From assembly GCA_048885705.1 (NCBI GenBank), contig JBHLLJ010000002.1, forward strand, positions 1,117 through 65,116: a DNA stretch of 64,000 nt, in the 5' to 3' direction. The stretch is from Candidatus Hermodarchaeota archaeon (GTDB lineage Archaea > Asgardarchaeota > Lokiarchaeia > Sigyniarchaeales > SOKP01). Positions 1 through 64,000 of this stretch are shown one piece after another (within the stretch, counting starts at the first letter, position 1; the number at the start of each line of letters is the position of its first letter). The notes below the pieces were generated by a model that was not told where the DNA came from, did not search any database, and worked only from the letters and a program-made list of their open reading frames with translations. The position numbers and the translations under genes are program-made.

Positions 1-929
1 GATTTTCCGATCCACGAAATACCTTTCGCTAATTTATTTTGAGGATTTTTTGGGATTACTTTTAAAAGGATTAAAAAAATAAAAGCAACATAAGTATAAA
101 ATATAATATTATAATCTCCACGTATAAAGTCTATTTGATACAACTGTCTGTCAATTTGAAAAAGTATTATATAAAAAGTACACAGTGGAAAGAGAACCCA
201 CATAAATATATTACGTAAGCTAAAGATATTTGGGTTTCTTGAAAACCACATTCCCAAGCCTATACCTCCTAAATACATGGTAATGCTTAAATAGAAAAAT
301 TCAATATTACGCCATTCTTCAATAGAATCTACTGTTGGCCCCATAAAGAGAAAGAGGAATATATGAGTACCAAAATTAATGATAAAACATACAATTAGTG
401 TTATTAGTGCTTTTAAAGTACTACTTGAGAATCCCTTATATATTAAGGGGATAAATAAAATAGTTTGAAAGAGAAAAGGAATAAACCAAATTCCGGGCCC
501 CCAAAAGGGTGAAATTCCTAAAAGTAAGAATCTTTCATCCATGATCGAATATAATTGATTAGAAATTATACTATCAAGGTTGCCATAAATAATTAAACCT
601 ATTACTATTGATAAAACATATAAAAGCAGATAAGGAAAAACATACCTCCAAAATTTTTTTTTAAAGTATTTCCATGAATAGAGTTTTTTTAAAGAAGTTT
701 CTCCAACCTGTTTAAATGAAAGCCCCATGTTAAAGCCTAATATCACAACGAAGAATGGAATAGATAGTCTTAGCCAAAGAAATACAACCATGTCCTCCTG
801 CATTATCCAAGGAAGTGCATGGCTAAGTATAACAAATATTATCATAACTGTTTTTAATAGATCTATTTGAAAATAATACTTATTATCTTCAAGTTTTTGC
901 TCAATATTGACATTATTATTTTGTTTCAT
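1..929 (-). CDS. Acyltransferase family 3-like integral membrane protein (3' end runs off the window)
   Basis: Not in the ORF track because no stop lies inside the window. I checked the reverse frame codon by codon and it is open for all 309 codons from ATG (929-927) to position 3. The N-terminus MKQNNNVNIEQKLEDNKYYFQIDLLKTVMIIFVILSHALPW resembles the D-x-L-K...V-x-x-H start of acyltransferase_3 (OafA-like) proteins. The rest is multi-pass hydrophobic. Confidence 0.5.
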   Translation of the reverse strand, partial: MKQNNNVNIEQKLEDNKYYFQIDLLKTVMIIFVILSHALPWIMQEDMVVFLWLRLSIPFFVVILGFNMGLSFKQVGETSLKKLYSWKYFKKKFWRYVFPYLLLYVLSIVIGLIIYGNLDSIISNQLYSIMDERFLLLGISPFWGPGIWFIPFLFQTILFIPLIYKGFSSSTLKALITLIVCFIINFGTHIFLFLFMGPTVDSIEEWRNIEFFYLSITMYLGGIGLGMWFSRNPNIFSLRNIFMWVLFPLCTFYIILFQIDRQLYQIDFIRGDYNIIFYTYVAFIFLILLKVIPKNPQNKLAKGISWIGK

Positions 930-1023
930 CCCTCTATTTATTCTCCTTTTTATTTTAATTTTAATCAAGAATGCTAAAGATGCTGTTATCTTTTTTTTTT
1001 GAATTTATAAAATTTATATTTTA

Positions 1024-1845
1024 CTATTTTAAAATTAATACAATCTTGTCTTTTGGTAGTTTTTCACTTGCATATCTAAGGATCAAACGAGAGAAGTTTT
1101 CTTTATTACTCATTAAATAATTAAAGATTGAATCAGGATTATATTTCGAACAAGTTTTTAGGAGCCAACCAATTCCCTTTTCAATATAATTTTCATTCGA
1201 AATGTTCAACATCTCTTCTACTTTCTGGAACACATAGTTCTCATTAAATTCTTTATATACCATAACTACTTTCAAAAGAAGCACTAAAGAACCTCGTTTT
1301 ATCCATAGCAATTTATCTAAAGCCCATTCGTCAATAGTAATTTTAGCTAACTGCTCATTCCCTTTTTTCGCGAGGAATGGGCCTAGTACCCTTATACAAC
1401 AACTATCACATGTACTCCAAGTATAACAGTAAGTAAAGTATTCAGTTTTAAAAAATAGAGGAGTTTTGTTAGTAAAATGCTTCTTATATCTATTTAGAAA
1501 TAAAAATGCTACAAATTTGTGCTCCTCTATATTGGATTTTGCTAATAGTTTAAAAATTTCTTTTGCATCTTCAAAGGAAGGATCAAATTTATTCTGGATG
1601 TTTCTTGCGACTTTTTCTATTTCGGCAGTTCTTACACCTAAAATAACATAATTAGAAATATCTGGATTTATTATTTTATACATTCTACTTTTTTGATCTT
1701 CAGATAAATTAGGTTTAAGATTATCTAATGAAAGTTTTATTTCTGAAATTACTGTTTCGATATCGACCAATTGATCACCCTTTATTTTTAGTCTGCTTTT
1801 TGAATTTATTTTATAAAAATTTATCCAAATTAATTTTTTTATCAA
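1024..1845 (-). CDS. DNA alkylation repair protein, AlkD-like HEAT-repeat glycosylase family
   Basis: 273-aa ORF with AlkD-family landmarks in the right order: ILGVRTAEIEKV, YTWSTCDS..VLG, LWIKRGSLVLLL, YIEKGIGWLLKTCSKYNPD. The first 35 nt overlap the 3' end of the upstream gene, so the true start may be internal. Confidence 0.7.
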   Translation of the reverse strand: MIKKLIWINFYKINSKSRLKIKGDQLVDIETVISEIKLSLDNLKPNLSEDQKSRMYKIINPDISNYVILGVRTAEIEKVARNIQNKFDPSFEDAKEIFKLLAKSNIEEHKFVAFLFLNRYKKHFTNKTPLFFKTEYFTYCYTWSTCDSCCIRVLGPFLAKKGNEQLAKITIDEWALDKLLWIKRGSLVLLLKVVMVYKEFNENYVFQKVEEMLNISNENYIEKGIGWLLKTCSKYNPDSIFNYLMSNKENFSRLILRYASEKLPKDKIVLILK

Positions 1846-2938
1846 TCTTTTCCAAATATGGAATAATTAAATCAATTTCTTTTTTGTAGAAACCTTCCAA
1901 ATCGTATATGGTGCCGTTTTTAAATCTGTTAAGAATTGACTCCTTGAGATTATTCAGCTTCAATCCAGCCCATTTTAATATGTTATTAGATTTTCCAGTT
2001 TTTACATCTTCTAAGTATTCTTTATTCAACATAATCTCCGAGATTTTATAATTGTAATGTCGAAAATCTTTTGGAATCCACCTTTTCACACGCAGGGGTA
2101 ATTCATACTTCTCTGCTAGCTTAAATAATTTCAAATGCATTTTTTGAACATAATCTCTTGGAGGATGCATTTGACCTTTATATAAATTAAGAAGTGGTTT
2201 TACAACATACTGATAATCACTATTCTTAAGCATTTTTATAAAGTATTCCGCTTGTTGATCTCTCAACGTTACTCCCGGACTAACTAATATAAAATCTGCT
2301 TTAGCTTGTTTGGTTTTTTTAAATACATCTTCCAAATTTTCATCATCATCTTCTAAAAATGGGATGATCGGGATAAAATATGTACCAACATTTATCCCTG
2401 GTGCTTCTTTTTTTACTTTTTTTATTGCTTCAAACCTTTCTGAAGGAGACGATGAATATGGTTCTAAAAATTTGCCTAACTTCTGGTTTGTGGTTGTTAT
2501 TGAGAATCCTATTGTACACCACGTATCATTGGCAATTTTTTTAAGAATATCAATATCGCGAGTAATCAAACTTGACTTAGTAGCGATGTTAACTGGAAAT
2601 TTATGATTATAAATAACTTGAAATACTTTTCTAGTAAGCTCAATGTCATGTTCAATTGGTTGATACGCATCATTTACTCCTCCAGGAGCGATTACATCAG
2701 GTAATAAAGTTCTTGCTCTTGTAAGTCTCTCATCAAGCTTTTTGTGGAAATCAGTTTTTATAATAACTTCATTTTCAAAATCTTCTAAGTAGTATCGTTG
2801 ACTTCGTGCATCACAATAAATGCAAGCATGAGCACACCCAGAATACGTGTTTAAAGTATATCGAGACCAGAACCATGAATCTGGGTATTTAAGTTTATTT
2901 AAAACTGATTTGAATTCTTTATAAACGTATCGAACCAT
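1811..2938 (-). CDS. Radical SAM protein, SplB-like (COG1533 'DNA repair photolyase' type)
   Basis: 375-aa ORF. The radical-SAM CxxxCxxC motif occurs in NTYSGCAHACIYCDA near the N-terminus, with the length and layout typical of the SplB-like family. Confidence 0.65.
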   Translation of the reverse strand: MVRYVYKEFKSVLNKLKYPDSWFWSRYTLNTYSGCAHACIYCDARSQRYYLEDFENEVIIKTDFHKKLDERLTRARTLLPDVIAPGGVNDAYQPIEHDIELTRKVFQVIYNHKFPVNIATKSSLITRDIDILKKIANDTWCTIGFSITTTNQKLGKFLEPYSSSPSERFEAIKKVKKEAPGINVGTYFIPIIPFLEDDDENLEDVFKKTKQAKADFILVSPGVTLRDQQAEYFIKMLKNSDYQYVVKPLLNLYKGQMHPPRDYVQKMHLKLFKLAEKYELPLRVKRWIPKDFRHYNYKISEIMLNKEYLEDVKTGKSNNILKWAGLKLNNLKESILNRFKNGTIYDLEGFYKKEIDLIIPYLEKIDKKINLDKFL

Positions 2939-3024
2939 AATATTGACTATTTATTCAGTATTGTCGAATAATAAAATAAAAAATTTAAGATTAATGAGTA
3001 AAGCAAAAATAAGTTATAATAAGA

Positions 3025-3095
3025 GAAAAAACGCCCTTTTAATATTTATTTTGAAGTGATCCAATATGGAAATGGAAAATATTAGGCGTTTTTTC
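3025..3095. other. 71-nt extended hairpin; candidate small RNA or bidirectional terminator
   Basis: Perfect 11-bp basal stem GAAAAAACGCC (3025-3035) / GGCGTTTTTTC (3085-3095). An inner 8-bp TAATATTT/AAATATTA stem follows a 4-nt asymmetric loop. T-tracts follow the stem on both strands. On the minus strand a TTAAATTT TATA-like box lies about 23 nt upstream. Confidence 0.4.
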
Positions 3096-3252
3096 AACAG
3101 TAACATACAAGTTTGTAAATTTAACTTTTTGCATTTTAAAAAATTTAAAAAAAAAATTTCTAATTCTCATATTCGTGAAACCATCCTTTCGCGAAGTTTT
3201 ATATCAAAAAATTGGCGCCTTTATAGGTGTAAATATCTTACTTTCGTTAAAA

Positions 3253-3357
3253 TGCGCCGCCCGGGATTTTCTTGTGGAATTGAAACACTTCCAAATCATA
3301 TCGAACCCGGGTCACCGGCTTGGAAGGCCGGAATCATAACCCCTAGACTAGCGGCGC
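3253..3357 (-). tRNA. tRNA-Gly (anticodon UCC) with a 33-nt intron in the T-loop
   Basis: The reverse complement reads GCGCCGC-TA-GTCT-AGGGGTTA-TGAT-T-CCGGC-CTTCCAA-GCCGG-TGAC-CCGGG-TTCGA[33 nt]AT-CCCGG-GCGGCGC-A. Acceptor (7 bp), anticodon (5 bp) and T stems (5 bp) are all Watson-Crick. Removing the insert restores the T-loop TTCGAAT and gives a 72-nt mature tRNA. An AT-rich TATA-like box lies about 20-27 nt upstream. The track ORF 3066..3377 is an artefact across this gene. Confidence 0.85.
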
Positions 3358-3406
3358 TAATTCGAGTAAGATATTAAATATAACATTTCTTTTAACTTTA
3401 GTGATT

Positions 3407-4081
3407 TTAAAGAATTCTATAAGTTAATTCATAATAAGTTATAATTCTATTGGAAACAATCCATGCATCTAATGAATGTTGGGAAATAGAAATTAAATTT
3501 TCTGAAAGTTTAAGGATATCTTTTGAGAAAATACTTTTTTGAAAGCCCCCTACAATAGTGATGTAATTCTTAGTTATGTCTTCAGTAAATAATTCCTTAT
3601 AATTATCAACCATCCTTCCTTTTTTCGAAAAGATATAAATTTCTGGGTCGATAAAATTAGTAATAAGTTCAGTTAAAGATCCTTCAAAAAGGCTTATTAA
3701 TTTCGTATTCTCTGTTTCTATGCTTCCATCTATTAACAATTTGGCCATTAATCCCTTAAATCGATTAAAATTTCGTGCGATTCTGATTTCTGGATTGAAT
3801 TTAAAAACTTTATTTTTAATTGTATGGATATATAATTCCAAATTTCCATTCTTGTTTAAGGAGGATCCTAGTGCATTTAGTAGACAACTATGAATTATAT
3901 CTGGTCGTCCTCTTTTTTCTCTATCCTTTATATTTTTCATTGCTGAATGATGTAAAGCATTATCTAAGAGTTGTGAAGCATAAATTCTTGATGATAAATT
4001 TTTTTTAATAGCTGGGTGATCCCTTATACGTTTTGGGATTAATTCTAACCCACAATCGACTAAAATTAATATTAATGGAAT
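3407..4081 (-). CDS. nep1: rRNA small-subunit pseudouridine methyltransferase Nep1/Emg1 (SPOUT), with a non-canonical start
   Basis: The track ORF (3407..3940) starts MKNIKDREKRGRPDIIH, which is the Nep1 RGRPDI motif. The frame is open a further 54 codons, to a TAA at 4103-4105. It encodes the Nep1 N-terminus LILILVDCGLELIPKRIRDHPAIKKNLSSRIYASQLLDNALHHSA with no ATG/GTG/TTG. An ATT at 4081-4079 lies 7 nt after GGAGG and overlaps the Rpp21 stop as TAATT. Confidence 0.8.
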   Translation of the reverse strand: MPLILILVDCGLELIPKRIRDHPAIKKNLSSRIYASQLLDNALHHSAMKNIKDREKRGRPDIIHSCLLNALGSSLNKNGNLELYIHTIKNKVFKFNPEIRIARNFNRFKGLMAKLLIDGSIETENTKLISLFEGSLTELITNFIDPEIYIFSKKGRMVDNYKELFTEDITKNYITIVGGFQKSIFSKDILKLSENLISISQHSLDAWIVSNRIITYYELTYRIL

Positions 4082-4437
4082 TAGTGTTCCTCCCCTTTTA
4101 CTTTATTATCTTTTAATTTATAAAAATATCGAGTAGTTTTGTTACAATCTAGACAGGTTACTGAAATATGAGATCTTTTTCCGCTTGAATGTAATCTAGT
4201 TCTGCTGTTGATCCCAGGGTAAAGCAAGTTCTTACATTTATGACATATTCTTTTTTTCCACGTAATAGGAATTTTAATCTTGGCTCTTTGAGCATATCGT
4301 CTTGCCAAATAAACGTAGCGATTTGCTAAATTTTTATTTTGAGGAAAAGTTTCATGAGCTTTTTGAAATAAATAAAGCATTCTTGAATTTGCAATTTCCT
4401 TTATGAGATATTTTACATTTTTATTATGTTTAGGCAT
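4081..4437 (-). CDS. rnp4: RNase P protein component 4 (Rpp21/Rnp4)
   Basis: 118-aa basic protein. An N-terminal helical region (RMLYLFQKA...LANRYVYLARRYAQRAKIKIP) precedes the zinc ribbon CHKC...CLDC. Position next to Nep1, YhbY and eS19 is typical. Confidence 0.75.
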   Translation of the reverse strand: MPKHNKNVKYLIKEIANSRMLYLFQKAHETFPQNKNLANRYVYLARRYAQRAKIKIPITWKKRICHKCKNLLYPGINSRTRLHSSGKRSHISVTCLDCNKTTRYFYKLKDNKVKGEEH

Positions 4438-4459
4438 CTAAACTATCTTAATTGCGATT

Positions 4460-4732
4460 TTATTTAAATCTTTTAATGTCATAGAGAGAAAGTATGAAAA
4501 TTTTTCCTCTAATATCTAATAAATATGAATTTGTTAATTTTGAGACTTTTAGTGCTAAATCTTCCATATTTGACTTTGTAGCTACAGATTTTAATGCTTT
4601 TAATTTTATTATTTTATATCTCTTTAATAGCTTGGTGACATGATTGATAAATTCATCTGATATTCCACGTTTGCCTAAAATACAGTGTGGTTGTGAAAGC
4701 AAAGCATTTTTAAATTCTTTTTGATAACTCAT
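4460..4732 (-). CDS. YhbY/CRM-domain RNA-binding protein
   Basis: 90 aa. ILGKRGISDEFINHVTKLLKRYKIIKLKAL matches the YhbY pattern (iGk.Gl....v...l..hEliKvk). It sits in the conserved archaeal neighbourhood. Confidence 0.6.
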   Translation of the reverse strand: MSYQKEFKNALLSQPHCILGKRGISDEFINHVTKLLKRYKIIKLKALKSVATKSNMEDLALKVSKLTNSYLLDIRGKIFILSLYDIKRFK

Positions 4733-4827
4733 GGTCCCAGAACTCGGAAAATACGAAAAATTTTTAATCTATTCTGACTTTTAAAACGTATTATATTTAA
4801 TAAAGAAGGATAAAATTAAAGATTAAC

Positions 4828-5253
4828 ATGTCGATTTTTCTAGTAAACGCAGAAATGCTTATTGAGGCAATAGCAGAAAAACTAAAGGAGTATCCCGAGA
4901 TTTCACCACCGAAAGGTTCAGAATTTTGGAAAACAGCTTTTTTCAAAGAATTAGCACCAAATAATTTTGAGAATTTTTGGTATATCAGATGTGCTTCAAT
5001 TCTCAGAAAAGTAAAGAAGTATGGACCCATAGGTGTAAATAAACTGAGGAAGTTTTATGGAGGACGAAATAGAAAAGGTCCTGGACTCCATCACTCTGCT
5101 AAAGGGAGCGGTAAAATTATAAGAGTAGCCTTACAGCAGTTAGAGAATGCTAAATTACTTGAAAAAATAGAAAAAGAAGGAAGAGTAGTTTCAGGAGAAG
5201 GAATTAGTTTACTAGAAAGAATGGCATATGCTATAACAAGGCAAAAGGTATAA
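4828..5253 (+). CDS. rps19e: Ribosomal protein eS19
   Basis: 141 aa. WYIRCASILRKV...YGGRNRKGPGLHHSAKGSGKIIRVALQQLE is the eS19 signature region. Confidence 0.9.
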   Translation: MSIFLVNAEMLIEAIAEKLKEYPEISPPKGSEFWKTAFFKELAPNNFENFWYIRCASILRKVKKYGPIGVNKLRKFYGGRNRKGPGLHHSAKGSGKIIRVALQQLENAKLLEKIEKEGRVVSGEGISLLERMAYAITRQKV

Positions 5254-5278
5254 AATTTGTATTATTTGGGGATCTATA

Positions 5279-5620
5279 TTGAGTAATGATGAAGAATTAG
5301 ACGAAATTAGAAGAAGAAGGTTAGAAGAATTAAAGCAACAAGCAGTACAACAGAAAATAGCAGAAGCTCAAGAGAGAGAATTTGAAGCTAAAAAATACCA
5401 AATAATGCGTAAAATTCTATCATCAGAAGGTAGACAGAGATTAGAAAATATTCGAATGGTTAAACCCGAATTTGCCGAACAAATAGAAATGCAGTTGATT
5501 CAGTTATTCCAATCAGGAAAATTAAGGGGTGCTACACCATTACCAGATAAAGCATTTAAGAAACTTTTAGAACAAATTTCTTCATTTGATAGAAAAAAAG
5601 AATTTAATATTAAAAAATAA
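5279..5620 (+). CDS. PDCD5/TFAR19-like DNA-binding protein
   Basis: 113 aa with a TTG start. The sequence is RRRRLEELKQQ...ILSSEGRQRLENIRMVKPEFAEQIEMQLIQL. It holds the conserved position between eS19 and eL39. Confidence 0.75.
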   Translation: MSNDEELDEIRRRRLEELKQQAVQQKIAEAQEREFEAKKYQIMRKILSSEGRQRLENIRMVKPEFAEQIEMQLIQLFQSGKLRGATPLPDKAFKKLLEQISSFDRKKEFNIKK

Positions 5621-5642
5621 CTTAAAAAAAAAAACAAAGAAA

Positions 5643-5804
5643 ATGGCTCGTAATAAAAATTTAGGATCAAAACTACGAAGGGCAAAAAGGATGAAACAAA
5701 GCCAATCTATTCCTAATTGGGTTACTATAAAAACAAATCGCAATATGAGAAGTAATCCATATTCAAGAAGAGCATGGCGGAATGCTAGATTAAAAAGAGA
5801 TTAA
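5643..5804 (+). CDS. rpl39e: Ribosomal protein eL39
   Basis: Internal ATG of track ORF 5586..5804. MARNKNLGSKLRRAKRMKQSQSIPNWVTIKTNRNMRSNPYSRRAWRNARLKRD matches the ~51-aa eL39 family end to end. Confidence 0.9.
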   Translation: MARNKNLGSKLRRAKRMKQSQSIPNWVTIKTNRNMRSNPYSRRAWRNARLKRD

Positions 5805-5829
5805 AATTAATGTTATAGAATGAAAAAAT

Positions 5830-6276
5830 ATGGCAAAAAAAGAAAAAGAGATTAATTTAGAAGATTTGGAAGAAGAATTAGTAGATTCTGAAGATAATGA
5901 AGAAGAAATTGAAGAGATCGAAGAATTCAGTTTAGACGAAATTTCTGAAGAAGAAGAAATAAGTGAGATTTTTGAAGAAGAAATTGAAGAAAGAGAAGAA
6001 ATTGAAGAAGAGGCACCCAAAGAGGAGATAATAGATGAAAGGATATATATAATCCCCCTCGCAAAAGCCCGTAAGGGTCCAAGAAATAAGAGAGCTAAAA
6101 AGGCTATTAGATATTTGCGAGAGTATATGACTCGTCATTTTAGGCCAGAATCTTTAGTAATTACTCAAGAAGTAAATGAGGCAATATGGGCTCGAGGAAT
6201 TCAAAAACCACCTCGAAAATTAAAAGTAAGAGCCACAAAAAACATTGATGGTCTTGTAGTTGTCTACTTAAGTTAA
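5830..6276 (+). CDS. rpl31e: Ribosomal protein eL31 with a ~69-aa acidic N-terminal extension
   Basis: The C-terminal 79 aa (ERIYIIPLAKARKGPRNKRAKKAIRYLREYMTRHF...NEAIWARGIQKPPRKLKVRA) are eL31. The preceding 69 aa are E/D/I-rich, encoded by GAA-rich sequence. Confidence 0.85.
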   Translation: MAKKEKEINLEDLEEELVDSEDNEEEIEEIEEFSLDEISEEEEISEIFEEEIEEREEIEEEAPKEEIIDERIYIIPLAKARKGPRNKRAKKAIRYLREYMTRHFRPESLVITQEVNEAIWARGIQKPPRKLKVRATKNIDGLVVVYLS

Positions 6277-6342
6277 AATTTTATTATTTTATAGAAAAAA
6301 TTATTCTGTTTTTAATGTATATTAAATTTAAAGAAATAATCA

Positions 6343-7014
6343 ATGACAATTATTAAGGCACAAATATTTGGTAAGAGTCTAATCGGGGTTTATTTAACAG
6401 CAAATAATTCTTATCTACTTTACCCTCCGACGTTAATAAAACCATTAATCAAGAAATTCATAACGATTTTTGAGGAACCATTTTATCCTCTTACAATTAA
6501 TAATTCGAATTTATTAGGAGTTTACCTGGCATCCAATAAGTATGGAATAATTGTACCTCATATTATTAGAGAAGATGAACTTAATAAATTAAAATCTTAT
6601 ATGAATGACTCTTATAATATTGGAGTTTTGAAATCAATCGATAATGCGTTTGGTAATTTAATTTTATGTAATGATAAAGGAGCAATAATTAGTTCCTTAT
6701 TGGAAAATTACAAAGCTGAGATTGAAGATATTTTAAATGTTGAGACTGTAGTTTATGAATTTGCTGATTATTACCTCCCTGGTTCAATATCTTTAGCAAA
6801 TAATTATGGTTGTTTAATTCATCCATTATCAACTGATGAAGAAATAAAATATATTTCTTCTGTTTTAAAAGTCAATGAGGTTGATGTATCAACTGTTAAT
6901 CGTGGTGTACCATTTTTAAGTTCTGGAGCAATTGTAAATGATAAAAGTGGAATTTTTGGTAATGATTGTACAGGCCCAGAAATGATGAGAATTACTAGTG
7001 TTTTAGGTCTATAA
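6343..7014 (+). CDS. eif6: Translation initiation factor 6 (aIF6)
   Basis: 223 aa starting MTIIKAQIFGKSLIGVYLTANNSYLL. The five-fold pseudo-repeat length fits, and it holds the conserved position after eL31. Confidence 0.85.
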   Translation: MTIIKAQIFGKSLIGVYLTANNSYLLYPPTLIKPLIKKFITIFEEPFYPLTINNSNLLGVYLASNKYGIIVPHIIREDELNKLKSYMNDSYNIGVLKSIDNAFGNLILCNDKGAIISSLLENYKAEIEDILNVETVVYEFADYYLPGSISLANNYGCLIHPLSTDEEIKYISSVLKVNEVDVSTVNRGVPFLSSGAIVNDKSGIFGNDCTGPEMMRITSVLGL

Positions 7015-7147
7015 CAACTTTTTAGTAAGTTTTCTTTACATGAAGATGATACTTATTAAATTCTTACTGTTGATAAAATACAAAATTTAATATTTTTAAG
7101 AATATTATGCTATTTTAATAGCTTTGAATTAGTGGTTATAATTATTA

Positions 7148-7375
7148 ATGTCAGAGATTAAAATTTTCAGAATTATTGGCAACTACAAAAAAAATCATAA
7201 AAAATATTTATTTAGGAAGGAAGTACGCGCTTTGAAGGAAAAAGATGCTCTTGAAAAAGTTTTAAGTCAAATTACTTCAATTGGAATATATAGACGACAG
7301 ATCAATATTCAAGAAGTAAAAGAAATAAGTCTGGAAGAATCTCAAGATCATCTTATTCGAGAATTATCAGAATGA
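7148..7375 (+). CDS. rplX: Ribosomal protein LX (eL20 family)
   Basis: 75 aa starting MSEIKIFRIIGNYKKNHKKYLFRKEVRALKEKDALEKV. Conserved position between aIF6 and prefoldin alpha. Confidence 0.75.
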   Translation: MSEIKIFRIIGNYKKNHKKYLFRKEVRALKEKDALEKVLSQITSIGIYRRQINIQEVKEISLEESQDHLIRELSE

Positions 7376-7396
7376 TAAAAAACATAAATATTAGAT

Positions 7397-7816
7397 TTGA
7401 TTAGAATGGAACCTTCTCGAGAATATCAAGAGCAATTGATAAGATTCCGATATCTAAAGGAACAACGTGATATGTTTCAAGGGCAATTAGAAATCATAAA
7501 TGCTTCTCTAAGTAATATTATGAATACTAAAAATACCATAGAGAATATAAAACAAGGTGTAAAAGAAAACGATGAAATTTTAGTGCCAATCGGAGGTTTA
7601 GTAAATTTGAAAGCATCTATTAAAGATACAGAGAAGGTTTTATTAGCTATTACACAAGATGTAGTAATAGAGAAAGAATTAGATGAAGCTGTTGAATTTC
7701 TCAATAAATTAATAGAGCAACATCACAAACAAATTCAATTTTTAACTACACAAATCCAAAATTTGGATGTAACCCTAACACAAATTTCTCAATTTATTCA
7801 ACAAGGTTCTACATAA
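7397..7816 (+). CDS. pfdA: Prefoldin alpha subunit
   Basis: 139 aa with coiled coil, beta hairpins (ILVPIGGLVNLKASI, KVLLAITQDVVIE) and coiled coil. The start may instead be the ATG at 7406. Confidence 0.75.
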   Translation: MIRMEPSREYQEQLIRFRYLKEQRDMFQGQLEIINASLSNIMNTKNTIENIKQGVKENDEILVPIGGLVNLKASIKDTEKVLLAITQDVVIEKELDEAVEFLNKLIEQHHKQIQFLTTQIQNLDVTLTQISQFIQQGST

Positions 7817-7881
7817 GATAAGCTTTTTTTACTTAATACCATCACATTTTCAATCAAATTTTAAAGATCTAGGAGAAGTGA

Positions 7882-8772
7882 ATGCTTGAAAAATTAAAGA
7901 ATGCTTTTTCATCATTTGTTAAAAAAACTTTAACAGAGAAAAAGTTAGATAAAGCCATTAATGAACTTAAACTACTTCTTTTAAGTAATGATGTAGCAAT
8001 CGACACTGCTGATGAGATATGTAATAGGATCACTGTATCCTTTAAAAATGAGCAAATTGGACGATTAACATCAACTCCAAAGATGTTATTTGAAGTCTTA
8101 AAAGAGACTATCACAGAAATCCTAACACCTGAAGAAGAAATTGATTTACTTACAGAAATTAAAAAGAAAGGTTCACCTTATGTTATTGTTTTTTTAGGGG
8201 TGAATGGGACGGGAAAAACTACAACCATGGCTAAAATTGCTTATTTTTTAAAAAAAAATGGATTTTCAATTGTAGCAGCAGCGTCGGATACATTTCGAGC
8301 AGCAGCTATTGAGCAGTTGTCTTATCATATGGATAAAGTTGGGATAAGAGTGATAAAGCATAAATACAAGTCAGATCCTGCTTCAGTTGCTTATGATGCT
8401 ATTGAACATGCTAAAGCGAAAAAAATTGATGTTGTATTAGTTGACACTGCTGGCCGTCAAGTAACTGATAAAAACCTTATGATAGAAATACAAAAAATAT
8501 GTAGAGTCGCTCAACCAGATCTAATCTTGTTTGTAGGTGACTCCTTAGCAGGTAATGACGCACTTTTTCAAGCAAAGGAGTTTAAAAAGCATGTTGGAAT
8601 TGATGCTAACATTTTAACGAAACTCGACGCTGATGCAAAAGGGGGCGCTGCATTATCTATATCGTTTGAAACAAAAAAACCTATTCTTTACGTTGGTACA
8701 GGACAGAGTTATGAATCATTAATGCCCTTTGATCGAGATTTATTTATATCAAATATTCTGGATATTACATGA
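7882..8772 (+). CDS. ftsY: Signal recognition particle receptor FtsY
   Basis: 296 aa. SRP-GTPase motifs GVNGTGKTTT, DTAGRQ and TKLD. A GGAG lies 7 nt upstream of the ATG. Confidence 0.9.
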   Translation: MLEKLKNAFSSFVKKTLTEKKLDKAINELKLLLLSNDVAIDTADEICNRITVSFKNEQIGRLTSTPKMLFEVLKETITEILTPEEEIDLLTEIKKKGSPYVIVFLGVNGTGKTTTMAKIAYFLKKNGFSIVAAASDTFRAAAIEQLSYHMDKVGIRVIKHKYKSDPASVAYDAIEHAKAKKIDVVLVDTAGRQVTDKNLMIEIQKICRVAQPDLILFVGDSLAGNDALFQAKEFKKHVGIDANILTKLDADAKGGAALSISFETKKPILYVGTGQSYESLMPFDRDLFISNILDIT

Positions 8773-8834
8773 ATTAATACTATTTTAAGTTTCTAAAAGA
8801 TAACTTTTTATCTTACAATACTTTCTTTTTTCTT

Positions 8835-9074
8835 GTGTCTAACTACCCAAAATATGAGAAATATAATACAAGTGAAAAGCAACAAAAACAAGGTCTGTAT
8901 GATCGGATTGTCACATTTTTCCAAAATACAAAAAGAATCGTTAAAATTGCAAATAAGCCCAGTAGAAAAGATTATTTCTTAGTTTTTAAAATATGTGCCA
9001 TTGGAATATTAGTATTAGGAGTTCTCTCCTTTATAATTCAGGCAATTTTTTCTGTAGCTATACCCTATGGTTGA
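8835..9074 (+). CDS. secE: Preprotein translocase subunit SecE / Sec61-gamma
   Basis: 79 aa with a GTG start. KIANKPSRKDYFLVFKICAIGILVLGVLSFIIQ contains the KPxrxE motif followed by a single C-terminal TM helix. Confidence 0.7.
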   Translation: MSNYPKYEKYNTSEKQQKQGLYDRIVTFFQNTKRIVKIANKPSRKDYFLVFKICAIGILVLGVLSFIIQAIFSVAIPYG

Positions 9075-9093
9075 ATTTTTAAAAAAGAAATAA

Positions 9094-10281
9094 TTATTTA
9101 TAGAAAAATACTGCTATCTGTCCTGGAATGACTAATTCATCTTCTTTATTTTTACTGGCAATAAATTTGATTTTCATATTTATTGAAAGAGAGAGAAGTC
9201 TTTTTGTTAAAATTCCATCTATAATTAAATATTGAGTATCTTTAAAGTTTCTTATTTTTTCGAATATATCTCCAACGGGAATATCAAATAATGTTTCGAG
9301 ATTCTTATTAAACCCAATAGCAAAACCTGGACCAATATTCGCAAGTGCATCAATAATTATAGAATCATCTTTAATTTTTAACTTTTTAAGTATTTTTTGA
9401 AGGTTTCCATTAAAACCTTGATATTCCTTCTCTTTAACATCATCAATTTTAAAATCTTTGGAATCCTTTAATGGTTTTGCGTTTTGTAGAGATTTTATCA
9501 TTTGTTTTCTTGTTAGTTCTTCAACTTCTAAACCATCAGGAGCTCTAGCTACTTGGTCGACTTTTGTAGTTTGTATAAGCTCTTTAAGAATAATGGTACC
9601 TCCACGGTCTCCATCGACAAAAGCAGTCACATTTTTTTTTTCTTTAGCTAATTTAACTACAGACTTAGGGATTTGAGTACCTTGAACGGCTATTGTATTT
9701 TTAACTCCTATTCTTAATAGATTTAAAACATCAGCTCGACCTTCTACAATAACTAAGTCAGGGGAGCTTTCCACTTCTGGACCTGCAGGGAGATTATCTG
9801 ATCCCCAAGTAATAATCTCTCCAAGTTTAATATCTTTTTCAATTTTTTCTTCAATTTCACTTTGCTCTAAAGATTTTTGGTCCCATTCTTTTAAAAGTTC
9901 AGTTGCTCGTTCGATGATTTTTTTCCTTTTTCTTTCACGGACATCTCGAATTTCCATAAGTGAAAATTCTGCCTCGCAGGGCCCTACTCGAGATACAGTT
10001 TCAACAGTTGCTGCCAATAGAGCGGTTTCTTTTCTCGTTAAGGAAGATGGAACTTTAATAATTCCTTGTGAAACCCCTTCTTTTGCCTCAGTTTCAACTT
10101 CTATACGACCAATTCGTCCTGATTTTTGCAGATCTCTTAGATCTAGATCTAAAAGTAAACCTTCAGTTTGCCCAAAAATAGCGCCAACTATATCTGATTT
10201 TTCAACAACCCCTTTTATAACACACTTAATTTCTATAATGTATTTAGTCGTAAACTCATTTTGACTTGTAATTTCAATCAC
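9094..10281 (-). CDS. dnaG: Archaeal DnaG (TOPRIM primase-like, exosome-associated)
   Basis: 395 aa. The N-terminus has TKYIIEIKCVIKGVVEKSDIVGAIFGQTEGLL. The TOPRIM region has VIVEGRADVLNLLRIG...FVDGDRGG. Confidence 0.85.
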   Translation of the reverse strand: MIEITSQNEFTTKYIIEIKCVIKGVVEKSDIVGAIFGQTEGLLLDLDLRDLQKSGRIGRIEVETEAKEGVSQGIIKVPSSLTRKETALLAATVETVSRVGPCEAEFSLMEIRDVRERKRKKIIERATELLKEWDQKSLEQSEIEEKIEKDIKLGEIITWGSDNLPAGPEVESSPDLVIVEGRADVLNLLRIGVKNTIAVQGTQIPKSVVKLAKEKKNVTAFVDGDRGGTIILKELIQTTKVDQVARAPDGLEVEELTRKQMIKSLQNAKPLKDSKDFKIDDVKEKEYQGFNGNLQKILKKLKIKDDSIIIDALANIGPGFAIGFNKNLETLFDIPVGDIFEKIRNFKDTQYLIIDGILTKRLLSLSINMKIKFIASKNKEDELVIPGQIAVFFYK

Positions 10282-10491
10282 TTCCTTTTTTATTTTTTTT
10301 TATATTCGCTCAATACATCAAAATATAAAGGAAGAACTATACAAAAGAAGTAGTGTCTAGCTTCGTTAATTAGAATTATCTATAGCCAATTATTTCCAAT
10401 TGAATTATTAAATCTTTAATCTATTGAAAAATTTCTAGAAATTTTTATTAAGCTTGAGTTTTGAACCTACTTCTATATATAATTTTTAAGC

Positions 10492-10676
10492 CTGAATATT
10501 AATTTTGATATACTGAATTAATAATAATTTTGATTATTTTTTTTCTATTAATTTAATTGATTTTAATTTCTTGTAAACGATTTTTAAGATTAAGATTTTG
10601 ATTTTAAATTTAATCCTTAAAATGCTTTAATATGATTGGTTAATTTAATTGATACTTGAATTAATAATTTTGATAA
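10492..10676. repeat. Three copies of a ~20-nt AT-rich motif in the 543-bp dnaG/arsA divergent spacer
   Basis: Copies: CTGAATATTAATTTTGATA (10492-10510), CTGAATTAATAATAATTTTGATTA (10513-10536) and CTTGAATTAATAATTTTGATAA (10655-10676). Low-complexity sequence context. Confidence 0.4.
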
Positions 10677-10824
10677 TAATTAATATTATATCATTATAAA
10701 ATGAATTAATCAATATATTTTTTGCTAATTGAAAACCTCTAAAATTCTAGTTTATTTGGTTAGTTTTTTATGTCATTTTTATTTTTGATATTATAAATTA
10801 GACCTTTTAAATGTTCAATAAATC

Positions 10825-11850
10825 ATGGAAAAAATTATTGTTCTTGGAGGCAAAGGCGGAGTTGGAAAGAGTTCAATCAGTGCTGCAACAGCAGTTTTAC
10901 TCTCAGACTTACTTCCTATTAAAAAAGTTCTTCTGATTTCTTTCGATATGGCACACAATCTTAGTGATTTATTTAAAGTGAAGATTGGAAGCAAAATTAC
11001 CCCTTTAACTAAAAATTTGTGGGGAATTGAACCCGATGCTGATAGTTATGCTGAGAAATATACAAAAGATTTAATAGAGAAAATGAAAAAGCTTCTAAAG
11101 CAAATGCCTCTTGTAGGAATGATTCCTCAAATCGAAAAATATATTGATACAACTTTTACAGCAGATTCTATTCCATTGGCACTAAAAAATGCAATGTTTT
11201 TTCAAAAAATTTTAGATGCTGAAGATATTGAGTCACAAGATATTCAGTACGATATTATTATAGCAGACTTCCCTCCAACTGCTAACATGATTACACTCTT
11301 TGAGATCCCTGAAGACCAAGTAAAAGTAGTACTCAAATATTCTTTGAATTTTTATAATTCTATTAAAGGTGCGATTCGAAATGTTTCGAAAATGTGGAGA
11401 AATATAATTAAACCATTTGATAACCAAGAAGAAAGGCGTGAATTAGGAAAAGAAATATTTAACATGATTGTTGAGCTAGAAAAACGTGGGGAAAGGATTT
11501 CAGAGCTCATACATAATATAGGGTCACTCAGACTAGTTACTATAGCGGAAAAACCTAGTTTCGAAGAAATTAAAAGAGCTAGAGATTTAACAACACGCTA
11601 TATTAAATTAGAAGGTGTTCATATAAATATGATTATACCTGAACCTAAAAAATGTGAATTTTGTAAGAAAATTAGAGCAACTCAACTAAATTATACTAGA
11701 GAAATTGAGAAAGAATTTAAAAAATTAAAAATTTGGCAATCAGAGAAGCTTGAAGAAGAACCTATTGGATTAGATGGTTTAAGAAATCTTGCTTATGAAG
11801 TTTATGGAGAAAATATCTCTGCTAATGAGATTTTAAATCCTAAAGTATAG
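10825..11850 (+). CDS. ArsA/Get3-family P-loop ATPase
   Basis: 341 aa. It has the deviant Walker A GGKGGVGKSS at the N-terminus and a Get3/ArsA-like length. Confidence 0.7.
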   Translation: MEKIIVLGGKGGVGKSSISAATAVLLSDLLPIKKVLLISFDMAHNLSDLFKVKIGSKITPLTKNLWGIEPDADSYAEKYTKDLIEKMKKLLKQMPLVGMIPQIEKYIDTTFTADSIPLALKNAMFFQKILDAEDIESQDIQYDIIIADFPPTANMITLFEIPEDQVKVVLKYSLNFYNSIKGAIRNVSKMWRNIIKPFDNQEERRELGKEIFNMIVELEKRGERISELIHNIGSLRLVTIAEKPSFEEIKRARDLTTRYIKLEGVHINMIIPEPKKCEFCKKIRATQLNYTREIEKEFKKLKIWQSEKLEEEPIGLDGLRNLAYEVYGENISANEILNPKV

Positions 11851-12046
11851 TTATATAAAGTAAAAATTGATTTACATAGTGTATTAATTAGTATTTCTTA
11901 ATTTTTCAAAAATCAAATTAGTGTTTAAATTTCAGGTTATAAATATATAAATTTAAATATGAAAATCTCTTTCATTATTATACGTACCATTTTATGTCCA
12001 TAGAAGGATCATAAAAAGGTCATAATTAATAAAAATAATAAAAAAA

Positions 12047-12451
12047 ATGATAAAAAATATGGCAAAGAAACAAGAAGAAGATAAAAGAACGAAATTGATT
12101 AAAATTTTAGTTACCGAACGATTTTATAAGAAAATAAATAGGTATGCAAGAATAGCCTTTCAAAACAAATCCGAATTTATTCGGACAGCAATAAGGCATA
12201 GAATTTCGGAAATAAATAACTCAATTTTTTCTATACCAATGGATCGAAAATATAAAGATCAAAACCTCAGACGTTCAGTTTTGAAAGAACTTAAAGATGA
12301 AATAAATAATCCTGATTATTTACAAAAACCTAGTAAGGATTCTTTAAAAATTCGAGAACAAGAGAAGAAGAAACGCAAGGAAGAATTGGAAATTGAAAAG
12401 AAAAGATTAGAAGAACAATTAGAAATTGTAAAGAAGAATCTTGATAAATAA
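12047..12451 (+). CDS. Hypothetical protein, ribbon-helix-helix-like N-terminus plus K/E-rich coiled-coil tail
   Basis: 134 aa. KLIKILVTERFYKKINRYARIAFQNKSEFIRTAIRHRI fits a beta-strand then two-helix RHH pattern. The function call is inference only. Confidence 0.35.
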   Translation: MIKNMAKKQEEDKRTKLIKILVTERFYKKINRYARIAFQNKSEFIRTAIRHRISEINNSIFSIPMDRKYKDQNLRRSVLKELKDEINNPDYLQKPSKDSLKIREQEKKKRKEELEIEKKRLEEQLEIVKKNLDK

Positions 12452-12458
12452 AATGGTA

Positions 12459-13046
12459 TTACGAATTTTTAACTGAAATTTCAATCTCACAGTAAGGGTC
12501 TCCCAGAGGAATTTTCTTCTTAAATTTTAAAATAAACTCTTTTTCTGGAAAAGCTCCCTTTAGCAGACCCCTAATACTTGCTAGTGTAACTTTGTGACAA
12601 GGAACTGCATCCTGAGTCCAAACTTTCTGAACCATTCTCCAAACTTCGCATTCTAAAACTCTGTGAATCATTTTACTTTCATTAATTACCTCTATTTCTG
12701 AATTCATATTCATAAGCGTATGTTGGATCTTCACTAATTTTGGTAATGTTTGCGAAAAATCACCTTTCAAGTTTGTTATTGAAGCAATTTTCTTTCCCAA
12801 TCTTTCAGAAAACATCTCCCATGCTTTTACATCTAATTCTGTTGCAGTCTCCAAACCAAGTTTTTCCACTGAAGCCATGAACCACGCACCATCCAACCTG
12901 AGAAAAGCATATCTCATCAATTCCAGTAATTCTTCTAAATCTAATTCTACATTTTCTTTCATATTTAACACATAATTATAATTTTTGGATGTTTTTATTA
13001 TTTGTAATTCTGATAAATGAACAAAAATTAGTTCAAATTTATGCAC
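12459..13046 (-). CDS. Hypothetical cytoplasmic protein
   Basis: 195-aa ORF, more likely starting at the internal MKENVELD (about 12962). Conserved-looking LDGAWFM and C-terminal GDPYCEIEI. No family assigned. Confidence 0.4.
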   Translation of the reverse strand: MHKFELIFVHLSELQIIKTSKNYNYVLNMKENVELDLEELLELMRYAFLRLDGAWFMASVEKLGLETATELDVKAWEMFSERLGKKIASITNLKGDFSQTLPKLVKIQHTLMNMNSEIEVINESKMIHRVLECEVWRMVQKVWTQDAVPCHKVTLASIRGLLKGAFPEKEFILKFKKKIPLGDPYCEIEISVKNS

Positions 13047-13122
13047 TTAGACGCATTAAGGAATTTAGGTAAGAAACTTGAAAGAGAGAAATATAATATA
13101 AAAAAAAATAAATAAAAATATA

Positions 13123-14391
13123 TTAAGTTCCTTCTTCATAGCCATGAATGTAGTTATATTGTTCCTCGGTTAATTTATCAATCTCTACACCCATAGATTG
13201 TAGTTTCAGGAAACCAATTTTATTGTCAATTTCAATGGGAACCTCAATCATTCCCGGCTCCAATTTATCTTTATTTTTTACAATATATTCTGACATTAAT
13301 GATTGTAAAGCAAAAGACATATCCATTACTTCGCTCGGATGCCCTTCTGATAAGACTAAATTAGCTAATCGTCCTTTTGCTAAGAGATAAACTTTTTTAC
13401 CACTATGAAAGACTAGTTCTTCTACATCTTTGCGAATTGGTTTAATTTCTTTTGAATATTCATAGAGTTCTTTTGTAGGGATTTCAATATCGAAGTGTCC
13501 AAGATTTCCAAGAATAACTCCATCTTTTAATTTTTCAAAAGTCTCTTTTTTTGGAGGGATTACGTGCTTGCAACCAGTTGCTGTGAGAATTATATCTGCA
13601 TAGGACAATGTATCTTCAATCTTTTTGACAGAATAACCAGCAAATACAGCTTGTAGTGCTTTAATGGGATCTACTTCTGTGACTGTCACATTAGCACCCA
13701 ATCCTCGTGCTCTAAGAGCCATACCTGAACTGCAATGACCATATCCTGCAATAACTACATTTTTACCTGCGAAAAGGACATGCATTCCATAAATTGCTGA
13801 TACTATACCTTGCCCTGTACCCAGTTCATTATCAAATTGATTTTTACATCGAGCATCATTAACAGGGAATAGAGGTACCCTTAATACTCCTTTTTTGTCC
13901 ATAGCTTTAAATCTTTTAACACCAGTGGTAGTTTCTTCTTGACAAGCAATAATATTACCGGATTTGATTAAATCTTCATATTCCTGATGGGCAGTTACGA
14001 TCATATCAGCTCCATCATCAATTAAAATATGTGGTTTTGCATCTAAGCACTGTCTTATACACCAATAAAATTCTTCGTCTGTATTACCATGCCAAGCAAA
14101 AACATTTATTCCTTCTTGTACTAACGCTGCTGCTACATTATCTTGGGTAGATAATGGATTACTACCACAAAGATAGACTTCTGCTCCCCCAGCTTTAAGA
14201 GTTCGAGCAAGGATCCCTGTTTCTTTAGTCACATGCAAACAACCAGCGATTTTTATACCCTTTAATGGTATTTCTTTTTGGAATCTCTCACGAATAACTT
14301 TAGCAGTAACTGGCATTTTGCTTTCAGCGATGTATAATGCTTCTTTACCTCGATTGGCTAAGCCTTCATCTGCTACTTTATAATTTACCAT
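13123..14391 (-). CDS. ahcY: Adenosylhomocysteinase
   Basis: 422 aa with YKVADEGLANRGKEAL..AESKMPV, GCLHVTKETG, GSNPLSTQD and DDGAD, plus the NAD-binding AGYGHCSSG region. Confidence 0.9.
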   Translation of the reverse strand: MVNYKVADEGLANRGKEALYIAESKMPVTAKVIRERFQKEIPLKGIKIAGCLHVTKETGILARTLKAGGAEVYLCGSNPLSTQDNVAAALVQEGINVFAWHGNTDEEFYWCIRQCLDAKPHILIDDGADMIVTAHQEYEDLIKSGNIIACQEETTTGVKRFKAMDKKGVLRVPLFPVNDARCKNQFDNELGTGQGIVSAIYGMHVLFAGKNVVIAGYGHCSSGMALRARGLGANVTVTEVDPIKALQAVFAGYSVKKIEDTLSYADIILTATGCKHVIPPKKETFEKLKDGVILGNLGHFDIEIPTKELYEYSKEIKPIRKDVEELVFHSGKKVYLLAKGRLANLVLSEGHPSEVMDMSFALQSLMSEYIVKNKDKLEPGMIEVPIEIDNKIGFLKLQSMGVEIDKLTEEQYNYIHGYEEGT

Positions 14392-14537
14392 CTAAATTTT
14401 CACTTAAATTTGTGATTTTTTATGATTTCTAGTTTTAATTAATTTTTAAATATATTTTTGGTTAAAAAGGAAAAAATTTATAGCTACTTCCAACAAATAA
14501 TTCATTAATGCATAAAAAAATACAAATAATTAATTAA

Positions 14538-15500
14538 ATGAATTCGAAAATTGAAGATTCAATTGCTCAAAATTTAGTCCAAGGTTTTTGTGGAAAAAGC
14601 AAATTGGTGATTTCAAAGAATTTTCAAGCTTTTGGATTCACAAGACAAACGATAAAAGAAAAAATTAACAGTTTAAGAAAACAAAAAATAATTAAAAATA
14701 TTACAATTAATATTAATCCACATATTCGTCCAGATTATCTTAAATATATCCTACTTGAAATTAAAACAAATCCTACTGAACCCAAATTAGTAAATAATTT
14801 ACTAAAAATTCCACAAATAAAGATGTTAGACGGGATTTTTGGTGAATTTTCACTAATAGCGCTTTTAATCTTTAAATCATCTGATGAATACTTTAAAGTC
14901 TTAAAAAAGATAGATGAGATAATGGCAAATTCATACTTTAAAAAATATCAAATAATAGAGACAATTAAGGTTTATAAAACTAATGGAATTGATTTAAAAG
15001 ATAAAATAGTTGAAAAAGACTTTAAATTAGATGAAAATGATTATAAGATTTTAAAAATTCTACAGGAGAATCAAGGGATAAAGCCTATATCTACATATGA
15101 AATAAAAGATTTATTAATGGAATTCTCTAATATAGAAATCTCTCAATCTACTGTACATAATAGAATTAAAATTTTAGAACAAAAAGGTGTGATCCTTAAT
15201 TATTCAATAAGTTTTAATCCAAGAAAAATTGGATTTAATGGCAAGTATTTATTAAGGATTAAACCAAAAAATACTTCTAAATACGATCATTTTGCTGAAG
15301 ATTTGGCAAGAAAAGAAGAAATAACAGATTTATTCAGGATAGGCGAACAATATGGATTATTTGCAATAGTGAGAGTGAAAAAAATCGAAGATTATGCCGC
15401 CTTTATTAGAGATCTCTATAATTCCGAAGAAATTGAAGACACGTTTACCAATTTCGTCTTAGATGAGTTAAAACCTTACACTAATTTCTTAGTTTTCTAA
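14538..15500 (+). CDS. Tandem (double) Lrp/AsnC-like transcriptional regulator
   Basis: 320 aa. The second half has LDENDYKILKILQEN...STVHNRIKILEQKGVI (HTH) followed by a RAM-like domain. The first half is a more degenerate copy of the same unit. Confidence 0.6.
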   Translation: MNSKIEDSIAQNLVQGFCGKSKLVISKNFQAFGFTRQTIKEKINSLRKQKIIKNITININPHIRPDYLKYILLEIKTNPTEPKLVNNLLKIPQIKMLDGIFGEFSLIALLIFKSSDEYFKVLKKIDEIMANSYFKKYQIIETIKVYKTNGIDLKDKIVEKDFKLDENDYKILKILQENQGIKPISTYEIKDLLMEFSNIEISQSTVHNRIKILEQKGVILNYSISFNPRKIGFNGKYLLRIKPKNTSKYDHFAEDLARKEEITDLFRIGEQYGLFAIVRVKKIEDYAAFIRDLYNSEEIEDTFTNFVLDELKPYTNFLVF

Positions 15501-15655
15501 AATCAATGATCGATGTAAATTATAATTTCCGAATTAAGTTGGTTTTTCAAGAATTAAACTAATTTAAAAGACTAAATTCTTAATAATTTTGAAAAATTCT
15601 AGAATGTGAAATTTAAAAAATATACCCTAAATAAAAATTTCATTTATTAAAAGAT

Positions 15656-17734
15656 ATGGATTACTTCTTTGAAGTTATTAGCAGTAAGATAGGATACTCA
15701 AGAATAGGACGTATTATTTTTTCTAAGGAACGAAAGTTATATATTAACACTCCAAATATTATCATCCCAGTAAAAAGTTCCTTAATGAAACAATTTAATT
15801 TTGTGCAAGAATTTGAAAATCACGATTTATTTACAATTTCTAAGGAATTTTTCTTAAAAGTTGGATTTATAAGAGAAAAATTTAGGAATAATGGATTTAT
15901 TTTTACATATCCGGGTACTTTACAAAAATTTGAAGAAATTTTAATAAAAAATAGCAAGATATTGTCTAAAGATAATATAATCTCACTTATTCCATTTAAC
16001 ATTCCTACAACGAGTATTAATAAAGAATTTGCTTTGAAAGAAATTAAGAATTATCTTTTAAATGTCCAGAAAATCTTAAAGGAGCACCCAAACCTAAATT
16101 TTGGTGTATCTATAAGACTTTTTGATTATACTGAGTTACTAGAGCTCTATATACCCATTTTTAAACAATTTGAAAATATAAAAATTGTAAACTTAGCAAG
16201 ATTATTTGATAATCTTAGCAATTTTCGGAACATAATTGATAGTATTGTCAAAATTAAAATGGAATTGGATAATAATTTGATATTAATGGCTTCTGGAAGA
16301 ATAATTCCTAAGTATTATCCATTACTCGTTTATCTAGGAATAGATTTGATTGATTCCTCATACGTATTGTTTTTATCCGCTGAAAATTTCTATGACACTA
16401 TAGAGTACTTATTACCGATATATAAGGTCAAATATTTACCGTGTTCTTGTTTGGCTTGTAGAAGTAATTTAACTGAAATGTTAGAGAATAAATATTCTGC
16501 CGAAAAAATTGATTTGTTGAGTTTACATAATTTAATCACAGCAAATAATTACATGAATAAAATTAAGCAATATTTAAAATTTGAAGATTTCAGAGCATTT
16601 GTGGAGAAGTCTTCTTTTGATGATACTAACCTAATTTCAATATTAAAGATTTTAGATAAACATTATTATGATATGATTAAATATGAGACCCCAATAACAC
16701 ACAAAGGTAAAACAATAAGATGCCTTGGGCCATCATCTTATTATAGACCAGATTTTCACCAGTTTAGGGAAAAAACCATTAAAAATTTTGAACCCGAACC
16801 TTGGACAAAATTAATCATTTTACTCCCATGTTCATCAAAGAAACCCTATTCAGAATCAAAATCTCATAAAAAGTTTTATAGTGTTATTAGAAAGTTTCCT
16901 GAGTTTCCTTCATTTCAAGAAATAATTTTGACTTCACCACTGGGATGCATTCCTAGACAATTAGAAAACATTTACCCCGTCAACTCTTATGATATTTCTG
17001 TTACTGGTGAATGGGATAATGAAGAAATAAATATCACATCAGACATGCTTATTAAAATTATTGAAAAGTATAACCAAAATATACCCATTATCTGCCATTT
17101 AAAAAATGAATATCGCGAAATTATTCATAGAGTTTCTTCGAAATTACCACATAAATTCACTTTTACTGAAATTTCTGATAAGATTACTTCAATTAAATCA
17201 CTTCAATCTTTAGAAAAACTGATTATTAAATATAAGAATGAATTTAAGCCAAAAGAAAGTAGTTTAGAACATAAAAATTACTCAAAAACTTGGATTAGGA
17301 AATTTATTAAAATTATAGACTATCAATTTGGTCAAGGTACTGGTATGAATATCATATCTAACGGCGCAAAACCTGTTCAAAACAGATCTGCCAATCAAAT
17401 TGATATAAAAGACCTAAAAACTCGAGAAAAACTAGGAGTATTCAAATTTTCAACAGGTCAAATCGAATTAACCCTTTTAGGGGTTGAACGACTAGTCCAT
17501 TCACAACACGCGATAAATTCAAATTATATTGTTTTTGATGGAGAAAAAATTCAAGGAAATACATTATTTAGAACAGGAATTTTAGAATATAGCCTAGATC
17601 TTATCCCTAACAATCAGGTAATTATATTAGAGAAAGGAAAGAAAAAGGCTATAGGAAGTGGAGAATTAATTGTTGGATCTTATTTTTTAAAAAATTCAAA
17701 AAGTGGGAGAATAATAAAAATCAATGATAGATAA
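15656..17734 (+). CDS. arcS: Archaeosine synthase ArcS (TGT-like N-domain, DUF5591-type core, C-terminal PUA)
   Basis: 692 aa. It has a Zn-site-like LPCSCLACRS, LLPCSSKKPYSESKSHKKF (DUF5591-type motif) and a PUA-like C-terminus. It overlaps the downstream RaSEA gene by 11 nt. Confidence 0.7.
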   Translation: MDYFFEVISSKIGYSRIGRIIFSKERKLYINTPNIIIPVKSSLMKQFNFVQEFENHDLFTISKEFFLKVGFIREKFRNNGFIFTYPGTLQKFEEILIKNSKILSKDNIISLIPFNIPTTSINKEFALKEIKNYLLNVQKILKEHPNLNFGVSIRLFDYTELLELYIPIFKQFENIKIVNLARLFDNLSNFRNIIDSIVKIKMELDNNLILMASGRIIPKYYPLLVYLGIDLIDSSYVLFLSAENFYDTIEYLLPIYKVKYLPCSCLACRSNLTEMLENKYSAEKIDLLSLHNLITANNYMNKIKQYLKFEDFRAFVEKSSFDDTNLISILKILDKHYYDMIKYETPITHKGKTIRCLGPSSYYRPDFHQFREKTIKNFEPEPWTKLIILLPCSSKKPYSESKSHKKFYSVIRKFPEFPSFQEIILTSPLGCIPRQLENIYPVNSYDISVTGEWDNEEINITSDMLIKIIEKYNQNIPIICHLKNEYREIIHRVSSKLPHKFTFTEISDKITSIKSLQSLEKLIIKYKNEFKPKESSLEHKNYSKTWIRKFIKIIDYQFGQGTGMNIISNGAKPVQNRSANQIDIKDLKTREKLGVFKFSTGQIELTLLGVERLVHSQHAINSNYIVFDGEKIQGNTLFRTGILEYSLDLIPNNQVIILEKGKKKAIGSGELIVGSYFLKNSKSGRIIKINDR

Positions 17735-18824
17735 AGATTTAATTTTTGAAGATAATAGCGCTCTTGTTGAAAAAATAAATTTGATTAAACAAGATGCTCT
17801 AAAACGAAAGGTTAATTATAAAGAAGAGCAATTAAATCGTCCAATTAGCTTTTGGACTAAAAAAGATAGACTTAGAGGTGAAATCGGAAAGGAATTCACA
17901 ATTATTTTAAGATCTAAAGGATGTAGTTGGGCACTTAGTAAGCATGGGGGTTGTTCAATGTGTGGGTATTACCTAGATGCAACAACTAAAAATGTTTCTT
18001 CTTCTGAACTTATCAATCAATTTGATTACGCATACAATGATAAAATGAATGAAATCAGAGGAGATACTTATAATTATGTAATCAAAATTTTTAACTCTGG
18101 GAGTTTCTTAGATGAAAGTGAAATTTCAGGAGGGGTTCGAAACCATATCTATCAAAAAGTTTCAGAAATTGAAAAATTTAAAGAAATCGTTATTGAATCA
18201 CGATTAGAATACATTAATTCGAAAAAGTTAGAAGAAATAAGAGAGTACTTCAAAAAAAAATATCTTGAAATTGCCATTGGACTGGAGAGTGTAGATGATT
18301 ATATTAGAAATAATTTTATTAACAAAGGAGTTTTATTTAAAGATTTTGAAAGGGTTTTAAATGAATGTAAAGAATATGATATTGGAATGAAAGTTTATCT
18401 ATTGTTTAAACCACTTTTTTTAAACGAACAAGCAGCGATTGATGATTGTGTGTATTCAATAAAAAAATTGATAGATTTAGGAGTAAATTCAATTTCCATT
18501 AATCCTACCAATATACAAAAGGGAACTCTAGTAGAATATTTATGGTTCCAGAATAGATATAGACCTCCATGGTATTATTCCCTTTTTAAATGTATAAAAA
18601 AAGCTGTGAGTCAAGAAGATTTAAAAAAGGTAAGATTATTATCTGATCCTTCTGGAGCAGGGACAAAAAGGGGAATCCATAATTGTCTTAAGAAAGAATG
18701 TGAGAATTCAGCGAAAGAAAGGCTAAAGAAATTTGTACTTTCACAAAATTTAAATGCAATTGAAGAAAATCCATATAAATGTGATTGTTGGAAAAAATAC
18801 CAATTACAAAAAAATTTCATTTGA
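17724..18824 (+). CDS. raSEA: Radical SAM enzyme for archaeosine formation (RaSEA, TIGR01210-type)
   Basis: 366 aa. The LRSKGCSWALSKHGGCSMCGY cluster motif is characteristic of this family. Overlap with arcS suggests translational coupling. Confidence 0.7.
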   Translation: MIDKDLIFEDNSALVEKINLIKQDALKRKVNYKEEQLNRPISFWTKKDRLRGEIGKEFTIILRSKGCSWALSKHGGCSMCGYYLDATTKNVSSSELINQFDYAYNDKMNEIRGDTYNYVIKIFNSGSFLDESEISGGVRNHIYQKVSEIEKFKEIVIESRLEYINSKKLEEIREYFKKKYLEIAIGLESVDDYIRNNFINKGVLFKDFERVLNECKEYDIGMKVYLLFKPLFLNEQAAIDDCVYSIKKLIDLGVNSISINPTNIQKGTLVEYLWFQNRYRPPWYYSLFKCIKKAVSQEDLKKVRLLSDPSGAGTKRGIHNCLKKECENSAKERLKKFVLSQNLNAIEENPYKCDCWKKYQLQKNFI

Positions 18825-18984
18825 AATTTTGTTTTTTATATAATTCTACAATGTAATAGTTGATATATTGTTATCTCGTGCGTTTTCATTTTTGTAAGAA
18901 AACCTTGTAAAAACCATTATATTTAAATATTAACAACCATCATTTACTTTAATTTTAAGTTCATCCACTCAACTAGGGGATCTC

Positions 18985-19239
18985 TTGAAAAAGAACTGGA
19001 TTAAATTGAATCTATTCTATATTGGTACATCTTCAAAAAATCATCAAATTTTTAGAGCTAAACAATGGAACAATAACCTAGAACAAATTCTTAAAAATCC
19101 TATCTTTAATGAGAAATATATAAAAGTAGCATATATAAAAGATATTTTTGGTCCCATGGAAGCTCCATTCATCTCAATTAAAACCTTGCCTAATCAATCA
19201 TTTAACCCCGATGAGAAAATTTACACTAAAATTAGTTAA
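18985..19239 (+). CDS. gar1: H/ACA RNP component Gar1
   Basis: 84 aa, TTG start 4 nt after GGGGAT. IKDIFGPMEAPFISIK matches the Gar1 core (V.DvFGPv..PYv.vK). The gar1-tfb adjacency is common in archaea. Confidence 0.65.
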   Translation: MKKNWIKLNLFYIGTSSKNHQIFRAKQWNNNLEQILKNPIFNEKYIKVAYIKDIFGPMEAPFISIKTLPNQSFNPDEKIYTKIS

Positions 19240-19319
19240 TTCTTAACATTGACTAAAAAATCTTTTAAAAACAAGATTAATTTAAAAAAAGGTGAATTTT
19301 TATCTCAAGTTGGAGAGAA

Positions 19320-20270
19320 ATGAAATCTGCACTAGAAGAAAATTCAAATACAGACATTGAAATATGTAATGAATGTGGAAAAGATATATTTTTTGACGAG
19401 AACAGAGGCTTATTAGTGTGTGAAGAATGTGGTCTAGTTCATTCAGAAAAGCATATTGATCGTGGCCCAGAATGGAGAGCTTTTGATGCAGATCAAAAAA
19501 AAAAGAGGACAAGGACGGGTGCGCCTATGACTTATATGATACATGATAAAGGGCTTAGTACAATGATAGATTGGAAGAATAGAGACATTTTTGGAAAGGA
19601 AATACCCGCTAAATTGAGAGGGCAAATTTATCGACTAAGGAAGTGGCAAAGTCGCATTAGAGTATCTGATGCAACTGAACGAAATCTCACGTTTGCGTTG
19701 AGTGAACTTGATCGAATGGCCTCTAATCTTGATCTTCAAAAAAATTTAAGAGAATGCTCAGCGAAAATATATCGAGATGCAGTTGAGGCTCATTTAATAC
19801 GTGGAAGAAGTATAGAAGGAGTAGCTGCTGCTAGTTTATACGCTGCTTGTAGAATGTATAAGGTTCCACGTACATTAAATGAAATTGCTGAAGTAGCACG
19901 AGTTGATAAGAAGGAAATTGGTAGATCTTTTAGATTTATATCTAATGAATTATCTTTGGAATTAAATCCCACCAAACCAATCGATTTTCTTACACGATTT
20001 ATTTCAGAATTAGGTTTAACAAACAATTGTCAAAAAACTGCAAAAAAGATAATTAGAATGGCAGAAGAACGGGGATTAACCTCTGGTAGAGGGCCTACTG
20101 GTGTTTGTGCGGCAGCTATATATGCTTCGTGTATTTTGTCTAATGAAAGGAGAACTCAAAGAAAAATAGCTAGAGTTAGTTGTGTTACAGAGGTAACAGT
20201 TAGAAATCGATTTAGTGAACTTGTAGAAAATTTAAACTTAGGTATATCGTTAAAGAGAAACAATAAATAA
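19320..20270 (+). CDS. tfb: Transcription initiation factor B (TFB/TFIIB)
   Basis: 316 aa with the N-terminal zinc ribbon [23 protein letters not shown], a B-finger/linker and two cyclin-fold repeats. Confidence 0.9.
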
Positions 20271-20413
20271 TTATAAGTATATTGCACATGTAAAGTCAGT
20301 ATTTTTAAAATTCGCTCCTTCTTCTTATTAAGAATAGATATTATCTTCATGATATAGCATTTAATGTTGTAATATTTTCAATTAGATCATATTGATAGAA
20401 TAGGTGTATTATA

Positions 20414-20749
20414 ATGGATAAGCTAATTAACGAAAGTGAGGTTAATTATTTTTTATACAGGATAGAAAAAAATTTCCCAAACTTTGTTGCTGGAATTATT
20501 ACTGATCGTCATGGTTTCCCTATTGCATCGAAAATATCGAAGAAATTATGGGTTCTTGAAAATACATTAGCATTATCTGCGATAGTTAAAAAGGGTGATT
20601 TTATAGAAGATTCTAGTCTTGTTCAAATCAAAAGAGATTTAGACAAATCAAAAAATTACAAATTATTGGTATTATTGGAGAAATCAAAAGAATACAGAAG
20701 TCGATTAAAACCTTTAAAAAACTTAATTAAATCACAAGAGCTTTTCTAA
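20414..20749 (+). CDS. Roadblock/LC7 (MglB-like) domain protein
   Basis: 111 aa. NFVAGIITDRHGFPIAS fits the Roadblock pattern (ga.lv..dG.pia). Confidence 0.6.
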   Translation: MDKLINESEVNYFLYRIEKNFPNFVAGIITDRHGFPIASKISKKLWVLENTLALSAIVKKGDFIEDSSLVQIKRDLDKSKNYKLLVLLEKSKEYRSRLKPLKNLIKSQELF

Positions 20750-20956
20750 CAGAAAATTTTACAGAAAAGAGAATGAAATTATTTTTTATTGCGAACCGTA
20801 CGAAAACAATTGATTTACTTAAATTTTTATATTTATAGTATCTTCATTAAATTAAGTGATTATAAGGTAAAAATATAAGGTTTGGTTTAAATAACTTCTT
20901 TTTAACCTTAAAGAAACTGATTGAAAGAAAATAATAATTAATAGGTTGACAAATAT

Positions 20957-21427
20957 TTGAGTTATTCCAAGGATGAGCTTAAATTAAAGAAAATTTTAAC
21001 GTTAATTATAAATAGTACAGCAGGATTAAAGTTTGCACTCATCACTGATGATACAGGAATAACAATATTAAGTCAAGCTAAATTTAAGTTTTCCGATCAA
21101 AATGGAATTTCTGTTGAAAAGATTGGTGCAATAGGTGGTGCTGTTTTTGTCGCAGGTGAAGAACAAGGCCATATTTTAGGTTATGGCGCTATTGATCTTC
21201 AAATTACAGAATATCTTGAAGGAATGATCTTTTCAATGAAAGTCGGTAAAGGAGTTTTATGTATTGTTGCTGATAAAAATGCTCAAATAGGATTTATTAG
21301 AGCTACTATGAAGAAGTGGGCTCCGCAAATTACCACCATCTTGAATAGATATTTACAAGCTGATCAGGCAGAACTAGGAAAAGAAGTAAAGGAATTGTTC
21401 AGATCGGATTCTATGGGCATGTTATAA
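20957..21427 (+). CDS. Roadblock/LC7 (MglB-like) domain protein
   Basis: 156 aa with a TTG start. It has GLKFALITDDTGITILS...GMIFSMKVGKGVLCIVADKNAQIGFIR. Confidence 0.6.
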   Translation: MSYSKDELKLKKILTLIINSTAGLKFALITDDTGITILSQAKFKFSDQNGISVEKIGAIGGAVFVAGEEQGHILGYGAIDLQITEYLEGMIFSMKVGKGVLCIVADKNAQIGFIRATMKKWAPQITTILNRYLQADQAELGKEVKELFRSDSMGML

Positions 21428-21791
21428 GACATATAATAGCATAGAATTTTGCCTAAAAACACTAACACTCTTTTCTCATTTTAAGGTTATACCAGAAAAT
21501 CAAAAATGTTCTCTCGTGCTAGGCATTGATTTCTATGCGTTTTTGGGACATAATCATGTTTCCTGTAAGGGTACTGACTCAAACTTCATTGCAGTTGGTA
21601 TTTACCTTGCTAAGTTAAGAGCCCATTTTTCCGGGAAAAGTATTGATTAATCAACTCTAGTGTATGCGTACTCATGCGCTGCATAATCATTATATTTTTA
21701 AATATTTTTATGAGCCCTCGACGACGCATTTAGCCCTTCATAGTTGTCCCAATATATATATAGAATAATTAAATTATAAAAATTACTATTT
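21428..21791. other. G+C-elevated region lacking a canonical ORF; candidate ncRNA, non-canonical small CDS or gene remnant
   Basis: My per-60-nt counts here give 33-38% G+C, against about 22% in a sampled ordinary spacer (10441-10500). There is no track ORF. The plus frame is open over 21390-21650 without ATG/TTG; its first canonical start codon is the GTG at 21516. A 39-aa ATG ORF lies on the minus strand at 21610-21729. ATGCGT/ACGCAT words recur. Confidence 0.3.
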
Positions 21792-22283
21792 TTAAGAAAA
21801 GGGAAAAGGATCCTTTTTATCTAAACCCTTTATCTTATCTTCAATTCTTGATATTAAATTAGTTAAACATTCAAATAGTATTTTTCTTATGATCTCGTAG
21901 TTAAGATCTATTTCTATATCATTAAAATGAAAATCTGAATCCTTATAAAATGCCTTGTAAACATTTTCTGTTTTTAGAATTTTATAGCTTGAATCAACTA
22001 GAAAAGTATAAAGATCTTCACTCTTATATTCTTTTTTCATTATCAAAGAGAGCATGACAAATTCTTTATTACCACGTGCCCATTCAGACGGGATCTCAAA
22101 ATGAAAGTTAATAATCTTCTTTTTTTTAGTAATTAGAACTATTTCAAAAAAAGCTTCATCGATTTCGAGGTCGAAGAATTTCTTTAACTTATTTATAAGG
22201 TTTTCCTCTAATTTTTCATCAGGATATGATAGTAAAACACTTGGACCATTAATTTGATGGAAATAAGTTAGAATTAAGTGTAT
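21792..22283 (-). CDS. Hypothetical protein with a longin/roadblock-like alpha-beta N-terminal region; non-canonical start
   Basis: The track ORF starts at the ATG at 22055. The frame is open 78 more codons, to a TGA at 22290-22292. It encodes HLILTYFHQINGPSVLLSYPDEKLEENLINKLKKFFDLEIDEAFFEIVLITKKKKIINFHFEIPSEWARGNKEFV with no ATG/GTG/TTG. An ATA at 22283-22281 lies 6 nt after GGTGA. The fold call is inference. Confidence 0.5.
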   Translation of the reverse strand: MHLILTYFHQINGPSVLLSYPDEKLEENLINKLKKFFDLEIDEAFFEIVLITKKKKIINFHFEIPSEWARGNKEFVMLSLIMKKEYKSEDLYTFLVDSSYKILKTENVYKAFYKDSDFHFNDIEIDLNYEIIRKILFECLTNLISRIEDKIKGLDKKDPFPFS

Positions 22284-22364
22284 ATTTACTCACCAAACGT
22301 TTAATAGAAGATATATTTCAGAAATTTAAAATTAATTTTATAGAAATAGTATACTACCAATTTA

Positions 22365-23132
22365 CTAATAACTCTTATTTATTAAAGATAGAATATCATC
22401 ATAAGATCCAAGTAATTTCTTAACATTCAAATCTCCTAAGCCTTTACTAGGTTCACCTTCGAAAATAACCCTTCCATCGTCTAATACAATAAGTTGATTA
22501 GCCCAATGTTGTACAAAGAATAAATTATGAGTGGTGAAGAGAATTGTTATTTCATGGTTTTTTCTTAGTTTTTCTAAAATTTTAAGATGATTATAGATTG
22601 ATTTAAAGTCTAGATTTGCAAAAGGTTCATCCAATATCAACAGCTTTGGCCTCATTACAAGTAACCCTGCTAAAGCAGCTCTCTTTCTTTGACCCCAAGA
22701 AAGATTAAATGGTGAATACGCCCTAAAGCGTGATAATCCCACAATTTCTAAAGCCCAATCCACTCTTAATTTAACTTCTTCCTCATCTAATTTTAAATTT
22801 CTAGCTCCGAAACTAATATCTTCTTCAATACTTGGTGCAAATAGCTGATCATCAGGATTTTGAAACAAAAATCCTATCTTTTTTCTAAGCTCCCATATTT
22901 TATATTTATCTCTTGATAGCTGTTCATTAAAAATCTTTATTTGCCCTGATTTTGGTTTCAACAATCCCACTAATAAACGTAATAAGGTTGTTTTACCAGA
23001 ACCATTATTTCCTGTTAGTGCAGTTATTGTATCTACCTCGATCTTAAACGATATATCTTGAATTTCAAATCCTAAATTATAACTAAAATGCAGATTTTGT
23101 ACTTCTATGGCAAAAATAATCCAAACACCCAT
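22365..23132 (-). CDS. cbiO: ECF/cobalt transporter ATPase (CbiO/EcfA)
   Basis: 255 aa with Walker A GNNGSGKTT, signature LSWGQRKRAALA and Walker B LLILDEP. Confidence 0.85.
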   Translation of the reverse strand: MGVWIIFAIEVQNLHFSYNLGFEIQDISFKIEVDTITALTGNNGSGKTTLLRLLVGLLKPKSGQIKIFNEQLSRDKYKIWELRKKIGFLFQNPDDQLFAPSIEEDISFGARNLKLDEEEVKLRVDWALEIVGLSRFRAYSPFNLSWGQRKRAALAGLLVMRPKLLILDEPFANLDFKSIYNHLKILEKLRKNHEITILFTTHNLFFVQHWANQLIVLDDGRVIFEGEPSKGLGDLNVKKLLGSYDDILSLINKSY

Positions 23133-23908
23133 TGATAAATTGATTCTAAGTTAATAATAAAAACAAGGTAAATTACCATTAAAATAAATAAAAGTAATAA
23201 CCCTATATCGATGATTCTCAATTTTTTTTGAGCAAATGTAATCTTACCCGAAAAACCCCGCATCTTTAAACTTTCATATAACTTTTCACTTCTTTCCATA
23301 TTAATTATTATACTTTTACCCATAATATAGGAATGAGTCTTTAATTTTTGCCAATAAGATGTGATTTTTTTACCTCTCATTTCTTGGGCTTCTAGTATTT
23401 TTCTATTAGAACCTGCTAAAATAGGGATATAATGTAACATTATAATTAGAGAACCTATCAACATAGAGGGAATTCTTAATTTTGTTAAAGCATTTATGAA
23501 TTCAGAATAAGTTAAAGAAGAAAAAAAGGACATAAATATAATCAAAGCTGAAATAACTCTCAAAAAAATAAGCGAAGCTAAAATAAAACCCTCTTTATAT
23601 ACTAAAATTCGAATTCCAATATCGAAATCAAATAAAATTGTCTCTCCGACATAAAATGGAATAAAAATTGTAATTAAAAATACAAAAGGAACTACAATCT
23701 TTAATCTTGAGAATATTTTTAAAATATTTAAGCGAAGTAGTAAATCAATAATAAAAGTAATTATTAAAATGGTAATTATTAGATAAATATCATTAATAAT
23801 TAAAAATGGCACTACCAAGATAAATGGCAAAATTAGACGAATTAAAGGATTTACTTTATTTAAATGAAGTTTTTCATCTTCATGTCTAAAAGGTAATGTC
23901 GTTTTCAA
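23105..23908 (-). CDS. cbiQ: ECF/cobalt transporter transmembrane component (CbiQ/EcfT)
   Basis: 267-aa polytopic membrane protein directly upstream of, and overlapping, cbiO. It has the EAQEMRG motif region. Confidence 0.75.
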   Translation of the reverse strand: MKTTLPFRHEDEKLHLNKVNPLIRLILPFILVVPFLIINDIYLIITILIITFIIDLLLRLNILKIFSRLKIVVPFVFLITIFIPFYVGETILFDFDIGIRILVYKEGFILASLIFLRVISALIIFMSFFSSLTYSEFINALTKLRIPSMLIGSLIIMLHYIPILAGSNRKILEAQEMRGKKITSYWQKLKTHSYIMGKSIIINMERSEKLYESLKMRGFSGKITFAQKKLRIIDIGLLLLFILMVIYLVFIINLESIYQWVFGLFLP

Positions 23909-23951
23909 TATTTCATCAACCTTAAGAAATTGAAAAATTAATAGTTTTGAA

Positions 23952-24053
23952 AATTTTCATACTAATTTTTAAAGAAGTAATATTTATTAATTTTCATACT
24001 CTGCTATAAATTAGTAACATTTTAATTATTCATTCTAAAAAAAATTATTCATT
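23952..24053. promoter_or_regulatory. Two pairs of direct repeats in the divergent cbiQ/cbiM promoter region
   Basis: AATTTTCATACT occurs at 23952-23963 and 23989-24000. AATTATTCATT occurs at 24024-24034 and 24043-24053. Confidence 0.3.
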
Positions 24054-24064
24054 GTGAATTAAAG

Positions 24065-25090
24065 ATGCATATACCAGATGGTTTATTAGACCCCATTACT
24101 ATTATTAGCCTTTGGATAATAATTATACTTGTTATGATTCTTGGATATTTTAAGATGGGTAAAATTTTTGCAAAAGAAGATTCCGATAAATTAATTCCAT
24201 ATATTGGTGTTTTAGCTGCAGTAATTTTTGCTTTTCAATTTGTAAACTATCCGGTTCCTGGAGGAACATCAGGTCATTTAATTGGAGGGACTCTTATTGC
24301 TGTCATTTTAGGTCCATGGGCATCCGTAATTATTCTTTTTTTAGTTTTAGTAGTACAAAGTCTATTCGGAGATGGAGGTATTCTAGCTTTAGGAGCAAAT
24401 ACTTTTAATATGGGAATAATTGGGGGAATTATCGGATTCTATATTGTGGTATTTATAGTAAAAATACTAAATAAAACAAAACTTAAGAAAGAAATTAAAA
24501 TTACAATTAGTACAGCCATTGGATCCTACCTTGCTATTGTTTTAGCCTCATTTATCTGCGCTATTGAAATAGGCTTAGCTGGAGCTGTACCTCTCACAAT
24601 TGCAATTCCTGCAATGGTGTATTGGCACCTTTTAATTGGTATTGGTGAGTCGATTATCTCTGCTTTGATTATATTCTATATATATAAAGTGAAACCAGAT
24701 TTTATTACAACAGAGCCGATAATGATTAATCACTCGATTAAAATTAATATTAGTAAATATAAAAGACCAGTAACTTCAGTAATCATTGTTTTAGGAACTT
24801 TGATATTGTTTATTGCTGTAGGATTTACTATAGGGATTTTATCTACTGCTCCTGATGGATTAGAACGAGTATTAATTGATCAAAATGGTGAATCTTGGCT
24901 AGAAAGTTTAGTTTCTCCATGGGTACCTTTATTAAGTTGGATTTCGAATGATTATGGTGCAGCTATAGTAGGTATTGTTATCTCTATTGTTGTAATGTCT
25001 TCCACATTTTATTTAATCATTAAATATAAAAAAAAGAGTTTAATATATACTGCGGATTCCCATAAATCAATTCAGAAAACAGAAGTATAA
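24065..25090 (+). CDS. cbiM: Cobalt/nickel ECF substrate component CbiM fused to a PDGLE-type C-terminal domain
   Basis: 341 aa. The N-terminal MHIPDG is the CbiM/NikM metal-binding start. A C-terminal APDGLERV motif is followed by a TM helix. Confidence 0.8.
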   Translation: MHIPDGLLDPITIISLWIIIILVMILGYFKMGKIFAKEDSDKLIPYIGVLAAVIFAFQFVNYPVPGGTSGHLIGGTLIAVILGPWASVIILFLVLVVQSLFGDGGILALGANTFNMGIIGGIIGFYIVVFIVKILNKTKLKKEIKITISTAIGSYLAIVLASFICAIEIGLAGAVPLTIAIPAMVYWHLLIGIGESIISALIIFYIYKVKPDFITTEPIMINHSIKINISKYKRPVTSVIIVLGTLILFIAVGFTIGILSTAPDGLERVLIDQNGESWLESLVSPWVPLLSWISNDYGAAIVGIVISIVVMSSTFYLIIKYKKKSLIYTADSHKSIQKTEV

Positions 25091-25119
25091 ATAAAAAATA
25101 AAAAAAAATTATTATTATT

Positions 25120-25860
25120 CTATTTATTTCCATACTTTTTGAATAAAAATATACCAATTATTATAATAACGATGCTTACAATCGAAATAAACGCAAAATC
25201 GATTAAAATATTACTACTTAACAAAGAAGCTCCGCTATATATTGACTTTATTGCATCTGTTGCATAGTAACTTGGAAGTACCATAGCAATGAGTCTTGTA
25301 GTATCAGTCATAGGTATAAATGTACCAAAAAACATCTGAGGTAAAATGAATATAAATGACAATCCAGTTGCAGTTCCAGAACTTTTTGAAATTGTTGCGG
25401 TTATAAGACCTAAGCCTACAGAACTAAGAGAAAAGATAGCCATTAATAGAAAAGCAAACAATAATCCTCCTATATTGGTATTAGGACTAAATCCAAAAGG
25501 TAATGCACATAGGAACACTATAAGTACTTGTAACATTGCTATAATCATATTTGAAATAATTTGACTTCCCATGAAATCTCCAGAAGTCATAGGAGTTGTA
25601 TTTAATCTTCTTAACAAGCCTTGTTCTCTTATATCAGCAAAAGATTGAGCAACTGTCATAATTATAAATATGCATGCATAAGCAAATAATCCCGGTGCCA
25701 TGGCATCAAAACTAGCCCCTAGTGCAGGATCACTAAAAGCGAATCCAAAAACTAGTGTAAGCATTGCTGGAAATAGGAGCATTAAAAATAAAAAAGCTGG
25801 TTCTCGAATAATTTTTTTTAATTCCATTTGTAATAGAGCCAAAATCCGTTGCATTTTCAT
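25120..25860 (-). CDS. ABC-2 type transporter permease
   Basis: 246 aa with six predicted TM segments. The start codon abuts the upstream ATPase gene. Confidence 0.7.
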   Translation of the reverse strand: MKMQRILALLQMELKKIIREPAFLFLMLLFPAMLTLVFGFAFSDPALGASFDAMAPGLFAYACIFIIMTVAQSFADIREQGLLRRLNTTPMTSGDFMGSQIISNMIIAMLQVLIVFLCALPFGFSPNTNIGGLLFAFLLMAIFSLSSVGLGLITATISKSSGTATGLSFIFILPQMFFGTFIPMTDTTRLIAMVLPSYYATDAIKSIYSGASLLSSNILIDFAFISIVSIVIIIIGIFLFKKYGNK

Positions 25861-26685
25861 TTACAACCCCTCCATAATTCTTCTACCTGTAATTTTCATA
25901 AATACACCCTCTAAGTTTTTCGACTGATATTTTTCCATTAATTCTTTAGGCGAACCAATATCAAGAAGTTCCCCATAATCTATAATAGCTACTCTATCAC
26001 ATAATGCTTCTGCTTCCTCAATGTAATGCGTAGTTAAGAATATTGTTTTATTTACTTGCTTTAGGCTTCCTATAAATTCCCATGTTTTTCTTCGAACTCG
26101 TGGGTCCATTCCAACTGTGGGTTCATCTAGAAATAATATCATTGGATCATGAATTAACGCAATAATTAAATTTAATTGGCGAAGCATACCACCACTATAA
26201 CCTTTAGTCTTTCTTTTACTACCTCTTGCAAGATCTAATGTTTTTACAAGGGTTTCTGTTCTTCTTTTTATTTCATCCTTTGGCATTAAATGAAGATTCC
26301 CAAAAAGCTCTATGTTTTCTTTACCTGAAAGTTGCTTAAAAACTGCAGGTTCTTGAGGACAAACTCCAATTAATTCTTTAATATTCGGCAGATCTTCATG
26401 AATATCATAACCATTTACTAAAGCTGTCCCATCTGTAGGTTTAATTAATCCAATTAACATTTGAATAGTTGTAGTTTTTCCTGCACCATTTGGTCCTAAA
26501 AAACCAAAAAGTTCTCCAGATTTGACTTTAAATGAAATTCCATCAACAGCTTTCACGTCATCATAATCTTTATTCCCTGGAAAATACTTTTTAAGATCCC
26601 GAACATCAATTGATATTTCACTATTAGGATAACGAATATTTTCGGGTTTTTCATATGGTTTAATTCTAGGTTTTATTTCTTCCAT
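25861..26685 (-). CDS. ABC transporter ATP-binding protein (DrrA/ABC-2 type)
   Basis: 274 aa with GPNGAGKTTT, YSGGMLRQLNL and LFLDEPTVGMDP. Confidence 0.85.
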   Translation of the reverse strand: MEEIKPRIKPYEKPENIRYPNSEISIDVRDLKKYFPGNKDYDDVKAVDGISFKVKSGELFGFLGPNGAGKTTTIQMLIGLIKPTDGTALVNGYDIHEDLPNIKELIGVCPQEPAVFKQLSGKENIELFGNLHLMPKDEIKRRTETLVKTLDLARGSKRKTKGYSGGMLRQLNLIIALIHDPMILFLDEPTVGMDPRVRRKTWEFIGSLKQVNKTIFLTTHYIEEAEALCDRVAIIDYGELLDIGSPKELMEKYQSKNLEGVFMKITGRRIMEGL

Positions 26686-27029
26686 TTTTTTTCACATTAT
26701 TTTTATTGTTATTTATTTTAACTCTTAGAATATTATAAAACATTCTTAGTCCGATATTTGATATTGAATTATGAAAAATCGTATTTATTATTAATGTGAA
26801 CTAAGTCTATCTAGTAAGGGAAAAAAGTATAAGAAAATTGGGACTTTTTTAACCCACTTGGGTGATAAGTTATACTTTGTAAAATTAATTTTTTTTTAAA
26901 TGACTTTTTAAATTGATTCCTTTTCGATTATTTTCAAAAATTTAAGAAACGATTTATAAATCAATTTTTCATTTTTAGTTCCCATTATTCCACTAATAAT
27001 TGGAGGAAAAGGATATACAATATATTTGA

Positions 27030-27965
27030 TTATTTTGACTTCGCTTTAATTTCTTTTACCTTATCCTGTAAATAGGTATCAATCCAAGTTGGAAACATTT
27101 TTCCTTCAATTAATACAGTTAGATCGACCTTCTCATAGTTTTCAGATAAGAGCAGAGTCTGTATTTCTTGAATTTCCTTCATGGATTGGCTCCATATAGA
27201 AATAGTTTTAAGGTTAGGAAGGTTACTGAACGACCAGATAAAGAGTATATTTGAACCTAATTTTTTTCTTAATTTATACTCAAATTCTTTATCATCAACA
27301 ATTATATTAGTAGCCAATTTTAAATTTATCATTGAGGCTATTATTCCTGTTTTATCAGGATACCAATCTATTTGAAATTGAACAAGAAATTTTTCGGTTA
27401 AGCTATCTAATCTTCTTCTTATTGTTTTAGTTGAAGCTCCAACTTCAAGGGCAATATCAGAGATTGATTTTCTAGAATTGTTTTTTAATGAATTGATAAT
27501 TAGATAATCTAAATCGGTGAGTGGTTTTAAATTTAAATCTTCTAAAGCGATGGGTGGTATTTCTTTATCAATCCCAATAGTAAAATCTGTTAGATTTCCC
27601 ACTTTTCGAACAAATGATACCAGGTCGTCTAATTCACTTATATTCCTAAGATATGCATGTATATATAAAGCATTACCACTTCCTTGGGTAACATTATAGA
27701 TATATTCATTTTCTCCTAATTTGTTAATCAATTGCTTTTTATTTCTAATATCTGAAAATCCAAATATAACGATATTTGTTATACCTGGAAAATTGGGAAA
27801 TCCTAATTTTGCTCTAAACCCTTGTATTACTCCAAGATCAACAAGAGAGTTTACTCTTTTATGAATAGAATTTACACTCATTTCGAACTTTTCAGCTAAA
27901 TCTTTGTAAGGAACCCTTGAATTAACCATCAAGTTCATTGAGAGTGAAATATCTATTTCATCCAT
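27030..27965 (-). CDS. Tandem (double) Lrp/AsnC-like transcriptional regulator
   Basis: 311 aa with two HTH-plus-RAM units: SRVPYKDLAEKFEMSVNSIHKRVNSLVDLGVI and LDYLIINSLKNNSRKSISDIALEVGASTKTIRRRLDSL. Confidence 0.65.
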   Translation of the reverse strand: MDEIDISLSMNLMVNSRVPYKDLAEKFEMSVNSIHKRVNSLVDLGVIQGFRAKLGFPNFPGITNIVIFGFSDIRNKKQLINKLGENEYIYNVTQGSGNALYIHAYLRNISELDDLVSFVRKVGNLTDFTIGIDKEIPPIALEDLNLKPLTDLDYLIINSLKNNSRKSISDIALEVGASTKTIRRRLDSLTEKFLVQFQIDWYPDKTGIIASMINLKLATNIIVDDKEFEYKLRKKLGSNILFIWSFSNLPNLKTISIWSQSMKEIQEIQTLLLSENYEKVDLTVLIEGKMFPTWIDTYLQDKVKEIKAKSK

Positions 27966-28081
27966 TTTATATCTTATATTTTTTGAATATGAATAATTGG
28001 AGTTTATTATTATTAATTCTTAATATAATTATCTTAATTAAAATACTGTTTCTATAATAAATTAAAGGAATTGGAAATGTT

Positions 28082-28669
28082 ATGAATATTGTCTTTTTTA
28101 TAAATTCTAAAACAGTAAACATTGATAAATATAGTATAAAAGACATTCCAGGATCTTCGGGGAGATTAGATGTAATTTCACGATGTATTTTAGCGACATT
28201 AATAGGAAATGATAATTTTGATAAAAATATTCAAATTTGGGTATTTTTAAAACGCTATGGTACTTTTATTTTTAACCCAGAGTTATTTGATTATAATGGT
28301 TTTCCAAAAAACGAATTGAGCCTTACAGATTATTTTGTTAGCTTCCTTCAGAAACCTTTTCATGAAGATCAACCTCTCAATCCATTAAAAAGATTAAAAG
28401 TATCAAATAAGGACATTTTAGAAGCGATAGAGTATTTCCAAGAATTAAATTATAAATTATATATTCTACAAGAACAAGGAAGAGATTTTTTCAAACTATT
28501 AAATAGCATACAAGAGCAAGAAAAAATTGTTTTCATAATAGGGAGTCAAGAAGATGAATTTCTTAATTCAGAAGAATTATTAGCATTAAAGATTCCCACT
28601 TTAAGTCTTGGAAATCAATCGTATTTAGCTTCCTCAGTTATTCGATTATTGAAATTACATCTAATCTGA
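28082..28669 (+). CDS. trmY: tRNA (pseudouridine54-N1)-methyltransferase TrmY (SPOUT, DUF358)
   Basis: 195 aa. GSSGRLDVISRCILATL matches the TrmY N-terminal motif, and the size is typical. Confidence 0.65.
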   Translation: MNIVFFINSKTVNIDKYSIKDIPGSSGRLDVISRCILATLIGNDNFDKNIQIWVFLKRYGTFIFNPELFDYNGFPKNELSLTDYFVSFLQKPFHEDQPLNPLKRLKVSNKDILEAIEYFQELNYKLYILQEQGRDFFKLLNSIQEQEKIVFIIGSQEDEFLNSEELLALKIPTLSLGNQSYLASSVIRLLKLHLI

Positions 28670-28746
28670 TTATAATAAATTTTTTATTATAAAGAACTTT
28701 TAAAAATATTAATCGAAATAATGAGATTATAGAATTTATCAGTAAC

Positions 28747-29442
28747 TTGAACGAAGCAGAAGATACAGATAAAAGAAATCGGCAGAAAGAAATATCAAAT
28801 AAATATATAAATCGTCCAGTAGAATTTTTAATTAAACACAATTTTACACCTAATAAGATTTCTTTTATAGGATTTATGTGTTTTTTAGTTTCATCGTTAT
28901 TAATTGCTTTTTATGGATTATACTTTTCAATTTATCTTTCATGGATTATACCTGTTATCATGGGACTAGCTGGAGCTATGGATCTATTTGATGGAGAAGT
29001 GGCGAGAAGGACAAATAAAGAAACACGAGCTGGTGCATTTTTAGATTCAAATTTGGATAGGCTTTCTGACGCAATTTTTGTATTAGCTTTAATTTATGGT
29101 GGTTTGGTAGATTTCTTATTAGGATATATTATATTATTCTTAGTTATTATGATTTCTTATATTCGTTCTAGAGCTGAAAATGAAGGTGTTAATATGAAAG
29201 GGATTGGATTCATGGAAAGAGCTGAACGAATTCTTTTTCTACTTTTTGCTATAATCATTGAATTAATACTATATTTTTCGACATACCTTATATTCAATGA
29301 ACCATTTACCACTTTTGTTCCATTTGTCACAAGAGTCCCTGTCACACCAGTTTTTCTAATTAGCATTCTAATTTATACTCTTTCTTTATTCTATACAGTT
29401 ATACAAAGATTAAGCTATACTTTTAAAGCATTAAGAAGCTAG
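28747..29442 (+). CDS. CDP-alcohol phosphatidyltransferase family protein (archaeal polar-lipid synthase)
   Basis: 231 aa with a TTG start. The motif DLFDGEVARRTNKETRAGAFLDSNLDRLSD equals D-x2-DG-x2-AR-x8-G-x3-D-x3-D. Polytopic membrane protein. Confidence 0.8.
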   Translation: MNEAEDTDKRNRQKEISNKYINRPVEFLIKHNFTPNKISFIGFMCFLVSSLLIAFYGLYFSIYLSWIIPVIMGLAGAMDLFDGEVARRTNKETRAGAFLDSNLDRLSDAIFVLALIYGGLVDFLLGYIILFLVIMISYIRSRAENEGVNMKGIGFMERAERILFLLFAIIIELILYFSTYLIFNEPFTTFVPFVTRVPVTPVFLISILIYTLSLFYTVIQRLSYTFKALRS

Positions 29443-29602
29443 GCGTAAATAATGTGAATAGCATTTTAGCTCTTAAATTATCTGTTTTCGATATTTAATT
29501 TATACATATTTAAGCTAAAGGATAAATTTTTTAAGTTTTATCCAATTCAATTAGAATATAGAATAAAATTAGATTAGATAAAATTACAAGTAGCTGATTT
29601 TA

Positions 29603-29875
29603 ATTCCAAAAAAAAGAAGAAGTGGAGGAAGAAGCGGTTCTAGTAAAGGACATTACGCTAGAGTTCAATGCAGCAAATGTGGAAGATTTGTTGCTAGAAG
29701 CAAAGCTAAAGCTGTGACAAGAAGAGTGTCTCTTGTTGATAGTCGTATGTACACAGAATTAAAAAAAGCGGGTACAATTATTCAGTCCCCAAGTAAGACT
29801 AAATACTATTGTATTAGCTGTGCTATTCACGGACATCAGATAAGCCAACGTGATAAGAGTTTAAGAAAGGAATAA
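29603..29875 (+). CDS. rps26e: Ribosomal protein eS26 (missed by the ORF track; ATT start)
   Basis: The frame after TAG (29591-29593) reads CTG ATT TTA ATT CCA AAA AAA AGA AGA... It gives (I)PKKRRSGGRSGSSKGHYARVQCSKCGRFVARSKAKAVTRRVSLVDSRMYTELKKAGTIIQSPSKTKYYCISCAIHGHQISQRDKSLRKE, ending at TAA 29873-29875. It has the eS26 landmarks M-[PT]-KKR, GH...C..C and YC.SCAIH. The only ATG is internal (RMY). Confidence 0.8.
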   Translation: MPKKRRSGGRSGSSKGHYARVQCSKCGRFVARSKAKAVTRRVSLVDSRMYTELKKAGTIIQSPSKTKYYCISCAIHGHQISQRDKSLRKE

Positions 29876-29907
29876 TTCTATTTCTTAAATAATTTATGAT
29901 AAATTCA

Positions 29908-31896
29908 TCATAAATTAAGTTGTTTAAAGAAACTTGGAAGTGTATAATTAATTTGAACTTGGTTTTCATTTGTAATTTCAATAATAGCTCGAATTAAAAA
30001 GCTGTTTTTTAAGTTTTCGTCTGGTTCATATATTTTGACTTTAGCTGTGGGTTTTATTTTTAGAGTGTAATTTTCAGCAATACCCATGACATTCTCATTT
30101 GTTATCAATTTAATTCCGAGTAAACCAAGTTCATAATGGGAAACAATAAATAATATCTCATTTCCTTTTTCTTTATTTTTCTCAAAATGAACAACTTCCA
30201 AATAATCATCTTTTAATTCATTTGGGAGTTTAGCGTAAGAAATGATTTTCTTCTTCCCTGTAATATGTTCAAATGGAGTATATAATAATATGTTGAAACT
30301 AGCGATCTTCTTAATTTCTTCATTATATTTATCAATATCTTTAATTTCATAAGCCTTATCTAATAAAAGATCTAATCTATCAATCATATCTTCTGCTGAA
30401 TACCCTACTAAAACTGTTGCAATATAAGCTCTTTTTAGTTTTTCAATTAAAATCTCACTTTTATATGATAATTTGTAATCAATTGAAATTTCTAATGCTT
30501 GGTTATAAAGATTTGCAGCAATTTGAGAATGTCCTAAAGCTAAGAAATAATCCCCTAGTTCACTAAATACAATTATTGCATCAAGGAAATTACTATCTAG
30601 ATCCATCTTGGAAATTTCTTCCATTATATTCATAGCAGTATTCTTATCCTTGCCTTGAATATAAATTGCTATCGCTTTACCAATTAAACATTTAAGTCTT
30701 AATTTATCATCCTCATAAATATCTGCAAGTTGTTCAGTGAAATTATATTGTTTAATGGCATTTTCATAAAGCCCATGAAATAAGTAAATCAAGGCTTTTA
30801 AATAATTTAAAGTCAAACATGTTTTAAAATTATGAATAATAATAGAGAATAGTGCAGCTCTTTCAAGTGAATCAATTGAGGCGTTAATACGCCCGAGAGA
30901 AACTAATAAAAATGATCTTAAAAATTCCATTTTACTAATTTCAGAGCATATCAATTGTTCAACAATCTCATAATCTTTTAGATTTGTTAGTTGCCCTGAT
31001 GCAACTTGGAGCAAAGATACTAAGAATCCATTTCCTTTTTTCAAAAATTTAATGGCTTCTTTTGTTTCACTCTTAGTTATTGCTTCACGAGCTCGAATTA
31101 CATACTCCCTTGAAATTTTTAAATTTTCAAGAAATTTTGAAATCCCTATTATTTTTTCTTCTTCACTTTGAGGGATCTCTCGATTTGCGATATATTTCTC
31201 AGCAATTTCAATCTCGTTTATATATTTGGAAGCACTAATCTCAAATTTTACACCTGTATCTGGATTTTCTAACTCTACATCTTGAGTTAAAATTGAGCTT
31301 TCAGTAACAGCTATAGCTTTTTCAATCAACCAAGTTATCTTTTGTTCAGCAGGATAGATTTTAGAACGCTCAATCATATATGATAATGTATAATTCAAAC
31401 TTTTCTTCCAGATGTCCTTGAAATATTTTCGCATTTGAGAATCTGTAGTTGTTCTTTGCAACTTTAATAGAAAACTCGAAAGCGATAATATTTCTATTGT
31501 CCCCTTATAAAGTAAACTAGTATTTTTAGCAAGTTTAAAATCATCTGTTATAAGGTTGACGGGGAAAGTAGGATTTTGTTTTAATAACTTGTTTCCAATA
31601 CATACAAGAGTGAGATCTGGATCTTGAGCGGGAAATCTTACATTATATTTGCTAAGATCTTCTTTAATTTCATCAATTTCGTAGAACGGAATCTTCTCTA
31701 TATTAATAAAAGTTTTCATTTTGTCTTTATACGTATGGGGTGCTTTGATCTCTTCAAAGACAGTTTGAGATATATAATATTTATAGCCTAAATCTTCTCC
31801 TAATCTTTGCAAATTTCCTAATATATTACGTGCTTTAATTTGCAACATACAAATGAAAAAATTAGCGTCAAAAACAAATCTATTTGTGGTACTCAT
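29908..31896 (-). CDS. PIN-domain N-terminus fused to a long TPR-like helical repeat region and a beta-rich C-terminal domain
   Basis: 662 aa. The N-terminus FVFDANFFI...TVFEEI...LITDD has PIN-like acidic residue spacing. The middle is helical-repeat rich. The repeat and C-terminal calls are inference. Confidence 0.45.
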   Translation of the reverse strand: MSTTNRFVFDANFFICMLQIKARNILGNLQRLGEDLGYKYYISQTVFEEIKAPHTYKDKMKTFINIEKIPFYEIDEIKEDLSKYNVRFPAQDPDLTLVCIGNKLLKQNPTFPVNLITDDFKLAKNTSLLYKGTIEILSLSSFLLKLQRTTTDSQMRKYFKDIWKKSLNYTLSYMIERSKIYPAEQKITWLIEKAIAVTESSILTQDVELENPDTGVKFEISASKYINEIEIAEKYIANREIPQSEEEKIIGISKFLENLKISREYVIRAREAITKSETKEAIKFLKKGNGFLVSLLQVASGQLTNLKDYEIVEQLICSEISKMEFLRSFLLVSLGRINASIDSLERAALFSIIIHNFKTCLTLNYLKALIYLFHGLYENAIKQYNFTEQLADIYEDDKLRLKCLIGKAIAIYIQGKDKNTAMNIMEEISKMDLDSNFLDAIIVFSELGDYFLALGHSQIAANLYNQALEISIDYKLSYKSEILIEKLKRAYIATVLVGYSAEDMIDRLDLLLDKAYEIKDIDKYNEEIKKIASFNILLYTPFEHITGKKKIISYAKLPNELKDDYLEVVHFEKNKEKGNEILFIVSHYELGLLGIKLITNENVMGIAENYTLKIKPTAKVKIYEPDENLKNSFLIRAIIEITNENQVQINYTLPSFFKQLNL

Positions 31897-32075
31897 TTGA
31901 TTAACGAGATTACTGTGATTTATTTAGATAAAAATTCATTAAATAAATAATAGATATTAAAATAATATATTTTTTTCATTAAAATAAATCAAAATAGAAA
32001 AGGAATTAAATATAAATTAGAATATAAGGCTTAGATAAAAATTAATAGATTTTAATTAAAAATTACCCATAGTGA

Positions 32076-32600
32076 ATTATTATTCTATTAATAGATGTTG
32101 TAGGATATTCCGGGTCCGGAAAGACATTATTTATAACTAAAGCTATAAAATTATTAAGAAAAAAATTGAATTGTAATATTTCAGTCATCAAAAATATAAA
32201 ACATCACCCAGTTGACGAGATGGGAAAAGATTCTTATAGCTTTACCAAAGCAGGTGCAATCTATTCTGTGATTCAAAATAAGTATCATGAAACTGCAATT
32301 TTTGTAAAAACTGAAGAAAATAAATTAGAACAGCTTTTAAAATGGTTGCAATCTGGACCTATCAAACTAGATTTAATTTTTACAGAAGGCTTTAGGAGTC
32401 TAAACAATCCTACAGTTTTATGTATATCTGATTTAAAAGAAATCAAAGAGCAGTTAACAGAAAACGTCAAAATGATATCAGGAATTATCTGTTCGAAGAA
32501 ACCAATCAAAAAAAGTGTCTATAATATACCAATAATAGACATTGAGAGCCAATTTTCAACTTTTTTGAACTTATTTAACATTTTTCCAAAAAGGAGCTAG
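32076..32600 (+). CDS. mobB: MobB-like P-loop NTPase (non-canonical ATT start)
   Basis: Track ORF 32166..32600 (TTG start) contains HHPVDEMGKDSYSFTKAGA, the MobB KH..h..D..GKDS...aGA motif, but lacks a Walker A. The frame is open upstream to a TGA at 32073-32075. It encodes IIILLIDVVGYSGSGKTLFITKAIKLLRKK with no ATG/GTG/TTG, only ATT x3 at 32076-32084. Confidence 0.75.
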   Translation: MIILLIDVVGYSGSGKTLFITKAIKLLRKKLNCNISVIKNIKHHPVDEMGKDSYSFTKAGAIYSVIQNKYHETAIFVKTEENKLEQLLKWLQSGPIKLDLIFTEGFRSLNNPTVLCISDLKEIKEQLTENVKMISGIICSKKPIKKSVYNIPIIDIESQFSTFLNLFNIFPKRS

Positions 32601-34493
32601 TTGTCGACAAATTGATTCGAGATTTTTTTTTATTTTTTCATCCTTTATATCTGTAATTACATACTTACTTAATTTTTCATAAACTTCCATTTCATCTTTT
32701 GGATCAATAACAGAATAACGAATTTCTTGGATCATATTATTTAAAGGAATAATTATCTCATAAATTATCCATTCTTCAAAGAAAGGCTGATCAGAAAAAG
32801 ACTGGATATTATAAGTTATCATTATTTGTACTAATTCCTCAAGAGAATAGAAATATTTATCTGGAATTTCTACATCAAATTCTTTTAGTTCTCTTTTAAG
32901 TTGTTCTCTATTTAAACTAATTATATAATCTGGCCACACATCGTCAGAATAATTAATATCTTGAAATACAAAAAGTTCTAAAACTCTTAAAGCGATATTT
33001 TTTCCAATATAACGAGAGCGAGGATCAATAAAATTTTTTGATGCGTCGTTTGGAGAAGTTCTTATAAAAATTTTATCGATTAATACATATAGAATTCTAC
33101 ATATATGATCAACTAAAATTTGAAAGGTTAACGGAGAGTTATCAGGGTTTTCCATTAGATTTTCATTTTCTTGAGTTAATTTTTGAGTGAAATTTGAGTT
33201 GAGGCTTCTAAGGAACGTCTTGAAAAAACCAAAATTTAGTTGAGAAACATTTTTCCTAAAAATTTTTCGGAATATCAGATTGATATTTTGAATATTTGAT
33301 AAATTTGACAAATGATTAAGGAATACGTTAATATTTTTAATAGAATTTGCACCTATTACATCTTTAGCCTTTTTATTATAATGATTTAATGTTGTTTTAA
33401 AAACTTCTGGTAAAAAAAGCAAATCTCCAACTTCTAATGCTTCAAGACCACTCCCAAAATAATATTTCATGTATAATAAAAATAAATTTAATTGTGATTT
33501 TGGTGATGGCAGATTATTTGCTTGGAAAGTTGAGTATAAAGTAGATTTTTTATCAAGATATTCAAAAAATTTGATAATTGCATTTTTTTTTTCAGTTGAA
33601 TAGTTCAAGTTAACAAGGAATTCTTTTTTGATAACATCTAACTTAGAAAATACAGAATCTTCTACTCTAGCACCTACAAAATTAAAAAAATCTAATAATG
33701 GTGAAAAACTCTGGAGTAAATTACATTTTTTATAGAAATAATATAAAAGATCTACTAACTTTTCTTTTGAGGAAGAATATTCATTTAATGCAATCTCATA
33801 CAATTTTTCTCTTCCTACATATAATTTCTCAAAATAATTTTCTGGAATTCCTTTAATTTGTCTTAAAAGATAATATAGAACCATATTATAATAAGACTCA
33901 AAGATTTCATCCTTACTATCTTTACAAATTATCAAAAAATTCAGATTTTTATTCAAATCTTCATTTTTAATGGTAATAGCATCAAGTAGAATGTAAATCT
34001 TTTCTTTTAATGCATTTCTGATAACCATTCCTAAAATTCGAACAATAAAATAAAGATATCCTGTAATTATTGAAAAACCATATAAAATTTCCAGTTTAAA
34101 TGCTTCAGAAATATGTGCAAAATTTTTTTCTTCGATTGAATTCAAAAGATAATTATATTCAAAAAATATGACTTTTTCAGAAATCTTCTCTTTACTAATT
34201 AATTCAAGAGAATTTACATTAAAATTAAAAAAGATCTTTAAAAAGTAGCTAAATAAATCATTAAAATTCTCATAGAAAAATGAAGTAAAAGTTTTTTTAA
34301 TTATGCGATTTTGATTCTTTCTTTGAAAAATTTCCCATCTTAGCCTAATATCATTTTTAAATTCTTCATATTGCGTATTTTTTTTCTGCAAGAGATCGAA
34401 TAATGAGTTATTGATAGTTCTAATACTAAGTTCTTGAATATACGCTTGGTTTATAAGATTCTCAACAATGTGTTTTAATTCTTTATAAGCCAC
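32571..34493 (-). CDS. Large uncharacterised alpha-helical protein
   Basis: 640-aa uninterrupted ORF in a stop-rich AT genome. I recognised no motif. Its 3' end overlaps the mobB-like 3' end by 30 nt (convergent). Confidence 0.5.
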   Translation of the reverse strand: MAYKELKHIVENLINQAYIQELSIRTINNSLFDLLQKKNTQYEEFKNDIRLRWEIFQRKNQNRIIKKTFTSFFYENFNDLFSYFLKIFFNFNVNSLELISKEKISEKVIFFEYNYLLNSIEEKNFAHISEAFKLEILYGFSIITGYLYFIVRILGMVIRNALKEKIYILLDAITIKNEDLNKNLNFLIICKDSKDEIFESYYNMVLYYLLRQIKGIPENYFEKLYVGREKLYEIALNEYSSSKEKLVDLLYYFYKKCNLLQSFSPLLDFFNFVGARVEDSVFSKLDVIKKEFLVNLNYSTEKKNAIIKFFEYLDKKSTLYSTFQANNLPSPKSQLNLFLLYMKYYFGSGLEALEVGDLLFLPEVFKTTLNHYNKKAKDVIGANSIKNINVFLNHLSNLSNIQNINLIFRKIFRKNVSQLNFGFFKTFLRSLNSNFTQKLTQENENLMENPDNSPLTFQILVDHICRILYVLIDKIFIRTSPNDASKNFIDPRSRYIGKNIALRVLELFVFQDINYSDDVWPDYIISLNREQLKRELKEFDVEIPDKYFYSLEELVQIMITYNIQSFSDQPFFEEWIIYEIIIPLNNMIQEIRYSVIDPKDEMEVYEKLSKYVITDIKDEKIKKNLESICRQLAPFWKNVK

Positions 34494-34666
34494 GTTTAAT
34501 CGAGAGTTTAATCAGTTTATCTTTTTATTTGATTTTAATAAGTCTTAAGAAAAAAATGGTATATATTTAGTAAATAATAATATGAAAATAAAAACCTTAG
34601 TCAAGAAAGAATAAATGATGGTTGCTTAACAAAACATAAAATTTCATTTCCAATTTTGGATATAAA

Positions 34667-35695
34667 TTAAAATATTTTTATAATATCATCTGTTTCAGAA
34701 TATTCTAACGGAATTCTTTCATGATCTTTGTTTATAATATTTAATCCTTTTTCTTTTGATACAAAATTGCCTATTTTTTCAGCATAAATATTGTTTCTTT
34801 TCATTAATTCGATTATTTCATTAATAAATTCTTCTTCTATTGCAATTAATAACGTTCCTGATGATATTGTGTTTAAAGGGTTCAAGTTAAAGATCTTACT
34901 TAATTTTAATGGCTCTGGAAGGATCTTTATTTTATTTTCATTTATTAACACACCAGTTTTAGAAGCGATCGTCATTTCAGCTATTCCTGTATAAAGCCCT
35001 CCTTCTGTTGGGTCGTGCATTGACTTTATTTTAAAATTTTTATTTGCTAAGAGTGCTTCATTTAATACACTTATTCCAGGATTATAAAGATAATTCTTAC
35101 ATTTTTCAATAAAATCATGATCAAATCCCTTGTTTAAAAGATCTTTTTCTTTTTCTCGACCAATAATAGACGTTCCTTCAATAAAAATACCTTTTGTTAA
35201 AATCAATGCATCTCCTGGTTCAGCTCCTGAAGTAAGTACAAGCTTTTTTTTTTCTACCTCTCCGATTAAGGAACCAACCACAATAGGTCTAACAATCCCA
35301 GGTGTAATTTCTGTATGACCTCCTATTACAGTAATTTCCATTGATTTACATGTATCATGAATATCAGTAAATATCTTTTCAATCATTTCACTTGTTGTTA
35401 AATTAGAAGGTAATAATATCGTTGATTGGAACCATTTTGGTGTAGCTCCTGTACACACTAAATCGTTAACATTAACATTTACTGCATAATACCCGATCTT
35501 ATCAGTTGCAAAGGTAATTGGGTCAGTTTTTGCCACTAAATAATTCTTTCCGGGTATATCTATAACAGCAGCATCTTCACCAATTTTAGAACCCATTATT
35601 ACCCGATTATCTTGAATATCTATTTCTGAGAGCAATTGGGCTAGATATCTATGTTTAAGCTTTCCAAGAGTAAATTTTTCATTAACTCTTTTCAT
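34667..35695 (-). CDS. AIR synthase-related protein (PurM/HypE/ThiL superfamily)
   Basis: 342 aa with IGEDAAVIDIPGKNYLVAKTDPITF and NVNDLVCTGATP. It lacks the HypE C-terminal PRIC motif. Confidence 0.6.
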   Translation of the reverse strand: MKRVNEKFTLGKLKHRYLAQLLSEIDIQDNRVIMGSKIGEDAAVIDIPGKNYLVAKTDPITFATDKIGYYAVNVNVNDLVCTGATPKWFQSTILLPSNLTTSEMIEKIFTDIHDTCKSMEITVIGGHTEITPGIVRPIVVGSLIGEVEKKKLVLTSGAEPGDALILTKGIFIEGTSIIGREKEKDLLNKGFDHDFIEKCKNYLYNPGISVLNEALLANKNFKIKSMHDPTEGGLYTGIAEMTIASKTGVLINENKIKILPEPLKLSKIFNLNPLNTISSGTLLIAIEEEFINEIIELMKRNNIYAEKIGNFVSKEKGLNIINKDHERIPLEYSETDDIIKIF

Positions 35696-35859
35696 TGTTA
35701 TAGTCTCTTTAGGATTTCATAATTTATTAAAATTTTGAGTAAATCTTCCGTAATTATACATTTAAAATAATTTGAAGTAATAAAATATGGTACCCTAAAA
35801 TTTAAAATTCATTACTTCCTTGAGGATAATAAGATTTACAATTACAAACAAAAAAGAGT

Positions 35860-36393
35860 TTGAGCAAAATGGGATTTGGTAAAGCCTTTTTATTTTGTAT
35901 TCTTGCTTTTGTTGGTTTGAATTTCATATTTACTATTATCTATTATGCCTTTGGGCCGGGATTTGATATATTGTTTAATACAATTCAAAATGCTCCTCTG
36001 ATGATATTATATTATCTATTTGGCTCAATAATAAGCACCCCATCAACAATTTTTAATTGGACAATCGCTGAACCATTCATTTCAAGTGACATGAGTTACT
36101 TAATATTAGGATTAGGACACTTAGCCGCTCCTTTAGTAGCAGCAATACTTACTGGGAGATTTGGAAAGAGTAAGGCTCAATCTTTTGGTGGATGGCTATT
36201 AACAGCTGTTATTAGTACCACTTCAATAATTATTGCAGCCTGGTTAAGCCCAACTACTGAAATGACATTAATCAATACATACGGTTGGATTTCTGGGGAT
36301 GTTATTTTAATTTTAGCAATGATAAGTTGTATAATAAATATTGTTTTTTATGGATTCTTTGCTTTACTTCTTTCAAAAGAAGAATATTATTAA
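35860..36393 (+). CDS. Integral membrane protein, unknown function
   Basis: 177 aa with a TTG start and 5-6 hydrophobic segments. Confidence 0.5.
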   Translation: MSKMGFGKAFLFCILAFVGLNFIFTIIYYAFGPGFDILFNTIQNAPLMILYYLFGSIISTPSTIFNWTIAEPFISSDMSYLILGLGHLAAPLVAAILTGRFGKSKAQSFGGWLLTAVISTTSIIIAAWLSPTTEMTLINTYGWISGDVILILAMISCIINIVFYGFFALLLSKEEYY

Positions 36394-36697
36394 TTTAAAT
36401 ATAATTTTCATCATTTTTTTCTTATTTTCTACAACGTCTTATCAAAATTTTGTGATATTTTTATAGATTTATATAGAAAAATTATTCGGAAGGGAAACAA
36501 AATTTTCATTCTTACATTGGATTTCGCCTTTAATATTCTGTTTTTTAATATAACTTGAATTTTGCATTCCTTCTTTTCTCCTTTTTGTTATTAATTTAAT
36601 GGAATAAATGATATATCAATGGATTAATAGATCCCCCACTCTGAAATTAATATAAGTAAAATAATAGTATTAATAAATTTCAATTTATAGGGTCGCT

Positions 36698-36982
36698 ATG
36701 AGTATGAGTTCGGGAAAAATAGAACAAAATTATTACAATAATGTTCAAAATAGTTCACTTTTTAATGATTATGTTCTTCATTCTGAAGATTTTTTAGATG
36801 AAAGTCATAATTCTGAATCAAAAACAAATAAAAAACGATCTTATCATTTTGATATAATACAAAAGATCCATTTCATTTTAAAAAACTCTCCAGATCTAAC
36901 TCAAAAACAAAAATATGATTATTGTAATAATCAAAGATTTTTTATGAAACAATATTTGAAAAGTATATCTGAAGGAATTTGA
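36698..36982 (+). CDS. Hypothetical small protein
   Basis: 94-aa ORF, N/S/K-rich, with no recognisable motif. Confidence 0.3.
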   Translation: MSMSSGKIEQNYYNNVQNSSLFNDYVLHSEDFLDESHNSESKTNKKRSYHFDIIQKIHFILKNSPDLTQKQKYDYCNNQRFFMKQYLKSISEGI

Positions 36983-36995
36983 ATATATTATTAAT

Positions 36996-38453
36996 TTAGT
37001 TCATTCTTATTTTTTTAATTGAGATATGATGAGTATTTAAAAAATCTACATAATCACACAAGAGTGAAATACTTCTCGCAGCATCTCTTAATGATAAGAA
37101 ATATAAAACTCTCTTTTTATGTAATAATTTTTTTGCAGAATTAAATCTTTTAGCTAAAGCACCATCATCTGCTAAATTTGGTAAACAAAAAGCAAATGGT
37201 TTTGAAACTGAATCTCGAATGCTAATCATTCTATTAAAAACATGACGATAAATATGATCTGGCCAAAGTGGAATAATTATAAAATCAATATTAGGATCAT
37301 TAACCACAATATCCATACATTTAGTAAAAATATTTAAAATAAATCCTGATGCTCCTAAATCAATAGGATTTCTTATATTTACATTTACGTCCGGTAAAAC
37401 CTTCCCAATTTTTGATTGCGATTCAGGAGTTAGTTCTGGTATTAAAAGATTTTGGGAAGCAAATAAGTCGGTTAAATTAACAGACGCACCACCTCCCGGA
37501 GTAACAATTCCTATATTCCTTCCTTTTGGAAGGTAATTTGGATATAAAATTTCGAAAGTTTTAATACTATTCCAAAATTCTTCGTTATCTTTAACAAGGG
37601 TTGTACCTGTTTGAATAGTCATTGATTCCCATAATCGATTGTTGGAAGCTATAGCCCCAGTATGTGAAAAGGCAGCTCTTGAACCCTCTTTAGTATATCC
37701 ACCTTTCCATAGTATTACTGGTTTAATTTTTGTGGTTTTTTTAAGTTCTATGAACAATTCCTGGGCTTTAGCAGAACCAGTTGATTCTAGATATGCGGCA
37801 ATTAGAGAAGTTTTTGAATCTTGACGAAAAAATTTCATAAAATCGACACAATTTAAATCAATTTGATTACCAAAACTAACACCATAACGATATCTTATAT
37901 CACGTCTATACCCCACGTCAACTAATTGGGTTAAGTGTCCTCCAGACTGTGACATAAATGATACTTCACCGCGGTTCCCTTTTTGAGAAGCAAAAGTAAG
38001 TGCCATCCCAATTTCAGCATTTAAAGGTCCTAAACAATTAGGACCAATTATCCTTGTTTCTGTACCTTTAATAATACTTAAGAGTTCCTCCTCCAATTTT
38101 TTACCTCTAAGAGCTCCCGTTTCAGAAAATCCTGAAGCGAAAATTATAATCCATTTTATTTCTTTCTGAACACACTCTTTTAGTACTTCTGGGATATTAT
38201 CTGTTTTCAATGAAATATATGCTGTATCAATTGGAAATGGAACATCTAAAACTGATGGATAGCATTTCCAATCCATTATACTATCATATTTAGGATTAAT
38301 TGGATAAAATGTATTTGCCCATATGGAATCTTTAAAAGCCGGCAGATACATCATTGAACCTAATCTTGAGCTCTCTGAAGCACCGATAAACGCGATACGT
38401 TTAGGGTAAAATAAAGAATGAAGATTTTCAGTATCTTTTTTAGAGTCGTTCAT
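36996..38453 (-). CDS. Acetyl-CoA synthetase (ADP-forming) alpha-type / CoA-binding, succinyl-CoA-synthetase-like protein
   Basis: 485 aa with the CoA-binding N-terminus RIAFIGASESSRLG and a phosphohistidine-loop-like RAAFSHTGAIAS. Confidence 0.7.
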   Translation of the reverse strand: MNDSKKDTENLHSLFYPKRIAFIGASESSRLGSMMYLPAFKDSIWANTFYPINPKYDSIMDWKCYPSVLDVPFPIDTAYISLKTDNIPEVLKECVQKEIKWIIIFASGFSETGALRGKKLEEELLSIIKGTETRIIGPNCLGPLNAEIGMALTFASQKGNRGEVSFMSQSGGHLTQLVDVGYRRDIRYRYGVSFGNQIDLNCVDFMKFFRQDSKTSLIAAYLESTGSAKAQELFIELKKTTKIKPVILWKGGYTKEGSRAAFSHTGAIASNNRLWESMTIQTGTTLVKDNEEFWNSIKTFEILYPNYLPKGRNIGIVTPGGGASVNLTDLFASQNLLIPELTPESQSKIGKVLPDVNVNIRNPIDLGASGFILNIFTKCMDIVVNDPNIDFIIIPLWPDHIYRHVFNRMISIRDSVSKPFAFCLPNLADDGALAKRFNSAKKLLHKKRVLYFLSLRDAARSISLLCDYVDFLNTHHISIKKIRMN

Positions 38454-38620
38454 TGACTGAATAAATTCAAAAATTTTTTAAAAACTTACTATTTACTCAT
38501 TACATTAAATCCACGCAATAAGAATTAAATATTAAAAAACCAAATTTTTAATTCAATTTAAAATTAGACTACACATATAAATTCATTTTTCTAAATACAA
38601 ATAAAAACATACTAAAAGAA

Positions 38621-40087
38621 TTGTCAAAAATGGCACGACCAAGCCCTTTAGAAGTTTATGCATTATTAGACAAAAGTAATTGTAAGGATTGCGGATATGA
38701 CACTTGTATGGCTTTTGCTACAGATATTCTTGAAAGAAAGGTTGTAGTACAAGATTGTACTCATCTAATGCAGGACCCAAAGCAATCAAAAAATCGAAAT
38801 AAACTTATTGCGCTTATAACTCCTCCCCAAAAACCTGTTGTTATTGGAACAGGAGAGAGAGCTGTTACCATTGGTGGGGAAGAAATATTAATGCGTCATC
38901 AACTTACCTTCTATAATCAAACAGGAATTTTTATTGAAGTTGCTGATGATGACCCAGATTTAGAAGAGATAGTAAAATATCTTACAGAACTTAAGATTGA
39001 AAGAATTGGGGATGTTCTAACTTTAGATGGAATTGCCTTAAGAAATGTCTCTGGAGAAGTTGATCAGTTTAAATTAGCAGCAAAGAAAATTGCTAACACA
39101 TCAGATCTTCCAATTATGCTATGCAGTCTTAATGCTGATATTTTATTGGGAGCAGCAGAAGTAATTAAAGATAGAAAACCTCTCCTTTATGCTATTACAA
39201 AAGATAATTGGGAACAGATTGGAAAGTATGCAATTCAAAATAATTTACCTGTTGCTATTACCTCCAATAATTTAGATGAATTAATGTCATTAAGTGCTAC
39301 TACACAAAAATTTGGCGTAAAAGAGATAGTTTTAGATTCAGGAACTTATTTTGGTCCCGGTAATCTTTCTGTAACTTATGACAATATTATGCAATTAAGA
39401 ACTGCAGCGATAGATAAAAAAGATATGAATGCAGGTTGGCCAGTTATGGGAGTTCCTGCGGCTTATTGGAGTCAAGTAAAAATTGGAAACAAGAAAAATC
39501 TCTGGGAACATCAATATCAAGAAGTCATTATGGGTGCTATAATGGAATCAATAGATACAAACCTTATTGTCTTACATACTGGTCAAAAGAAAGAAGAAAT
39601 CTGGGCTCTTTTAGCTTTAATGACACTACGCCAAAGTGTATTTTCAGATCCAAGAATTTATCCCGCTGTTGATCCTGGTCTTTATAAGGTTGGAGAACCA
39701 GATGAAATGGCTCCTATTTTTGTTACAAGTAATTATAGGATGACTAAAATACCTGTTGAGCAAGATTTACAAGGTGCAAATTTGAATTGTTGGCTTTTAG
39801 TCGTTGATACAGAGGGAATAGGAATTGAAAGCGCGGTAGCTGGTGGACAATTTAATGCTGGTGGAATAGCAGAAGCAGTGAAAGAATTTGGAGCCTTTGA
39901 TAAAGTAAATCACAGAATTTTAGTAATTCCCGGCATGGCTGCTCGTTTGAGTGGAGCTTTAGAAGATGAAGCAAATGCTTTTGTAGTTGTTGGACCTAGA
40001 GACAGTTCTGGAATCCCAAAGTTTATGGATACACAGTGGAAACCAGAAGAATTTATGAAAGAATTTGAATCTTGGTCAAAAGAATAA
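38621..40087 (+). CDS. cdhE: Corrinoid iron-sulfur protein large subunit (CdhE/AcsC, ACDS gamma)
   Basis: 488 aa with a TTG start and the N-terminal [4Fe-4S] motif LDKSNCKDCGYDTCMAFA. Length and layout match CdhE. No other cdh genes are in the window. Confidence 0.75.
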   Translation: MSKMARPSPLEVYALLDKSNCKDCGYDTCMAFATDILERKVVVQDCTHLMQDPKQSKNRNKLIALITPPQKPVVIGTGERAVTIGGEEILMRHQLTFYNQTGIFIEVADDDPDLEEIVKYLTELKIERIGDVLTLDGIALRNVSGEVDQFKLAAKKIANTSDLPIMLCSLNADILLGAAEVIKDRKPLLYAITKDNWEQIGKYAIQNNLPVAITSNNLDELMSLSATTQKFGVKEIVLDSGTYFGPGNLSVTYDNIMQLRTAAIDKKDMNAGWPVMGVPAAYWSQVKIGNKKNLWEHQYQEVIMGAIMESIDTNLIVLHTGQKKEEIWALLALMTLRQSVFSDPRIYPAVDPGLYKVGEPDEMAPIFVTSNYRMTKIPVEQDLQGANLNCWLLVVDTEGIGIESAVAGGQFNAGGIAEAVKEFGAFDKVNHRILVIPGMAARLSGALEDEANAFVVVGPRDSSGIPKFMDTQWKPEEFMKEFESWSKE

Positions 40088-40153
40088 GATAGATAAAATC
40101 TTTTTTATTTTTTTTCTCTTTTTTTAATTGCTTAGTAGAGTCATATATCTCTT

Positions 40154-40819
40154 TTAAATTAAAGAAAATATCATATTACTGTTTAAATCACTAACAGAAT
40201 TGATAATTAAAGCTTTTCCTATTTTTATGTCCTTTAATTGATTAGCTGAATGATTTCCTGTTAAAACTCCTATAAATGGACAATTTAAATTATTAGAAAG
40301 CATTACATCTTTAGGATGATCTCCAATAATAATAGTCTGATATTCAGCATATTTAGTATCGAAAATTTTCTTTAGACTAGGGTCAAGCTTACCTAATTCC
40401 TTTCTATCTTCTGTTTCTCCTAAAATAAAGTCAAAAAACTTTTGAATGTTTAAAATTTCAATGATCTTTTCTGCCATTTCTTGCTTTTTAGAAGTTATAA
40501 CCCCCAGGGTCAAGGATAATTCCTTTAATTCTTTTAGTTTTGACATAATTCCCGGTAATAAATTAGCTTGATATATTCCTTTTTTTCCATAGTAATCTCT
40601 GAATGTTGCTATTAGGGCTAAATAATCTTGGTTTGTTACTTTAGCAAACATCTCTTTCAAAGGTATGCCAATCATAGTCTCTATTATGTGACTTTTCAAT
40701 TTAGGCAGACCATGCTTTTTTAATGCGTAATTAAATGAATTTACAATGCCTTCACTATTATTAATTAAAGTGTTATCTAAATCAAAACTTAAGATAATCT
40801 TTCTATTTTTAATGTTCAT
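40154..40819 (-). CDS. HAD-superfamily hydrolase (phosphoglycolate phosphatase-like)
   Basis: 221 aa with motif I FDLDNTL, motif II VITSK and motif IV IIGDHPKD. Confidence 0.75.
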   Translation of the reverse strand: MNIKNRKIILSFDLDNTLINNSEGIVNSFNYALKKHGLPKLKSHIIETMIGIPLKEMFAKVTNQDYLALIATFRDYYGKKGIYQANLLPGIMSKLKELKELSLTLGVITSKKQEMAEKIIEILNIQKFFDFILGETEDRKELGKLDPSLKKIFDTKYAEYQTIIIGDHPKDVMLSNNLNCPFIGVLTGNHSANQLKDIKIGKALIINSVSDLNSNMIFSLI

Positions 40820-40906
40820 TTTCTTTTAATTCAGTAAAATGTAAAAATTAAATAAAAGAAGATTTATTAAAATTTGTTTTTAAAATTTTACCTTGATTTA
40901 AATTGA

Positions 40907-42127
40907 TTATGTCATATAAATTGTCAGTAATGGATCTCCTAAAAACATCATCCCATATACTTCTTCCCAGTGATTGAAAGGAATAATTTCTGGCCCATAG
41001 AACCAATCTTTAAAAGCTTCTCCAAAAATCTTTCTATCCCTTAAGGAATCGTAAAATGGTTGATATAGACACATCCCTCCCGATCTTGAACATCCAATTA
41101 CATTAAGTGTTTGACCACTAAAAAGGTAATGTGTGGCGATATTATTTGTAATCATCAGATTTGCTGAAAAACAAGAATACAAATTAAAGAATAGAGGTTG
41201 GGGTCCAGTATTATATATATCATTGTATGTTAAAATTCCATCATTAGGGGTCGACTGATATATATTAACACCAAATTGTTGTTCAGTACCATTAGAATGA
41301 GCTAATACATGTACAAGTTCAAAATTAGTATAAGCAGGATGAGTTATATCTGAAATGTTTGATAGAAAGTATGTAGCATTAGTAAAATCATTCGCATAAT
41401 AATTATAGTCTGATTCACAAGTAAGATTATTTCCCGTATAAGCAGTGAACGCACCAACCCATTCATTACTCCAAGCAGCCCATTCATCATCAATATAAAG
41501 TAATGCTTTATTTGGACGATAAGTAGCACCAGTTCTTAAGTTATGAGTCCTATTGAAGAAATTATTTAATGCCGTAATTGGATTGAAACCTGTTTTAGAT
41601 ATAGTATATGGACTGATTCGAGCAATCCAGATCTCCGGAAGTGCGTCTGCTGTGCCATTATTATGCTCAACATGATTATCAGTAGCACCAACATCATAAA
41701 AACCATTTGAATTCACATCAGTCCAATTTCCATCTAAATCCATTAAATAATAATCACAAGAAAATTGGCGAAACATAGCCCACGCAGAATCCCAATATTG
41801 TGCTTTCGCATAAGGAAGTTTTCCTATTAATACCGCTCCAATAAGTCCTTGAGAATAAGTATTTATCAAATCTTGCTTTAAATCGTCCACGGAATTATTT
41901 GACCAAGTGATCAGATCTACAGTATAGCCTTGATTAATTATATCTTGCCTATATTGAGTGATTTCAGCGTTTATTTGATTATAAATTGTAGAGTTGACAT
42001 AAATTCGTACATAATTTGGTGGAGCAGGTTGTCTCCCACTAAAAATAATTAGAGAAAAAGGAATTGTCGCTCCGATAAATATGATGCTTATTACTAAAAT
42101 AAGGATAATTTTATTAATTTTTTTCAT
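40907..42127 (-). CDS. Membrane-anchored clan-CD cysteine peptidase-like protein (gingipain/C25-like)
   Basis: 406 aa with an N-terminal signal-anchor helix. LIGKLPY...CDYYLMDLDG...PEIWIARISP resembles the C25 N-terminal region. Candidate His/Cys dyad in VLAHSNGTE and FFNLYSCFSAN. Confidence 0.5.
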   Translation of the reverse strand: MKKINKIILILVISIIFIGATIPFSLIIFSGRQPAPPNYVRIYVNSTIYNQINAEITQYRQDIINQGYTVDLITWSNNSVDDLKQDLINTYSQGLIGAVLIGKLPYAKAQYWDSAWAMFRQFSCDYYLMDLDGNWTDVNSNGFYDVGATDNHVEHNNGTADALPEIWIARISPYTISKTGFNPITALNNFFNRTHNLRTGATYRPNKALLYIDDEWAAWSNEWVGAFTAYTGNNLTCESDYNYYANDFTNATYFLSNISDITHPAYTNFELVHVLAHSNGTEQQFGVNIYQSTPNDGILTYNDIYNTGPQPLFFNLYSCFSANLMITNNIATHYLFSGQTLNVIGCSRSGGMCLYQPFYDSLRDRKIFGEAFKDWFYGPEIIPFNHWEEVYGMMFLGDPLLTIYMT

Positions 42128-42309
42128 AATTAATTCCTTCTTAAAGATTTGATTGATGAAGATTTCTAATTTATTTAATAGATCTTCTATATGAGATAAT
42201 TTAGAAATCTCTTTTTGATATTATCATATAGGTCTAATTTAAAATATTTAAGCTTTTATCCCAGACTAATTAGATATTCTACAAGAAAGTAAAATATAAT
42301 GATAAAGCA

Positions 42310-43962
42310 TTATTTTATTTTGAAACCTTTAAAAAGTTTTAAAAGAAACATTATTTCTTCCGAGGCTTCGATAATTCTCTGTAAATCGAAGGGAAAATTA
42401 TTTATATCAACCTCTTTCCCTTCAGAAACTCTTTCAATCATAATTTCTATTATTTTTTTATACTTTTTTACCGTAGTTCCTTCAGATTCTATTTCAGATA
42501 TTACTTTCCAAGCTTTATCTAATTTTCCTGTTAAGATGCATGAAATTGATGCTAATACATAACTAAGAACGATATGAGAATAACCAATATTCTTTAAATT
42601 TGCTGCTCGATAATAATATCGATACAAATTATTAACCATTTCTCTTAGAAGGAAATCTTTTGCAGTATCAAGCTGTTCATAAAATTTTATACTTTCTAAA
42701 ATCAAAGTTGCTGCTGTATAAAATTGCTTGTTTTTTAATCCTTCTTCAGCAATCTTATTCAAACCTTTTATAATTTGGTTAAAAATTCCAAAACTATTGA
42801 ATTCTAGTTCCCCTTCAATTGCCGCATCATAAGCATTTAAAAAACTCTCAGTAGATTCGTTAAAACTTCCAACTTTCCAATAATTATCACCAGCTTCTAC
42901 AAAATGTTTATATGCCATTTCAAAATTCTCGATTTCTTTAAAGATATTTGCTCCATCAAAAAAATTTGTTGCAGCTTGATTATAATCCTCAATTTTTTTT
43001 GAAAAGTTACCCGCTAAAACAAAACAAGAAGCACATTCAATTAGGTTATTCTGAATGTCTTGATAACATAATCCAGCACCTCGATAATATCGAGCAATTT
43101 TATAATAGTTGTCCTTTGTTTTTTCTAATGTTTCTGCTAAGTCTATGTACGCTCCTGCTTCTTTTTTAGAGAAATTTAAATATTGATCTTGTTTATCTAA
43201 AATCTTATATAAGTTTTTTAAGATCTGATAAATTTGAGCGAGAGTTAAATTATCATTGTTCTCTTCAAATTTGGTTGCTAAAATGGAGAAAAATTCTACG
43301 CCATTTAAAATAATATCTTGTGATTTATTATAATCATCGATTTCTTCATAACAAGATCCTATTTGTTGATAAGAGTAAGAGAGCATATCAAAATAGTCAT
43401 GTTTTTTAGAAATCTTGATAACTTTTCCATAGTATTCAATAGCATTCTTAAAATCGCTTAATTTCAAATATAGATCTGCTATATTTTGGAAATTTTGAGC
43501 TATTTTTCGCGTTTCATTAAACTCTTTTAAAAGATCACTTTCCTGTTTTAGAAATTTTATACTATTTAGAATATTTCTTTTTTCTGAATGAAAATCTCTA
43601 ATTTTCTCACGAAAAATTTCTGCGATTCTTAAATATAATTCAGCAATTTCATGTAATTTAGCTTGAAGTTTATAATCTACAATTTGCTTCTTATATAATT
43701 CAATTATTTCATTATATAATTTATGAGCTTCAGAAAAATCAATATTTTCCATTATTTCAGCAACAGAAAAAAGGAAATCCCCTGCTTCAAAAAATTCTCC
43801 AGATTGAGCAATCTCATTTGAAAAATTAATTGATTCTGAAACCATTTCGTAAATTATTTTATTCCTTTCTAAAGGATCTTGAATTTGTTTTAATTTGGAC
43901 TCATATTTTCTAAGTTTATCTAAAAATTCTATGTATTCGATGAATTCTTCTTCTTCAATAAT
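42310..43962 (-). CDS. TPR-like helical repeat protein (probable ATT start upstream of the track ATG)
   Basis: The 511-aa track ORF is rich in ~34-aa A/Y/L-patterned repeats. The frame is open 43 codons upstream of the ATG at 43845, to a TGA at 43975-43977, with no ATG/GTG/TTG. An ATT at 43962-43960 lies 8 nt after GAGGAG, 39 codons upstream of that ATG. Confidence 0.55.
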   Translation of the reverse strand: MIEEEEFIEYIEFLDKLRKYESKLKQIQDPLERNKIIYEMVSESINFSNEIAQSGEFFEAGDFLFSVAEIMENIDFSEAHKLYNEIIELYKKQIVDYKLQAKLHEIAELYLRIAEIFREKIRDFHSEKRNILNSIKFLKQESDLLKEFNETRKIAQNFQNIADLYLKLSDFKNAIEYYGKVIKISKKHDYFDMLSYSYQQIGSCYEEIDDYNKSQDIILNGVEFFSILATKFEENNDNLTLAQIYQILKNLYKILDKQDQYLNFSKKEAGAYIDLAETLEKTKDNYYKIARYYRGAGLCYQDIQNNLIECASCFVLAGNFSKKIEDYNQAATNFFDGANIFKEIENFEMAYKHFVEAGDNYWKVGSFNESTESFLNAYDAAIEGELEFNSFGIFNQIIKGLNKIAEEGLKNKQFYTAATLILESIKFYEQLDTAKDFLLREMVNNLYRYYYRAANLKNIGYSHIVLSYVLASISCILTGKLDKAWKVISEIESEGTTVKKYKKIIEIMIERVSEGKEVDINNFPFDLQRIIEASEEIMFLLKLFKGFKIK

Positions 43963-44225
43963 TTTGTATTCTCCTCAAAAAAGTAAAGCCTATTATATAC
44001 AAATTAAAGCAAAAATAAAAAAAATTGGATTTTAAGCCAACCTAAAATATAGAGTTTATTCAAATAAATATCAAGATAATTGCTGGATAATTAAAATAAG
44101 GTTAATAAAGTGTTTCAATCATGATAATTAATAGCTTTCTAAAACGAATAAAACTAAAAAAATAATATTAAATATTATTAGAAACATATAATAATTAAAA
44201 ATATTAGTTTGGTGTTTTTAACAAA

Positions 44226-44435
44226 GTGAAGCAAATAAGTGAATTATTAGATACTGGATTATTTGAAACATATAAACCAGAAAGAATGATGACTGTTGCT
44301 GATTTATTGAAAGAGCTCAATTTAGAAGATAAATATTTTGGTATTCTTGTAAATGGGAAAAAGGCAACTCCAGAAACTAAGATTGGTAAAGAAGACGAGA
44401 TTTTGATCCTTCCTCATATTGCTGGCGGAATTTAA
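44226..44435 (+). CDS. ThiS/MoaD-like ubiquitin-fold protein ending ...AGG-I
   Basis: 69 aa with a GTG start. TVADLLKELNL...ILVNGKKATPETKIGKEDEILILPHIAGGI follows the ThiS pattern (vNg..v......l.dgD.i.i...v.GG) with one residue after the GG. Confidence 0.55.
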   Translation: MKQISELLDTGLFETYKPERMMTVADLLKELNLEDKYFGILVNGKKATPETKIGKEDEILILPHIAGGI

Positions 44436-44486
44436 CTTAATTACTATTTTTTTGTCATCTTCTTTTCAAAAATATTAAAAACTAAG

Positions 44487-45467
44487 TTAATTAAGTTCAA
44501 TCTTAAGTAAATCTTCTGCTAAGATTGTATTTGGGAAAATTTTTTTAGCTTCTTCTAGTAATCTCATAGCATCATCCTGATATCTAGCAGATATATGGGT
44601 TAAAATGAGCTGCTTTGCATTCATTTTTTTAGCATCATTAGCAGCATCCACCGATGTAGAATGTTTTTTCTCTTCAGCAATATCTGCTAAGGCATTAGCG
44701 TAGGTTGCTTCATGAATCAATATATCTGATTCACGTCCGAGGTTTATTAAAGATTCACAAGGTTTCAAATCTCCGGTATAGGTTATTTTTCTTCCAGGTC
44801 TTTCTGGACCAACAATTCCCTCCTTAACGGGATCAATTTTTTTTCCATTGAGTTCAATAACTTGTCTTTCTTGTAAGTTTTTCCAAAGGTGACTTTCAGG
44901 GATTCCCAGATTTCTGGCAATTTCGGGAAAAAATTTACCATATCGTGGTTTTTCTATAAATGCGTAAGCAAAAGTGGTTATCGAATGGTCTACTAAAGCA
45001 TATTTTATTGAAAAATATTTTGAATCAAATATTACATTGTCATTTATCTCAATTATCTTATTTGGTTTTTCAGAATCTAAACCATCAAACTCTATTAATT
45101 TTTGATTATGATGGTCAATTTCTATTATCTTTATAGGATAATTAGCTTTTAAACCAAGAATTTTTTTATGGAGATATAAATAAAGAAAAAGATTTTGAGG
45201 TCCAAATATTATCATTGGAGCAGTTCTATCATTCAAACTTAAACGAAATAGGAATCCTGGGAGCCCAATAATGTGATCCCCATGAAAATGAGATATAAAG
45301 ATTTTCAATGGTTTATTAAACTTTAACCCTGCTTCTGCAAATTTGCGTTGAAAATCTTCTCCACAATCAAAAAGTAAAATTTGATTTTTATATCTTAGAG
45401 CAACACTTGAAAGATTTCTTTCTTTAAGAGGTGTCGCAGCTGCACTACCTAAAATAATAAGTTCCAT
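44487..45467 (-). CDS. rnz: Ribonuclease Z (tRNA 3' endonuclease)
   Basis: Metallo-beta-lactamase fold with MELIILGS...LFDCGE and the HFHGDH motif. I place the start at the ATG at 45467. The track start at 45521 would overlap the upstream gene. Confidence 0.85.
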   Translation of the reverse strand: MELIILGSAAATPLKERNLSSVALRYKNQILLFDCGEDFQRKFAEAGLKFNKPLKIFISHFHGDHIIGLPGFLFRLSLNDRTAPMIIFGPQNLFLYLYLHKKILGLKANYPIKIIEIDHHNQKLIEFDGLDSEKPNKIIEINDNVIFDSKYFSIKYALVDHSITTFAYAFIEKPRYGKFFPEIARNLGIPESHLWKNLQERQVIELNGKKIDPVKEGIVGPERPGRKITYTGDLKPCESLINLGRESDILIHEATYANALADIAEEKKHSTSVDAANDAKKMNAKQLILTHISARYQDDAMRLLEEAKKIFPNTILAEDLLKIELN

Positions 45468-45477
45468 TTTAATATGT

Positions 45478-46794
45478 CTAATTCCTTTTTCGTAACTGAG
45501 CAATCTCAATTTTCTGTTCATTATTCAGTTTAAGCAAGTTTTCAATTGTATTTTTAAGCTCTCTGATTCTCAAATCTAAGTTAGGATCTTCTCGCATATG
45601 TGGCACTTGAGTTTGAATATTTAGGTTATCTAATTGACGTTGAAATTCATTAAGTTTTTCTTCTTTTAATCTCAGTTGATTTTCCAATTGTCGATACTTA
45701 GTTTTTATTTGTACAGCTTCATTCTTAATTGTTTCAATTTCTTCTTCTTTAGTTTTAAGTTGTTTTTGAAGAAACATTGCCATTTCTCTTTGCATTTTAA
45801 GTTTTCCTTCTAATTCATTTTGAAAATCCGCTGATTCTATAGGTCTCGTCTGCTGATGTTTTTTAAGTTCAGCTTCAAGTGATTGTATTTGTACTTTAGC
45901 TTTATTTAATTTATTTTGAAGATCATCTTTTAACTTTTTCATCATCTCACTTGAAGCAATATCATCTTGTTCAAAATTCGCAGCAATTTCTGCTTTTTGT
46001 AAAGAAATAATTTCTTTCTTCAGTTCTTTAATTTCATCATCTTTTTTCTTTAGTTGGTCTTTATGTTCACTTATTTCTTTTTTATAGTCTTTAACTCTTG
46101 TAATTTCTTTTTCATTTTTCGTTCTTTTTTTATCAGATTGCTCAATTATTTGCTTTAATTCTGTTATCTGTCTTTTAGATTTGGTTAATTGATCCTGAAG
46201 TTCCTCTATTAAATCTTTTGTTATTGAGTCTCGGCTTTTATCACTAGATTCAGAACTAAAATTTTTTAATTTTTGTTGTAAATCCAAGTTTTCTGATTTT
46301 AAGATTCCAATCTCTTCCTCTTTTTTTGCTAGTAGCTCATCAGATTCTTCGCTACCGACATTTTGGGATCTTAGTTTCTTAATTATCGAGCGTTGATTAT
46401 TAACTTTTTCTTGAAGTTCTTTTACTAGCATATTAAGTGGGGTTTTACTTCTTAAATCCTCAACTCTTATAACAGAAGATTCACTTTGATTAGCCTTTAT
46501 TCTTTCTAATTCTTGTTGAAGCTGTAATTTCTCCTTTCTTAAAAATCCCATATTATTCTTTAATTCTCTAATTTGTCTCTCTTTTTCATCGAGTTCAATA
46601 GCCAATTTTGAATCTATTGCTTGTTGTTTCTTTGTTTTCTTTTTAGTGTCTTCTTCTGGAATTAAAGCCTCTAATCTCATTATATTATCTTCAAGTACTT
46701 CAATTCTATCAAGAAGATTATGGATTTCAGTATCTTTTTTATTAAGTTCTGCCTTTAAATCATTGATATGGGTTTTTAACGTATCTTCAGACAT
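45478..46794 (-). CDS. Long coiled-coil protein (K/E/Q-rich)
   Basis: 438 aa with an almost continuous heptad-like K/E/L/Q pattern and no enzymatic motif. It ends 10 nt before the rnz start. Confidence 0.55.
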   Translation of the reverse strand: MSEDTLKTHINDLKAELNKKDTEIHNLLDRIEVLEDNIMRLEALIPEEDTKKKTKKQQAIDSKLAIELDEKERQIRELKNNMGFLRKEKLQLQQELERIKANQSESSVIRVEDLRSKTPLNMLVKELQEKVNNQRSIIKKLRSQNVGSEESDELLAKKEEEIGILKSENLDLQQKLKNFSSESSDKSRDSITKDLIEELQDQLTKSKRQITELKQIIEQSDKKRTKNEKEITRVKDYKKEISEHKDQLKKKDDEIKELKKEIISLQKAEIAANFEQDDIASSEMMKKLKDDLQNKLNKAKVQIQSLEAELKKHQQTRPIESADFQNELEGKLKMQREMAMFLQKQLKTKEEEIETIKNEAVQIKTKYRQLENQLRLKEEKLNEFQRQLDNLNIQTQVPHMREDPNLDLRIRELKNTIENLLKLNNEQKIEIAQLRKRN

Positions 46795-46892
46795 TAAAAA
46801 GAATCACCTATATACTAGAATAATACTGTTTTAGAAATTAAAATTTAACTTATCAGTCCCCCTCTTCTATATTATTGCCAAAATAAAATTGC

Positions 46893-48803
46893 CTAGTATA
46901 AGCTAAAATCTTTTATAGAAAATTTATTTATTTTCTTAATTATTGGATAAAGGCTTAAAAAATTAAAAATCATAAATATCAAAAATAAAAATAAGAAGAG
47001 GAAAAAGGGCACAGATAAGGAAGGTAAATAAACTTGCGTAGTTAAAAATAGAGAATTTACTATCATTCCAATTCCTAAACCCAATAGTAAAGAGGGAACT
47101 AGTACAAAAATTGACTCCATAAAAAGGATTTTTTTCAATGAATTTGATTTTGAGCCAATAGCTCGCATAATAAGGAAATCTTGAGCTTTTTCCATTATTC
47201 CCGATTTCTGATAATTATACAACGATAAAATTGCTATAATTGATATCGCTATAATTAATATTATGGGGTACACTGATAAGGAACTTACAAAATTTAAATT
47301 TGCTTGGAAAACTTGATCTAATTGTAAATAGGCAAAACTTGTTCCAAGAGTGTTTGTAACATTTTCAAGAATTTCGCTAACTTCTTGGTATTTACCAGGA
47401 CTTAGCTTTAACATAATTAAATTAACCTTATCATTATCCAGATTTAATACTTTCCTCGATTCATTTATACTTATATATCCACTCCATCCTGAATAAAAAC
47501 TATCAATGATCACTCCTTTGATATGGAATACTTTTCCAAGCCCAGTAAGTTCTAATCTTTGAAGAAGTGGAATATCAAAAAAATTGTGAGCCAAACCATC
47601 GGCAATAGTCATATTATCAAAAGCATCCTCTTCCGTAAAAAAGCTCCCTTCAATTTCAAAATTTGGAATTAAATTCTTGGGATTCACTCCAATAATAGGA
47701 ATATTACCTTCTCGATACTGTCCAACAGTTATATAAGAACCATCTTCTGCTATATATGTTCCCGTAAGTTCCTCTACATCATAAAAACTTACAATCCTTT
47801 CATCAACTTTTTCAATTTCAGCAATACTACTTAAAATTTGTACATCACTCAAGTTAAAGAAGTATTTAGAGTCAGTAAAATTAATATTTGCCTTATCGAT
47901 AAAAATTTCAGGATCAGAAAACATCTTGTACATTAAAGAATAGTTATAAACCACGTCTTGATGCCCAACTATCACTATGTTATCATTTTGCGATTTATTT
48001 ATCCATTCACGAGATGAAAAATTTAATATAATAGTTCCTAAGCCTAATGTGAATATCATTAATCCGATAATAGAAAATACAACCAAATATCTCTTAAACT
48101 CACCCTTCTTTCGGATTGTATTAACGACAGCTATTTTAATATTAAATCCAATTGAAGTCAGCCATTTTGGTATAAATTTTAAGGGTTTTTTAGCATTGTA
48201 ATTATAAGGAATATCCTTAGAAAAAGTTTGGATTATTTTCTGTTTCCCAATTTTCCTTATTACATATCCATTCACAAAAAAAATACATCCTATACAAGAG
48301 ATAAGAATAATTGGGGTATAAAATAAATCTATTTGAATTGAGAGAGGAAAATTAAAAAGCAACATTATTAAACTAAATATCCCAAATATTAATAATCCTA
48401 AAATTACACCCAATAAGAAACCAATAAAGAATATAATATATACTTCAAGCAAATAAAAACTATATAATTTCCGGGGAAGAGTTCCTAAGGATTTCATAAC
48501 TGCTATATCTTTTTTTTTAGTAATGATCATAGTAGTAGTAACAACAAGAACGATGCAAATAGTTAATGCAATCATTAAGATCTGAATTAAATTATTAAAT
48601 TGTTTATAGGATAAACTAATCCCACTTGAGAAGTAATATATATTTAGAAATGAAGGTTGAATAAAGATATTTAATCCGATTGATGACGTAAAATAAATCA
48701 AAAATTCAGTAAAAGCGACAATTAAAATAATGATAAGTAAAAATGGATAATTAGACTGCCTTTTCCGATATAAATCTTTTAAAGCAAAATCAAATGAAGA
48801 CAT
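46893..48803 (-). CDS. ABC transporter permease, FtsX/MacB-like
   Basis: 636 aa. TM clusters at both ends flank a large extracytoplasmic domain. Adjacent to a LolD/MacB-type ATPase. Confidence 0.7.
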   Translation of the reverse strand: MSSFDFALKDLYRKRQSNYPFLLIIILIVAFTEFLIYFTSSIGLNIFIQPSFLNIYYFSSGISLSYKQFNNLIQILMIALTICIVLVVTTTMIITKKKDIAVMKSLGTLPRKLYSFYLLEVYIIFFIGFLLGVILGLLIFGIFSLIMLLFNFPLSIQIDLFYTPIILISCIGCIFFVNGYVIRKIGKQKIIQTFSKDIPYNYNAKKPLKFIPKWLTSIGFNIKIAVVNTIRKKGEFKRYLVVFSIIGLMIFTLGLGTIILNFSSREWINKSQNDNIVIVGHQDVVYNYSLMYKMFSDPEIFIDKANINFTDSKYFFNLSDVQILSSIAEIEKVDERIVSFYDVEELTGTYIAEDGSYITVGQYREGNIPIIGVNPKNLIPNFEIEGSFFTEEDAFDNMTIADGLAHNFFDIPLLQRLELTGLGKVFHIKGVIIDSFYSGWSGYISINESRKVLNLDNDKVNLIMLKLSPGKYQEVSEILENVTNTLGTSFAYLQLDQVFQANLNFVSSLSVYPIILIIAISIIAILSLYNYQKSGIMEKAQDFLIMRAIGSKSNSLKKILFMESIFVLVPSLLLGLGIGMIVNSLFLTTQVYLPSLSVPFFLFLFLFLIFMIFNFLSLYPIIKKINKFSIKDFSLY

Positions 48804-48818
48804 ATTGGTATTTATTTA

Positions 48819-49613
48819 CTACTCAAATTTTCTTATTACTTCTATATTTAATATTTTTCCATCATCAAAAGAGATAATAGTATCAGCTAAATTTATTAAA
48901 TAATCATCATGTGTGGCGATTATGATTGTTCTAATATCATCTTTTAATTCTTTAAAAAGATCTCTAATAAATTGACTAGTTCTTTTATCTAGATTAGCTG
49001 TTGGCTCATCAGCTAAGATCATAGGCGGATTGTTTGCTAAAGCTCTTGCAATTGCAACTCTTTGTTGTTCTCCAGCAGAAAGTTGAAAAGGTAAATGTTC
49101 TCTTCGATCTAGGAGATTCATTTTTCTTAATAATTCTTCTGCACGTGATCTCTGTTCTTTAAAAGCTATACCAGTAAGGTTCATTGGAAACATTATATTT
49201 TCTTCAGCCGTGAGAGTACTAATAAGATTATAATTCTGAAAAATAAAACCAGTATTTAAAAGTCTCCACGTTGTTAGTGATTCTTCCTCCATATCTGAGA
49301 TTTTAACTCCGTAGGAATAAAGTATTCCTCGATTAGGTGAATCCAGGCCACCTATTAAATTTAATAATGTTGTTTTACCTGCACCACTAGGACCCTTGAT
49401 AACTAAAAATTCTCCATTGTGAATTGATAAAGATACATTGTCAACAGCCCGAACAATAAAGTCACCTATTTCATAATCTTTAAACAACTCTGCACAAACA
49501 ATCGCATATCTTGTGCTTATTTCTTTCAATGAATCAGCATTAGAGATAGTTTTATCTCCTTCAACTGATTTATCTTGTTTAATATTCTTTAGGGAATTAT
49601 CTATTTCTGGCAC
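48819..49613 (-). CDS. ABC transporter ATP-binding protein (MacB/LolD type)
   Basis: 264 aa with GPSGAGKTTL, LSAGEQQRVAIARAL and ILADEPTANLD. Confidence 0.85.
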   Translation of the reverse strand: MPEIDNSLKNIKQDKSVEGDKTISNADSLKEISTRYAIVCAELFKDYEIGDFIVRAVDNVSLSIHNGEFLVIKGPSGAGKTTLLNLIGGLDSPNRGILYSYGVKISDMEEESLTTWRLLNTGFIFQNYNLISTLTAEENIMFPMNLTGIAFKEQRSRAEELLRKMNLLDRREHLPFQLSAGEQQRVAIARALANNPPMILADEPTANLDKRTSQFIRDLFKELKDDIRTIIIATHDDYLINLADTIISFDDGKILNIEVIRKFE

Positions 49614-49790
49614 GATGTTTATAATTAATATTTATTTAAATCTTTAGTGTCGTTTTTTTCTAATTTTAGTGATAGTCTGGAAAATTATATACTATCAAAA
49701 TAAAAATTTCCTAAATTGGAATTACTGATATTGATTTCTTGAATACTTTAATTGTCAATTTTTAGATTTTTCTGCTGTTGGTAAATTAAG

Positions 49791-49798
49791 TTTAAATA
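49791..49798 (+). promoter_or_regulatory. TATA-box-like element positioned for a transcript starting at about 49821
   Basis: TTTAAATA preceded by purine-rich AAG. Its centre is about 26-27 nt upstream of the first base of helix P1 of the structured element. Confidence 0.4.
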
Positions 49799-49821
49799 CT
49801 TAAGTATCATAATTATACAAT

Positions 49822-49969
49822 AGAGGGAAGATTGAGAAAATACAAATAATATCCCCTAATGAAAAGTGGAATTCCCCTTTTCGTGGAATTTCCTAATTAA
49901 AATGGTAACTAAATTTTACAAAATCTCAAACAAATTTGTTGAGATTTTGAGTTTTTCTCATCTCCCTCT
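49822..49969 (+). ncRNA. Candidate ~150-nt structured RNA (three-helix junction) or cis-regulatory leader upstream of the corrinoid protein gene
   Basis: P1 is 49822-49840 (AGAGGGAAGATTGAGAAAA) paired with 49953-49969, 17 bp with two 1-nt bulges. P2 is 49868-49893 (GGAATTCC-9 nt-GGAATTTCC). P3 is 49920-49948 (AAAATCTCAAACAAATTTGTTGAGATTTT). A TATA box sits at about -27 and a T7 tract follows directly. Strand is assigned from promoter and terminator geometry only. Confidence 0.45.
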
Positions 49970-49972
49970 CTC

Positions 49973-49979
49973 TTTTTTT
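49973..49979 (+). terminator. Oligo-T (T7) tract immediately 3' of helix P1
   Basis: TCTTTTTTTA. Oligo-T tracts are the archaeal intrinsic termination signal. Confidence 0.4.
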
Positions 49980-50085
49980 ATAATTATTGAAACTAACTAA
50001 GATGGAGAATAAATTTTTTGTTAAAATAAGATTTAAAGGATAATTTTAATTTACTTTAGTATTAGTTAGCTTATTTATTTCGTAA

Positions 50086-50733
50086 ATGAAGGAGATATTT
50101 GTGGACTTTAAAAAATTAACTGAATTAGTAATTGAATTGGAAGTAGATGATATTGCAGATGCCGTAAAGGAAGCATTAAATGAAGGAAAGGATCCTTTTG
50201 ATATATTGGCCTCCTTAACAAAAGGAATGGATGAGGTTGGACGCCGTTATGAAGAAAAAGAATATTATTTGACAGAACTTGTTCTAGCTGGAGAAACAAT
50301 GAAGGAAGCCTTTAATATTTTAAAACCCGCCTTAGCCGCTTCAGATAAATCAGAAGATAAAGTGAAAATAATTCTTGCTACAGTTAAAGGAGATAATCAT
50401 GATATAGGAAAAAATATATTAGGATCCCTCCTCTTAAGTTCTGGATTTGAACTGTATGATTTGGGAATGGATGTTGATGAAAATGCAATCGTTGAAAAAG
50501 TAAAAGAAACAGGAGCCAGAATAGTTGCATTAAGTTCATTATTAACAATGACTGTAGAACATATCAAAGTTGTTCATGAAGCCTTACAAGTAGCAGGAGT
50601 TCGTGATAAAGTCAAATTAATTGTTGGAGGAGCGCCTTTGAATATGGAACTTGCTAAAAAGCTTGGAGCAGATGATTTTGCTGATGATGCAGTTGATGGC
50701 GTGAAACATATTAAAAAGCTTGCTGGAATATAA
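50086..50733 (+). CDS. Methyltransferase-cognate corrinoid protein (B12-binding, MtaC/MtbC/MttC-like)
   Basis: 215 aa with a helical cap domain and a Rossmann B12 domain carrying DxHxxG (GDNHDIGKN), SxL (LSSLLT) and GG (VGGAPL). The GTG at 50101, 6 nt after AAGGAG, is an alternative start. Confidence 0.8.
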   Translation: MKEIFVDFKKLTELVIELEVDDIADAVKEALNEGKDPFDILASLTKGMDEVGRRYEEKEYYLTELVLAGETMKEAFNILKPALAASDKSEDKVKIILATVKGDNHDIGKNILGSLLLSSGFELYDLGMDVDENAIVEKVKETGARIVALSSLLTMTVEHIKVVHEALQVAGVRDKVKLIVGGAPLNMELAKKLGADDFADDAVDGVKHIKKLAGI

Positions 50734-50961
50734 TAAATTTTTTCCTTCTAAAATTTAATATATTTCTCGATTTTTGTCTTTTTTAACCCTTAATTATCAA
50801 GAATTTATAAATTATAAATTCATTTTTCGATGTATTTTATACTTCTTTCTTAGTTAATATTAAAGTATATTAAATTATAATCATAAGATTTATACTCTTT
50901 TTGAATCGTTTATATCTCAAGGAATAAATAATAATAGAATCCATTCAAAGAGGTTTTTAAA

Positions 50962-51216
50962 TTGAATAATGAACAAAGTGAAGAAATTGAAATTAAAGAG
51001 ATTTTGGATACTAGAGGTTTATTTTGCCCAGAACCATTATTTGAAGTAAGGAATTTGAGTGAAACTCTTAATGTGGGGCAATGTTTCAAGGTTATCGCTG
51101 ATGATCCCGCAGCAGAAGAGGATCTTAAAAGATGGGCTAAAAGAACTGATACAAAAGTTGTAGAATTTAGCAAGGATGGAGAAGATTTAATATTCATTTT
51201 TAAGAAAATGAAATAA
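50962..51216 (+). CDS. tusA: TusA/SirA-like sulfurtransferase
   Basis: 84 aa with a TTG start and the active-site motif DTRGLFCPEP. Confidence 0.75.
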   Translation: MNNEQSEEIEIKEILDTRGLFCPEPLFEVRNLSETLNVGQCFKVIADDPAAEEDLKRWAKRTDTKVVEFSKDGEDLIFIFKKMK

Positions 51217-51222
51217 TACCCA

Positions 51223-52422
51223 GTGGAAAAAATGAGTGTATATTTAGATTATCAAGCAGCTAAACCAGTGGACCCCCGTGTATTCGAAACTATGAAACCG
51301 TATTTTACCAAACGATTTGGAAATCCATCTTCATTGCATAATTATGGATATAATGCTACTAAGTCCTTAGAAGAAGCTCGAATTAGGGTTGCAAGTTTTA
51401 TTAATGCTCCAGATCCCGACAACATTATTTTTACTTCTGGAGCTACAGAATCAAATAATTTAGGAATAATTGGAGCAGCACTTCGAAATAAAAGAAAAGG
51501 AAATCATATTATTATCTCTGAGATTGAGCATATTTCCATACTAAATATTGGTAAATATTTAGAACAACAAGGATTTAAAGTAAGTAGAGTTCCTGTAGAC
51601 AGATTTGGAATTATTAACCTTGGTAAATTAGAGCGATTAATTACTGATCAAACAATTTTAATCTCGATTTCTACCGCTAGTAATGAAATCGGTTCAATTC
51701 AACCTGTAGAACAAATATCAGAACTTGCTCGAAAGAATAACATCTGGTTTCATTCGGATGCGGTAGCAAGCGAAAGTACAATACCAATTGATGTACAAAA
51801 AGTTCCTTTTGATTTATTGACGATATCTTCAAATGATATTTATGGCCCAAGAGGTGTAGGTGCTCTATACCTTAAAAAAGGTGTAAGAGTAAATCCTGTA
51901 CTTATTGGAGGGGGCCAAGAGAAGGGCATGAGGTCTGGATCAGAAAATATGTCTGGAATAATAGGCTTTGGCAAAGCAGCTGAAATAATGAGGTCAGAAA
52001 TAAATGAAGAAGCTGCTAGGTTAAAAATTCTTAGAGATAAATTAATTAGGGAAGTTTTAAAGATTCCTAAATCATATTTAAATGGGCATCCTGAGAAAAG
52101 GACGCCTCACAATGCTAATTTCCGGTTTGATTATATTGAAGGCGAATCATTGCTTCTATCCTTAAAGGATCAAAATATAGAGGTAGCAACGGGTTCTGCC
52201 TGTTCTTCGAAAACTCTAGAGCCATCTCACACACTTATTTCTTGTGGTTTATTACATGAGGAAGCACATGGAAGTTTATTATTAACTTTAGGGAGATATA
52301 CAGAAGAAAAAGATATTGATAAAATTATTGAAGTATTACCCGGAATAGTAAGAAAGTTAAGAATTTTATCACCACTTACACCTTCAGATTTATTAAAAAA
52401 ATTACAAGAGGAGGAAAATTAA
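51223..52422 (+). CDS. nifS: Cysteine desulfurase (NifS/IscS class)
   Basis: 399 aa with a GTG start. It has YLDYQAAKPVDPRV, the PLP region SSNDIYGPRGVGALY and the active-site loop GSACSS. Confidence 0.85.
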   Translation: MEKMSVYLDYQAAKPVDPRVFETMKPYFTKRFGNPSSLHNYGYNATKSLEEARIRVASFINAPDPDNIIFTSGATESNNLGIIGAALRNKRKGNHIIISEIEHISILNIGKYLEQQGFKVSRVPVDRFGIINLGKLERLITDQTILISISTASNEIGSIQPVEQISELARKNNIWFHSDAVASESTIPIDVQKVPFDLLTISSNDIYGPRGVGALYLKKGVRVNPVLIGGGQEKGMRSGSENMSGIIGFGKAAEIMRSEINEEAARLKILRDKLIREVLKIPKSYLNGHPEKRTPHNANFRFDYIEGESLLLSLKDQNIEVATGSACSSKTLEPSHTLISCGLLHEEAHGSLLLTLGRYTEEKDIDKIIEVLPGIVRKLRILSPLTPSDLLKKLQEEEN

Positions 52423-53223
52423 ATGAGTGTACATAAATATACTGATAAAGTAATGGATCATTTTAGAAATCCAAGAAATGTGGGTACAATCGAAAATCCT
52501 GATGGGTATGGTAAGGTTGGAAACCCAGTATGTGGAGATTTAATGGAAATTTTCATAAAAGTAGGGAAAAATGATAAAGGAGAAGAAATAATTGACGATA
52601 TCAAATTCAAAACCTTTGGTTGTGGTTCTGCAGTCTCAACTTCATCAATGGTAACTGAGATGGCTAAAGGGATGACACTTGATGATGCATACAATATTAC
52701 TCGAAGTGACGTAGCAGAAGAATTAGATGGGTTACCTCCTATCAAAATGCATTGTTCAAATTTGGCCGCAGATGCATTAAAAGCTGCGATAAATAATTAT
52801 CGTGAGGGTACAAAACCAGAGGTGGAGATAGTCACTTCATGTCAGCTAGAAGTACGAGTAATTTTAGGTGTTGATGAATTTAAGGGAAAGGGAGTATATC
52901 TAGAAGTTCCTGACCTTGAACAACTAAGAGAGAAGAGAACTTTGATTGTTGATACAGGGGATGAGTCTTTAGAATTAGCACTCAAATTAACTGAATATAC
53001 TGGTAGAGTAATAGTGGTAACTTCTGCAAAAGAAATCCCCGGAACTGTAGAAATCGCAAAAAAGTTAAAACAATCTGATGTGAAAATCTTACAGCAATCA
53101 GAATTAAATGAGATCAAGGGAGAATTAGATGAAGTAGAAAAAGTTATAATACATGATTTTGACGAAGATGAAAATTATGAACTGTTTGTGGATGCGGTAA
53201 TAATTTTAGATTATAGAGGTTAA
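52423..53223 (+). CDS. iscU: IscU/NifU-like Fe-S scaffold fused to a degenerate thioredoxin-reductase-like (NADPH-domain) module
   Basis: Residues 1-125 are IscU (NPVCGD, FGCGSAVS, HCSNLA). Residues ~126-266, FKGKGVYLEVPDLEQLREKRTLIVDTGDESLELALKL...VDAVIIL, align by eye with the TrxB central domain. They lack its CxxC (here EVPD) and its GGGxxA (here DTGDES). GAGGAGG lies upstream of the ATG. Confidence 0.75.
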   Translation: MSVHKYTDKVMDHFRNPRNVGTIENPDGYGKVGNPVCGDLMEIFIKVGKNDKGEEIIDDIKFKTFGCGSAVSTSSMVTEMAKGMTLDDAYNITRSDVAEELDGLPPIKMHCSNLAADALKAAINNYREGTKPEVEIVTSCQLEVRVILGVDEFKGKGVYLEVPDLEQLREKRTLIVDTGDESLELALKLTEYTGRVIVVTSAKEIPGTVEIAKKLKQSDVKILQQSELNEIKGELDEVEKVIIHDFDEDENYELFVDAVIILDYRG

Positions 53224-53228
53224 TTCTT

Positions 53229-54362
53229 TTATTTTTTCATTGATTCTAAAATATAGTCAGCTATGTATTTACTTTTTTTATTCATTTGGTTTTTATAGTT
53301 AACATATCTAAAGTTAAAAACACATAAGGGACAAGATGAAACTATTTCTTGTGTTTCGATATTGTTAAATAATTCTTCACCAATTTTAATACAAATACTA
53401 CTATCTACCCCTCTAATACCTGATCCTGCTCCACAGCAAGGAGATTCTTCTAAATTAGGATTTAATTCTTTAATTTCTAAACCACATTTTTTTAAAAGCT
53501 CTCGAGGCTCAGAATAAAGAGGTCCATTTTTATACTTCCTTCCTACTCGGCAAGCATCGTGATATGTAATCACCTTATTTAAAGGTTTTAAATCAATTTT
53601 TCTTTCTTTTTCTAACTCATATATAACCTCAATTATATGTTTCACGTTTAGGTTGAAATCCTCGAAATATTTTCTGTAAACTTTATTAAAAGCATATAAA
53701 CAACCCGCGCAAGTAACAATTAAGTTTTTTACACCAAATTTTTTAAAGAGGTTTATGTTTTCTTCAAAAATTTTTTTAGCGATTTCAAGGTTTCCTGCCG
53801 AATACACATATTCTCCGCAACATGGTTCATTTTTAAAAATTTTGAAATCATAACCTGCTTTTTTTAAAATTTCATAAGGGTAAGTTGCACTTTCTTTAAC
53901 TCGAAATGAAGACATACATCCAAAAAACAAAAGAGTATCTGATTGTTTGTTTTCAAATAGTTCTTCTTTTAAATATATTTTAGGTAACCAATCTAATCTC
54001 TCATTTGGATCGCCTCCAACAGAATTGTCTTTTTCAATAATTCCATTAATTATTTTGTTATGTATTTCTAATGGTGCTTTGTTCAATTCAACAAGTCTCA
54101 CTTTACTTGAATGAATAATTTCTGAAATACTGATTTGTTGTTGACAATTTAAATCGCATAATGAGCAAAGAGTACACGTATAAAGACTAATACGTTCTTC
54201 TTCTGAGAGCTGTTGATTATTAAATACTTTTTGGGCTATTTTTAACCTTCCATTTGGAGATTTTAATAGATCATTAGTGACTTTGTAAGTATCACATACT
54301 TCTAGACAACTCATACAGTCTACACATGATTTTATTTCAGTTAATATTTTATTATCATCCAT
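53229..54362 (-). CDS. HdrD/GlcF-like Fe-S protein (two 4Fe-4S motifs plus two CCG domains)
   Basis: 377 aa with CVDCMSCLEVC and CTLCSLCDLNC, plus CCG-domain cysteines (FFGCMSS..PCCG and HDACR..SPCCGAGSG). Confidence 0.75.
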   Translation of the reverse strand: MDDNKILTEIKSCVDCMSCLEVCDTYKVTNDLLKSPNGRLKIAQKVFNNQQLSEEERISLYTCTLCSLCDLNCQQQISISEIIHSSKVRLVELNKAPLEIHNKIINGIIEKDNSVGGDPNERLDWLPKIYLKEELFENKQSDTLLFFGCMSSFRVKESATYPYEILKKAGYDFKIFKNEPCCGEYVYSAGNLEIAKKIFEENINLFKKFGVKNLIVTCAGCLYAFNKVYRKYFEDFNLNVKHIIEVIYELEKERKIDLKPLNKVITYHDACRVGRKYKNGPLYSEPRELLKKCGLEIKELNPNLEESPCCGAGSGIRGVDSSICIKIGEELFNNIETQEIVSSCPLCVFNFRYVNYKNQMNKKSKYIADYILESMKK

Positions 54363-54479
54363 TTTAATATCGTTCTTGTTAATATTAGATTATTAAGTAA
54401 TCTTTCTAACTTATAATACCCAAATTTATATTAATTCCTTTATAAAATAGGTTTAGATACTGAAAGTTATTTATTCAAA

Positions 54480-56876
54480 TTGATGATTTCTATGAAAAGA
54501 GTAGTAATAATAGGTGGTGTTGCAGGAGGTGCTTCTGCTGCTGCTAGATTAAGACGACTGAGAGAAGATTTTGAAATAATTATGTTAGATCGAGGCCCGT
54601 ATGTATCATTTGCTAATTGTGGATTGCCTTACTATGTGGGGAATGTAATCAAAGATCGTGAATCTTTAGAATTAGTGACACCAGAAAAATTTCTCGAGAG
54701 ATTTAATATTGATGTTCGGGTTAATCACGAAGTAATTTCAATTGATAAAGACAAAAAAAATGTTAAAATAAAAGATTTAAAGCAATCTAGCGAATACATT
54801 CTTGAATATGATTATTTAGTCTTAGCGACGGGTTCAAAACCAATAGTGCCTCCACTTCAAGGACTTGAAAATGTTCCCTATTTTACAATATGGACAATTC
54901 CAGATGCTATAAAAATTCGTGATTATGTTGAAAAGTCTCGTATAAAAAAAGTAGTCATTGTTGGAGGTGGATTTATTGGATTAGAAATGGCAGAAAATTT
55001 AGCACAGAAAGGAGTGAAGGTTAAAATTGTTGAAATGCTGGATCAAGTAATGCCACCAATTGATAAGGAAATGGCACAATTTATTCATCAAGAACTAATA
55101 TTAAATGGAATTTGTCTAGTTTTAGAAGACCCTGTTGATTCTTTTGGCAGAAATGATAAAGATAACCCTTTTGTTAAAACAAAAAGTGGTCGAATAATTG
55201 AAACTGAGTTAATTGTTTTATCAATCGGTATTAGACCAGAAAGTAAGCTAGCTAAAGACGCAGATTTGGAATTAAATGAAAGAGGATATGTCATTGTTAA
55301 TAATAAAATGCAAACATCTAATCCAAACATCTATGCCGTAGGTGATATTGTTCAAGTTAATCATTTTCAAACTAAAAAACCAGTATCAATTGCATTAGCA
55401 GGGCCTGCAAATAAACAAGGAAGAATAGCAGCAGATAATATTGCGGGAAGAAATTTTGAATATAAAGGGGTATTAGGCGCATCTGTTGTTAAAGTTTTCG
55501 ATCTAACTGTTGCCTCTGTAGGATTAACTGAAAAACAATTAAAAAATCTAGATTTTAATTATGATAAAATCTATATTCATCCTAATAATCATGCGGGTTA
55601 TTATCCTGGAGCGACGCCAATAACTCTAAAATTAATTTTTGAAGTCCCAAGTGGTAAAATCCTTGGAGCTCAAGCTGTTGGAGGTCTGGGTACAGAAAAA
55701 AGAATTGATATTATCTCAACTGTAATAAAATTTAATGGTACTGTTTTTGATTTGGAAGAACTAGAGTTAACTTACGCACCTCCATACGGATCTGCTAAGG
55801 ACCCTGTTAATATGGCGGGATTTGTTGCATCTAACTATCTTAGAGAAGATATGCCTATTTGGCATTGGCATGATTTCAATAAGATTACTAATAATGGTGC
55901 TATATTATTAGATGTCAGAACTAAAGAAGAATTTTCTGCAAGATCTATTGAAAGTTCAATAAACATACCAATTGAAGAACTTAGAAAGCGATTAGGTGAA
56001 ATATCTAATAATAAACCTATATATGTTTATTGCGAAGTAGGATACAGAAGTTATTTAGCATTAAGAATATTGATGCAAAGCGGATTTGAAGAAGTTTATG
56101 AACTTACTGGGGGTTATAAAATTTATGAAATGGCAAATGCAACCACAGAAGAAATAATGTCTGCGTGCGGTGGATCCGAAAATGTCATCGAAGAATTTGT
56201 ACATGAAAAAGCTATTGAAACTGAAGATTATATAGAAGTTGATGCATGTGGACTTTCATGTCCTGGTCCTTTAAATGCTTTAATTAAAGGACTTGAAACC
56301 TTACCAGAAAATAAGAAATTAAAAGTATACGCAACCGATCCTGGATTCAAATCTAGCGTTAAGGCTTATTCTAAATTGAATGAAGCAGTGAAGTTGTTAT
56401 ATCTGGGAAAAGAAAAGGGAATGTTAGTTGCTACTCTAGAAAAGATAAAACCTATTGAAGTTATAACTCCTGTTAAAAAGAAAACAAGAAAAGAACTAAG
56501 ACCTCCCGATGCTCCTCCAGTTTCAGATATTAGTGCTGATGAGCTGTTTGAACGAATCGGTACCGAAGACGAACCATCTCTTATGATTGATGTTCGAACA
56601 CCCCAAGAATATCATAGTCCCCATGGTCATATCAAAAAATCTAGATTAATTCCTTTAGGAGAGCTATTAAGTAATCCAGATATCATTAAAGAGTATAAAG
56701 ATGAAGAAATTATCTCAATTTGCCACTCAGGTTCCCGCTCTATGATGGCAGCTCAAATTTTAGCACAGGCAGGATTTAAAGATATCCGAAATTTGACAGG
56801 TGGTATGATGATGTGGCACAGGAAAGGTTTTCCAGTTGAACGGGAAAAACCAGAAATGACAGGTACTTATTATTAA
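54480..56876 (+). CDS. CoA-disulfide/persulfide reductase-like flavoprotein fused to rhodanese, TusA-like and rhodanese domains
   Basis: 798 aa. FAD motif VVIIGGVAGGASAA, redox Cys in SFANCGLPYY, rhodanese 1 active site YCEVGYRS, TusA-like DACGLSCPGP and rhodanese 2 ICHSGSRS. The ATGs at 54483 and 54492 are alternative starts. Confidence 0.8.
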   Translation: MMISMKRVVIIGGVAGGASAAARLRRLREDFEIIMLDRGPYVSFANCGLPYYVGNVIKDRESLELVTPEKFLERFNIDVRVNHEVISIDKDKKNVKIKDLKQSSEYILEYDYLVLATGSKPIVPPLQGLENVPYFTIWTIPDAIKIRDYVEKSRIKKVVIVGGGFIGLEMAENLAQKGVKVKIVEMLDQVMPPIDKEMAQFIHQELILNGICLVLEDPVDSFGRNDKDNPFVKTKSGRIIETELIVLSIGIRPESKLAKDADLELNERGYVIVNNKMQTSNPNIYAVGDIVQVNHFQTKKPVSIALAGPANKQGRIAADNIAGRNFEYKGVLGASVVKVFDLTVASVGLTEKQLKNLDFNYDKIYIHPNNHAGYYPGATPITLKLIFEVPSGKILGAQAVGGLGTEKRIDIISTVIKFNGTVFDLEELELTYAPPYGSAKDPVNMAGFVASNYLREDMPIWHWHDFNKITNNGAILLDVRTKEEFSARSIESSINIPIEELRKRLGEISNNKPIYVYCEVGYRSYLALRILMQSGFEEVYELTGGYKIYEMANATTEEIMSACGGSENVIEEFVHEKAIETEDYIEVDACGLSCPGPLNALIKGLETLPENKKLKVYATDPGFKSSVKAYSKLNEAVKLLYLGKEKGMLVATLEKIKPIEVITPVKKKTRKELRPPDAPPVSDISADELFERIGTEDEPSLMIDVRTPQEYHSPHGHIKKSRLIPLGELLSNPDIIKEYKDEEIISICHSGSRSMMAAQILAQAGFKDIRNLTGGMMMWHRKGFPVEREKPEMTGTYY

Positions 56877-57001
56877 ATGAATTATTTACCAATTTTCTTT
56901 AAATTATAAGTAAAAAAGTTATAATTAAGGCGAAATAATTTAAATCCAAAGATATTCATATATAACGAATTTCCAATTTATAAAATGGAGGTTAAAAAAC
57001 T

Positions 57002-57592
57002 ATGAAAGAAACCGCTAAAAAATTATATACTGCATACGTTGGTGAATCTCAAGCGAGAAATAGGTATAATTACTTCTCCAAGGCAGCCAAAAGTGAAGGA
57101 TATGTACTAATATCGAAAATTTTTGATGAAACGTCAGATCAAGAGAAGGAACATGGAAGTTGGTTCTATAAGATGCTTCAACAATTTAAAAAAGAAGAAA
57201 AATTTGATGAAATGAAAGTGTTACCTGATGCACAATTTCCCACAACTCTAGGGAATACAATTGAAAACTTAAAATCAGCAATAGCGGGAGAAAACATGGA
57301 ATGGCAAACCCTTTATCCCGATATTGTAAAGACTGCTGAAAAAGAAGGTTATCCGGATATTGCCAAACGAGTTAACGCCATTATAAAAGCTGAAAAACAT
57401 CACTCTGAGAGATATGGTAAACTTCTTAAATTAGTTGGTGACGATGCTTTCTTTAAACGTGGAAAGAAGGTTGTATGGGTTTGTATGGAATGTGGTTATG
57501 AAGTAGAAATGGAATCATTACCTAAAGACTTCAAATGCCCATCATGTGACCATCCACGTGCATACTATAGAATGAAATGTGAAGAATTCTAG
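57002..57592 (+). CDS. rbr: Rubrerythrin
   Basis: 196 aa. It has a ferritin-like diiron domain (YVGESQARNRY, EKEH, EKHH) and a C-terminal rubredoxin-like CMECG...CPSC. GGAGG lies upstream. Confidence 0.85.
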   Translation: MKETAKKLYTAYVGESQARNRYNYFSKAAKSEGYVLISKIFDETSDQEKEHGSWFYKMLQQFKKEEKFDEMKVLPDAQFPTTLGNTIENLKSAIAGENMEWQTLYPDIVKTAEKEGYPDIAKRVNAIIKAEKHHSERYGKLLKLVGDDAFFKRGKKVVWVCMECGYEVEMESLPKDFKCPSCDHPRAYYRMKCEEF

Positions 57593-57674
57593 ACAAGATT
57601 TTTAATTTGAAATCAAAATTTTTAAAAATTAAATTATATAAATAAAAAACAAAAATAGAATACGTGAAATAAAC

Positions 57675-58064
57675 ATGAAGCAAAAAGAAATATATAGATG
57701 TAGCATTTGCGGTAAAGTAATTGAAATTTTACATCCCGCAACTCCAGAAACCAATTGTTGCGGAGAACCAATGAAATTGATGAAAGAACAAACTGAAGAT
57801 TGGAAGAAAGAGAAACACGTTCCCAAAATTACTGTTGATGGTAATAAAGTTACTGTGGATGTAGGAATCTCGATGGGAACGCCCCATCCTATGACTAATG
57901 AGCATTATATAATGTGGATTGAAATAATATGTAAAGATGGTTGCTACGAGAGAAGATTCTTAAAGCCTGGTATGGAACCAAAAGCAACTTTTACTGTTGC
58001 TAAACCAGAGGGTCTCTGGGCTCGAGAATATTGTAATTTACACTTTTTATGGAAAAGTACCTAA
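57675..58064 (+). CDS. dfx: Desulfoferrodoxin (2Fe superoxide reductase)
   Basis: 129 aa with the desulforedoxin N-domain YRCSICGKVIEILH...CCGEPM, then EKHVPKI, HPMTNEHYIMWIE and YCNLHFLW. Confidence 0.85.
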   Translation: MKQKEIYRCSICGKVIEILHPATPETNCCGEPMKLMKEQTEDWKKEKHVPKITVDGNKVTVDVGISMGTPHPMTNEHYIMWIEIICKDGCYERRFLKPGMEPKATFTVAKPEGLWAREYCNLHFLWKST

Positions 58065-58184
58065 GTCTGAATTTAATAAAATTTCTTTTTTTTATTTTTT
58101 TTTTGTTTTAAACAATGAACAAGCTATTTTAATATGAAGGTTTAATTCAACACATTTAATTTGCTTTTAGACGTTACATAAAAT

Positions 58185-58922
58185 ATGAATAAAAATTCAG
58201 ATAATATTGACTTAGAAAAGAATGATTTAATCAATCCTACATGCTTTAAGTGTGATAGTGCTATTCATTGCGCGAAAAGTAAGCCAAATAAATCGATTGG
58301 AAACTGTCCTATGATTATAAGCTCTGAAATTACAAAAGAAGCAAAGAAGATATATGAATCAGACGAGTTTGTAAAAAATTCTACAAAAGTGGCATCTATA
58401 GTAGAAGCTCAAGGATATATTCACTGGCCTCGTCTGAAAGATACAATTGAGTATGCAAAAGGTATGAAATATACAAAATTAGGAATCGCCTCATGTGTAG
58501 GATTACAGAAAGAAGCAGAAATGACTGCAGAAATATTAGAAAAATACGCATTTAAGGTATTTTCTGTTTGTTGTAAGACAGGAGCAATTCCAAAGACTAG
58601 TGTTGGGGTTCCAAAAGAATTTACGATGATATCTAAAACAGGATATCCAATTGGATTTGTAACATGTAATCCTGTAGCCCAAGCATTATTATTGAATAAA
58701 GCGAAAACTGATATGAACATAATAATAGGTCTATGTGTGGGACATGATATTACTTTTACTCATTTGTCAGAAGCACCGGTAACTACTTTCATTGCGAAGG
58801 ATAGATCAAATCCGCACAATCCAGCCGCTGTATTATATACACACTACGGAAAGTCTTTTTTTGAAGTAGATCTAAGAAATCAAGTCAACACAAAACAACA
58901 CAAAGCACATAAAAACTTATAA
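58185..58922 (+). CDS. Cys-rich metal-binding protein, DUF1847-like
   Basis: 245 aa with CFKCDSAIHC...GNCP, LGIASCVGL, SVCCKTG and GLCVGHD. The family assignment is from memory of the motif pattern. Confidence 0.45.
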   Translation: MNKNSDNIDLEKNDLINPTCFKCDSAIHCAKSKPNKSIGNCPMIISSEITKEAKKIYESDEFVKNSTKVASIVEAQGYIHWPRLKDTIEYAKGMKYTKLGIASCVGLQKEAEMTAEILEKYAFKVFSVCCKTGAIPKTSVGVPKEFTMISKTGYPIGFVTCNPVAQALLLNKAKTDMNIIIGLCVGHDITFTHLSEAPVTTFIAKDRSNPHNPAAVLYTHYGKSFFEVDLRNQVNTKQHKAHKNL

Positions 58923-58956
58923 ATTAAATACTCAAGGGAGGATATTAATTATAATC

Positions 58957-59413
58957 CTATTTGTATTCGTATAAGTAAAAGTTTTCTCCCTCTTTTAATA
59001 GGTATTTAATTTCATTCTTTTTAACAAATATTTGCAATAAATCCTCTATATTGTTCCTATTGACATCAATTTGATTATCTTCATATATCCGATTCAATAA
59101 AGCATTAACAGTAAAAGCCTTTCCTTCATTTTTCTTTAAGTTATCAATAAGATTATTGACAATTTCACTTTCTGTCTTTTCTTGTTCAATCGAATAATCA
59201 AATTCTTTCTTTTCTCGAAAACGATCAATTATACGGAGTATCATCCCTATTAGGAATATTAAAGCCCCAAGAATAATGGCTCGATATAATGTCCTCAAAA
59301 ATGGAAAAGGTACATTTATTCCGTAAAAAAAGGCAAAAAGCTACGATTGCTGGTAAGATAATTGAACCTCCTATTATAGTTAATATCATCCCTATTAGAT
59401 CTAATCGCCTCAT
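58957..59413 (-). CDS. Small membrane protein split over two overlapping frames (possible +1 shift at a T-tract)
   Basis: ORF1 (59413..59225) encodes MRRLDLIGMILTIIGGSIILPAIVAFCLF... ORF2's frame opens right after a TAG. It reads LFAFFYGINVPFPFLRTLYRAIILGALIFLIGMIL..., followed by an 80-aa soluble tail. The two frames cross at T5 and T7 runs (59327-59339). Confidence 0.35.
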
Positions 59414-59604
59414 TGTAAGCTCAATTCTTAAAATGTTTTTAATCTATTAATTGGATTATTTTGTCGTAATAAGAAAACAATCATATAAAATTAATAGATG
59501 GGTGGTTAAATTTTAGTTGTATATTTTATAATAATGAAATTTTAAGCTATTAAAAAACAATTATTAATATCATTATGAACAAAAAGTAAACTTGAAAACA
59601 AACT

Positions 59605-60960
59605 ATGATCTTCTTTTTACAATTGTTTATAATTTTCTGCTTTAGTATCGTTATAATTGCACTTTTTCGTGAAAAAACAGATTTTCTAACATATAGTGTG
59701 TTGGCAATGCTAGCTGCGGCTACAGCAACGTTCCTTTTCTCACCAACACCTATTTCTATTGATGAGTTCATTTTAGCAATAGATTGGCCTGTTATTTTTT
59801 TTTTAATATCTGTTTTCACAATAGTAGTAATATTAGAAGAACAATTGATTTTTCAAGAAATAGCATCTAGAATAACAAAAAAATTCCATACAAATACCCG
59901 GAGGTTCTTCTGGGTGATCTGTTTAATTTCTACTTTAAGTGCTGCTTTTATTGAAGATATTTCAGTTGCTGTTATCTTTATACCGATGATTATAATAACA
60001 AGTGAAAAAATGAAAATTAATCCTACTCCGATACTATTGGGAATGACAATTTGTATAAATCTCGCTGCAACCCTAACTCCTTTTGGTTCAGCACAAAACA
60101 TTTTAATAGCGAGTAGATTTACACTTTCAACAACTTGGTTTTTCGCAAGTCTTTCAATTTATTTTATTATTGCTACTTTTCTAACTTTATCTCTTTTAGA
60201 TCATTTTATTCTTAAAAAAAACTTAAAGGAGATTTGGATACCTCATTGTACTGAATTTGATGAATCTTTAGAAATCGAGCATATTGAGGAACATGAATTA
60301 ATAATTTTAGAAGAATCTATAAACCCTAAAGTATTTTATCGCAATTTAGGAGCATTATTCCTTTTCTTCTTTATGTTAATTATTATACCTGATATTCTTT
60401 TTGTAGGGCTTCTCGGAATGCTTTTATTTGTATTTATTAATCCTAGGAGAAGTGCATCGGGAAGGAAAAAACCTGATATTTCTTATTACTTCAAAAAAGT
60501 TGATTTCAAATTGCCATTCTTCTTTATAAGTTTGTTTGTGTTGGTATTTTGTTTTGAAAAAGTGGGCATTATTGCTATCATTGAAGATTTTGTGGTTGCT
60601 ATAGCGCCAGCGAATATATTGTTATTGTGTGTATTAATATTGATTTTATCATCTATTCTTTCAGCATTTCTAGATAATGTGCCTGTTACAGTGCTTTTTG
60701 TACCAATAATTCAAGTTTTGATAAGTACTGGTTTCTCATCAGTCCCTCTGTTAATTGCATTTATTTTGGGCATAAATTTAGGAGGAAATTTTTTACCTCA
60801 AGGAAGCGCTGCTGATATGATGACATTAGAACTATCAACAAAATATTGCGTTGATGGTATGAACTATAAGAAATTGTTAAAGGTTGGCGGACTTTTTGCT
60901 GCATTACATATTATTCTTGGAATAATATATCTTGCTGTTATAATTTTCATATTTTTTTGA
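59605..60960 (+). CDS. ArsB/NhaD/CitMHS-superfamily permease
   Basis: 451-aa polytopic protein with two halves separated by a hydrophilic loop. SAFLDNVPVTVLFVPI is typical of this superfamily. Confidence 0.55.
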   Translation: MIFFLQLFIIFCFSIVIIALFREKTDFLTYSVLAMLAAATATFLFSPTPISIDEFILAIDWPVIFFLISVFTIVVILEEQLIFQEIASRITKKFHTNTRRFFWVICLISTLSAAFIEDISVAVIFIPMIIITSEKMKINPTPILLGMTICINLAATLTPFGSAQNILIASRFTLSTTWFFASLSIYFIIATFLTLSLLDHFILKKNLKEIWIPHCTEFDESLEIEHIEEHELIILEESINPKVFYRNLGALFLFFFMLIIIPDILFVGLLGMLLFVFINPRRSASGRKKPDISYYFKKVDFKLPFFFISLFVLVFCFEKVGIIAIIEDFVVAIAPANILLLCVLILILSSILSAFLDNVPVTVLFVPIIQVLISTGFSSVPLLIAFILGINLGGNFLPQGSAADMMTLELSTKYCVDGMNYKKLLKVGGLFAALHIILGIIYLAVIIFIFF

Positions 60961-60972
60961 AGGAGGTATTAT

Positions 60973-61518
60973 ATGAAAAAAAGTAAAGCAATCATATTGG
61001 ATAGAGATGGCACTTTAATTGAGGATAAAAATTATGCTTATAAAGTAAAAGATTTTGAATTACTAGAAGGTGTGATTGAAGGATTAAAATTACTCCAAAA
61101 AGACTTTCTCTTTTTTATAGTGACAAATCAATCAGGAATAGGGAGAGGATATTATACAATACAAGATTTTCAAAAGTTCAACGATCATCTAATAAGTATC
61201 TTGAAAAAGCAAGAAATCCAAATTTTAAAAACTTACTTCTGTCCTCATTTAAGAGAGGTAAATTGTGATTGTAGGAAACCCAAAACTAAATTTATTGAGG
61301 ATATCATTAGGGATTTTAATATTGATATTAAAAGATCGTGGATGATTGGCGATCACCCTTCAGATATACAATTTGGGATAAACGGAGGTTGTAGAACAAT
61401 TTTTCTTACAACTGGGCATGGTGATAAACATTTAGACGAATTAGAATCTCTTGGAATAAAGCCTACTCTAATTTGTAATAATTTTTTAGAAGCAGCGAAA
61501 GAAATTTTGAAAAGTTAA
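60973..61518 (+). CDS. HAD-IIIA phosphatase (GmhB / histidinol-phosphatase family)
   Basis: 181 aa with ILDRDGTL, VTNQSGIGRGYY, CPH...CDCRKPK and IGDHPSD. AAGGAGG lies upstream. Confidence 0.75.
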   Translation: MKKSKAIILDRDGTLIEDKNYAYKVKDFELLEGVIEGLKLLQKDFLFFIVTNQSGIGRGYYTIQDFQKFNDHLISILKKQEIQILKTYFCPHLREVNCDCRKPKTKFIEDIIRDFNIDIKRSWMIGDHPSDIQFGINGGCRTIFLTTGHGDKHLDELESLGIKPTLICNNFLEAAKEILKS

Positions 61519-61604
61519 TGATTCTTAAATGGTATAAGGGTTCATTATAAAAGTATGATAAAACATTAATCTAGTATAATTAGATATAAGAATAGATATA
61601 AACT

Positions 61605-62105
61605 ATGTCCTTATTCTTTAAAAAAATAAATAATGCTGATTTGTGGAACAAAATTCAAAAATTAAGGGATCTTATTAAGTTGGAAAACAATTTTAAGGAA
61701 AGGACATGTTGGAATTGTGCCAAAGAACTTAACATTTATGATTTCTTAAGTGATAATGTTAATTTTACTCCCGAATATATTTTAAGATTATGGCAAGCAC
61801 CCATTTTGGAATTTCACTGTTGTGATTGTTTTCGATACCTTAAGATTCATGAATTAAAGAAAATTGAGAAAGAGTTAAAAGAACGAAATTGTTTATATTG
61901 CGAAACTCCTATAGATATCTATAAATTTAGCAAATTTAACAGTTATTTGAAAATTTTTGAGCTAAAAAGCCTCTGGTTAGACTCAAATTTTAAAATATTT
62001 TGTGATAACTTATGTCAACGTAAATATTATAAAACCTATTATGATTTTCTTAGAAAAAGTAAACTGAAAAAGCAGAACCGATTAATAAATAAAAATAAAG
62101 AATAA
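61605..62105 (+). CDS. Cys-rich (multi zinc-ribbon-like) hypothetical protein
   Basis: 166 aa with repeated C-x2-C pairs: CWNC, CCDC, CLYC, CDNLC. Confidence 0.4.
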   Translation: MSLFFKKINNADLWNKIQKLRDLIKLENNFKERTCWNCAKELNIYDFLSDNVNFTPEYILRLWQAPILEFHCCDCFRYLKIHELKKIEKELKERNCLYCETPIDIYKFSKFNSYLKIFELKSLWLDSNFKIFCDNLCQRKYYKTYYDFLRKSKLKKQNRLINKNKE

Positions 62106-62125
62106 AAAAACATAAAATAATAGTT

Positions 62126-63304
62126 TTATTTTCTCTTTTTGCCTAAAAATGGCATTGCATGTTCATATCTTTTCATTGCAAAACGAGAGATAACAATTCT
62201 TTGAATTTCACTTGTTCCTTCATATATTTGGTATAATTTTGCATCCCTAAATAGTTTCTCAACGGGATATGTCCTTAGATAGCCATATCCTCCAAAAATT
62301 TGTACTGCTTCTGTTGTGACATTCATTGCAACATCTGAAGCAAAAGCTTTAGCTATTGAAGAACTCAAATTATTATCCATACCTTGATCAGCTTCCCAAG
62401 CAGCTTTATATGTTAATAACCGTGCAGCTTCAATATCTTTATACATATTAGCTATTTTTTCTTGAATTACTTGATAATTTCCAATTGGTCTTCCAAAAGC
62501 TTCTCTTTTTTGAGCATAATCAATAGAGTACTCCATTGCAGAACGAGCACAACCAACGGCAAAAGCACCAATTGCGGGACGTGTGTGAGCAAAAGTTTGC
62601 ATAGCTAAAACAAATCCTCTTCCTGGTTTAGCAAGAACATTTTCCTTAGGAATTCTTACATCATTTAAACCAACTGATATTGTGTTTGATGATCTCTGAC
62701 CTAATTTGGGGATATGTTTACCCAATTTTACGCCTTCACTTTTAGTATCTACGATAAATGCTGCTATTCCTTTGTGCTTTTTCTCAGGATCTATTGTTGC
62801 AAATACCGTTATGTAATCCGAGTATCCTCCATTAGTAATCCAGAATTTATTTCCATTTAAAATATATTCTTCTCCGTCTTTTTGTGCCATGCATTTCATC
62901 CCTGCAACGTCAGAACCCATCGTTGGTTCAGATGTGGCAAATGCGATTAACTTAAAATCATTAACTAATTCAGTTAAAATCCTCTGCTTTTGTTCTTCAT
63001 TTCCTCCAATAACAATTGGTTCAGCACCAAGATTATTATCAAAAATAGAAGTAGCAATACCAGGACAAGCTGAAGATATCTCCTCAACAACAATACAAGA
63101 GCTTAATAAACCATAACCTGGACCTCCATATTCTTTTGGGATCCCTAAATTCAATAATCCTTCTTCCCATGCTTTTTTTATAACTGGTAGAGGAAATTCT
63201 TCAGATTCATCATATTTTCTCGCAACAGGTAAAACTTCACTTACAGCAAATTCTCTTGCTTTTTTCTGTAAACTTTTTTGCTCTTCAGTTAACGCGAAAT
63301 CCAT
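62126..63304 (-). CDS. Acyl-CoA dehydrogenase (short-chain/butyryl-CoA type)
   Basis: 392 aa starting MDFALTEEQ. It has the FAD/substrate motifs TEPTMGSD and WITNGG, with the catalytic-base region YEGTSEIQ. Confidence 0.85.
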   Translation of the reverse strand: MDFALTEEQKSLQKKAREFAVSEVLPVARKYDESEEFPLPVIKKAWEEGLLNLGIPKEYGGPGYGLLSSCIVVEEISSACPGIATSIFDNNLGAEPIVIGGNEEQKQRILTELVNDFKLIAFATSEPTMGSDVAGMKCMAQKDGEEYILNGNKFWITNGGYSDYITVFATIDPEKKHKGIAAFIVDTKSEGVKLGKHIPKLGQRSSNTISVGLNDVRIPKENVLAKPGRGFVLAMQTFAHTRPAIGAFAVGCARSAMEYSIDYAQKREAFGRPIGNYQVIQEKIANMYKDIEAARLLTYKAAWEADQGMDNNLSSSIAKAFASDVAMNVTTEAVQIFGGYGYLRTYPVEKLFRDAKLYQIYEGTSEIQRIVISRFAMKRYEHAMPFLGKKRK

Positions 63305-63319
63305 TTTAATACACTCTTT

Positions 63320-64000
63320 TTAACCCATTTTTTTAATTAATTTGTCTACAATTTCTTTGAAATCTAAATCCTCTGGCTTCGGCACAAATCTAATCTCTAT
63401 AGTTTCCTCCATTACATCAATTTTAGCAGCCTTCAAGAATTCAACAATTTCTTTCACAGCCCCTCCGCCCCAACCATAGGAACCAAAAGCCAATCCAACC
63501 TTATTCATTGGCTTTAATCCCTTTTGGTATGATAAATATTCTGCTACTGTTGGGAATAATCCATTATTGAGAGTAGGGCTTCCAACTAATATCGCTTTTG
63601 CTTTCATTGCTTCTGTAATCACATCTGAATAATTAGCATTGTTTAATCGATATCTTTTTACGGGAATGCCTCGATGCTTAATTTCTTGAGTTAAGGCTTT
63701 AGCGATTTTTGCAGTACTGTCCCACATTGTGTCATATATGATAATCACACTATTCTCATCAATTTCTCCTTTACTCCATTTAGTATATCTATCTAATATT
63801 TCAGAAATATATTTTCTCCAACAAATTCCATGAGAAGGACATATAATTTCAATTGGTAATGCACCAACTTTAGGTATCGCTTTTGCTATTAACCCTGAAA
63901 GGTGGAGTAAGATGTTAGCATAATACTTTTCTGCTTCTTGGAAGATTTCAGCAATATCATTTTCATCATCCCAGCGTTTTGATGCTGCGTAATGTTGCCC
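63320..64000 (-). CDS. fprA: Flavodiiron protein (FprA-type), 5' part outside the window
   Basis: The track ORF (63320..63748, GTG) is only the flavodoxin domain. The frame continues open to the window edge. It encodes GQHYAASKRWDDE...ICPSHGICWRKYISEILDRYTKWSKGE, the end of the beta-lactamase-like diiron domain. Confidence 0.75.
   Translation of the reverse strand, partial: GQHYAASKRWDDENDIAEIFQEAEKYYANILLHLSGLIAKAIPKVGALPIEIICPSHGICWRKYISEILDRYTKWSKGEIDENSVIIIYDTMWDSTAKIAKALTQEIKHRGIPVKRYRLNNANYSDVITEAMKAKAILVGSPTLNNGLFPTVAEYLSYQKGLKPMNKVGLAFGSYGWGGGAVKEIVEFLKAAKIDVMEETIEIRFVPKPEDLDFKEIVDKLIKKMG

Follow-up and report, generated by a model that had tools for sequence, protein, structure and literature searches.

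Comparison of a 64,000-nucleotide stretch of DNA (the window) with its relatives supports translation from ATT, ATC or ATA (collectively ATH) for a set of genes, including those for ribosomal protein eS26 and the TFIIB homologue TFB, in this Lokiarchaeia-type archaeon and dozens of related genomes. At least six genes in the 64 kb appear to be affected, with AUC and AUA used beside AUU, and the orthologues indicate that such starts are clade-wide among Lokiarchaeia-type Promethearchaeota, not peculiar to one genome. At these loci coding sequence extends 5' of every canonical start codon (ATG, GTG or TTG), an ATH codon occupies the orthologous start column, and a Shine-Dalgarno (SD) motif lies at a workable spacing. 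As a whole, the pattern is in all likelihood best explained by near-cognate initiation at AUU, AUC or AUA codons that would be positioned by an SD-like sequence and read by the initiator Met-tRNA.

Open frames and protein domains upstream of canonical start codons

The first-pass annotation had listed five genes (Nep1/EMG1, eS26, a MobB-like protein, a longin-like ORF and a TPR/SNAP-like protein) in which the frame is open 5' of the first ATG, GTG or TTG; checked on the window sequence, all five stand (Table 1), and the sequences and the GGAGG, GGTGA and GGAG spacings it quoted are correct. Its count was nevertheless too low, as TFB, with an ATC at 19302, and possibly the ATPase EcfA/CbiO fall in the same class. 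At a GC content of about 28%, arithmetic predicts that by chance some 1.3 genes in 72 would have 30 or more codons free of stops and canonical starts before the first canonical codon, versus six genes seen. By itself this open-frame statistic is of only moderate strength, and since ATH makes up 11% of internal codons, an ATT close to a start is not in itself rare. A 406-aa ORF (42127..40907) was rejected as a candidate: it has 31 open codons upstream, yet a normal ATG start with a signal-peptide-like onset, MKKINKIILIL.

The decisive evidence is homology, that is, Pfam coverage, orthologue start columns and an independent assembly (a Logan contig of 99.8% identity), which has the same GGAGGAACACTAATTCC. 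Pfam EMG1 (PF03587) matches Nep1 over its full length (179.6 bits, profile positions 1-197 on residues 5-218), and S26e (PF01283) scores 58.6 bits against a gathering cut-off of 27, its position 1 falling on residue 3, the residue after the ATT. MobB (PF03205) scores 77.4 bits over profile positions 2-125, a match that includes the Walker A motif GYSGSGKT and sets position 2 on residue 6 of the frame. These domains begin 2-5 residues past the proposed ATT codons and the orthologue columns agree, bearing out the earlier statement that ATT or ATA stands where homologues begin.

Table 1. Coding sequences, open frames and upstream motifs in the window (duplex energies assume a standard anti-SD)
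Feature	Position	Strand	Basis or remark
Nep1/EMG1 methyltransferase CDS, ATT start 4081..4079	3407..4081	-	Pfam EMG1, orthologues
Nep1 open frame	4102..3407	-	54 codons before first canonical start
GGAGG SD motif	4089..4093	-	7 nt before Nep1 ATT; duplex energy -10.1 kcal/mol
TFB (TFIIB homologue) CDS, probable ATC start 19302	19302..20270	+	Pfam TFIIB and Zn_Ribbon_TF; orthologues
AGGTG SD motif	19290..19294	+	7 nt before TFB ATC; TGA of GGTGA is in-frame stop
Conserved 163-aa "longin-like" ORF, ATA start 22283..22281	21792..22283	-	orthologue column
Longin-like open frame	22289..21792	-	78 codons before first canonical start
GGTGA SD motif	22290..22294	-	6 nt before ATA; its TGA is in-frame stop
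EcfA/CbiO ATPase	22365..23132	-	Pfam ABC_tran; window ATG 23132, clade-typical ATT 23120..23118
eS26 CDS, ATT start 29603	29603..29875	+	Pfam S26e, start column in 69 genomes
eS26 open frame	29594..29875	+	40 codons before first canonical start
Leader element GCTGAT, imperfect match to AGGUGAUC-type SD	29593..29598	+	4 nt before ATT; conserved
MobB-like P-loop CDS, third ATT 32082 most likely start	32082..32600	+	Pfam MobB, clade alignment
MobB open frame	32076..32600	+	30 codons before first canonical start
AGTGA, weak SD-like motif	32071..32075	+	its TGA and preceding TAG are in-frame stops
TPR/SNAP-like CDS, ATT start 43962..43960	42310..43962	-	conserved N-terminal extension
TPR/SNAP-like open frame	43974..42310	-	43 codons before first canonical start
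GAGGAG SD motif	43971..43976	-	GGAG 8 nt before ATT; duplex energy -7.2 kcal/mol

Start columns among orthologues and alternative starts

Start columns were compiled from about 70 Promethearchaeota genomes for the surroundings of eS26 and a handful of other loci. They were set by the start in the window or by manual inspection; automatic choice misplaced several clusters (including Leu columns and the antisense ORF clusters c17, c19, c22 and c24-c28). ATH codons occupy the column in which other orthologues have ATG, GTG or TTG in eS26, the longin-like ORF, MobB, Nep1 and EcfA, and no canonical codon was seen in that column among the orthologues of TFB or TPR. In some 16 control families nearby, the column is ATG, TTG or GTG almost throughout.

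The weak start is conserved across the clade in eS26, where the column in 69 genomes holds ATT (60), ATC (2), ATA (2), ATG (4) or TTG (1) and no other codon (64 ATH versus 5 canonical), and in TFB, where 28 of 28 orthologues have ATT or ATC followed by TCA AGT TGG; TFB is probably translated from the ATC. For Nep1, whose ATT shares letters with the stop codon TAA of Rpr2, the gene upstream (TAATT), the column reads ATG (ATG CCA) in L078 and L079 and ATT in the window and its close relative L077; orthologues of 224 aa begin with MPLILIL, and NCBI gives a 224-aa protein (P0001) from the same ATT. A metagenome scan with Nep1 returned one locus, at 32% identity. The TPR start is ATT in all five DNAs read: four orthologue DNAs have (TGA or TAG) ... 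ATT AT[TC] GAA GAA GAA, with TAG directly 5' of the ATT in L073, and TGAGGAGA is conserved. EcfA is a possible additional case (24 ATH versus 6 canonical): in 24 of 31 orthologues an ATT following AGGTG-N7 is the only start on offer, strand beta-1 being preceded by no canonical codon.

The longin-like ORF is divided between ATG or GTG (15 orthologues) and ATT, ATC or ATA (13). Its family is confined to Promethearchaeota, Pfam gives no hit to the 163 aa, and its AlphaFold model (pLDDT 42.7) is too low in confidence for fold comparison. Because the distribution of ATH over genomes differs from gene to gene, independent switches are implied: single genes would have moved between ATG and ATH repeatedly, the ATH state appearing almost fixed clade-wide for eS26 and TFB.

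It is improbable that translation starts at a different non-canonical codon close by; the candidates are the second ATT of TPR, either the first ATT or the ATA of MobB and, for eS26, a CTG lying three codons upstream. NCBI calls the eS26 CTG in a near-identical genome (93 aa; 90 aa with the onset MPKKRR in this one), and this codon is TTG in L040 and L049. It is, however, thrown out of frame by a 1-nt spacer indel in L059, L063 and L070 and absent from L041, L044, L061 and L066, and the lineages with ATG or TTG start immediately before Pro. By comparison of genomes, the indels speak against the CTG and, with the orthologue column, argue that the first pass rightly placed the start at ATT 29603. 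For MobB, NCBI uses the ATA here (169 aa) and reports 166, 169 or 174 aa among near-identical genomes. The first-pass annotation correctly placed this start upstream of the canonical codons, but of the ATT codons at 32076, 32079 and 32082 it is the third, 6 nt after GTGA, that is conserved: the third codon after the TGA is ATT or ATA in 8 of 8 clade members, aligns with the ATG of L052, L054 and L055, and alone is kept as ATH across the clade. For MobB and TPR the start among neighbouring ATH codons is assigned by comparison, and the third ATT is the most likely start of MobB, 16 of whose 58 orthologues have no canonical start before strand beta-1 (16 ATH versus 42 canonical). A nearby codon would in any case be a variant of near-cognate initiation and would not contradict it.

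Initiation at the first downstream ATG, GTG or TTG, which would leave the upstream frame untranslated and the proteins shorter at the N-terminus, is the reading of the public annotation for TPR (511 aa), the longin-like ORF (87 aa) and TFB (316 aa), and the downstream ATG of the TPR gene is common to many close relatives. We regard it as very improbable, since MobB would lose its Walker A motif, eS26 its first CxxC and the EMG1 domain 47 residues, and since the upstream regions evolve like coding sequence within ATH lineages. In ATH lineages only, the stretch from the ATH to the first canonical codon has a heterozygosity of 0.26-0.45 at third positions versus 0.05-0.13 at positions 1 and 2; the 74 codons 3' of the longin-like ATA vary mainly at third positions, and the region upstream in TPR varies 14/9/30 by codon position, the third dominating. 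The 39-residue N-terminal extension of TPR is conserved among orthologues (protein alignment A1), many of which have Ile in place of the "start" Met and keep the extension, and several TFB orthologues reach the zinc ribbon without a canonical codon. Pfam coverage, codon-position variation and the TPR alignment alike place conserved coding sequence 5' of every in-frame ATG, GTG or TTG.

Recoding, by stop read-through from an upstream canonical start or by a frameshift after an out-of-frame GTG inside the "SD", would draw on the GTG that lies just upstream in TFB, the longin-like ORF, EcfA and MobB, in frame in some orthologues, and on the MobB sequences TTG TGA ATT (L002) and GTG TGA ATT (several clade members). 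It has very little chance of being correct, because at every locus several stops of all three kinds are met before any canonical start, which extends to all loci the earlier statement that recoding the stops yields no canonical start. Indels moreover shift the GTG with respect to the ATH, in reading frame as well as in spacing (the GTGA before MobB is conserved in the clade, and the in-frame GTG of relatives is thrown out of frame by a 1-nt indel). In many genomes the upstream GTG or CTG lies in another frame or runs into a stop; Nep1 (GGAGG) and TPR (GGAG) lack a GTG there, and eS26 has CTG. Errors of sequencing or assembly, or pseudogenes, are conceivable in that the genomes are metagenome-assembled, but scarcely credible: the same codons recur across dozens of genomes assembled independently, as well as in the Logan contig, and purifying selection acts on the genes, which are intact.

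Shine-Dalgarno motifs and a proposed initiation mechanism

ATH starts have an SD-like motif (GGAGG, AGGTG, GGTGA or GCTGAT) complementary to a standard anti-SD 4-8 nt upstream, with clear spacings (GGAGG-7, AGGTG-7, GGTGA-6, GGAG-8) and weaker ones (GCTGAT-4 in eS26, AGTGA-6 in MobB). AAGGTG is kept before the TFB start, 6-7 nt away, in 28 of 28 orthologues, and GCTGAT is the best-conserved stretch upstream of eS26 (65 genomes), in register with the GGAGGT of L044. The GGTGA of the longin-like ORF is present in every ATH orthologue examined and missing from the ATG orthologues, and mean duplex energies in this family, with a standard anti-SD assumed, are -8.2 kcal/mol for ATH versus -1.1 kcal/mol for ATG members. 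With the 16S 3' end likewise assumed to be the standard GAUCACCUCCU in this clade, the means by start class are -2.7 (ATG), -4.6 (TTG), -4.8 (GTG) and -4.9 (ATH) kcal/mol, versus -2.6 for an internal control. TTG, GTG and ATH starts are SD-led in the clade; ATG starts are mostly without an SD, on par with the internal control, which suggests leaderless or SD-independent initiation. GGAG-type motifs noted earlier before the ATG genes at 7882, 52423, 57002 and 60973 are present. Counted in the window alone, SD motifs are not enriched (6.9% of upstream ATH codons versus 4.75% of internal ones).

We propose that GGAGG, AGGUG, GGUGA or the degenerate GCUGAU would pair with the 16S rRNA 3' end, bringing the AUH codon into the P site, where the ordinary initiator Met-tRNA would decode it despite the third-position mismatch, the protein thus beginning with Met. 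Decoding by Met-tRNAi, leaderless ATG genes and any part in regulation are what we infer. Rfam and ARAGORN searches found no RNA genes, and the aIF1/aIF2 and initiator tRNA genes are absent from the window.

Known near-cognate starts and significance

In bacteria, infC, encoding IF3, starts at AUU, as does E. coli pcnB. The infC start is clade-conserved, lies in an information-processing gene, is SD-led and is decoded as a near-cognate by the initiator tRNA; IF3 itself discriminates against AUU, which results in autoregulation. The Lokiarchaeial starts resemble it in all four respects, the tRNA decoding being proposed. They differ in that isolated genes are concerned in bacteria, whereas here, in Archaea, 64 kb contain at least six such genes, with AUC and AUA too, and in that feedback, driven by the product in infC, is hypothetical in Lokiarchaeia. 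In eukaryotes, near-cognate initiation is tuned by eIF1 and eIF5 and depends on scanning and Kozak context. The likeness lies in weak starts on specific genes and would extend to stringency set by an eIF1/aIF1-type factor; the difference is that an SD would position the codon in Lokiarchaeia.

We found no systematic description of ATH starts in Asgard archaea in the literature; nearest is a single remark on the Asgard tubulin AtubA of Kariarchaeaceae, for which a "rare ATT start codon" is proposed, plausibly spaced from a ribosome-binding site (Sci Adv 2026, PMC13394414). That too is an Asgard gene with its first beta-strand upstream of the annotated Met, but it is one gene from another Asgard lineage, called rare in a methods remark, without comparative or clade-wide analysis (PMC13394414). 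In ribosome profiling of Haloferax volcanii, about 30% of putative alternative initiation sites were near-cognate (PMC7261190). Archaeal ribosomes can initiate at such codons, but the sites in question, putative and alternative, were left aside by the authors as a guard against false positives and are not conserved main starts of essential genes (PMC7261190).

NCBI translation table 11 permits ATT, ATC, ATA and CTG as starts, and the NCBI pipeline uses ATT (Nep1, eS26) and ATA (MobB) here. The earlier warning that callers restricted to canonical starts would truncate or lose these genes needs the refinement that those three are already annotated from such codons; TPR, the longin-like ORF and TFB are still truncated, and the calls are ad hoc and inconsistent among near-identical genomes. 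Asgard archaea are the reference group for the origin of eukaryotes, and any inventory of their "eukaryotic signature" proteins hinges on gene calling. Should ATT, ATC or ATA open several per cent of the genes in Lokiarchaeia, callers restricted to ATG, GTG and TTG would systematically truncate or lose them; at risk would be the markers eS26 and TFB as well as small ORFs specific to the clade, for example 22283..21792. ATG without an SD versus non-ATG with one, together with two core genes fixed on a weak start, offers a testable handle on start-site selection and bears on whether weak-start regulation predates eukaryotes.

A bolder reading, which we think rather unlikely, is that start stringency is relaxed or tunable in Lokiarchaeia, with AUU, AUC or AUA as stable starts under selection on perhaps 8-10% of genes, and that the AUH starts of eS26 and TFB act as infC-like or eIF1-like feedback devices. 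If true, the output of core translation and transcription components would be tied to the initiation state of the cell, a prokaryotic precursor of weak-start regulation in the closest relatives of eukaryotes. The eS26 leader gave no signal of RNA structure (mean z -0.37). The one lead to such feedback is position: reviews place eS26 at the mRNA exit channel, and there it adjoins the anti-SD.

Open frames ahead of the first canonical codon

The first-pass annotation had proposed that five genes of the window, those for Nep1, a longin-like ORF, eS26, MobB and a TPR protein, initiate at ATT or ATA, their frames remaining open upstream of the first canonical start codon (ATG, GTG or TTG). A stop-to-stop scan confirmed the five open frames; the sequences and motif spacings quoted for them were correct, Shine-Dalgarno (SD)-type motifs do precede the four ATG genes named alongside, and recoding of the upstream stops provides no canonical start, several TAA, TAG and TGA codons intervening at each locus. 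The 64-kb window has a GC content of ~28%, its genes match Promethearchaeota (Lokiarchaeia-type Asgard) metagenome-assembled genomes, and the same proteins are present in NCBI on a 65,449-bp contig. At least 30 codons between closing stop and first canonical codon were found in 6 of 72 genes versus ~1.3 expected by chance (arithmetic for the window's base composition). Because of this chance expectation, and because ATH (ATT, ATC or ATA) makes up 11% of internal codons, the raw pattern taken alone is suggestive, not decisive.

Features of the window, with proposed starts and the number of codons from closing stop to first canonical codon
Feature	Coordinates (strand)	Proposed start	Codons
Nep1	(-)	ATT 4081..4079	54
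Longin-like ORF	(-)	ATA 22283..22281	78
eS26	(+)	ATT 29603	40
eS26 leader	29560-29602
MobB	(+)	third ATT, 32082	30
TPR (TPR/SNAP-like) protein	(-)	ATT 43962..43960	43
TFB	19302..20270 (+); region 19290-20270	ATC 19302 (apparent)
EcfA/CbiO ATPase	23132..22365 (-)	ATG or ATT
Candidate CO dehydrogenase/acetyl-CoA synthase gamma subunit	38630-40087 (+)
tRNA-Gly(TCC)-like gene	3253-3357 (-)
103-aa ORF (probably spurious)	3066..3377
Cluster of three small ORFs	20414-22283

Pfam coverage, orthologue start columns and third-position variation supported and extended the interpretation of these codons as starts. Positions 1-197 of the EMG1 profile align with residues 5-218 of ATT-started Nep1, position 1 of S26e is the residue directly after the eS26 ATT, and position 2 of MobB aligns with residue 6, while a start at the canonical codon would cost Nep1 47 residues of EMG1, eS26 its first CxxC pair and MobB its Walker A motif. 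In the stretches that run from the ATH to the first canonical codon, third positions vary 3-8 times as much as first and second positions (ATH lineages only), and we therefore infer that these regions are translated.

Start columns among orthologues

The orthologue survey covered the eS26 neighbourhood and a few further loci. Scanning species-representative genomes for eS26 yielded 70 Promethearchaeota loci with 10-kb flanks (L-numbers below denote orthologous loci), and in most of them synteny extends to MobB and the longin-like ORF. Immediately ahead of the conserved Pro-Lys-Lys-Arg of eS26, 60 genomes carry ATT, 2 ATC, 2 ATA, 4 ATG and 1 TTG, with no codon besides ATH, ATG and TTG among the genomes tabulated. 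The ATG lineages carry GGAGG upstream, and L041, L044 and L066 have GAGGT, 7 nt, ATT. An upstream CTG was rejected as the eS26 start in L059, L063 and L070, where a 1-nt indel shifts it out of frame, so that the ATT before Pro is the sole usable codon there. The start columns of ~16 neighbouring control families are almost purely ATG, TTG or GTG.

In the longin-like ORF (a putative label: no Pfam match, structure model pLDDT 42.7), the start column holds ATG or GTG in 15 genomes versus ATT, ATC or ATA in 13, and GGTGA lies 6 nt upstream in every ATH member examined but is absent from the ATG members. For MobB, the proposed ATT-type start stood, but only as the third codon: in the window's clade GTGA is followed by ATT-xxx-ATT, and ATH conservation is confined to that third codon, the column in which other orthologues carry ATG. 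The start in further relatives is an in-frame GTG, displaced in the window's clade by a 1-nt indel, and 16/58 orthologues have no canonical start ahead of strand beta-1. Nep1 orthologues are 224 aa long with the N-terminus MPLILIL, and begin with ATG CCA in L078 and L079 and with ATT CCA in the window and L077, where the ATT and the Rpr2 stop overlap as TAATT. The 39-residue extension of the TPR protein is conserved in protein alignments, and the Met annotated as its start in the window is Ile in many orthologues; four orthologue DNAs read stop, GGAGA, then ATT AT[TC] GAA GAA GAA, with TAG directly 5' of the ATT in L073.

All five genes stood, and the count of five is probably too low. TFB (Pfam TFIIB and zinc ribbon) shows AAGGTG, 6-7 nt, ATT or ATC, TCA AGT TGG in 28/28 orthologues, several of which have no canonical codon ahead of the zinc ribbon and many an in-frame TAA after the GTG of the motif. 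In the window TFB appears to start at an ATC preceded by AGGTG-N7, six codons upstream of the publicly annotated ATG 19320. In EcfA, ATT alone follows AGGTG-N7 in 24/31 orthologues; the window reads ATG GGT GTT TGG ATT ATT and, because of the ATG four codons upstream of the ATT, either could be the start.

Predicted Shine-Dalgarno pairing and a possible mechanism

Duplex energies of positions -20 to -3 with the standard archaeal anti-SD, which is assumed and may not be the clade's own, averaged -2.7 kcal/mol at ATG starts, -2.6 at internal control positions, -4.6 at TTG, -4.8 at GTG and -4.9 at ATH starts. Over all start columns of L002-L071 and the window, anti-SD complementarity is above background at TTG, GTG and ATH starts, not at ATG. 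Within the longin-like family the means are -1.1 (ATG members) and -8.2 kcal/mol (ATH members), and the five ATH starts of the window average -6.5 kcal/mol with the assumed anti-SD. In several families the start is conserved as TTG, for instance in 57/68 CDP-alcohol phosphatidyltransferases and 37/39 LAMTOR3-like ORFs.

eS26 and MobB have weak SD motifs; the eS26 leader GCTGAT shares its register with the GGAGGT of L044 and matches the UGAU part of an extended SD with one internal mismatch. Across the window and the eS26 loci no non-coding stretch of the neighbourhood is better conserved than this leader, R-G-CTGAT-TYW-ATT; the C breaking a perfect GGTGAT is itself conserved (TTG variants occur in L040 and L049), and a search of the same leaders for an RNA structure signal found none.

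We propose that ATG genes in this clade would be mostly SD-independent, consistent with reviews that describe SD sequences as rare in Lokiarchaea, and that TTG, GTG and ATH would be weak start codons needing an SD for P-site placement; by analogy with bacterial AUU starts, AUH may be decoded by initiator Met-tRNA. The ATH state has a different genome distribution for each gene, and the switches were therefore repeated and independent. ATH is nearly fixed in eS26 and TFB, which invites, without showing, a regulatory role. The comparative data support the view that ATH starts would be a clade-wide form of near-cognate AUU initiation, offering a testable lead on start-site selection.

Public annotation and neighbouring features

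ATH starts have practical consequences for Asgard gene calling. For the same genome NCBI lets Nep1 (224 aa) and eS26 (90 aa) begin at ATT and MobB (169 aa) at ATA, and truncates the TPR protein (511 aa) and TFB (316 aa); in one near-identical genome the longin-like ORF is truncated to 87 aa, and among near-identical genomes eS26 is called as 93 aa from CTG and MobB as 166 or 174 aa. Public records differ in start calls for identical DNA, and proteins identical to the window's carry the phylum labels Hermodarchaeota, Hodarchaeota, Promethearchaeota and Thorarchaeota. A 'rare ATT start codon' was proposed for one Asgard tubulin in a 2026 paper (PMC13394414), and ribosome profiling in Haloferax detected near-cognate alternative sites, which were then set aside (PMC7261190); we found no systematic account of Asgard or Lokiarchaeal start-codon usage in the literature.

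The candidate CO dehydrogenase/acetyl-CoA synthase gamma subunit gene, judged by eye, has a conserved ATG start, its first canonical codon being a TTG three codons upstream that is kept in 1/12. The tRNA-Gly(TCC)-like gene, GCGCCGC...GGTTCGAT[~32 nt]ATCCCGGGCGGCGCA, bears an insertion of ~32 nt in the T-loop region and was picked up neither by ARAGORN, in either intron setting, nor by Rfam; the 103-aa ORF overlapping it is probably spurious. The three clustered small ORFs, of 111 aa (no Pfam match), 156 aa (MAPKK1_Int, LAMTOR3/roadblock-like, E 4e-6) and 163 aa (longin-like, on the strand opposite to the others), may form a small roadblock/longin-type protein set.

Follow-up and report, generated by a model that had tools for sequence, protein, structure and literature searches.

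Trans-acting small RNAs that work through a C-rich motif are exemplified by RsaE/RoxS and other UCCC-motif sRNAs of the Firmicutes, including Staphylococcus aureus, which end in a Rho-independent terminal hairpin. A second type of trans-acting RNA bears a riboswitch or derives from one, and includes SreA/SreB of Listeria as well as EutX/Rli55 of Enterococcus and Listeria, which carries a B12 aptamer. Archaeal transcription is terminated at oligo-T tracts. Apart from their rRNA, tRNA and guide RNAs, almost nothing is known of the regulatory or structural non-coding RNAs of Asgard archaea.

The element described here lies upstream of a corrinoid-protein gene in the window, i.e., the whole 64,000-nucleotide stretch of DNA that was analysed. 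Compared by description, it shares with RsaE/RoxS and the UCCC-motif sRNAs a size of ~100–150 nt, a (predicted) independent transcription from its own promoter to its own terminator, and stem-loops accompanied by conserved, unpaired C-rich motifs (here UAUCCCC, UUUCCU and UAUCCC) that could pair with a G-rich ribosome-binding site. It differs from RsaE/RoxS in being unrelated in sequence and in Rfam, in having an archaeal promoter and terminator, and in the 16–17 bp clamp of its 5' and 3' ends with no terminal Rho-independent hairpin; moreover, its pairing with a target is putative and not significant family-wide. With SreA/SreB and EutX/Rli55 it has in common an aptamer-like architecture, in which the junctions are conserved, the helices covary and the peripheral hairpins are optional, as well as a link to a B12-related gene and a free-standing terminated transcript, which is here predicted. 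However, it matches no aptamer model and, as the original prediction had noted, contains no B12 box, and its neighbourhood lacks an ANTAR-type partner. Y RNA and the bacterial Y-like RNA YrlA are likewise ~100–150 nt in length, with a long bulged stem joining the 5' and 3' ends, a pyrimidine-rich and largely unpaired interior, and a 3' oligo-U end. Unlike them, the present element has no match to the Rfam Y_RNA family, no identified Ro-binding bulged-helix motif, no adjoining Ro/TROVE gene and no tRNA-like module.

Based on comparative sequence analysis, the stretch is a real small structured RNA gene belonging to a previously undescribed family of Lokiarchaeia-type Asgard archaea, and its best reading is that of an autonomous trans-acting sRNA or RNP RNA. 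A covariation-supported RNA family whose fixed neighbours are a B12-binding protein gene of very high conservation and an Fe-S/sulfur-relay operon provides a concrete object for the RNA biology of Lokiarchaeia, with an Rfam-ready model and an RNA that may regulate corrinoid or Fe-S metabolism.

Location and structure of the element

The element occupies positions 49823–49968 of the + strand, where a terminal helix, P1 (16–17 bp), encloses hairpins (Table 1). Its MFE fold has -44.2 kcal/mol vs -26.7 ± 3.6 kcal/mol for shuffled sequences (z = -4.9), and none of the 200 shuffles equalled it, which agrees with the original prediction of a fold far beyond chance. The covariance-model match to the same interval scores 73.7 bits with model R1 and 111.3 bits with R2. 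The long-range helix had been described as 17 bp; it is formed by 16 bp with two 1-nt bulges, whereas the 17th pair, A49822:U49969, is confined to the window and lacks conservation. The second internal hairpin of the original description, a 29-nt palindrome, corresponds to helix P3. In contrast, the first internal hairpin had been drawn as GGAATTCC paired with GGAATTTCC, but the MFE fold and the sequences of relatives give GAAAAG..GG/CC..CUUUUC, the hairpin termed Pa. Within J2-J3, a 4-bp AAUU/AAUU mini-hairpin may display UCCU; it turns up in the MFE folds of minimal variants, and its sequence is invariant.

Table 1. Features of the RNA gene and of the adjoining corrinoid-protein gene (positions in the window)
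Feature	Position	Strand	Basis and remarks
BRE-like element and TATA, putative promoter of the RNA	49783..49798	+	purine-rich AAATTAAG then TTTAAATA; sequence reading
TATA box TTTAAATA	49791-49798	+	~31 nt 5' of P1
Predicted transcription start (A49822 or G49823)	49822..49823	+	fixed TATA-to-P1 distance
P1 5' arm GAGGGAAGAUUGAGAAAA	49823..49840	+	MFE fold, covariance-model match, covariation
J1, unpaired; contains near-invariant AAUAUCCCCUAA (49848-49859)	49841..49860	+	conservation
Pa, optional lineage-specific hairpin GAAAAGUGG-AAUU-CCCCUUUUC	49861..49882	+	MFE fold, relatives
J2-J3, near-invariant AAUUUCCUAAUUAAAAUGGUAAC	49887..49909	+	conservation
J4, U-rich single strand CUAAAUUUUAC	49909..49919	+	conservation
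P3 hairpin, 29-nt palindrome (49920-49948) plus closing C:G pair	49919..49949	+	MFE fold, covariation
P1 3' arm UUUUCUCAUCUCCCUC	49953..49968	+	MFE fold, covariation; pairs with GAGGGAAGAUUGAGAAAA
Pyrimidine tail UCUC and T7 tract (49973-49979), predicted oligo-T terminator and RNA 3' end	49969..49979	+	T7 tract begins 4 nt 3' of P1
Promoter-like block of the corrinoid gene	50020..50053	+	TTTAAAGG (50032-50039) flanked by inverted repeat TTAAAAT / ATTTTAA
Corrinoid (B12-binding) protein gene, GTG start	50101..50733	+	Pfam B12-binding_2 and B12-binding; AGGAGA at 50090-50095

Distribution and conservation of the family

The family comprises ~66 distinct sequences among ~85 related loci from Lokiarchaeia-type Asgard genomes and metagenomes. 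Each locus and each genome has a single copy, and its site is constant, between an ABC-transporter operon and a corrinoid-protein/TusA/IscS operon, which are divergently transcribed. The R2 covariance model gives one match per locus in 63 of 81 sources. A 20-mer scan of 185,579 genomes returned 23 true matches. All of them come from Asgard MAGs, no genome has more than one, and in every case the match precedes the corrinoid gene; CP070805.1, a closed chromosome of 2.27 Mb, carries a single copy, and the corresponding scan of viral contigs had 0 matches. Within the 64-kb window, neither the full covariance model with its filters off nor a repeat search detected a second copy.

The core of the RNA, ~55 nt in length, is mostly unpaired and pyrimidine-rich, and includes AAUAUCCCCUAA, UUUCCUAAUUAAA, AUGGUAAC and CUAAAUUUU(AUCCC). 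The unpaired segments AAUAUCCCCUAA, UUUCCUAAUUAAA and AUGGUAAC are almost invariant across the family; among the 72 loci with 300 nt or more of upstream sequence, 63 contain the 12-mer AAUAUCCCCUAA with at most one mismatch. The core is universal only in part, because AUGGUAAC is missing in some lineages (L055, L063, L065, L066, L070 and L091). J4 reads CUAAAUUUUAUCCC in most other lineages. The optional hairpins Pa, Pb and Pc, by comparison, have been gained or lost at fixed sites. Pa is absent from L005, L006, L028, L031, L040, L045 and the L077-type loci and is replaced by unrelated hairpins in L012, L017 and L112, while Pb, the second optional hairpin, is inserted between AAUUAA and AAUGG in L011, L019, L035, L039, L089 and others. 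The minimal natural variant, that of L006, has a length of 118 nt. The position of P3 is occupied by entirely different hairpin sequences in L045, L047, L073, L074, L077, L095, L106 and L112, and P3 is absent in L029.

Analysis of the window and 20 diverse loci at the Rfam gathering threshold revealed no family match, and at E ≤ 10 the region 49600–50150 returned noise only. A tRNA/tmRNA scan found none, and our search of the literature on non-coding RNAs, sRNAs or riboswitches of Asgard archaea or Lokiarchaeota found no description of such an RNA.

Covariation and the strand of the RNA

The covariance models were built from a 4-sequence seed, and were adopted because MAFFT alone misaligned the 3' arms and the optional hairpins. 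In the 65-sequence alignment fitted to the model, a procedure that favours structure, 93% of the paired cells are able to pair vs 40–61% with the partners slid, both sides have changed in 20 of the 26 modelled pairs of P1 and P3 (7 of 10 in P3), and there are 102 compensatory cells; these paired-cell and compensatory values were reached by 0 of 500 shuffles. An alignment-free comparison of the distal P1 arms gave -7.05 kcal/mol for cognate vs -5.28 kcal/mol for permuted arms (p ≤ 1e-4). In several lineages the P1 arms have been wholly replaced and are still complementary, as in L063 (TCCTAGAA/TTCTAGGA), L065 (GAATCAT/ATGATTC) and L106 (GAATCG/CGATTC). Pa displays a compensatory change from G:C to A:U, with GAAAAG/CUUUUC in the window and L001 vs GAAAAA/UUUUUC in L009, L010 and L052. 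RNAalifold, when applied to the gappy model alignment, predicted no pairs. Regarding the strand, G-U combinations outnumber A-C combinations in the paired cells (64 vs 33), and the TATA box and T tract are found on the + strand only. Conservation and covariation are both found upstream of orthologous corrinoid genes and, together with the lack of a matching Rfam family, they uphold the novel sRNA among the identities that had been considered for the window.

Promoter, terminator and orientation

Of the 66 distinct members, 64 have a TTTAWATA-like TATA box that starts 30–33 nt ahead of the first G in P1, and 62 have at least five T, starting 4–10 nt after P1, which supports the promoter–RNA–T-tract unit first described in the window. 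The dinucleotide preceding GAG is TA in 47 and CA in 9 of the 66 members, i.e., a pyrimidine followed by a purine. A published account describes oligo-T tracts as terminators of archaeal transcription (PMC8716108). A scan for sigma-70 promoters and hairpin terminators yielded nothing meaningful, and this scanner does not apply to archaea. The RNA is encoded on the strand of the corrinoid gene in 59 of 63 loci, 190–450 nt (mostly 207–302 nt) upstream of it. In the other four, the whole promoter–RNA–terminator unit is inverted and lies on the strand opposite to the corrinoid gene (R2 scores of 56.7 bits in L095, 47.3 in L108, 46.3 in L089 and 41.9 in L073); the inverted units have not left this intergenic region, and the block upstream of the corrinoid gene has not changed. 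Judged by these signals, the RNA appears to be transcribed independently, from a promoter to a terminator of its own.

For the corrinoid gene, the most likely start codon is GTG 50101 and not ATG 50086, which places the gene 121 nt downstream of the T tract instead of the 106 nt originally given. The encoded protein is 100% identical to a 210-aa protein (P0001); exact-protein look-ups with P0001 and with the ATG- and GTG-start versions found nothing on record. The block upstream of this gene is nearly invariant (ATTAAAATAAGATTTAWAGGAWAATTTTAATTTA) and is located ~78 nt before the start codon in the clade of the window. The L077-type loci keep an equivalent block whichever way the RNA gene points. 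We infer that this block acts as a promoter.

Proposed function and alternative readings

We lean towards the reading that the element is a free-standing RNA gene of ~150–155 nt whose core acts in trans, preferably by pairing with the corrinoid mRNA. Transcription would begin at ~49822 from the RNA's own TATA/BRE promoter and would end in the oligo-T tract at ~49979. The purine:pyrimidine helix P1 (16–17 bp) would clamp both ends of the RNA together, while P3 and the optional Pa, Pb and Pc would decorate it, leaving the near-invariant core between them to work in trans. In the preferred form of the proposal, the C/U-rich core would pair with the corrinoid mRNA at its purine-rich 5' UTR, Shine-Dalgarno sequence and start region, and would thereby control the translation or stability of this mRNA. 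The exact ends of the RNA, its action in trans and its target are predictions.

For this comparison the translation-initiation region (TIR) of the corrinoid gene was taken as -45 to +12. Striking pairings of the core with this region are those of L073 (-20.8 kcal/mol), in which the RNA is inverted, L039 (-19.9 kcal/mol, with a perfect 12-nt match, UAAUUAGGAAAU), L052 (-19.7 kcal/mol) and L100 (-18.2 kcal/mol); each has p ≤ 0.003 against 1000 shuffled cores, the four loci having been chosen after the fact. Among the corrinoid TIR windows, 36% fall within the best 10% of the windows of their own locus, and corrinoid homologues without the RNA have no excess of pairing (z = 0.06). Family-wide, the mean is -10.2 vs -8.8 ± 1.0 kcal/mol for shuffled cores (z = -1.4, p ~0.1), which is not significant, and antisense control of the corrinoid gene is for this reason a lead, not a result. 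The pairing register varies by lineage, the L077-type loci pair weakly (-7 to -9.5 kcal/mol), and in the window the corrinoid TIR ranks 9th of 59 ORFs. TusA TIRs average -8.1 vs a background of -7.0 kcal/mol. The complement of J1, TTAGGGGATATT, has 13 matches in the window vs 12 expected, i.e., no enrichment. As a general observation, any purine-rich ribosome-binding site pairs somewhat with a C/U-rich core.

The 17-bp terminal stem and the invariant multi-segment core would equally well fit a protein- or ligand-binding RNA. As a tentative alternative, the element might be a structured RNA with no base-pairing function, whose core, made up in part of repeated C-UAA-UU units and a U-rich tract, serves as a platform for a protein (as an RNP or sponge; Sm-like and KH-type proteins are conceivable) or for a small molecule, P1 merely stabilising the RNA. 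Helices that covary, unpaired segments that hardly vary and optional hairpins confined to fixed sites form a pattern typical of RNAs with specific tertiary or protein contacts, the long terminal stem and U tail recall Y RNA and similar RNP RNAs, and the antisense comparison did not reach significance across the family. However, the RNA is not accompanied by any candidate partner gene, its neighbours being always the ABC transporter and corrinoid/TusA/IscS genes; the known Rfam families are unmatched; and part of the supposed platform, AUGGUAAC, is dispensed with in some lineages. The family would gain considerably in interest if its core proved to bind a ligand or an RNA-binding protein of eukaryote-like type.

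A combination of sensing and pairing, which we regard as doubtful, would make the RNA a sensor and regulator of its neighbours. Its core would bind a metabolite (for instance a corrinoid, or one related to sulfur or iron) or an Sm-like/KH-type protein, and so gate its pairing with the 5' UTR or ribosome-binding site of the corrinoid/TusA/IscS mRNA. If true, the RNA would represent a new class of riboswitch-like riboregulators that act in trans, and would be the first of this class native to the lineage of archaea nearest to eukaryotes.

The original prediction also considered a riboswitch-like leader. A riboswitch or protein-binding leader would act in cis on the corrinoid/TusA/IscS operon, either by regulated termination at the T tract or, on a transcript that reads through this tract, by long-range pairing between the core and the ribosome-binding site. 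We consider this unlikely. The prevailing orientation towards the corrinoid gene, the aptamer-like multi-helix architecture with conserved junctions, and the complementarity of the core to the ribosome-binding region in several lineages would all suit such a leader, and the inverted RNAs face the ABC operon, which they could arguably lead. Invariant junction segments with covarying helices are a riboswitch-like trait, and one common to many non-riboswitch RNAs. The leader is nonetheless disfavoured because of the four inverted units (L073, L089, L095 and L108), at which the corrinoid upstream block has not changed, the near-universal oligo-T ends (at least five T in 62 of 66 copies), and the corrinoid gene's own promoter-like block, a separately conserved, TATA-containing sequence between the RNA and the gene. 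Furthermore, the strongest complementarity of core and TIR is found in L073, where co-transcription is impossible. The alternative pairing of P1 and P3 segments (TTGAGA/TCTCAA), from which terminator/antiterminator-like folds had been envisaged, does exist in the clade of the window, but elsewhere P3 is unrelated and in L029 it is dispensable, so that no such pairing is conserved. P1, with 16–17 bp, far exceeds the typical switching helix, and no Rfam aptamer matches, the cobalamin classes RF00174, RF01482 and RF01689 included.

It is very improbable that the region operates at the DNA level, its palindromes serving as operators for transcription factors within a divergent promoter region that encodes no functional RNA. 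The element does lie between divergent operons, it contains the palindromes GGAATTCC and the 29-nt P3, and its reverse strand folds well too (z = -3.9). An operator, however, would conserve sequence and not complementarity, whereas here pairing is kept while the helix sequence changes completely and G-U exceeds A-C; in addition, the partners of P1 are 110–150 bp apart, and a TATA box and T tract belonging to the element accompany it at fixed distances.

The MITE that had been offered as the main alternative, with terminal inverted repeats that mimic a helix, is refuted by copy number and orthology: the ~18-nt imperfect inverted termini around ~110 nt of AT-rich DNA are a mere resemblance, whereas the element is single-copy in each genome (CP070805.1 included) and in the window, occurs always at the same orthologous site and not in viral contigs, has arms that change compensatorily and tolerate G-U, carries a promoter and terminator, and shows no target-site duplication (CAATA|GAGGG ... 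CCCTC|TCTCT).

Other motifs and neighbouring genes

A small ORF from the ATG in AUGGUAAC was rejected; its length varies among lineages from 4 to 30 codons, owing to indels that are not multiples of three. On inspection, K-turn, BHB, C/D and H/ACA motifs were rejected as well. The H/ACA snoRNA models gave noise-level scores of 19–22 bits against gathering thresholds of 60–70, reading of the sequence revealed no ACA after P1, and no tandem G-A on both strands is present in P1 or at the base of Pa. A triplex between the pyrimidine-rich junctions and the purine strand of P1 was likewise discarded, there being no matching register. Some sequences recall eukaryote-like motifs, namely an Sm site (AAUUUUGU), a 5' splice site (L040 and L101, GGUAAGU) and a branch point (L006 and L028, ACUAAC); in DNA of 27% GC, such likenesses are probably due to chance. 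The genes neighbouring the RNA encode the ABC transporter, the corrinoid protein, TusA, IscS and NifU. A selenocysteine in NifU was considered and rejected, since the apparent lack of the N-terminus in L001 is a gene-calling artefact and the full 266-aa ORF is present.

Predicted RNA element and its neighbourhood

The original prediction described a structured region upstream of a corrinoid (B12-binding) protein gene, and the folding calculations bear this out: the element has a minimum free energy of -44.2 kcal/mol, against -26.7 +/- 3.6 kcal/mol for dinucleotide shuffles (z = -4.9), and the reverse strand gives a folding z of -3.9. A covariance model run over the 64-kb window with filters off scored the element at about 73.6 bits and the next best site at 17 bits; a repeat search found no second copy in the window. 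A tRNA scan of the window found none, and Rfam returned no match there at the gathering threshold and only noise (E <= 10) in the element region.

Features of the element and its surroundings in the window
Feature	Position	Strand	Remarks
BRE-like stretch and TATA box, AAATTAAG-TTTAAATA	from 49783; TATA 49791-49798	+	read from sequence
Spacer from TATA box to RNA start	49799-49821		22 nt, conserved
P1 (terminal helix) 5' arm, A/GAGGGAAGAUUGAGAAAA	49823-49840	+	24 nt beyond TATA box; read from sequence
AU-rich interior	between P1 arms	+	read from sequence
Pa hairpin	49861-49882	+	window's copy of an optional hairpin
P1 3' arm, UUUUCUCAUCUCCCUC	49953-49968	+	read from sequence
UCUC, then T7 tract	T7 49973-49979	+	read from sequence
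Near-invariant block ATTAAAATAAGATTTAWAGGAWAATTTTAATTTA	50020-50053		upstream of corrinoid gene
AGGAGA	50090-50095		before GTG 50101
Corrinoid protein gene, 210 aa	50101-50733	+	downstream of element, same strand; compared for conservation
TTTAAATA box	49611-49641	-	before ABC ATPase ORF
Gene compared for conservation	48819-49613
Gene compared for conservation	51223-52422

A mechanical ORF call had placed the corrinoid start at ATG 50086. GTG 50101 fits better and is probably the true start; the 100% identical protein P0001 has 210 residues, and the genes of relatives begin ATG/GTG-GAT-TTT at the matching position. The corrinoid gene is followed by TusA, class-V aminotransferase (IscS-like) and NifU-like genes, and a divergently oriented ABC ATPase/FtsX permease pair lies upstream of the element. 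Only 28 nt separate the beginning of the minus-strand TTTAAATA box from the GTG that opens the ABC ATPase ORF, so the mRNA of that operon is probably leaderless, or the real start codon is further in.

A MAG labelled Hermodarchaeota encodes a corrinoid protein with 100% identity to this one, and over 100 proteins encoded in Asgard MAGs share 87-95% identity with it. Within loci L035-L114 the corrinoid protein (79-94% identity) is much better conserved than its neighbours (46-89% for the ABC ATPase, 60-92% for the IscS-like protein and 63-91% for TusA), an unusually strong constraint for a 210-residue protein whose gene has no methyltransferase gene next to it. Among the hosts of the element, CP070805.1 (bin132) is assigned to Lokiarchaeota in Table 1 of PMC10833476, as are the ABR05/ABR06 MAGs in 10.1101/2023.03.07.531504.

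Distribution of the RNA

When 185,579 species genomes were scanned for exact occurrences of the 20-mer GAGGGAAGATTGAGAAAATA, 28 matches were found, 23 of them the element. These 23 come exclusively from Asgard MAGs, at one per genome, a closed 2.27-Mb chromosome (CP070805.1) among them, and wherever the sequence extends far enough the match is upstream of the corrinoid gene. The remaining five (L008, L015, L018, L023 and L024; MAGs labelled Bacteroidetes, Omnitrophota, Aenigmarchaeota and Rhodospirillales) fall in bacterial or DPANN coding DNA, show no similarity past the 20 bases and were rejected as chance. The same scan of viral contigs gave no matches. In the syntenic close relatives L001-L006 the element is nearly unchanged, and divergence is seen in the intergenic sequence that precedes the TATA box.

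A further 80 metagenome loci were fetched via the corrinoid protein, independently of the RNA sequence; the element is present in 63 of the 72 whose upstream sequence extends for at least 300 nt. Covariance models R1, from a four-sequence seed, and R2, from 30 sequences, gave 65 (E < 1e-3) and 63 (E < 0.01) matches, respectively, each exactly one per locus. The RNA is absent at corrinoid homologues located elsewhere and lacking the upstream ABC gene (L067, L076, L078, L083, L084, L107 and L109). It also seems to have been lost in L092 and L111, where the ABC-corrinoid synteny is kept. L103 and L069 seem to hold degenerate copies: the former (~900-1050) has a recognisable 3' half (P3 and the P1 3' arm) and a scrambled 5' half, and the latter (985-1058) retains P1 and AAUAUCCC and is missing J2/J3.

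Family anatomy and covariation

The anatomy was drawn from about 66 distinct sequences. The base of P1 is sequence-conserved (GAGGGAAG/CUUCCCUC or GAGAGGAAG/CUUCUCUC); its distal half changes wholesale between lineages with complementarity retained. The distal hairpin P3, absent in L029, also varies by lineage (AAAAUCUUA.., AGCC..GGCU, ACCUCA..UGAGGU, GACCC..GGGUC, GCGGGC..GCCUGC). Optional hairpins occupy three fixed sites: Pa between CCCCUAA and GGAAUUUCC, Pb within AAUUAA^AAUGG, and Pc between the P1 5' arm and J1. The most conserved parts are the unpaired core segments AAUAUCCCCUAA, UUUCCUAAUUAAA, AUGGUAAC and CUAAAUUUU(AUCCC), and minimal and divergent members fold as P1 and P3 around a largely open core (z -2.7 to -5.1).

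The original prediction had proposed looking for covariation in relatives, and it was found. In a 65-sequence model alignment, 93% of cells are standard pairs, as against 40-61% with the 3' partners slid 1-3 columns; both sides change in 20 of 26 pairs (102 such cells), and none of 500 shuffles equals any covariation measure. Because this alignment is fitted to the model, an alignment-free control was added: distal P1 5' arms pair with their own 3' arms at -7.05 kcal/mol, against -5.28 +/- 0.28 kcal/mol when permuted (10,000 permutations, p <= 1e-4). G-U exceeds A-C among paired cells (64 vs 33), which, together with the TATA box and T tract on the plus strand, indicates that the RNA is read from that strand.

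Rfam (4227 models) matched neither the window nor 20 diverse members, consistent with the novelty originally suggested, and in literature on Asgard/Lokiarchaeota non-coding RNA, sRNA and riboswitches we found no description of this RNA. Its mode of working would be that of a trans-encoded sRNA of bacteria or archaea, or of an RNP RNA. It has C-rich unpaired motifs in common with RsaE/RoxS-type sRNAs, and a terminal stem and U tail in common with Y RNAs; these likenesses do not prove membership. The defining features of cobalamin riboswitches, guide RNAs, cis-leaders and MITEs were examined and do not hold for it. The finding is real and very probably represents a small structured RNA family, new to description, of Asgard archaea of the Lokiarchaeia type. 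Non-coding RNAs of Asgard archaea have hardly been explored, and this RNA is defined unusually well.

A probable autonomous transcription unit

A TTTAWATA-like box occurs in 64 of 66 distinct members, beginning 30-33 nt ahead of P1's first G, and at least five T begin 4-10 nt past the last P1 pair in 62 of 66. With the covariation and the single orthologous copy, these features favour the novel sRNA gene among the readings first offered, and we hold its status as a gene and a family to be highly probable. The TATA-to-start spacer (AAAGTATCATAWTTATA in the window's clade, GTGCCATGTTAT in L077-type loci) is conserved beyond basal promoter need and may serve as a site where a regulator binds.

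The riboswitch-like leader of the original prediction, which would be co-transcribed with the corrinoid gene downstream, is disfavoured by the RNA's own TATA box and T tract, by inverted units and by a separate corrinoid control region. Four loci (L073, L089, L095 and L108) have the complete unit, from TATA box through RNA to T tract, on the other strand from the corrinoid gene, in its usual place between this gene and the ABC genes (R2, 41.9-56.7 bits; E value 1.7e-5 to 1.7e-8). In L089 and L108 the ~90 nt before the corrinoid start are identical to those of sister loci of usual orientation, which argues that this gene has its own control region. In the window's clade that region is the ATTAAAATAAGATTTAWAGGAWAATTTTAATTTA block, whose equivalent in L001-L033 lies ~78 nt upstream of the start codon. 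It holds a TATA-like box flanked by an 8-nt inverted repeat (ATTAAAAT/ATTTTAAT) and looks like a promoter of the gene itself, its TATA box spanned by an operator. L077-type loci carry another conserved palindrome there, TATCTTA-AG-TAAGATA. A MITE, also proposed, is excluded: each genome has one copy, at the orthologous site, no target-site duplication is seen, and the covariation is of the RNA type.

Possible function

The helices look like scaffolding, with the information in the open pyrimidine-rich core. This core would pair with the translation-initiation region (TIR, -45 to +12) of the neighbouring corrinoid mRNA and exert antisense control, a mechanism that we prefer only tentatively and regard as unproven, because supporting and opposing pairing tests both stand; binding of a protein or ligand by the RNA is about equally likely.

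Predicted core-TIR duplexes reach -20.8 kcal/mol in L073 (~19 nt over the ribosome-binding site), -19.9 in L039 (12-nt perfect UAAUUAGGAAAU plus UUACCAU), -19.7 in L052 (UUACCAUUUA vs J3, AGGAGA vs UUUCCU, GGAU vs AUCC) and -18.2 in L100 (pattern as in L052), each with p <= 0.003 against 1000 shuffled cores. As L073 has its RNA gene inverted, pairing there is only possible in trans. The corrinoid ribosome-binding motif is GGGGAUA or GGGAUAA in many lineages, complementing UAUCCCC; TusA genes of the same loci have canonical GGAGG. Of the corrinoid TIR windows, 36% rank among the top 10% of all windows at their own locus, and corrinoid homologues without the RNA show no excess core-TIR complementarity. 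Family-wide, the real core at -10.2 kcal/mol improves only marginally on the -8.8 +/- 1.0 of dinucleotide-shuffled cores (p about 0.1), the pairing register differs among lineages, and pairing is weak in L077-type loci. Among 59 ORFs of the window, the corrinoid TIR comes 9th (-11.9 kcal/mol; AAUAUC-C-CCU vs AGG-A-GAUAUU).

The corrinoid 5' UTR contains partial inverted copies of the core, which could have served as substrate for the four-locus inversions. In L077, L079, L085, L088, L095, L097, L102 and L105 the corrinoid start region AUGGAUUUU is repeated 12-16 nt upstream, a duplication (about -25 to +9) that either lengthens the protein in frame by four codons (MDFI-MDFEKL, L088) or creates a short overlapping uORF (L077).
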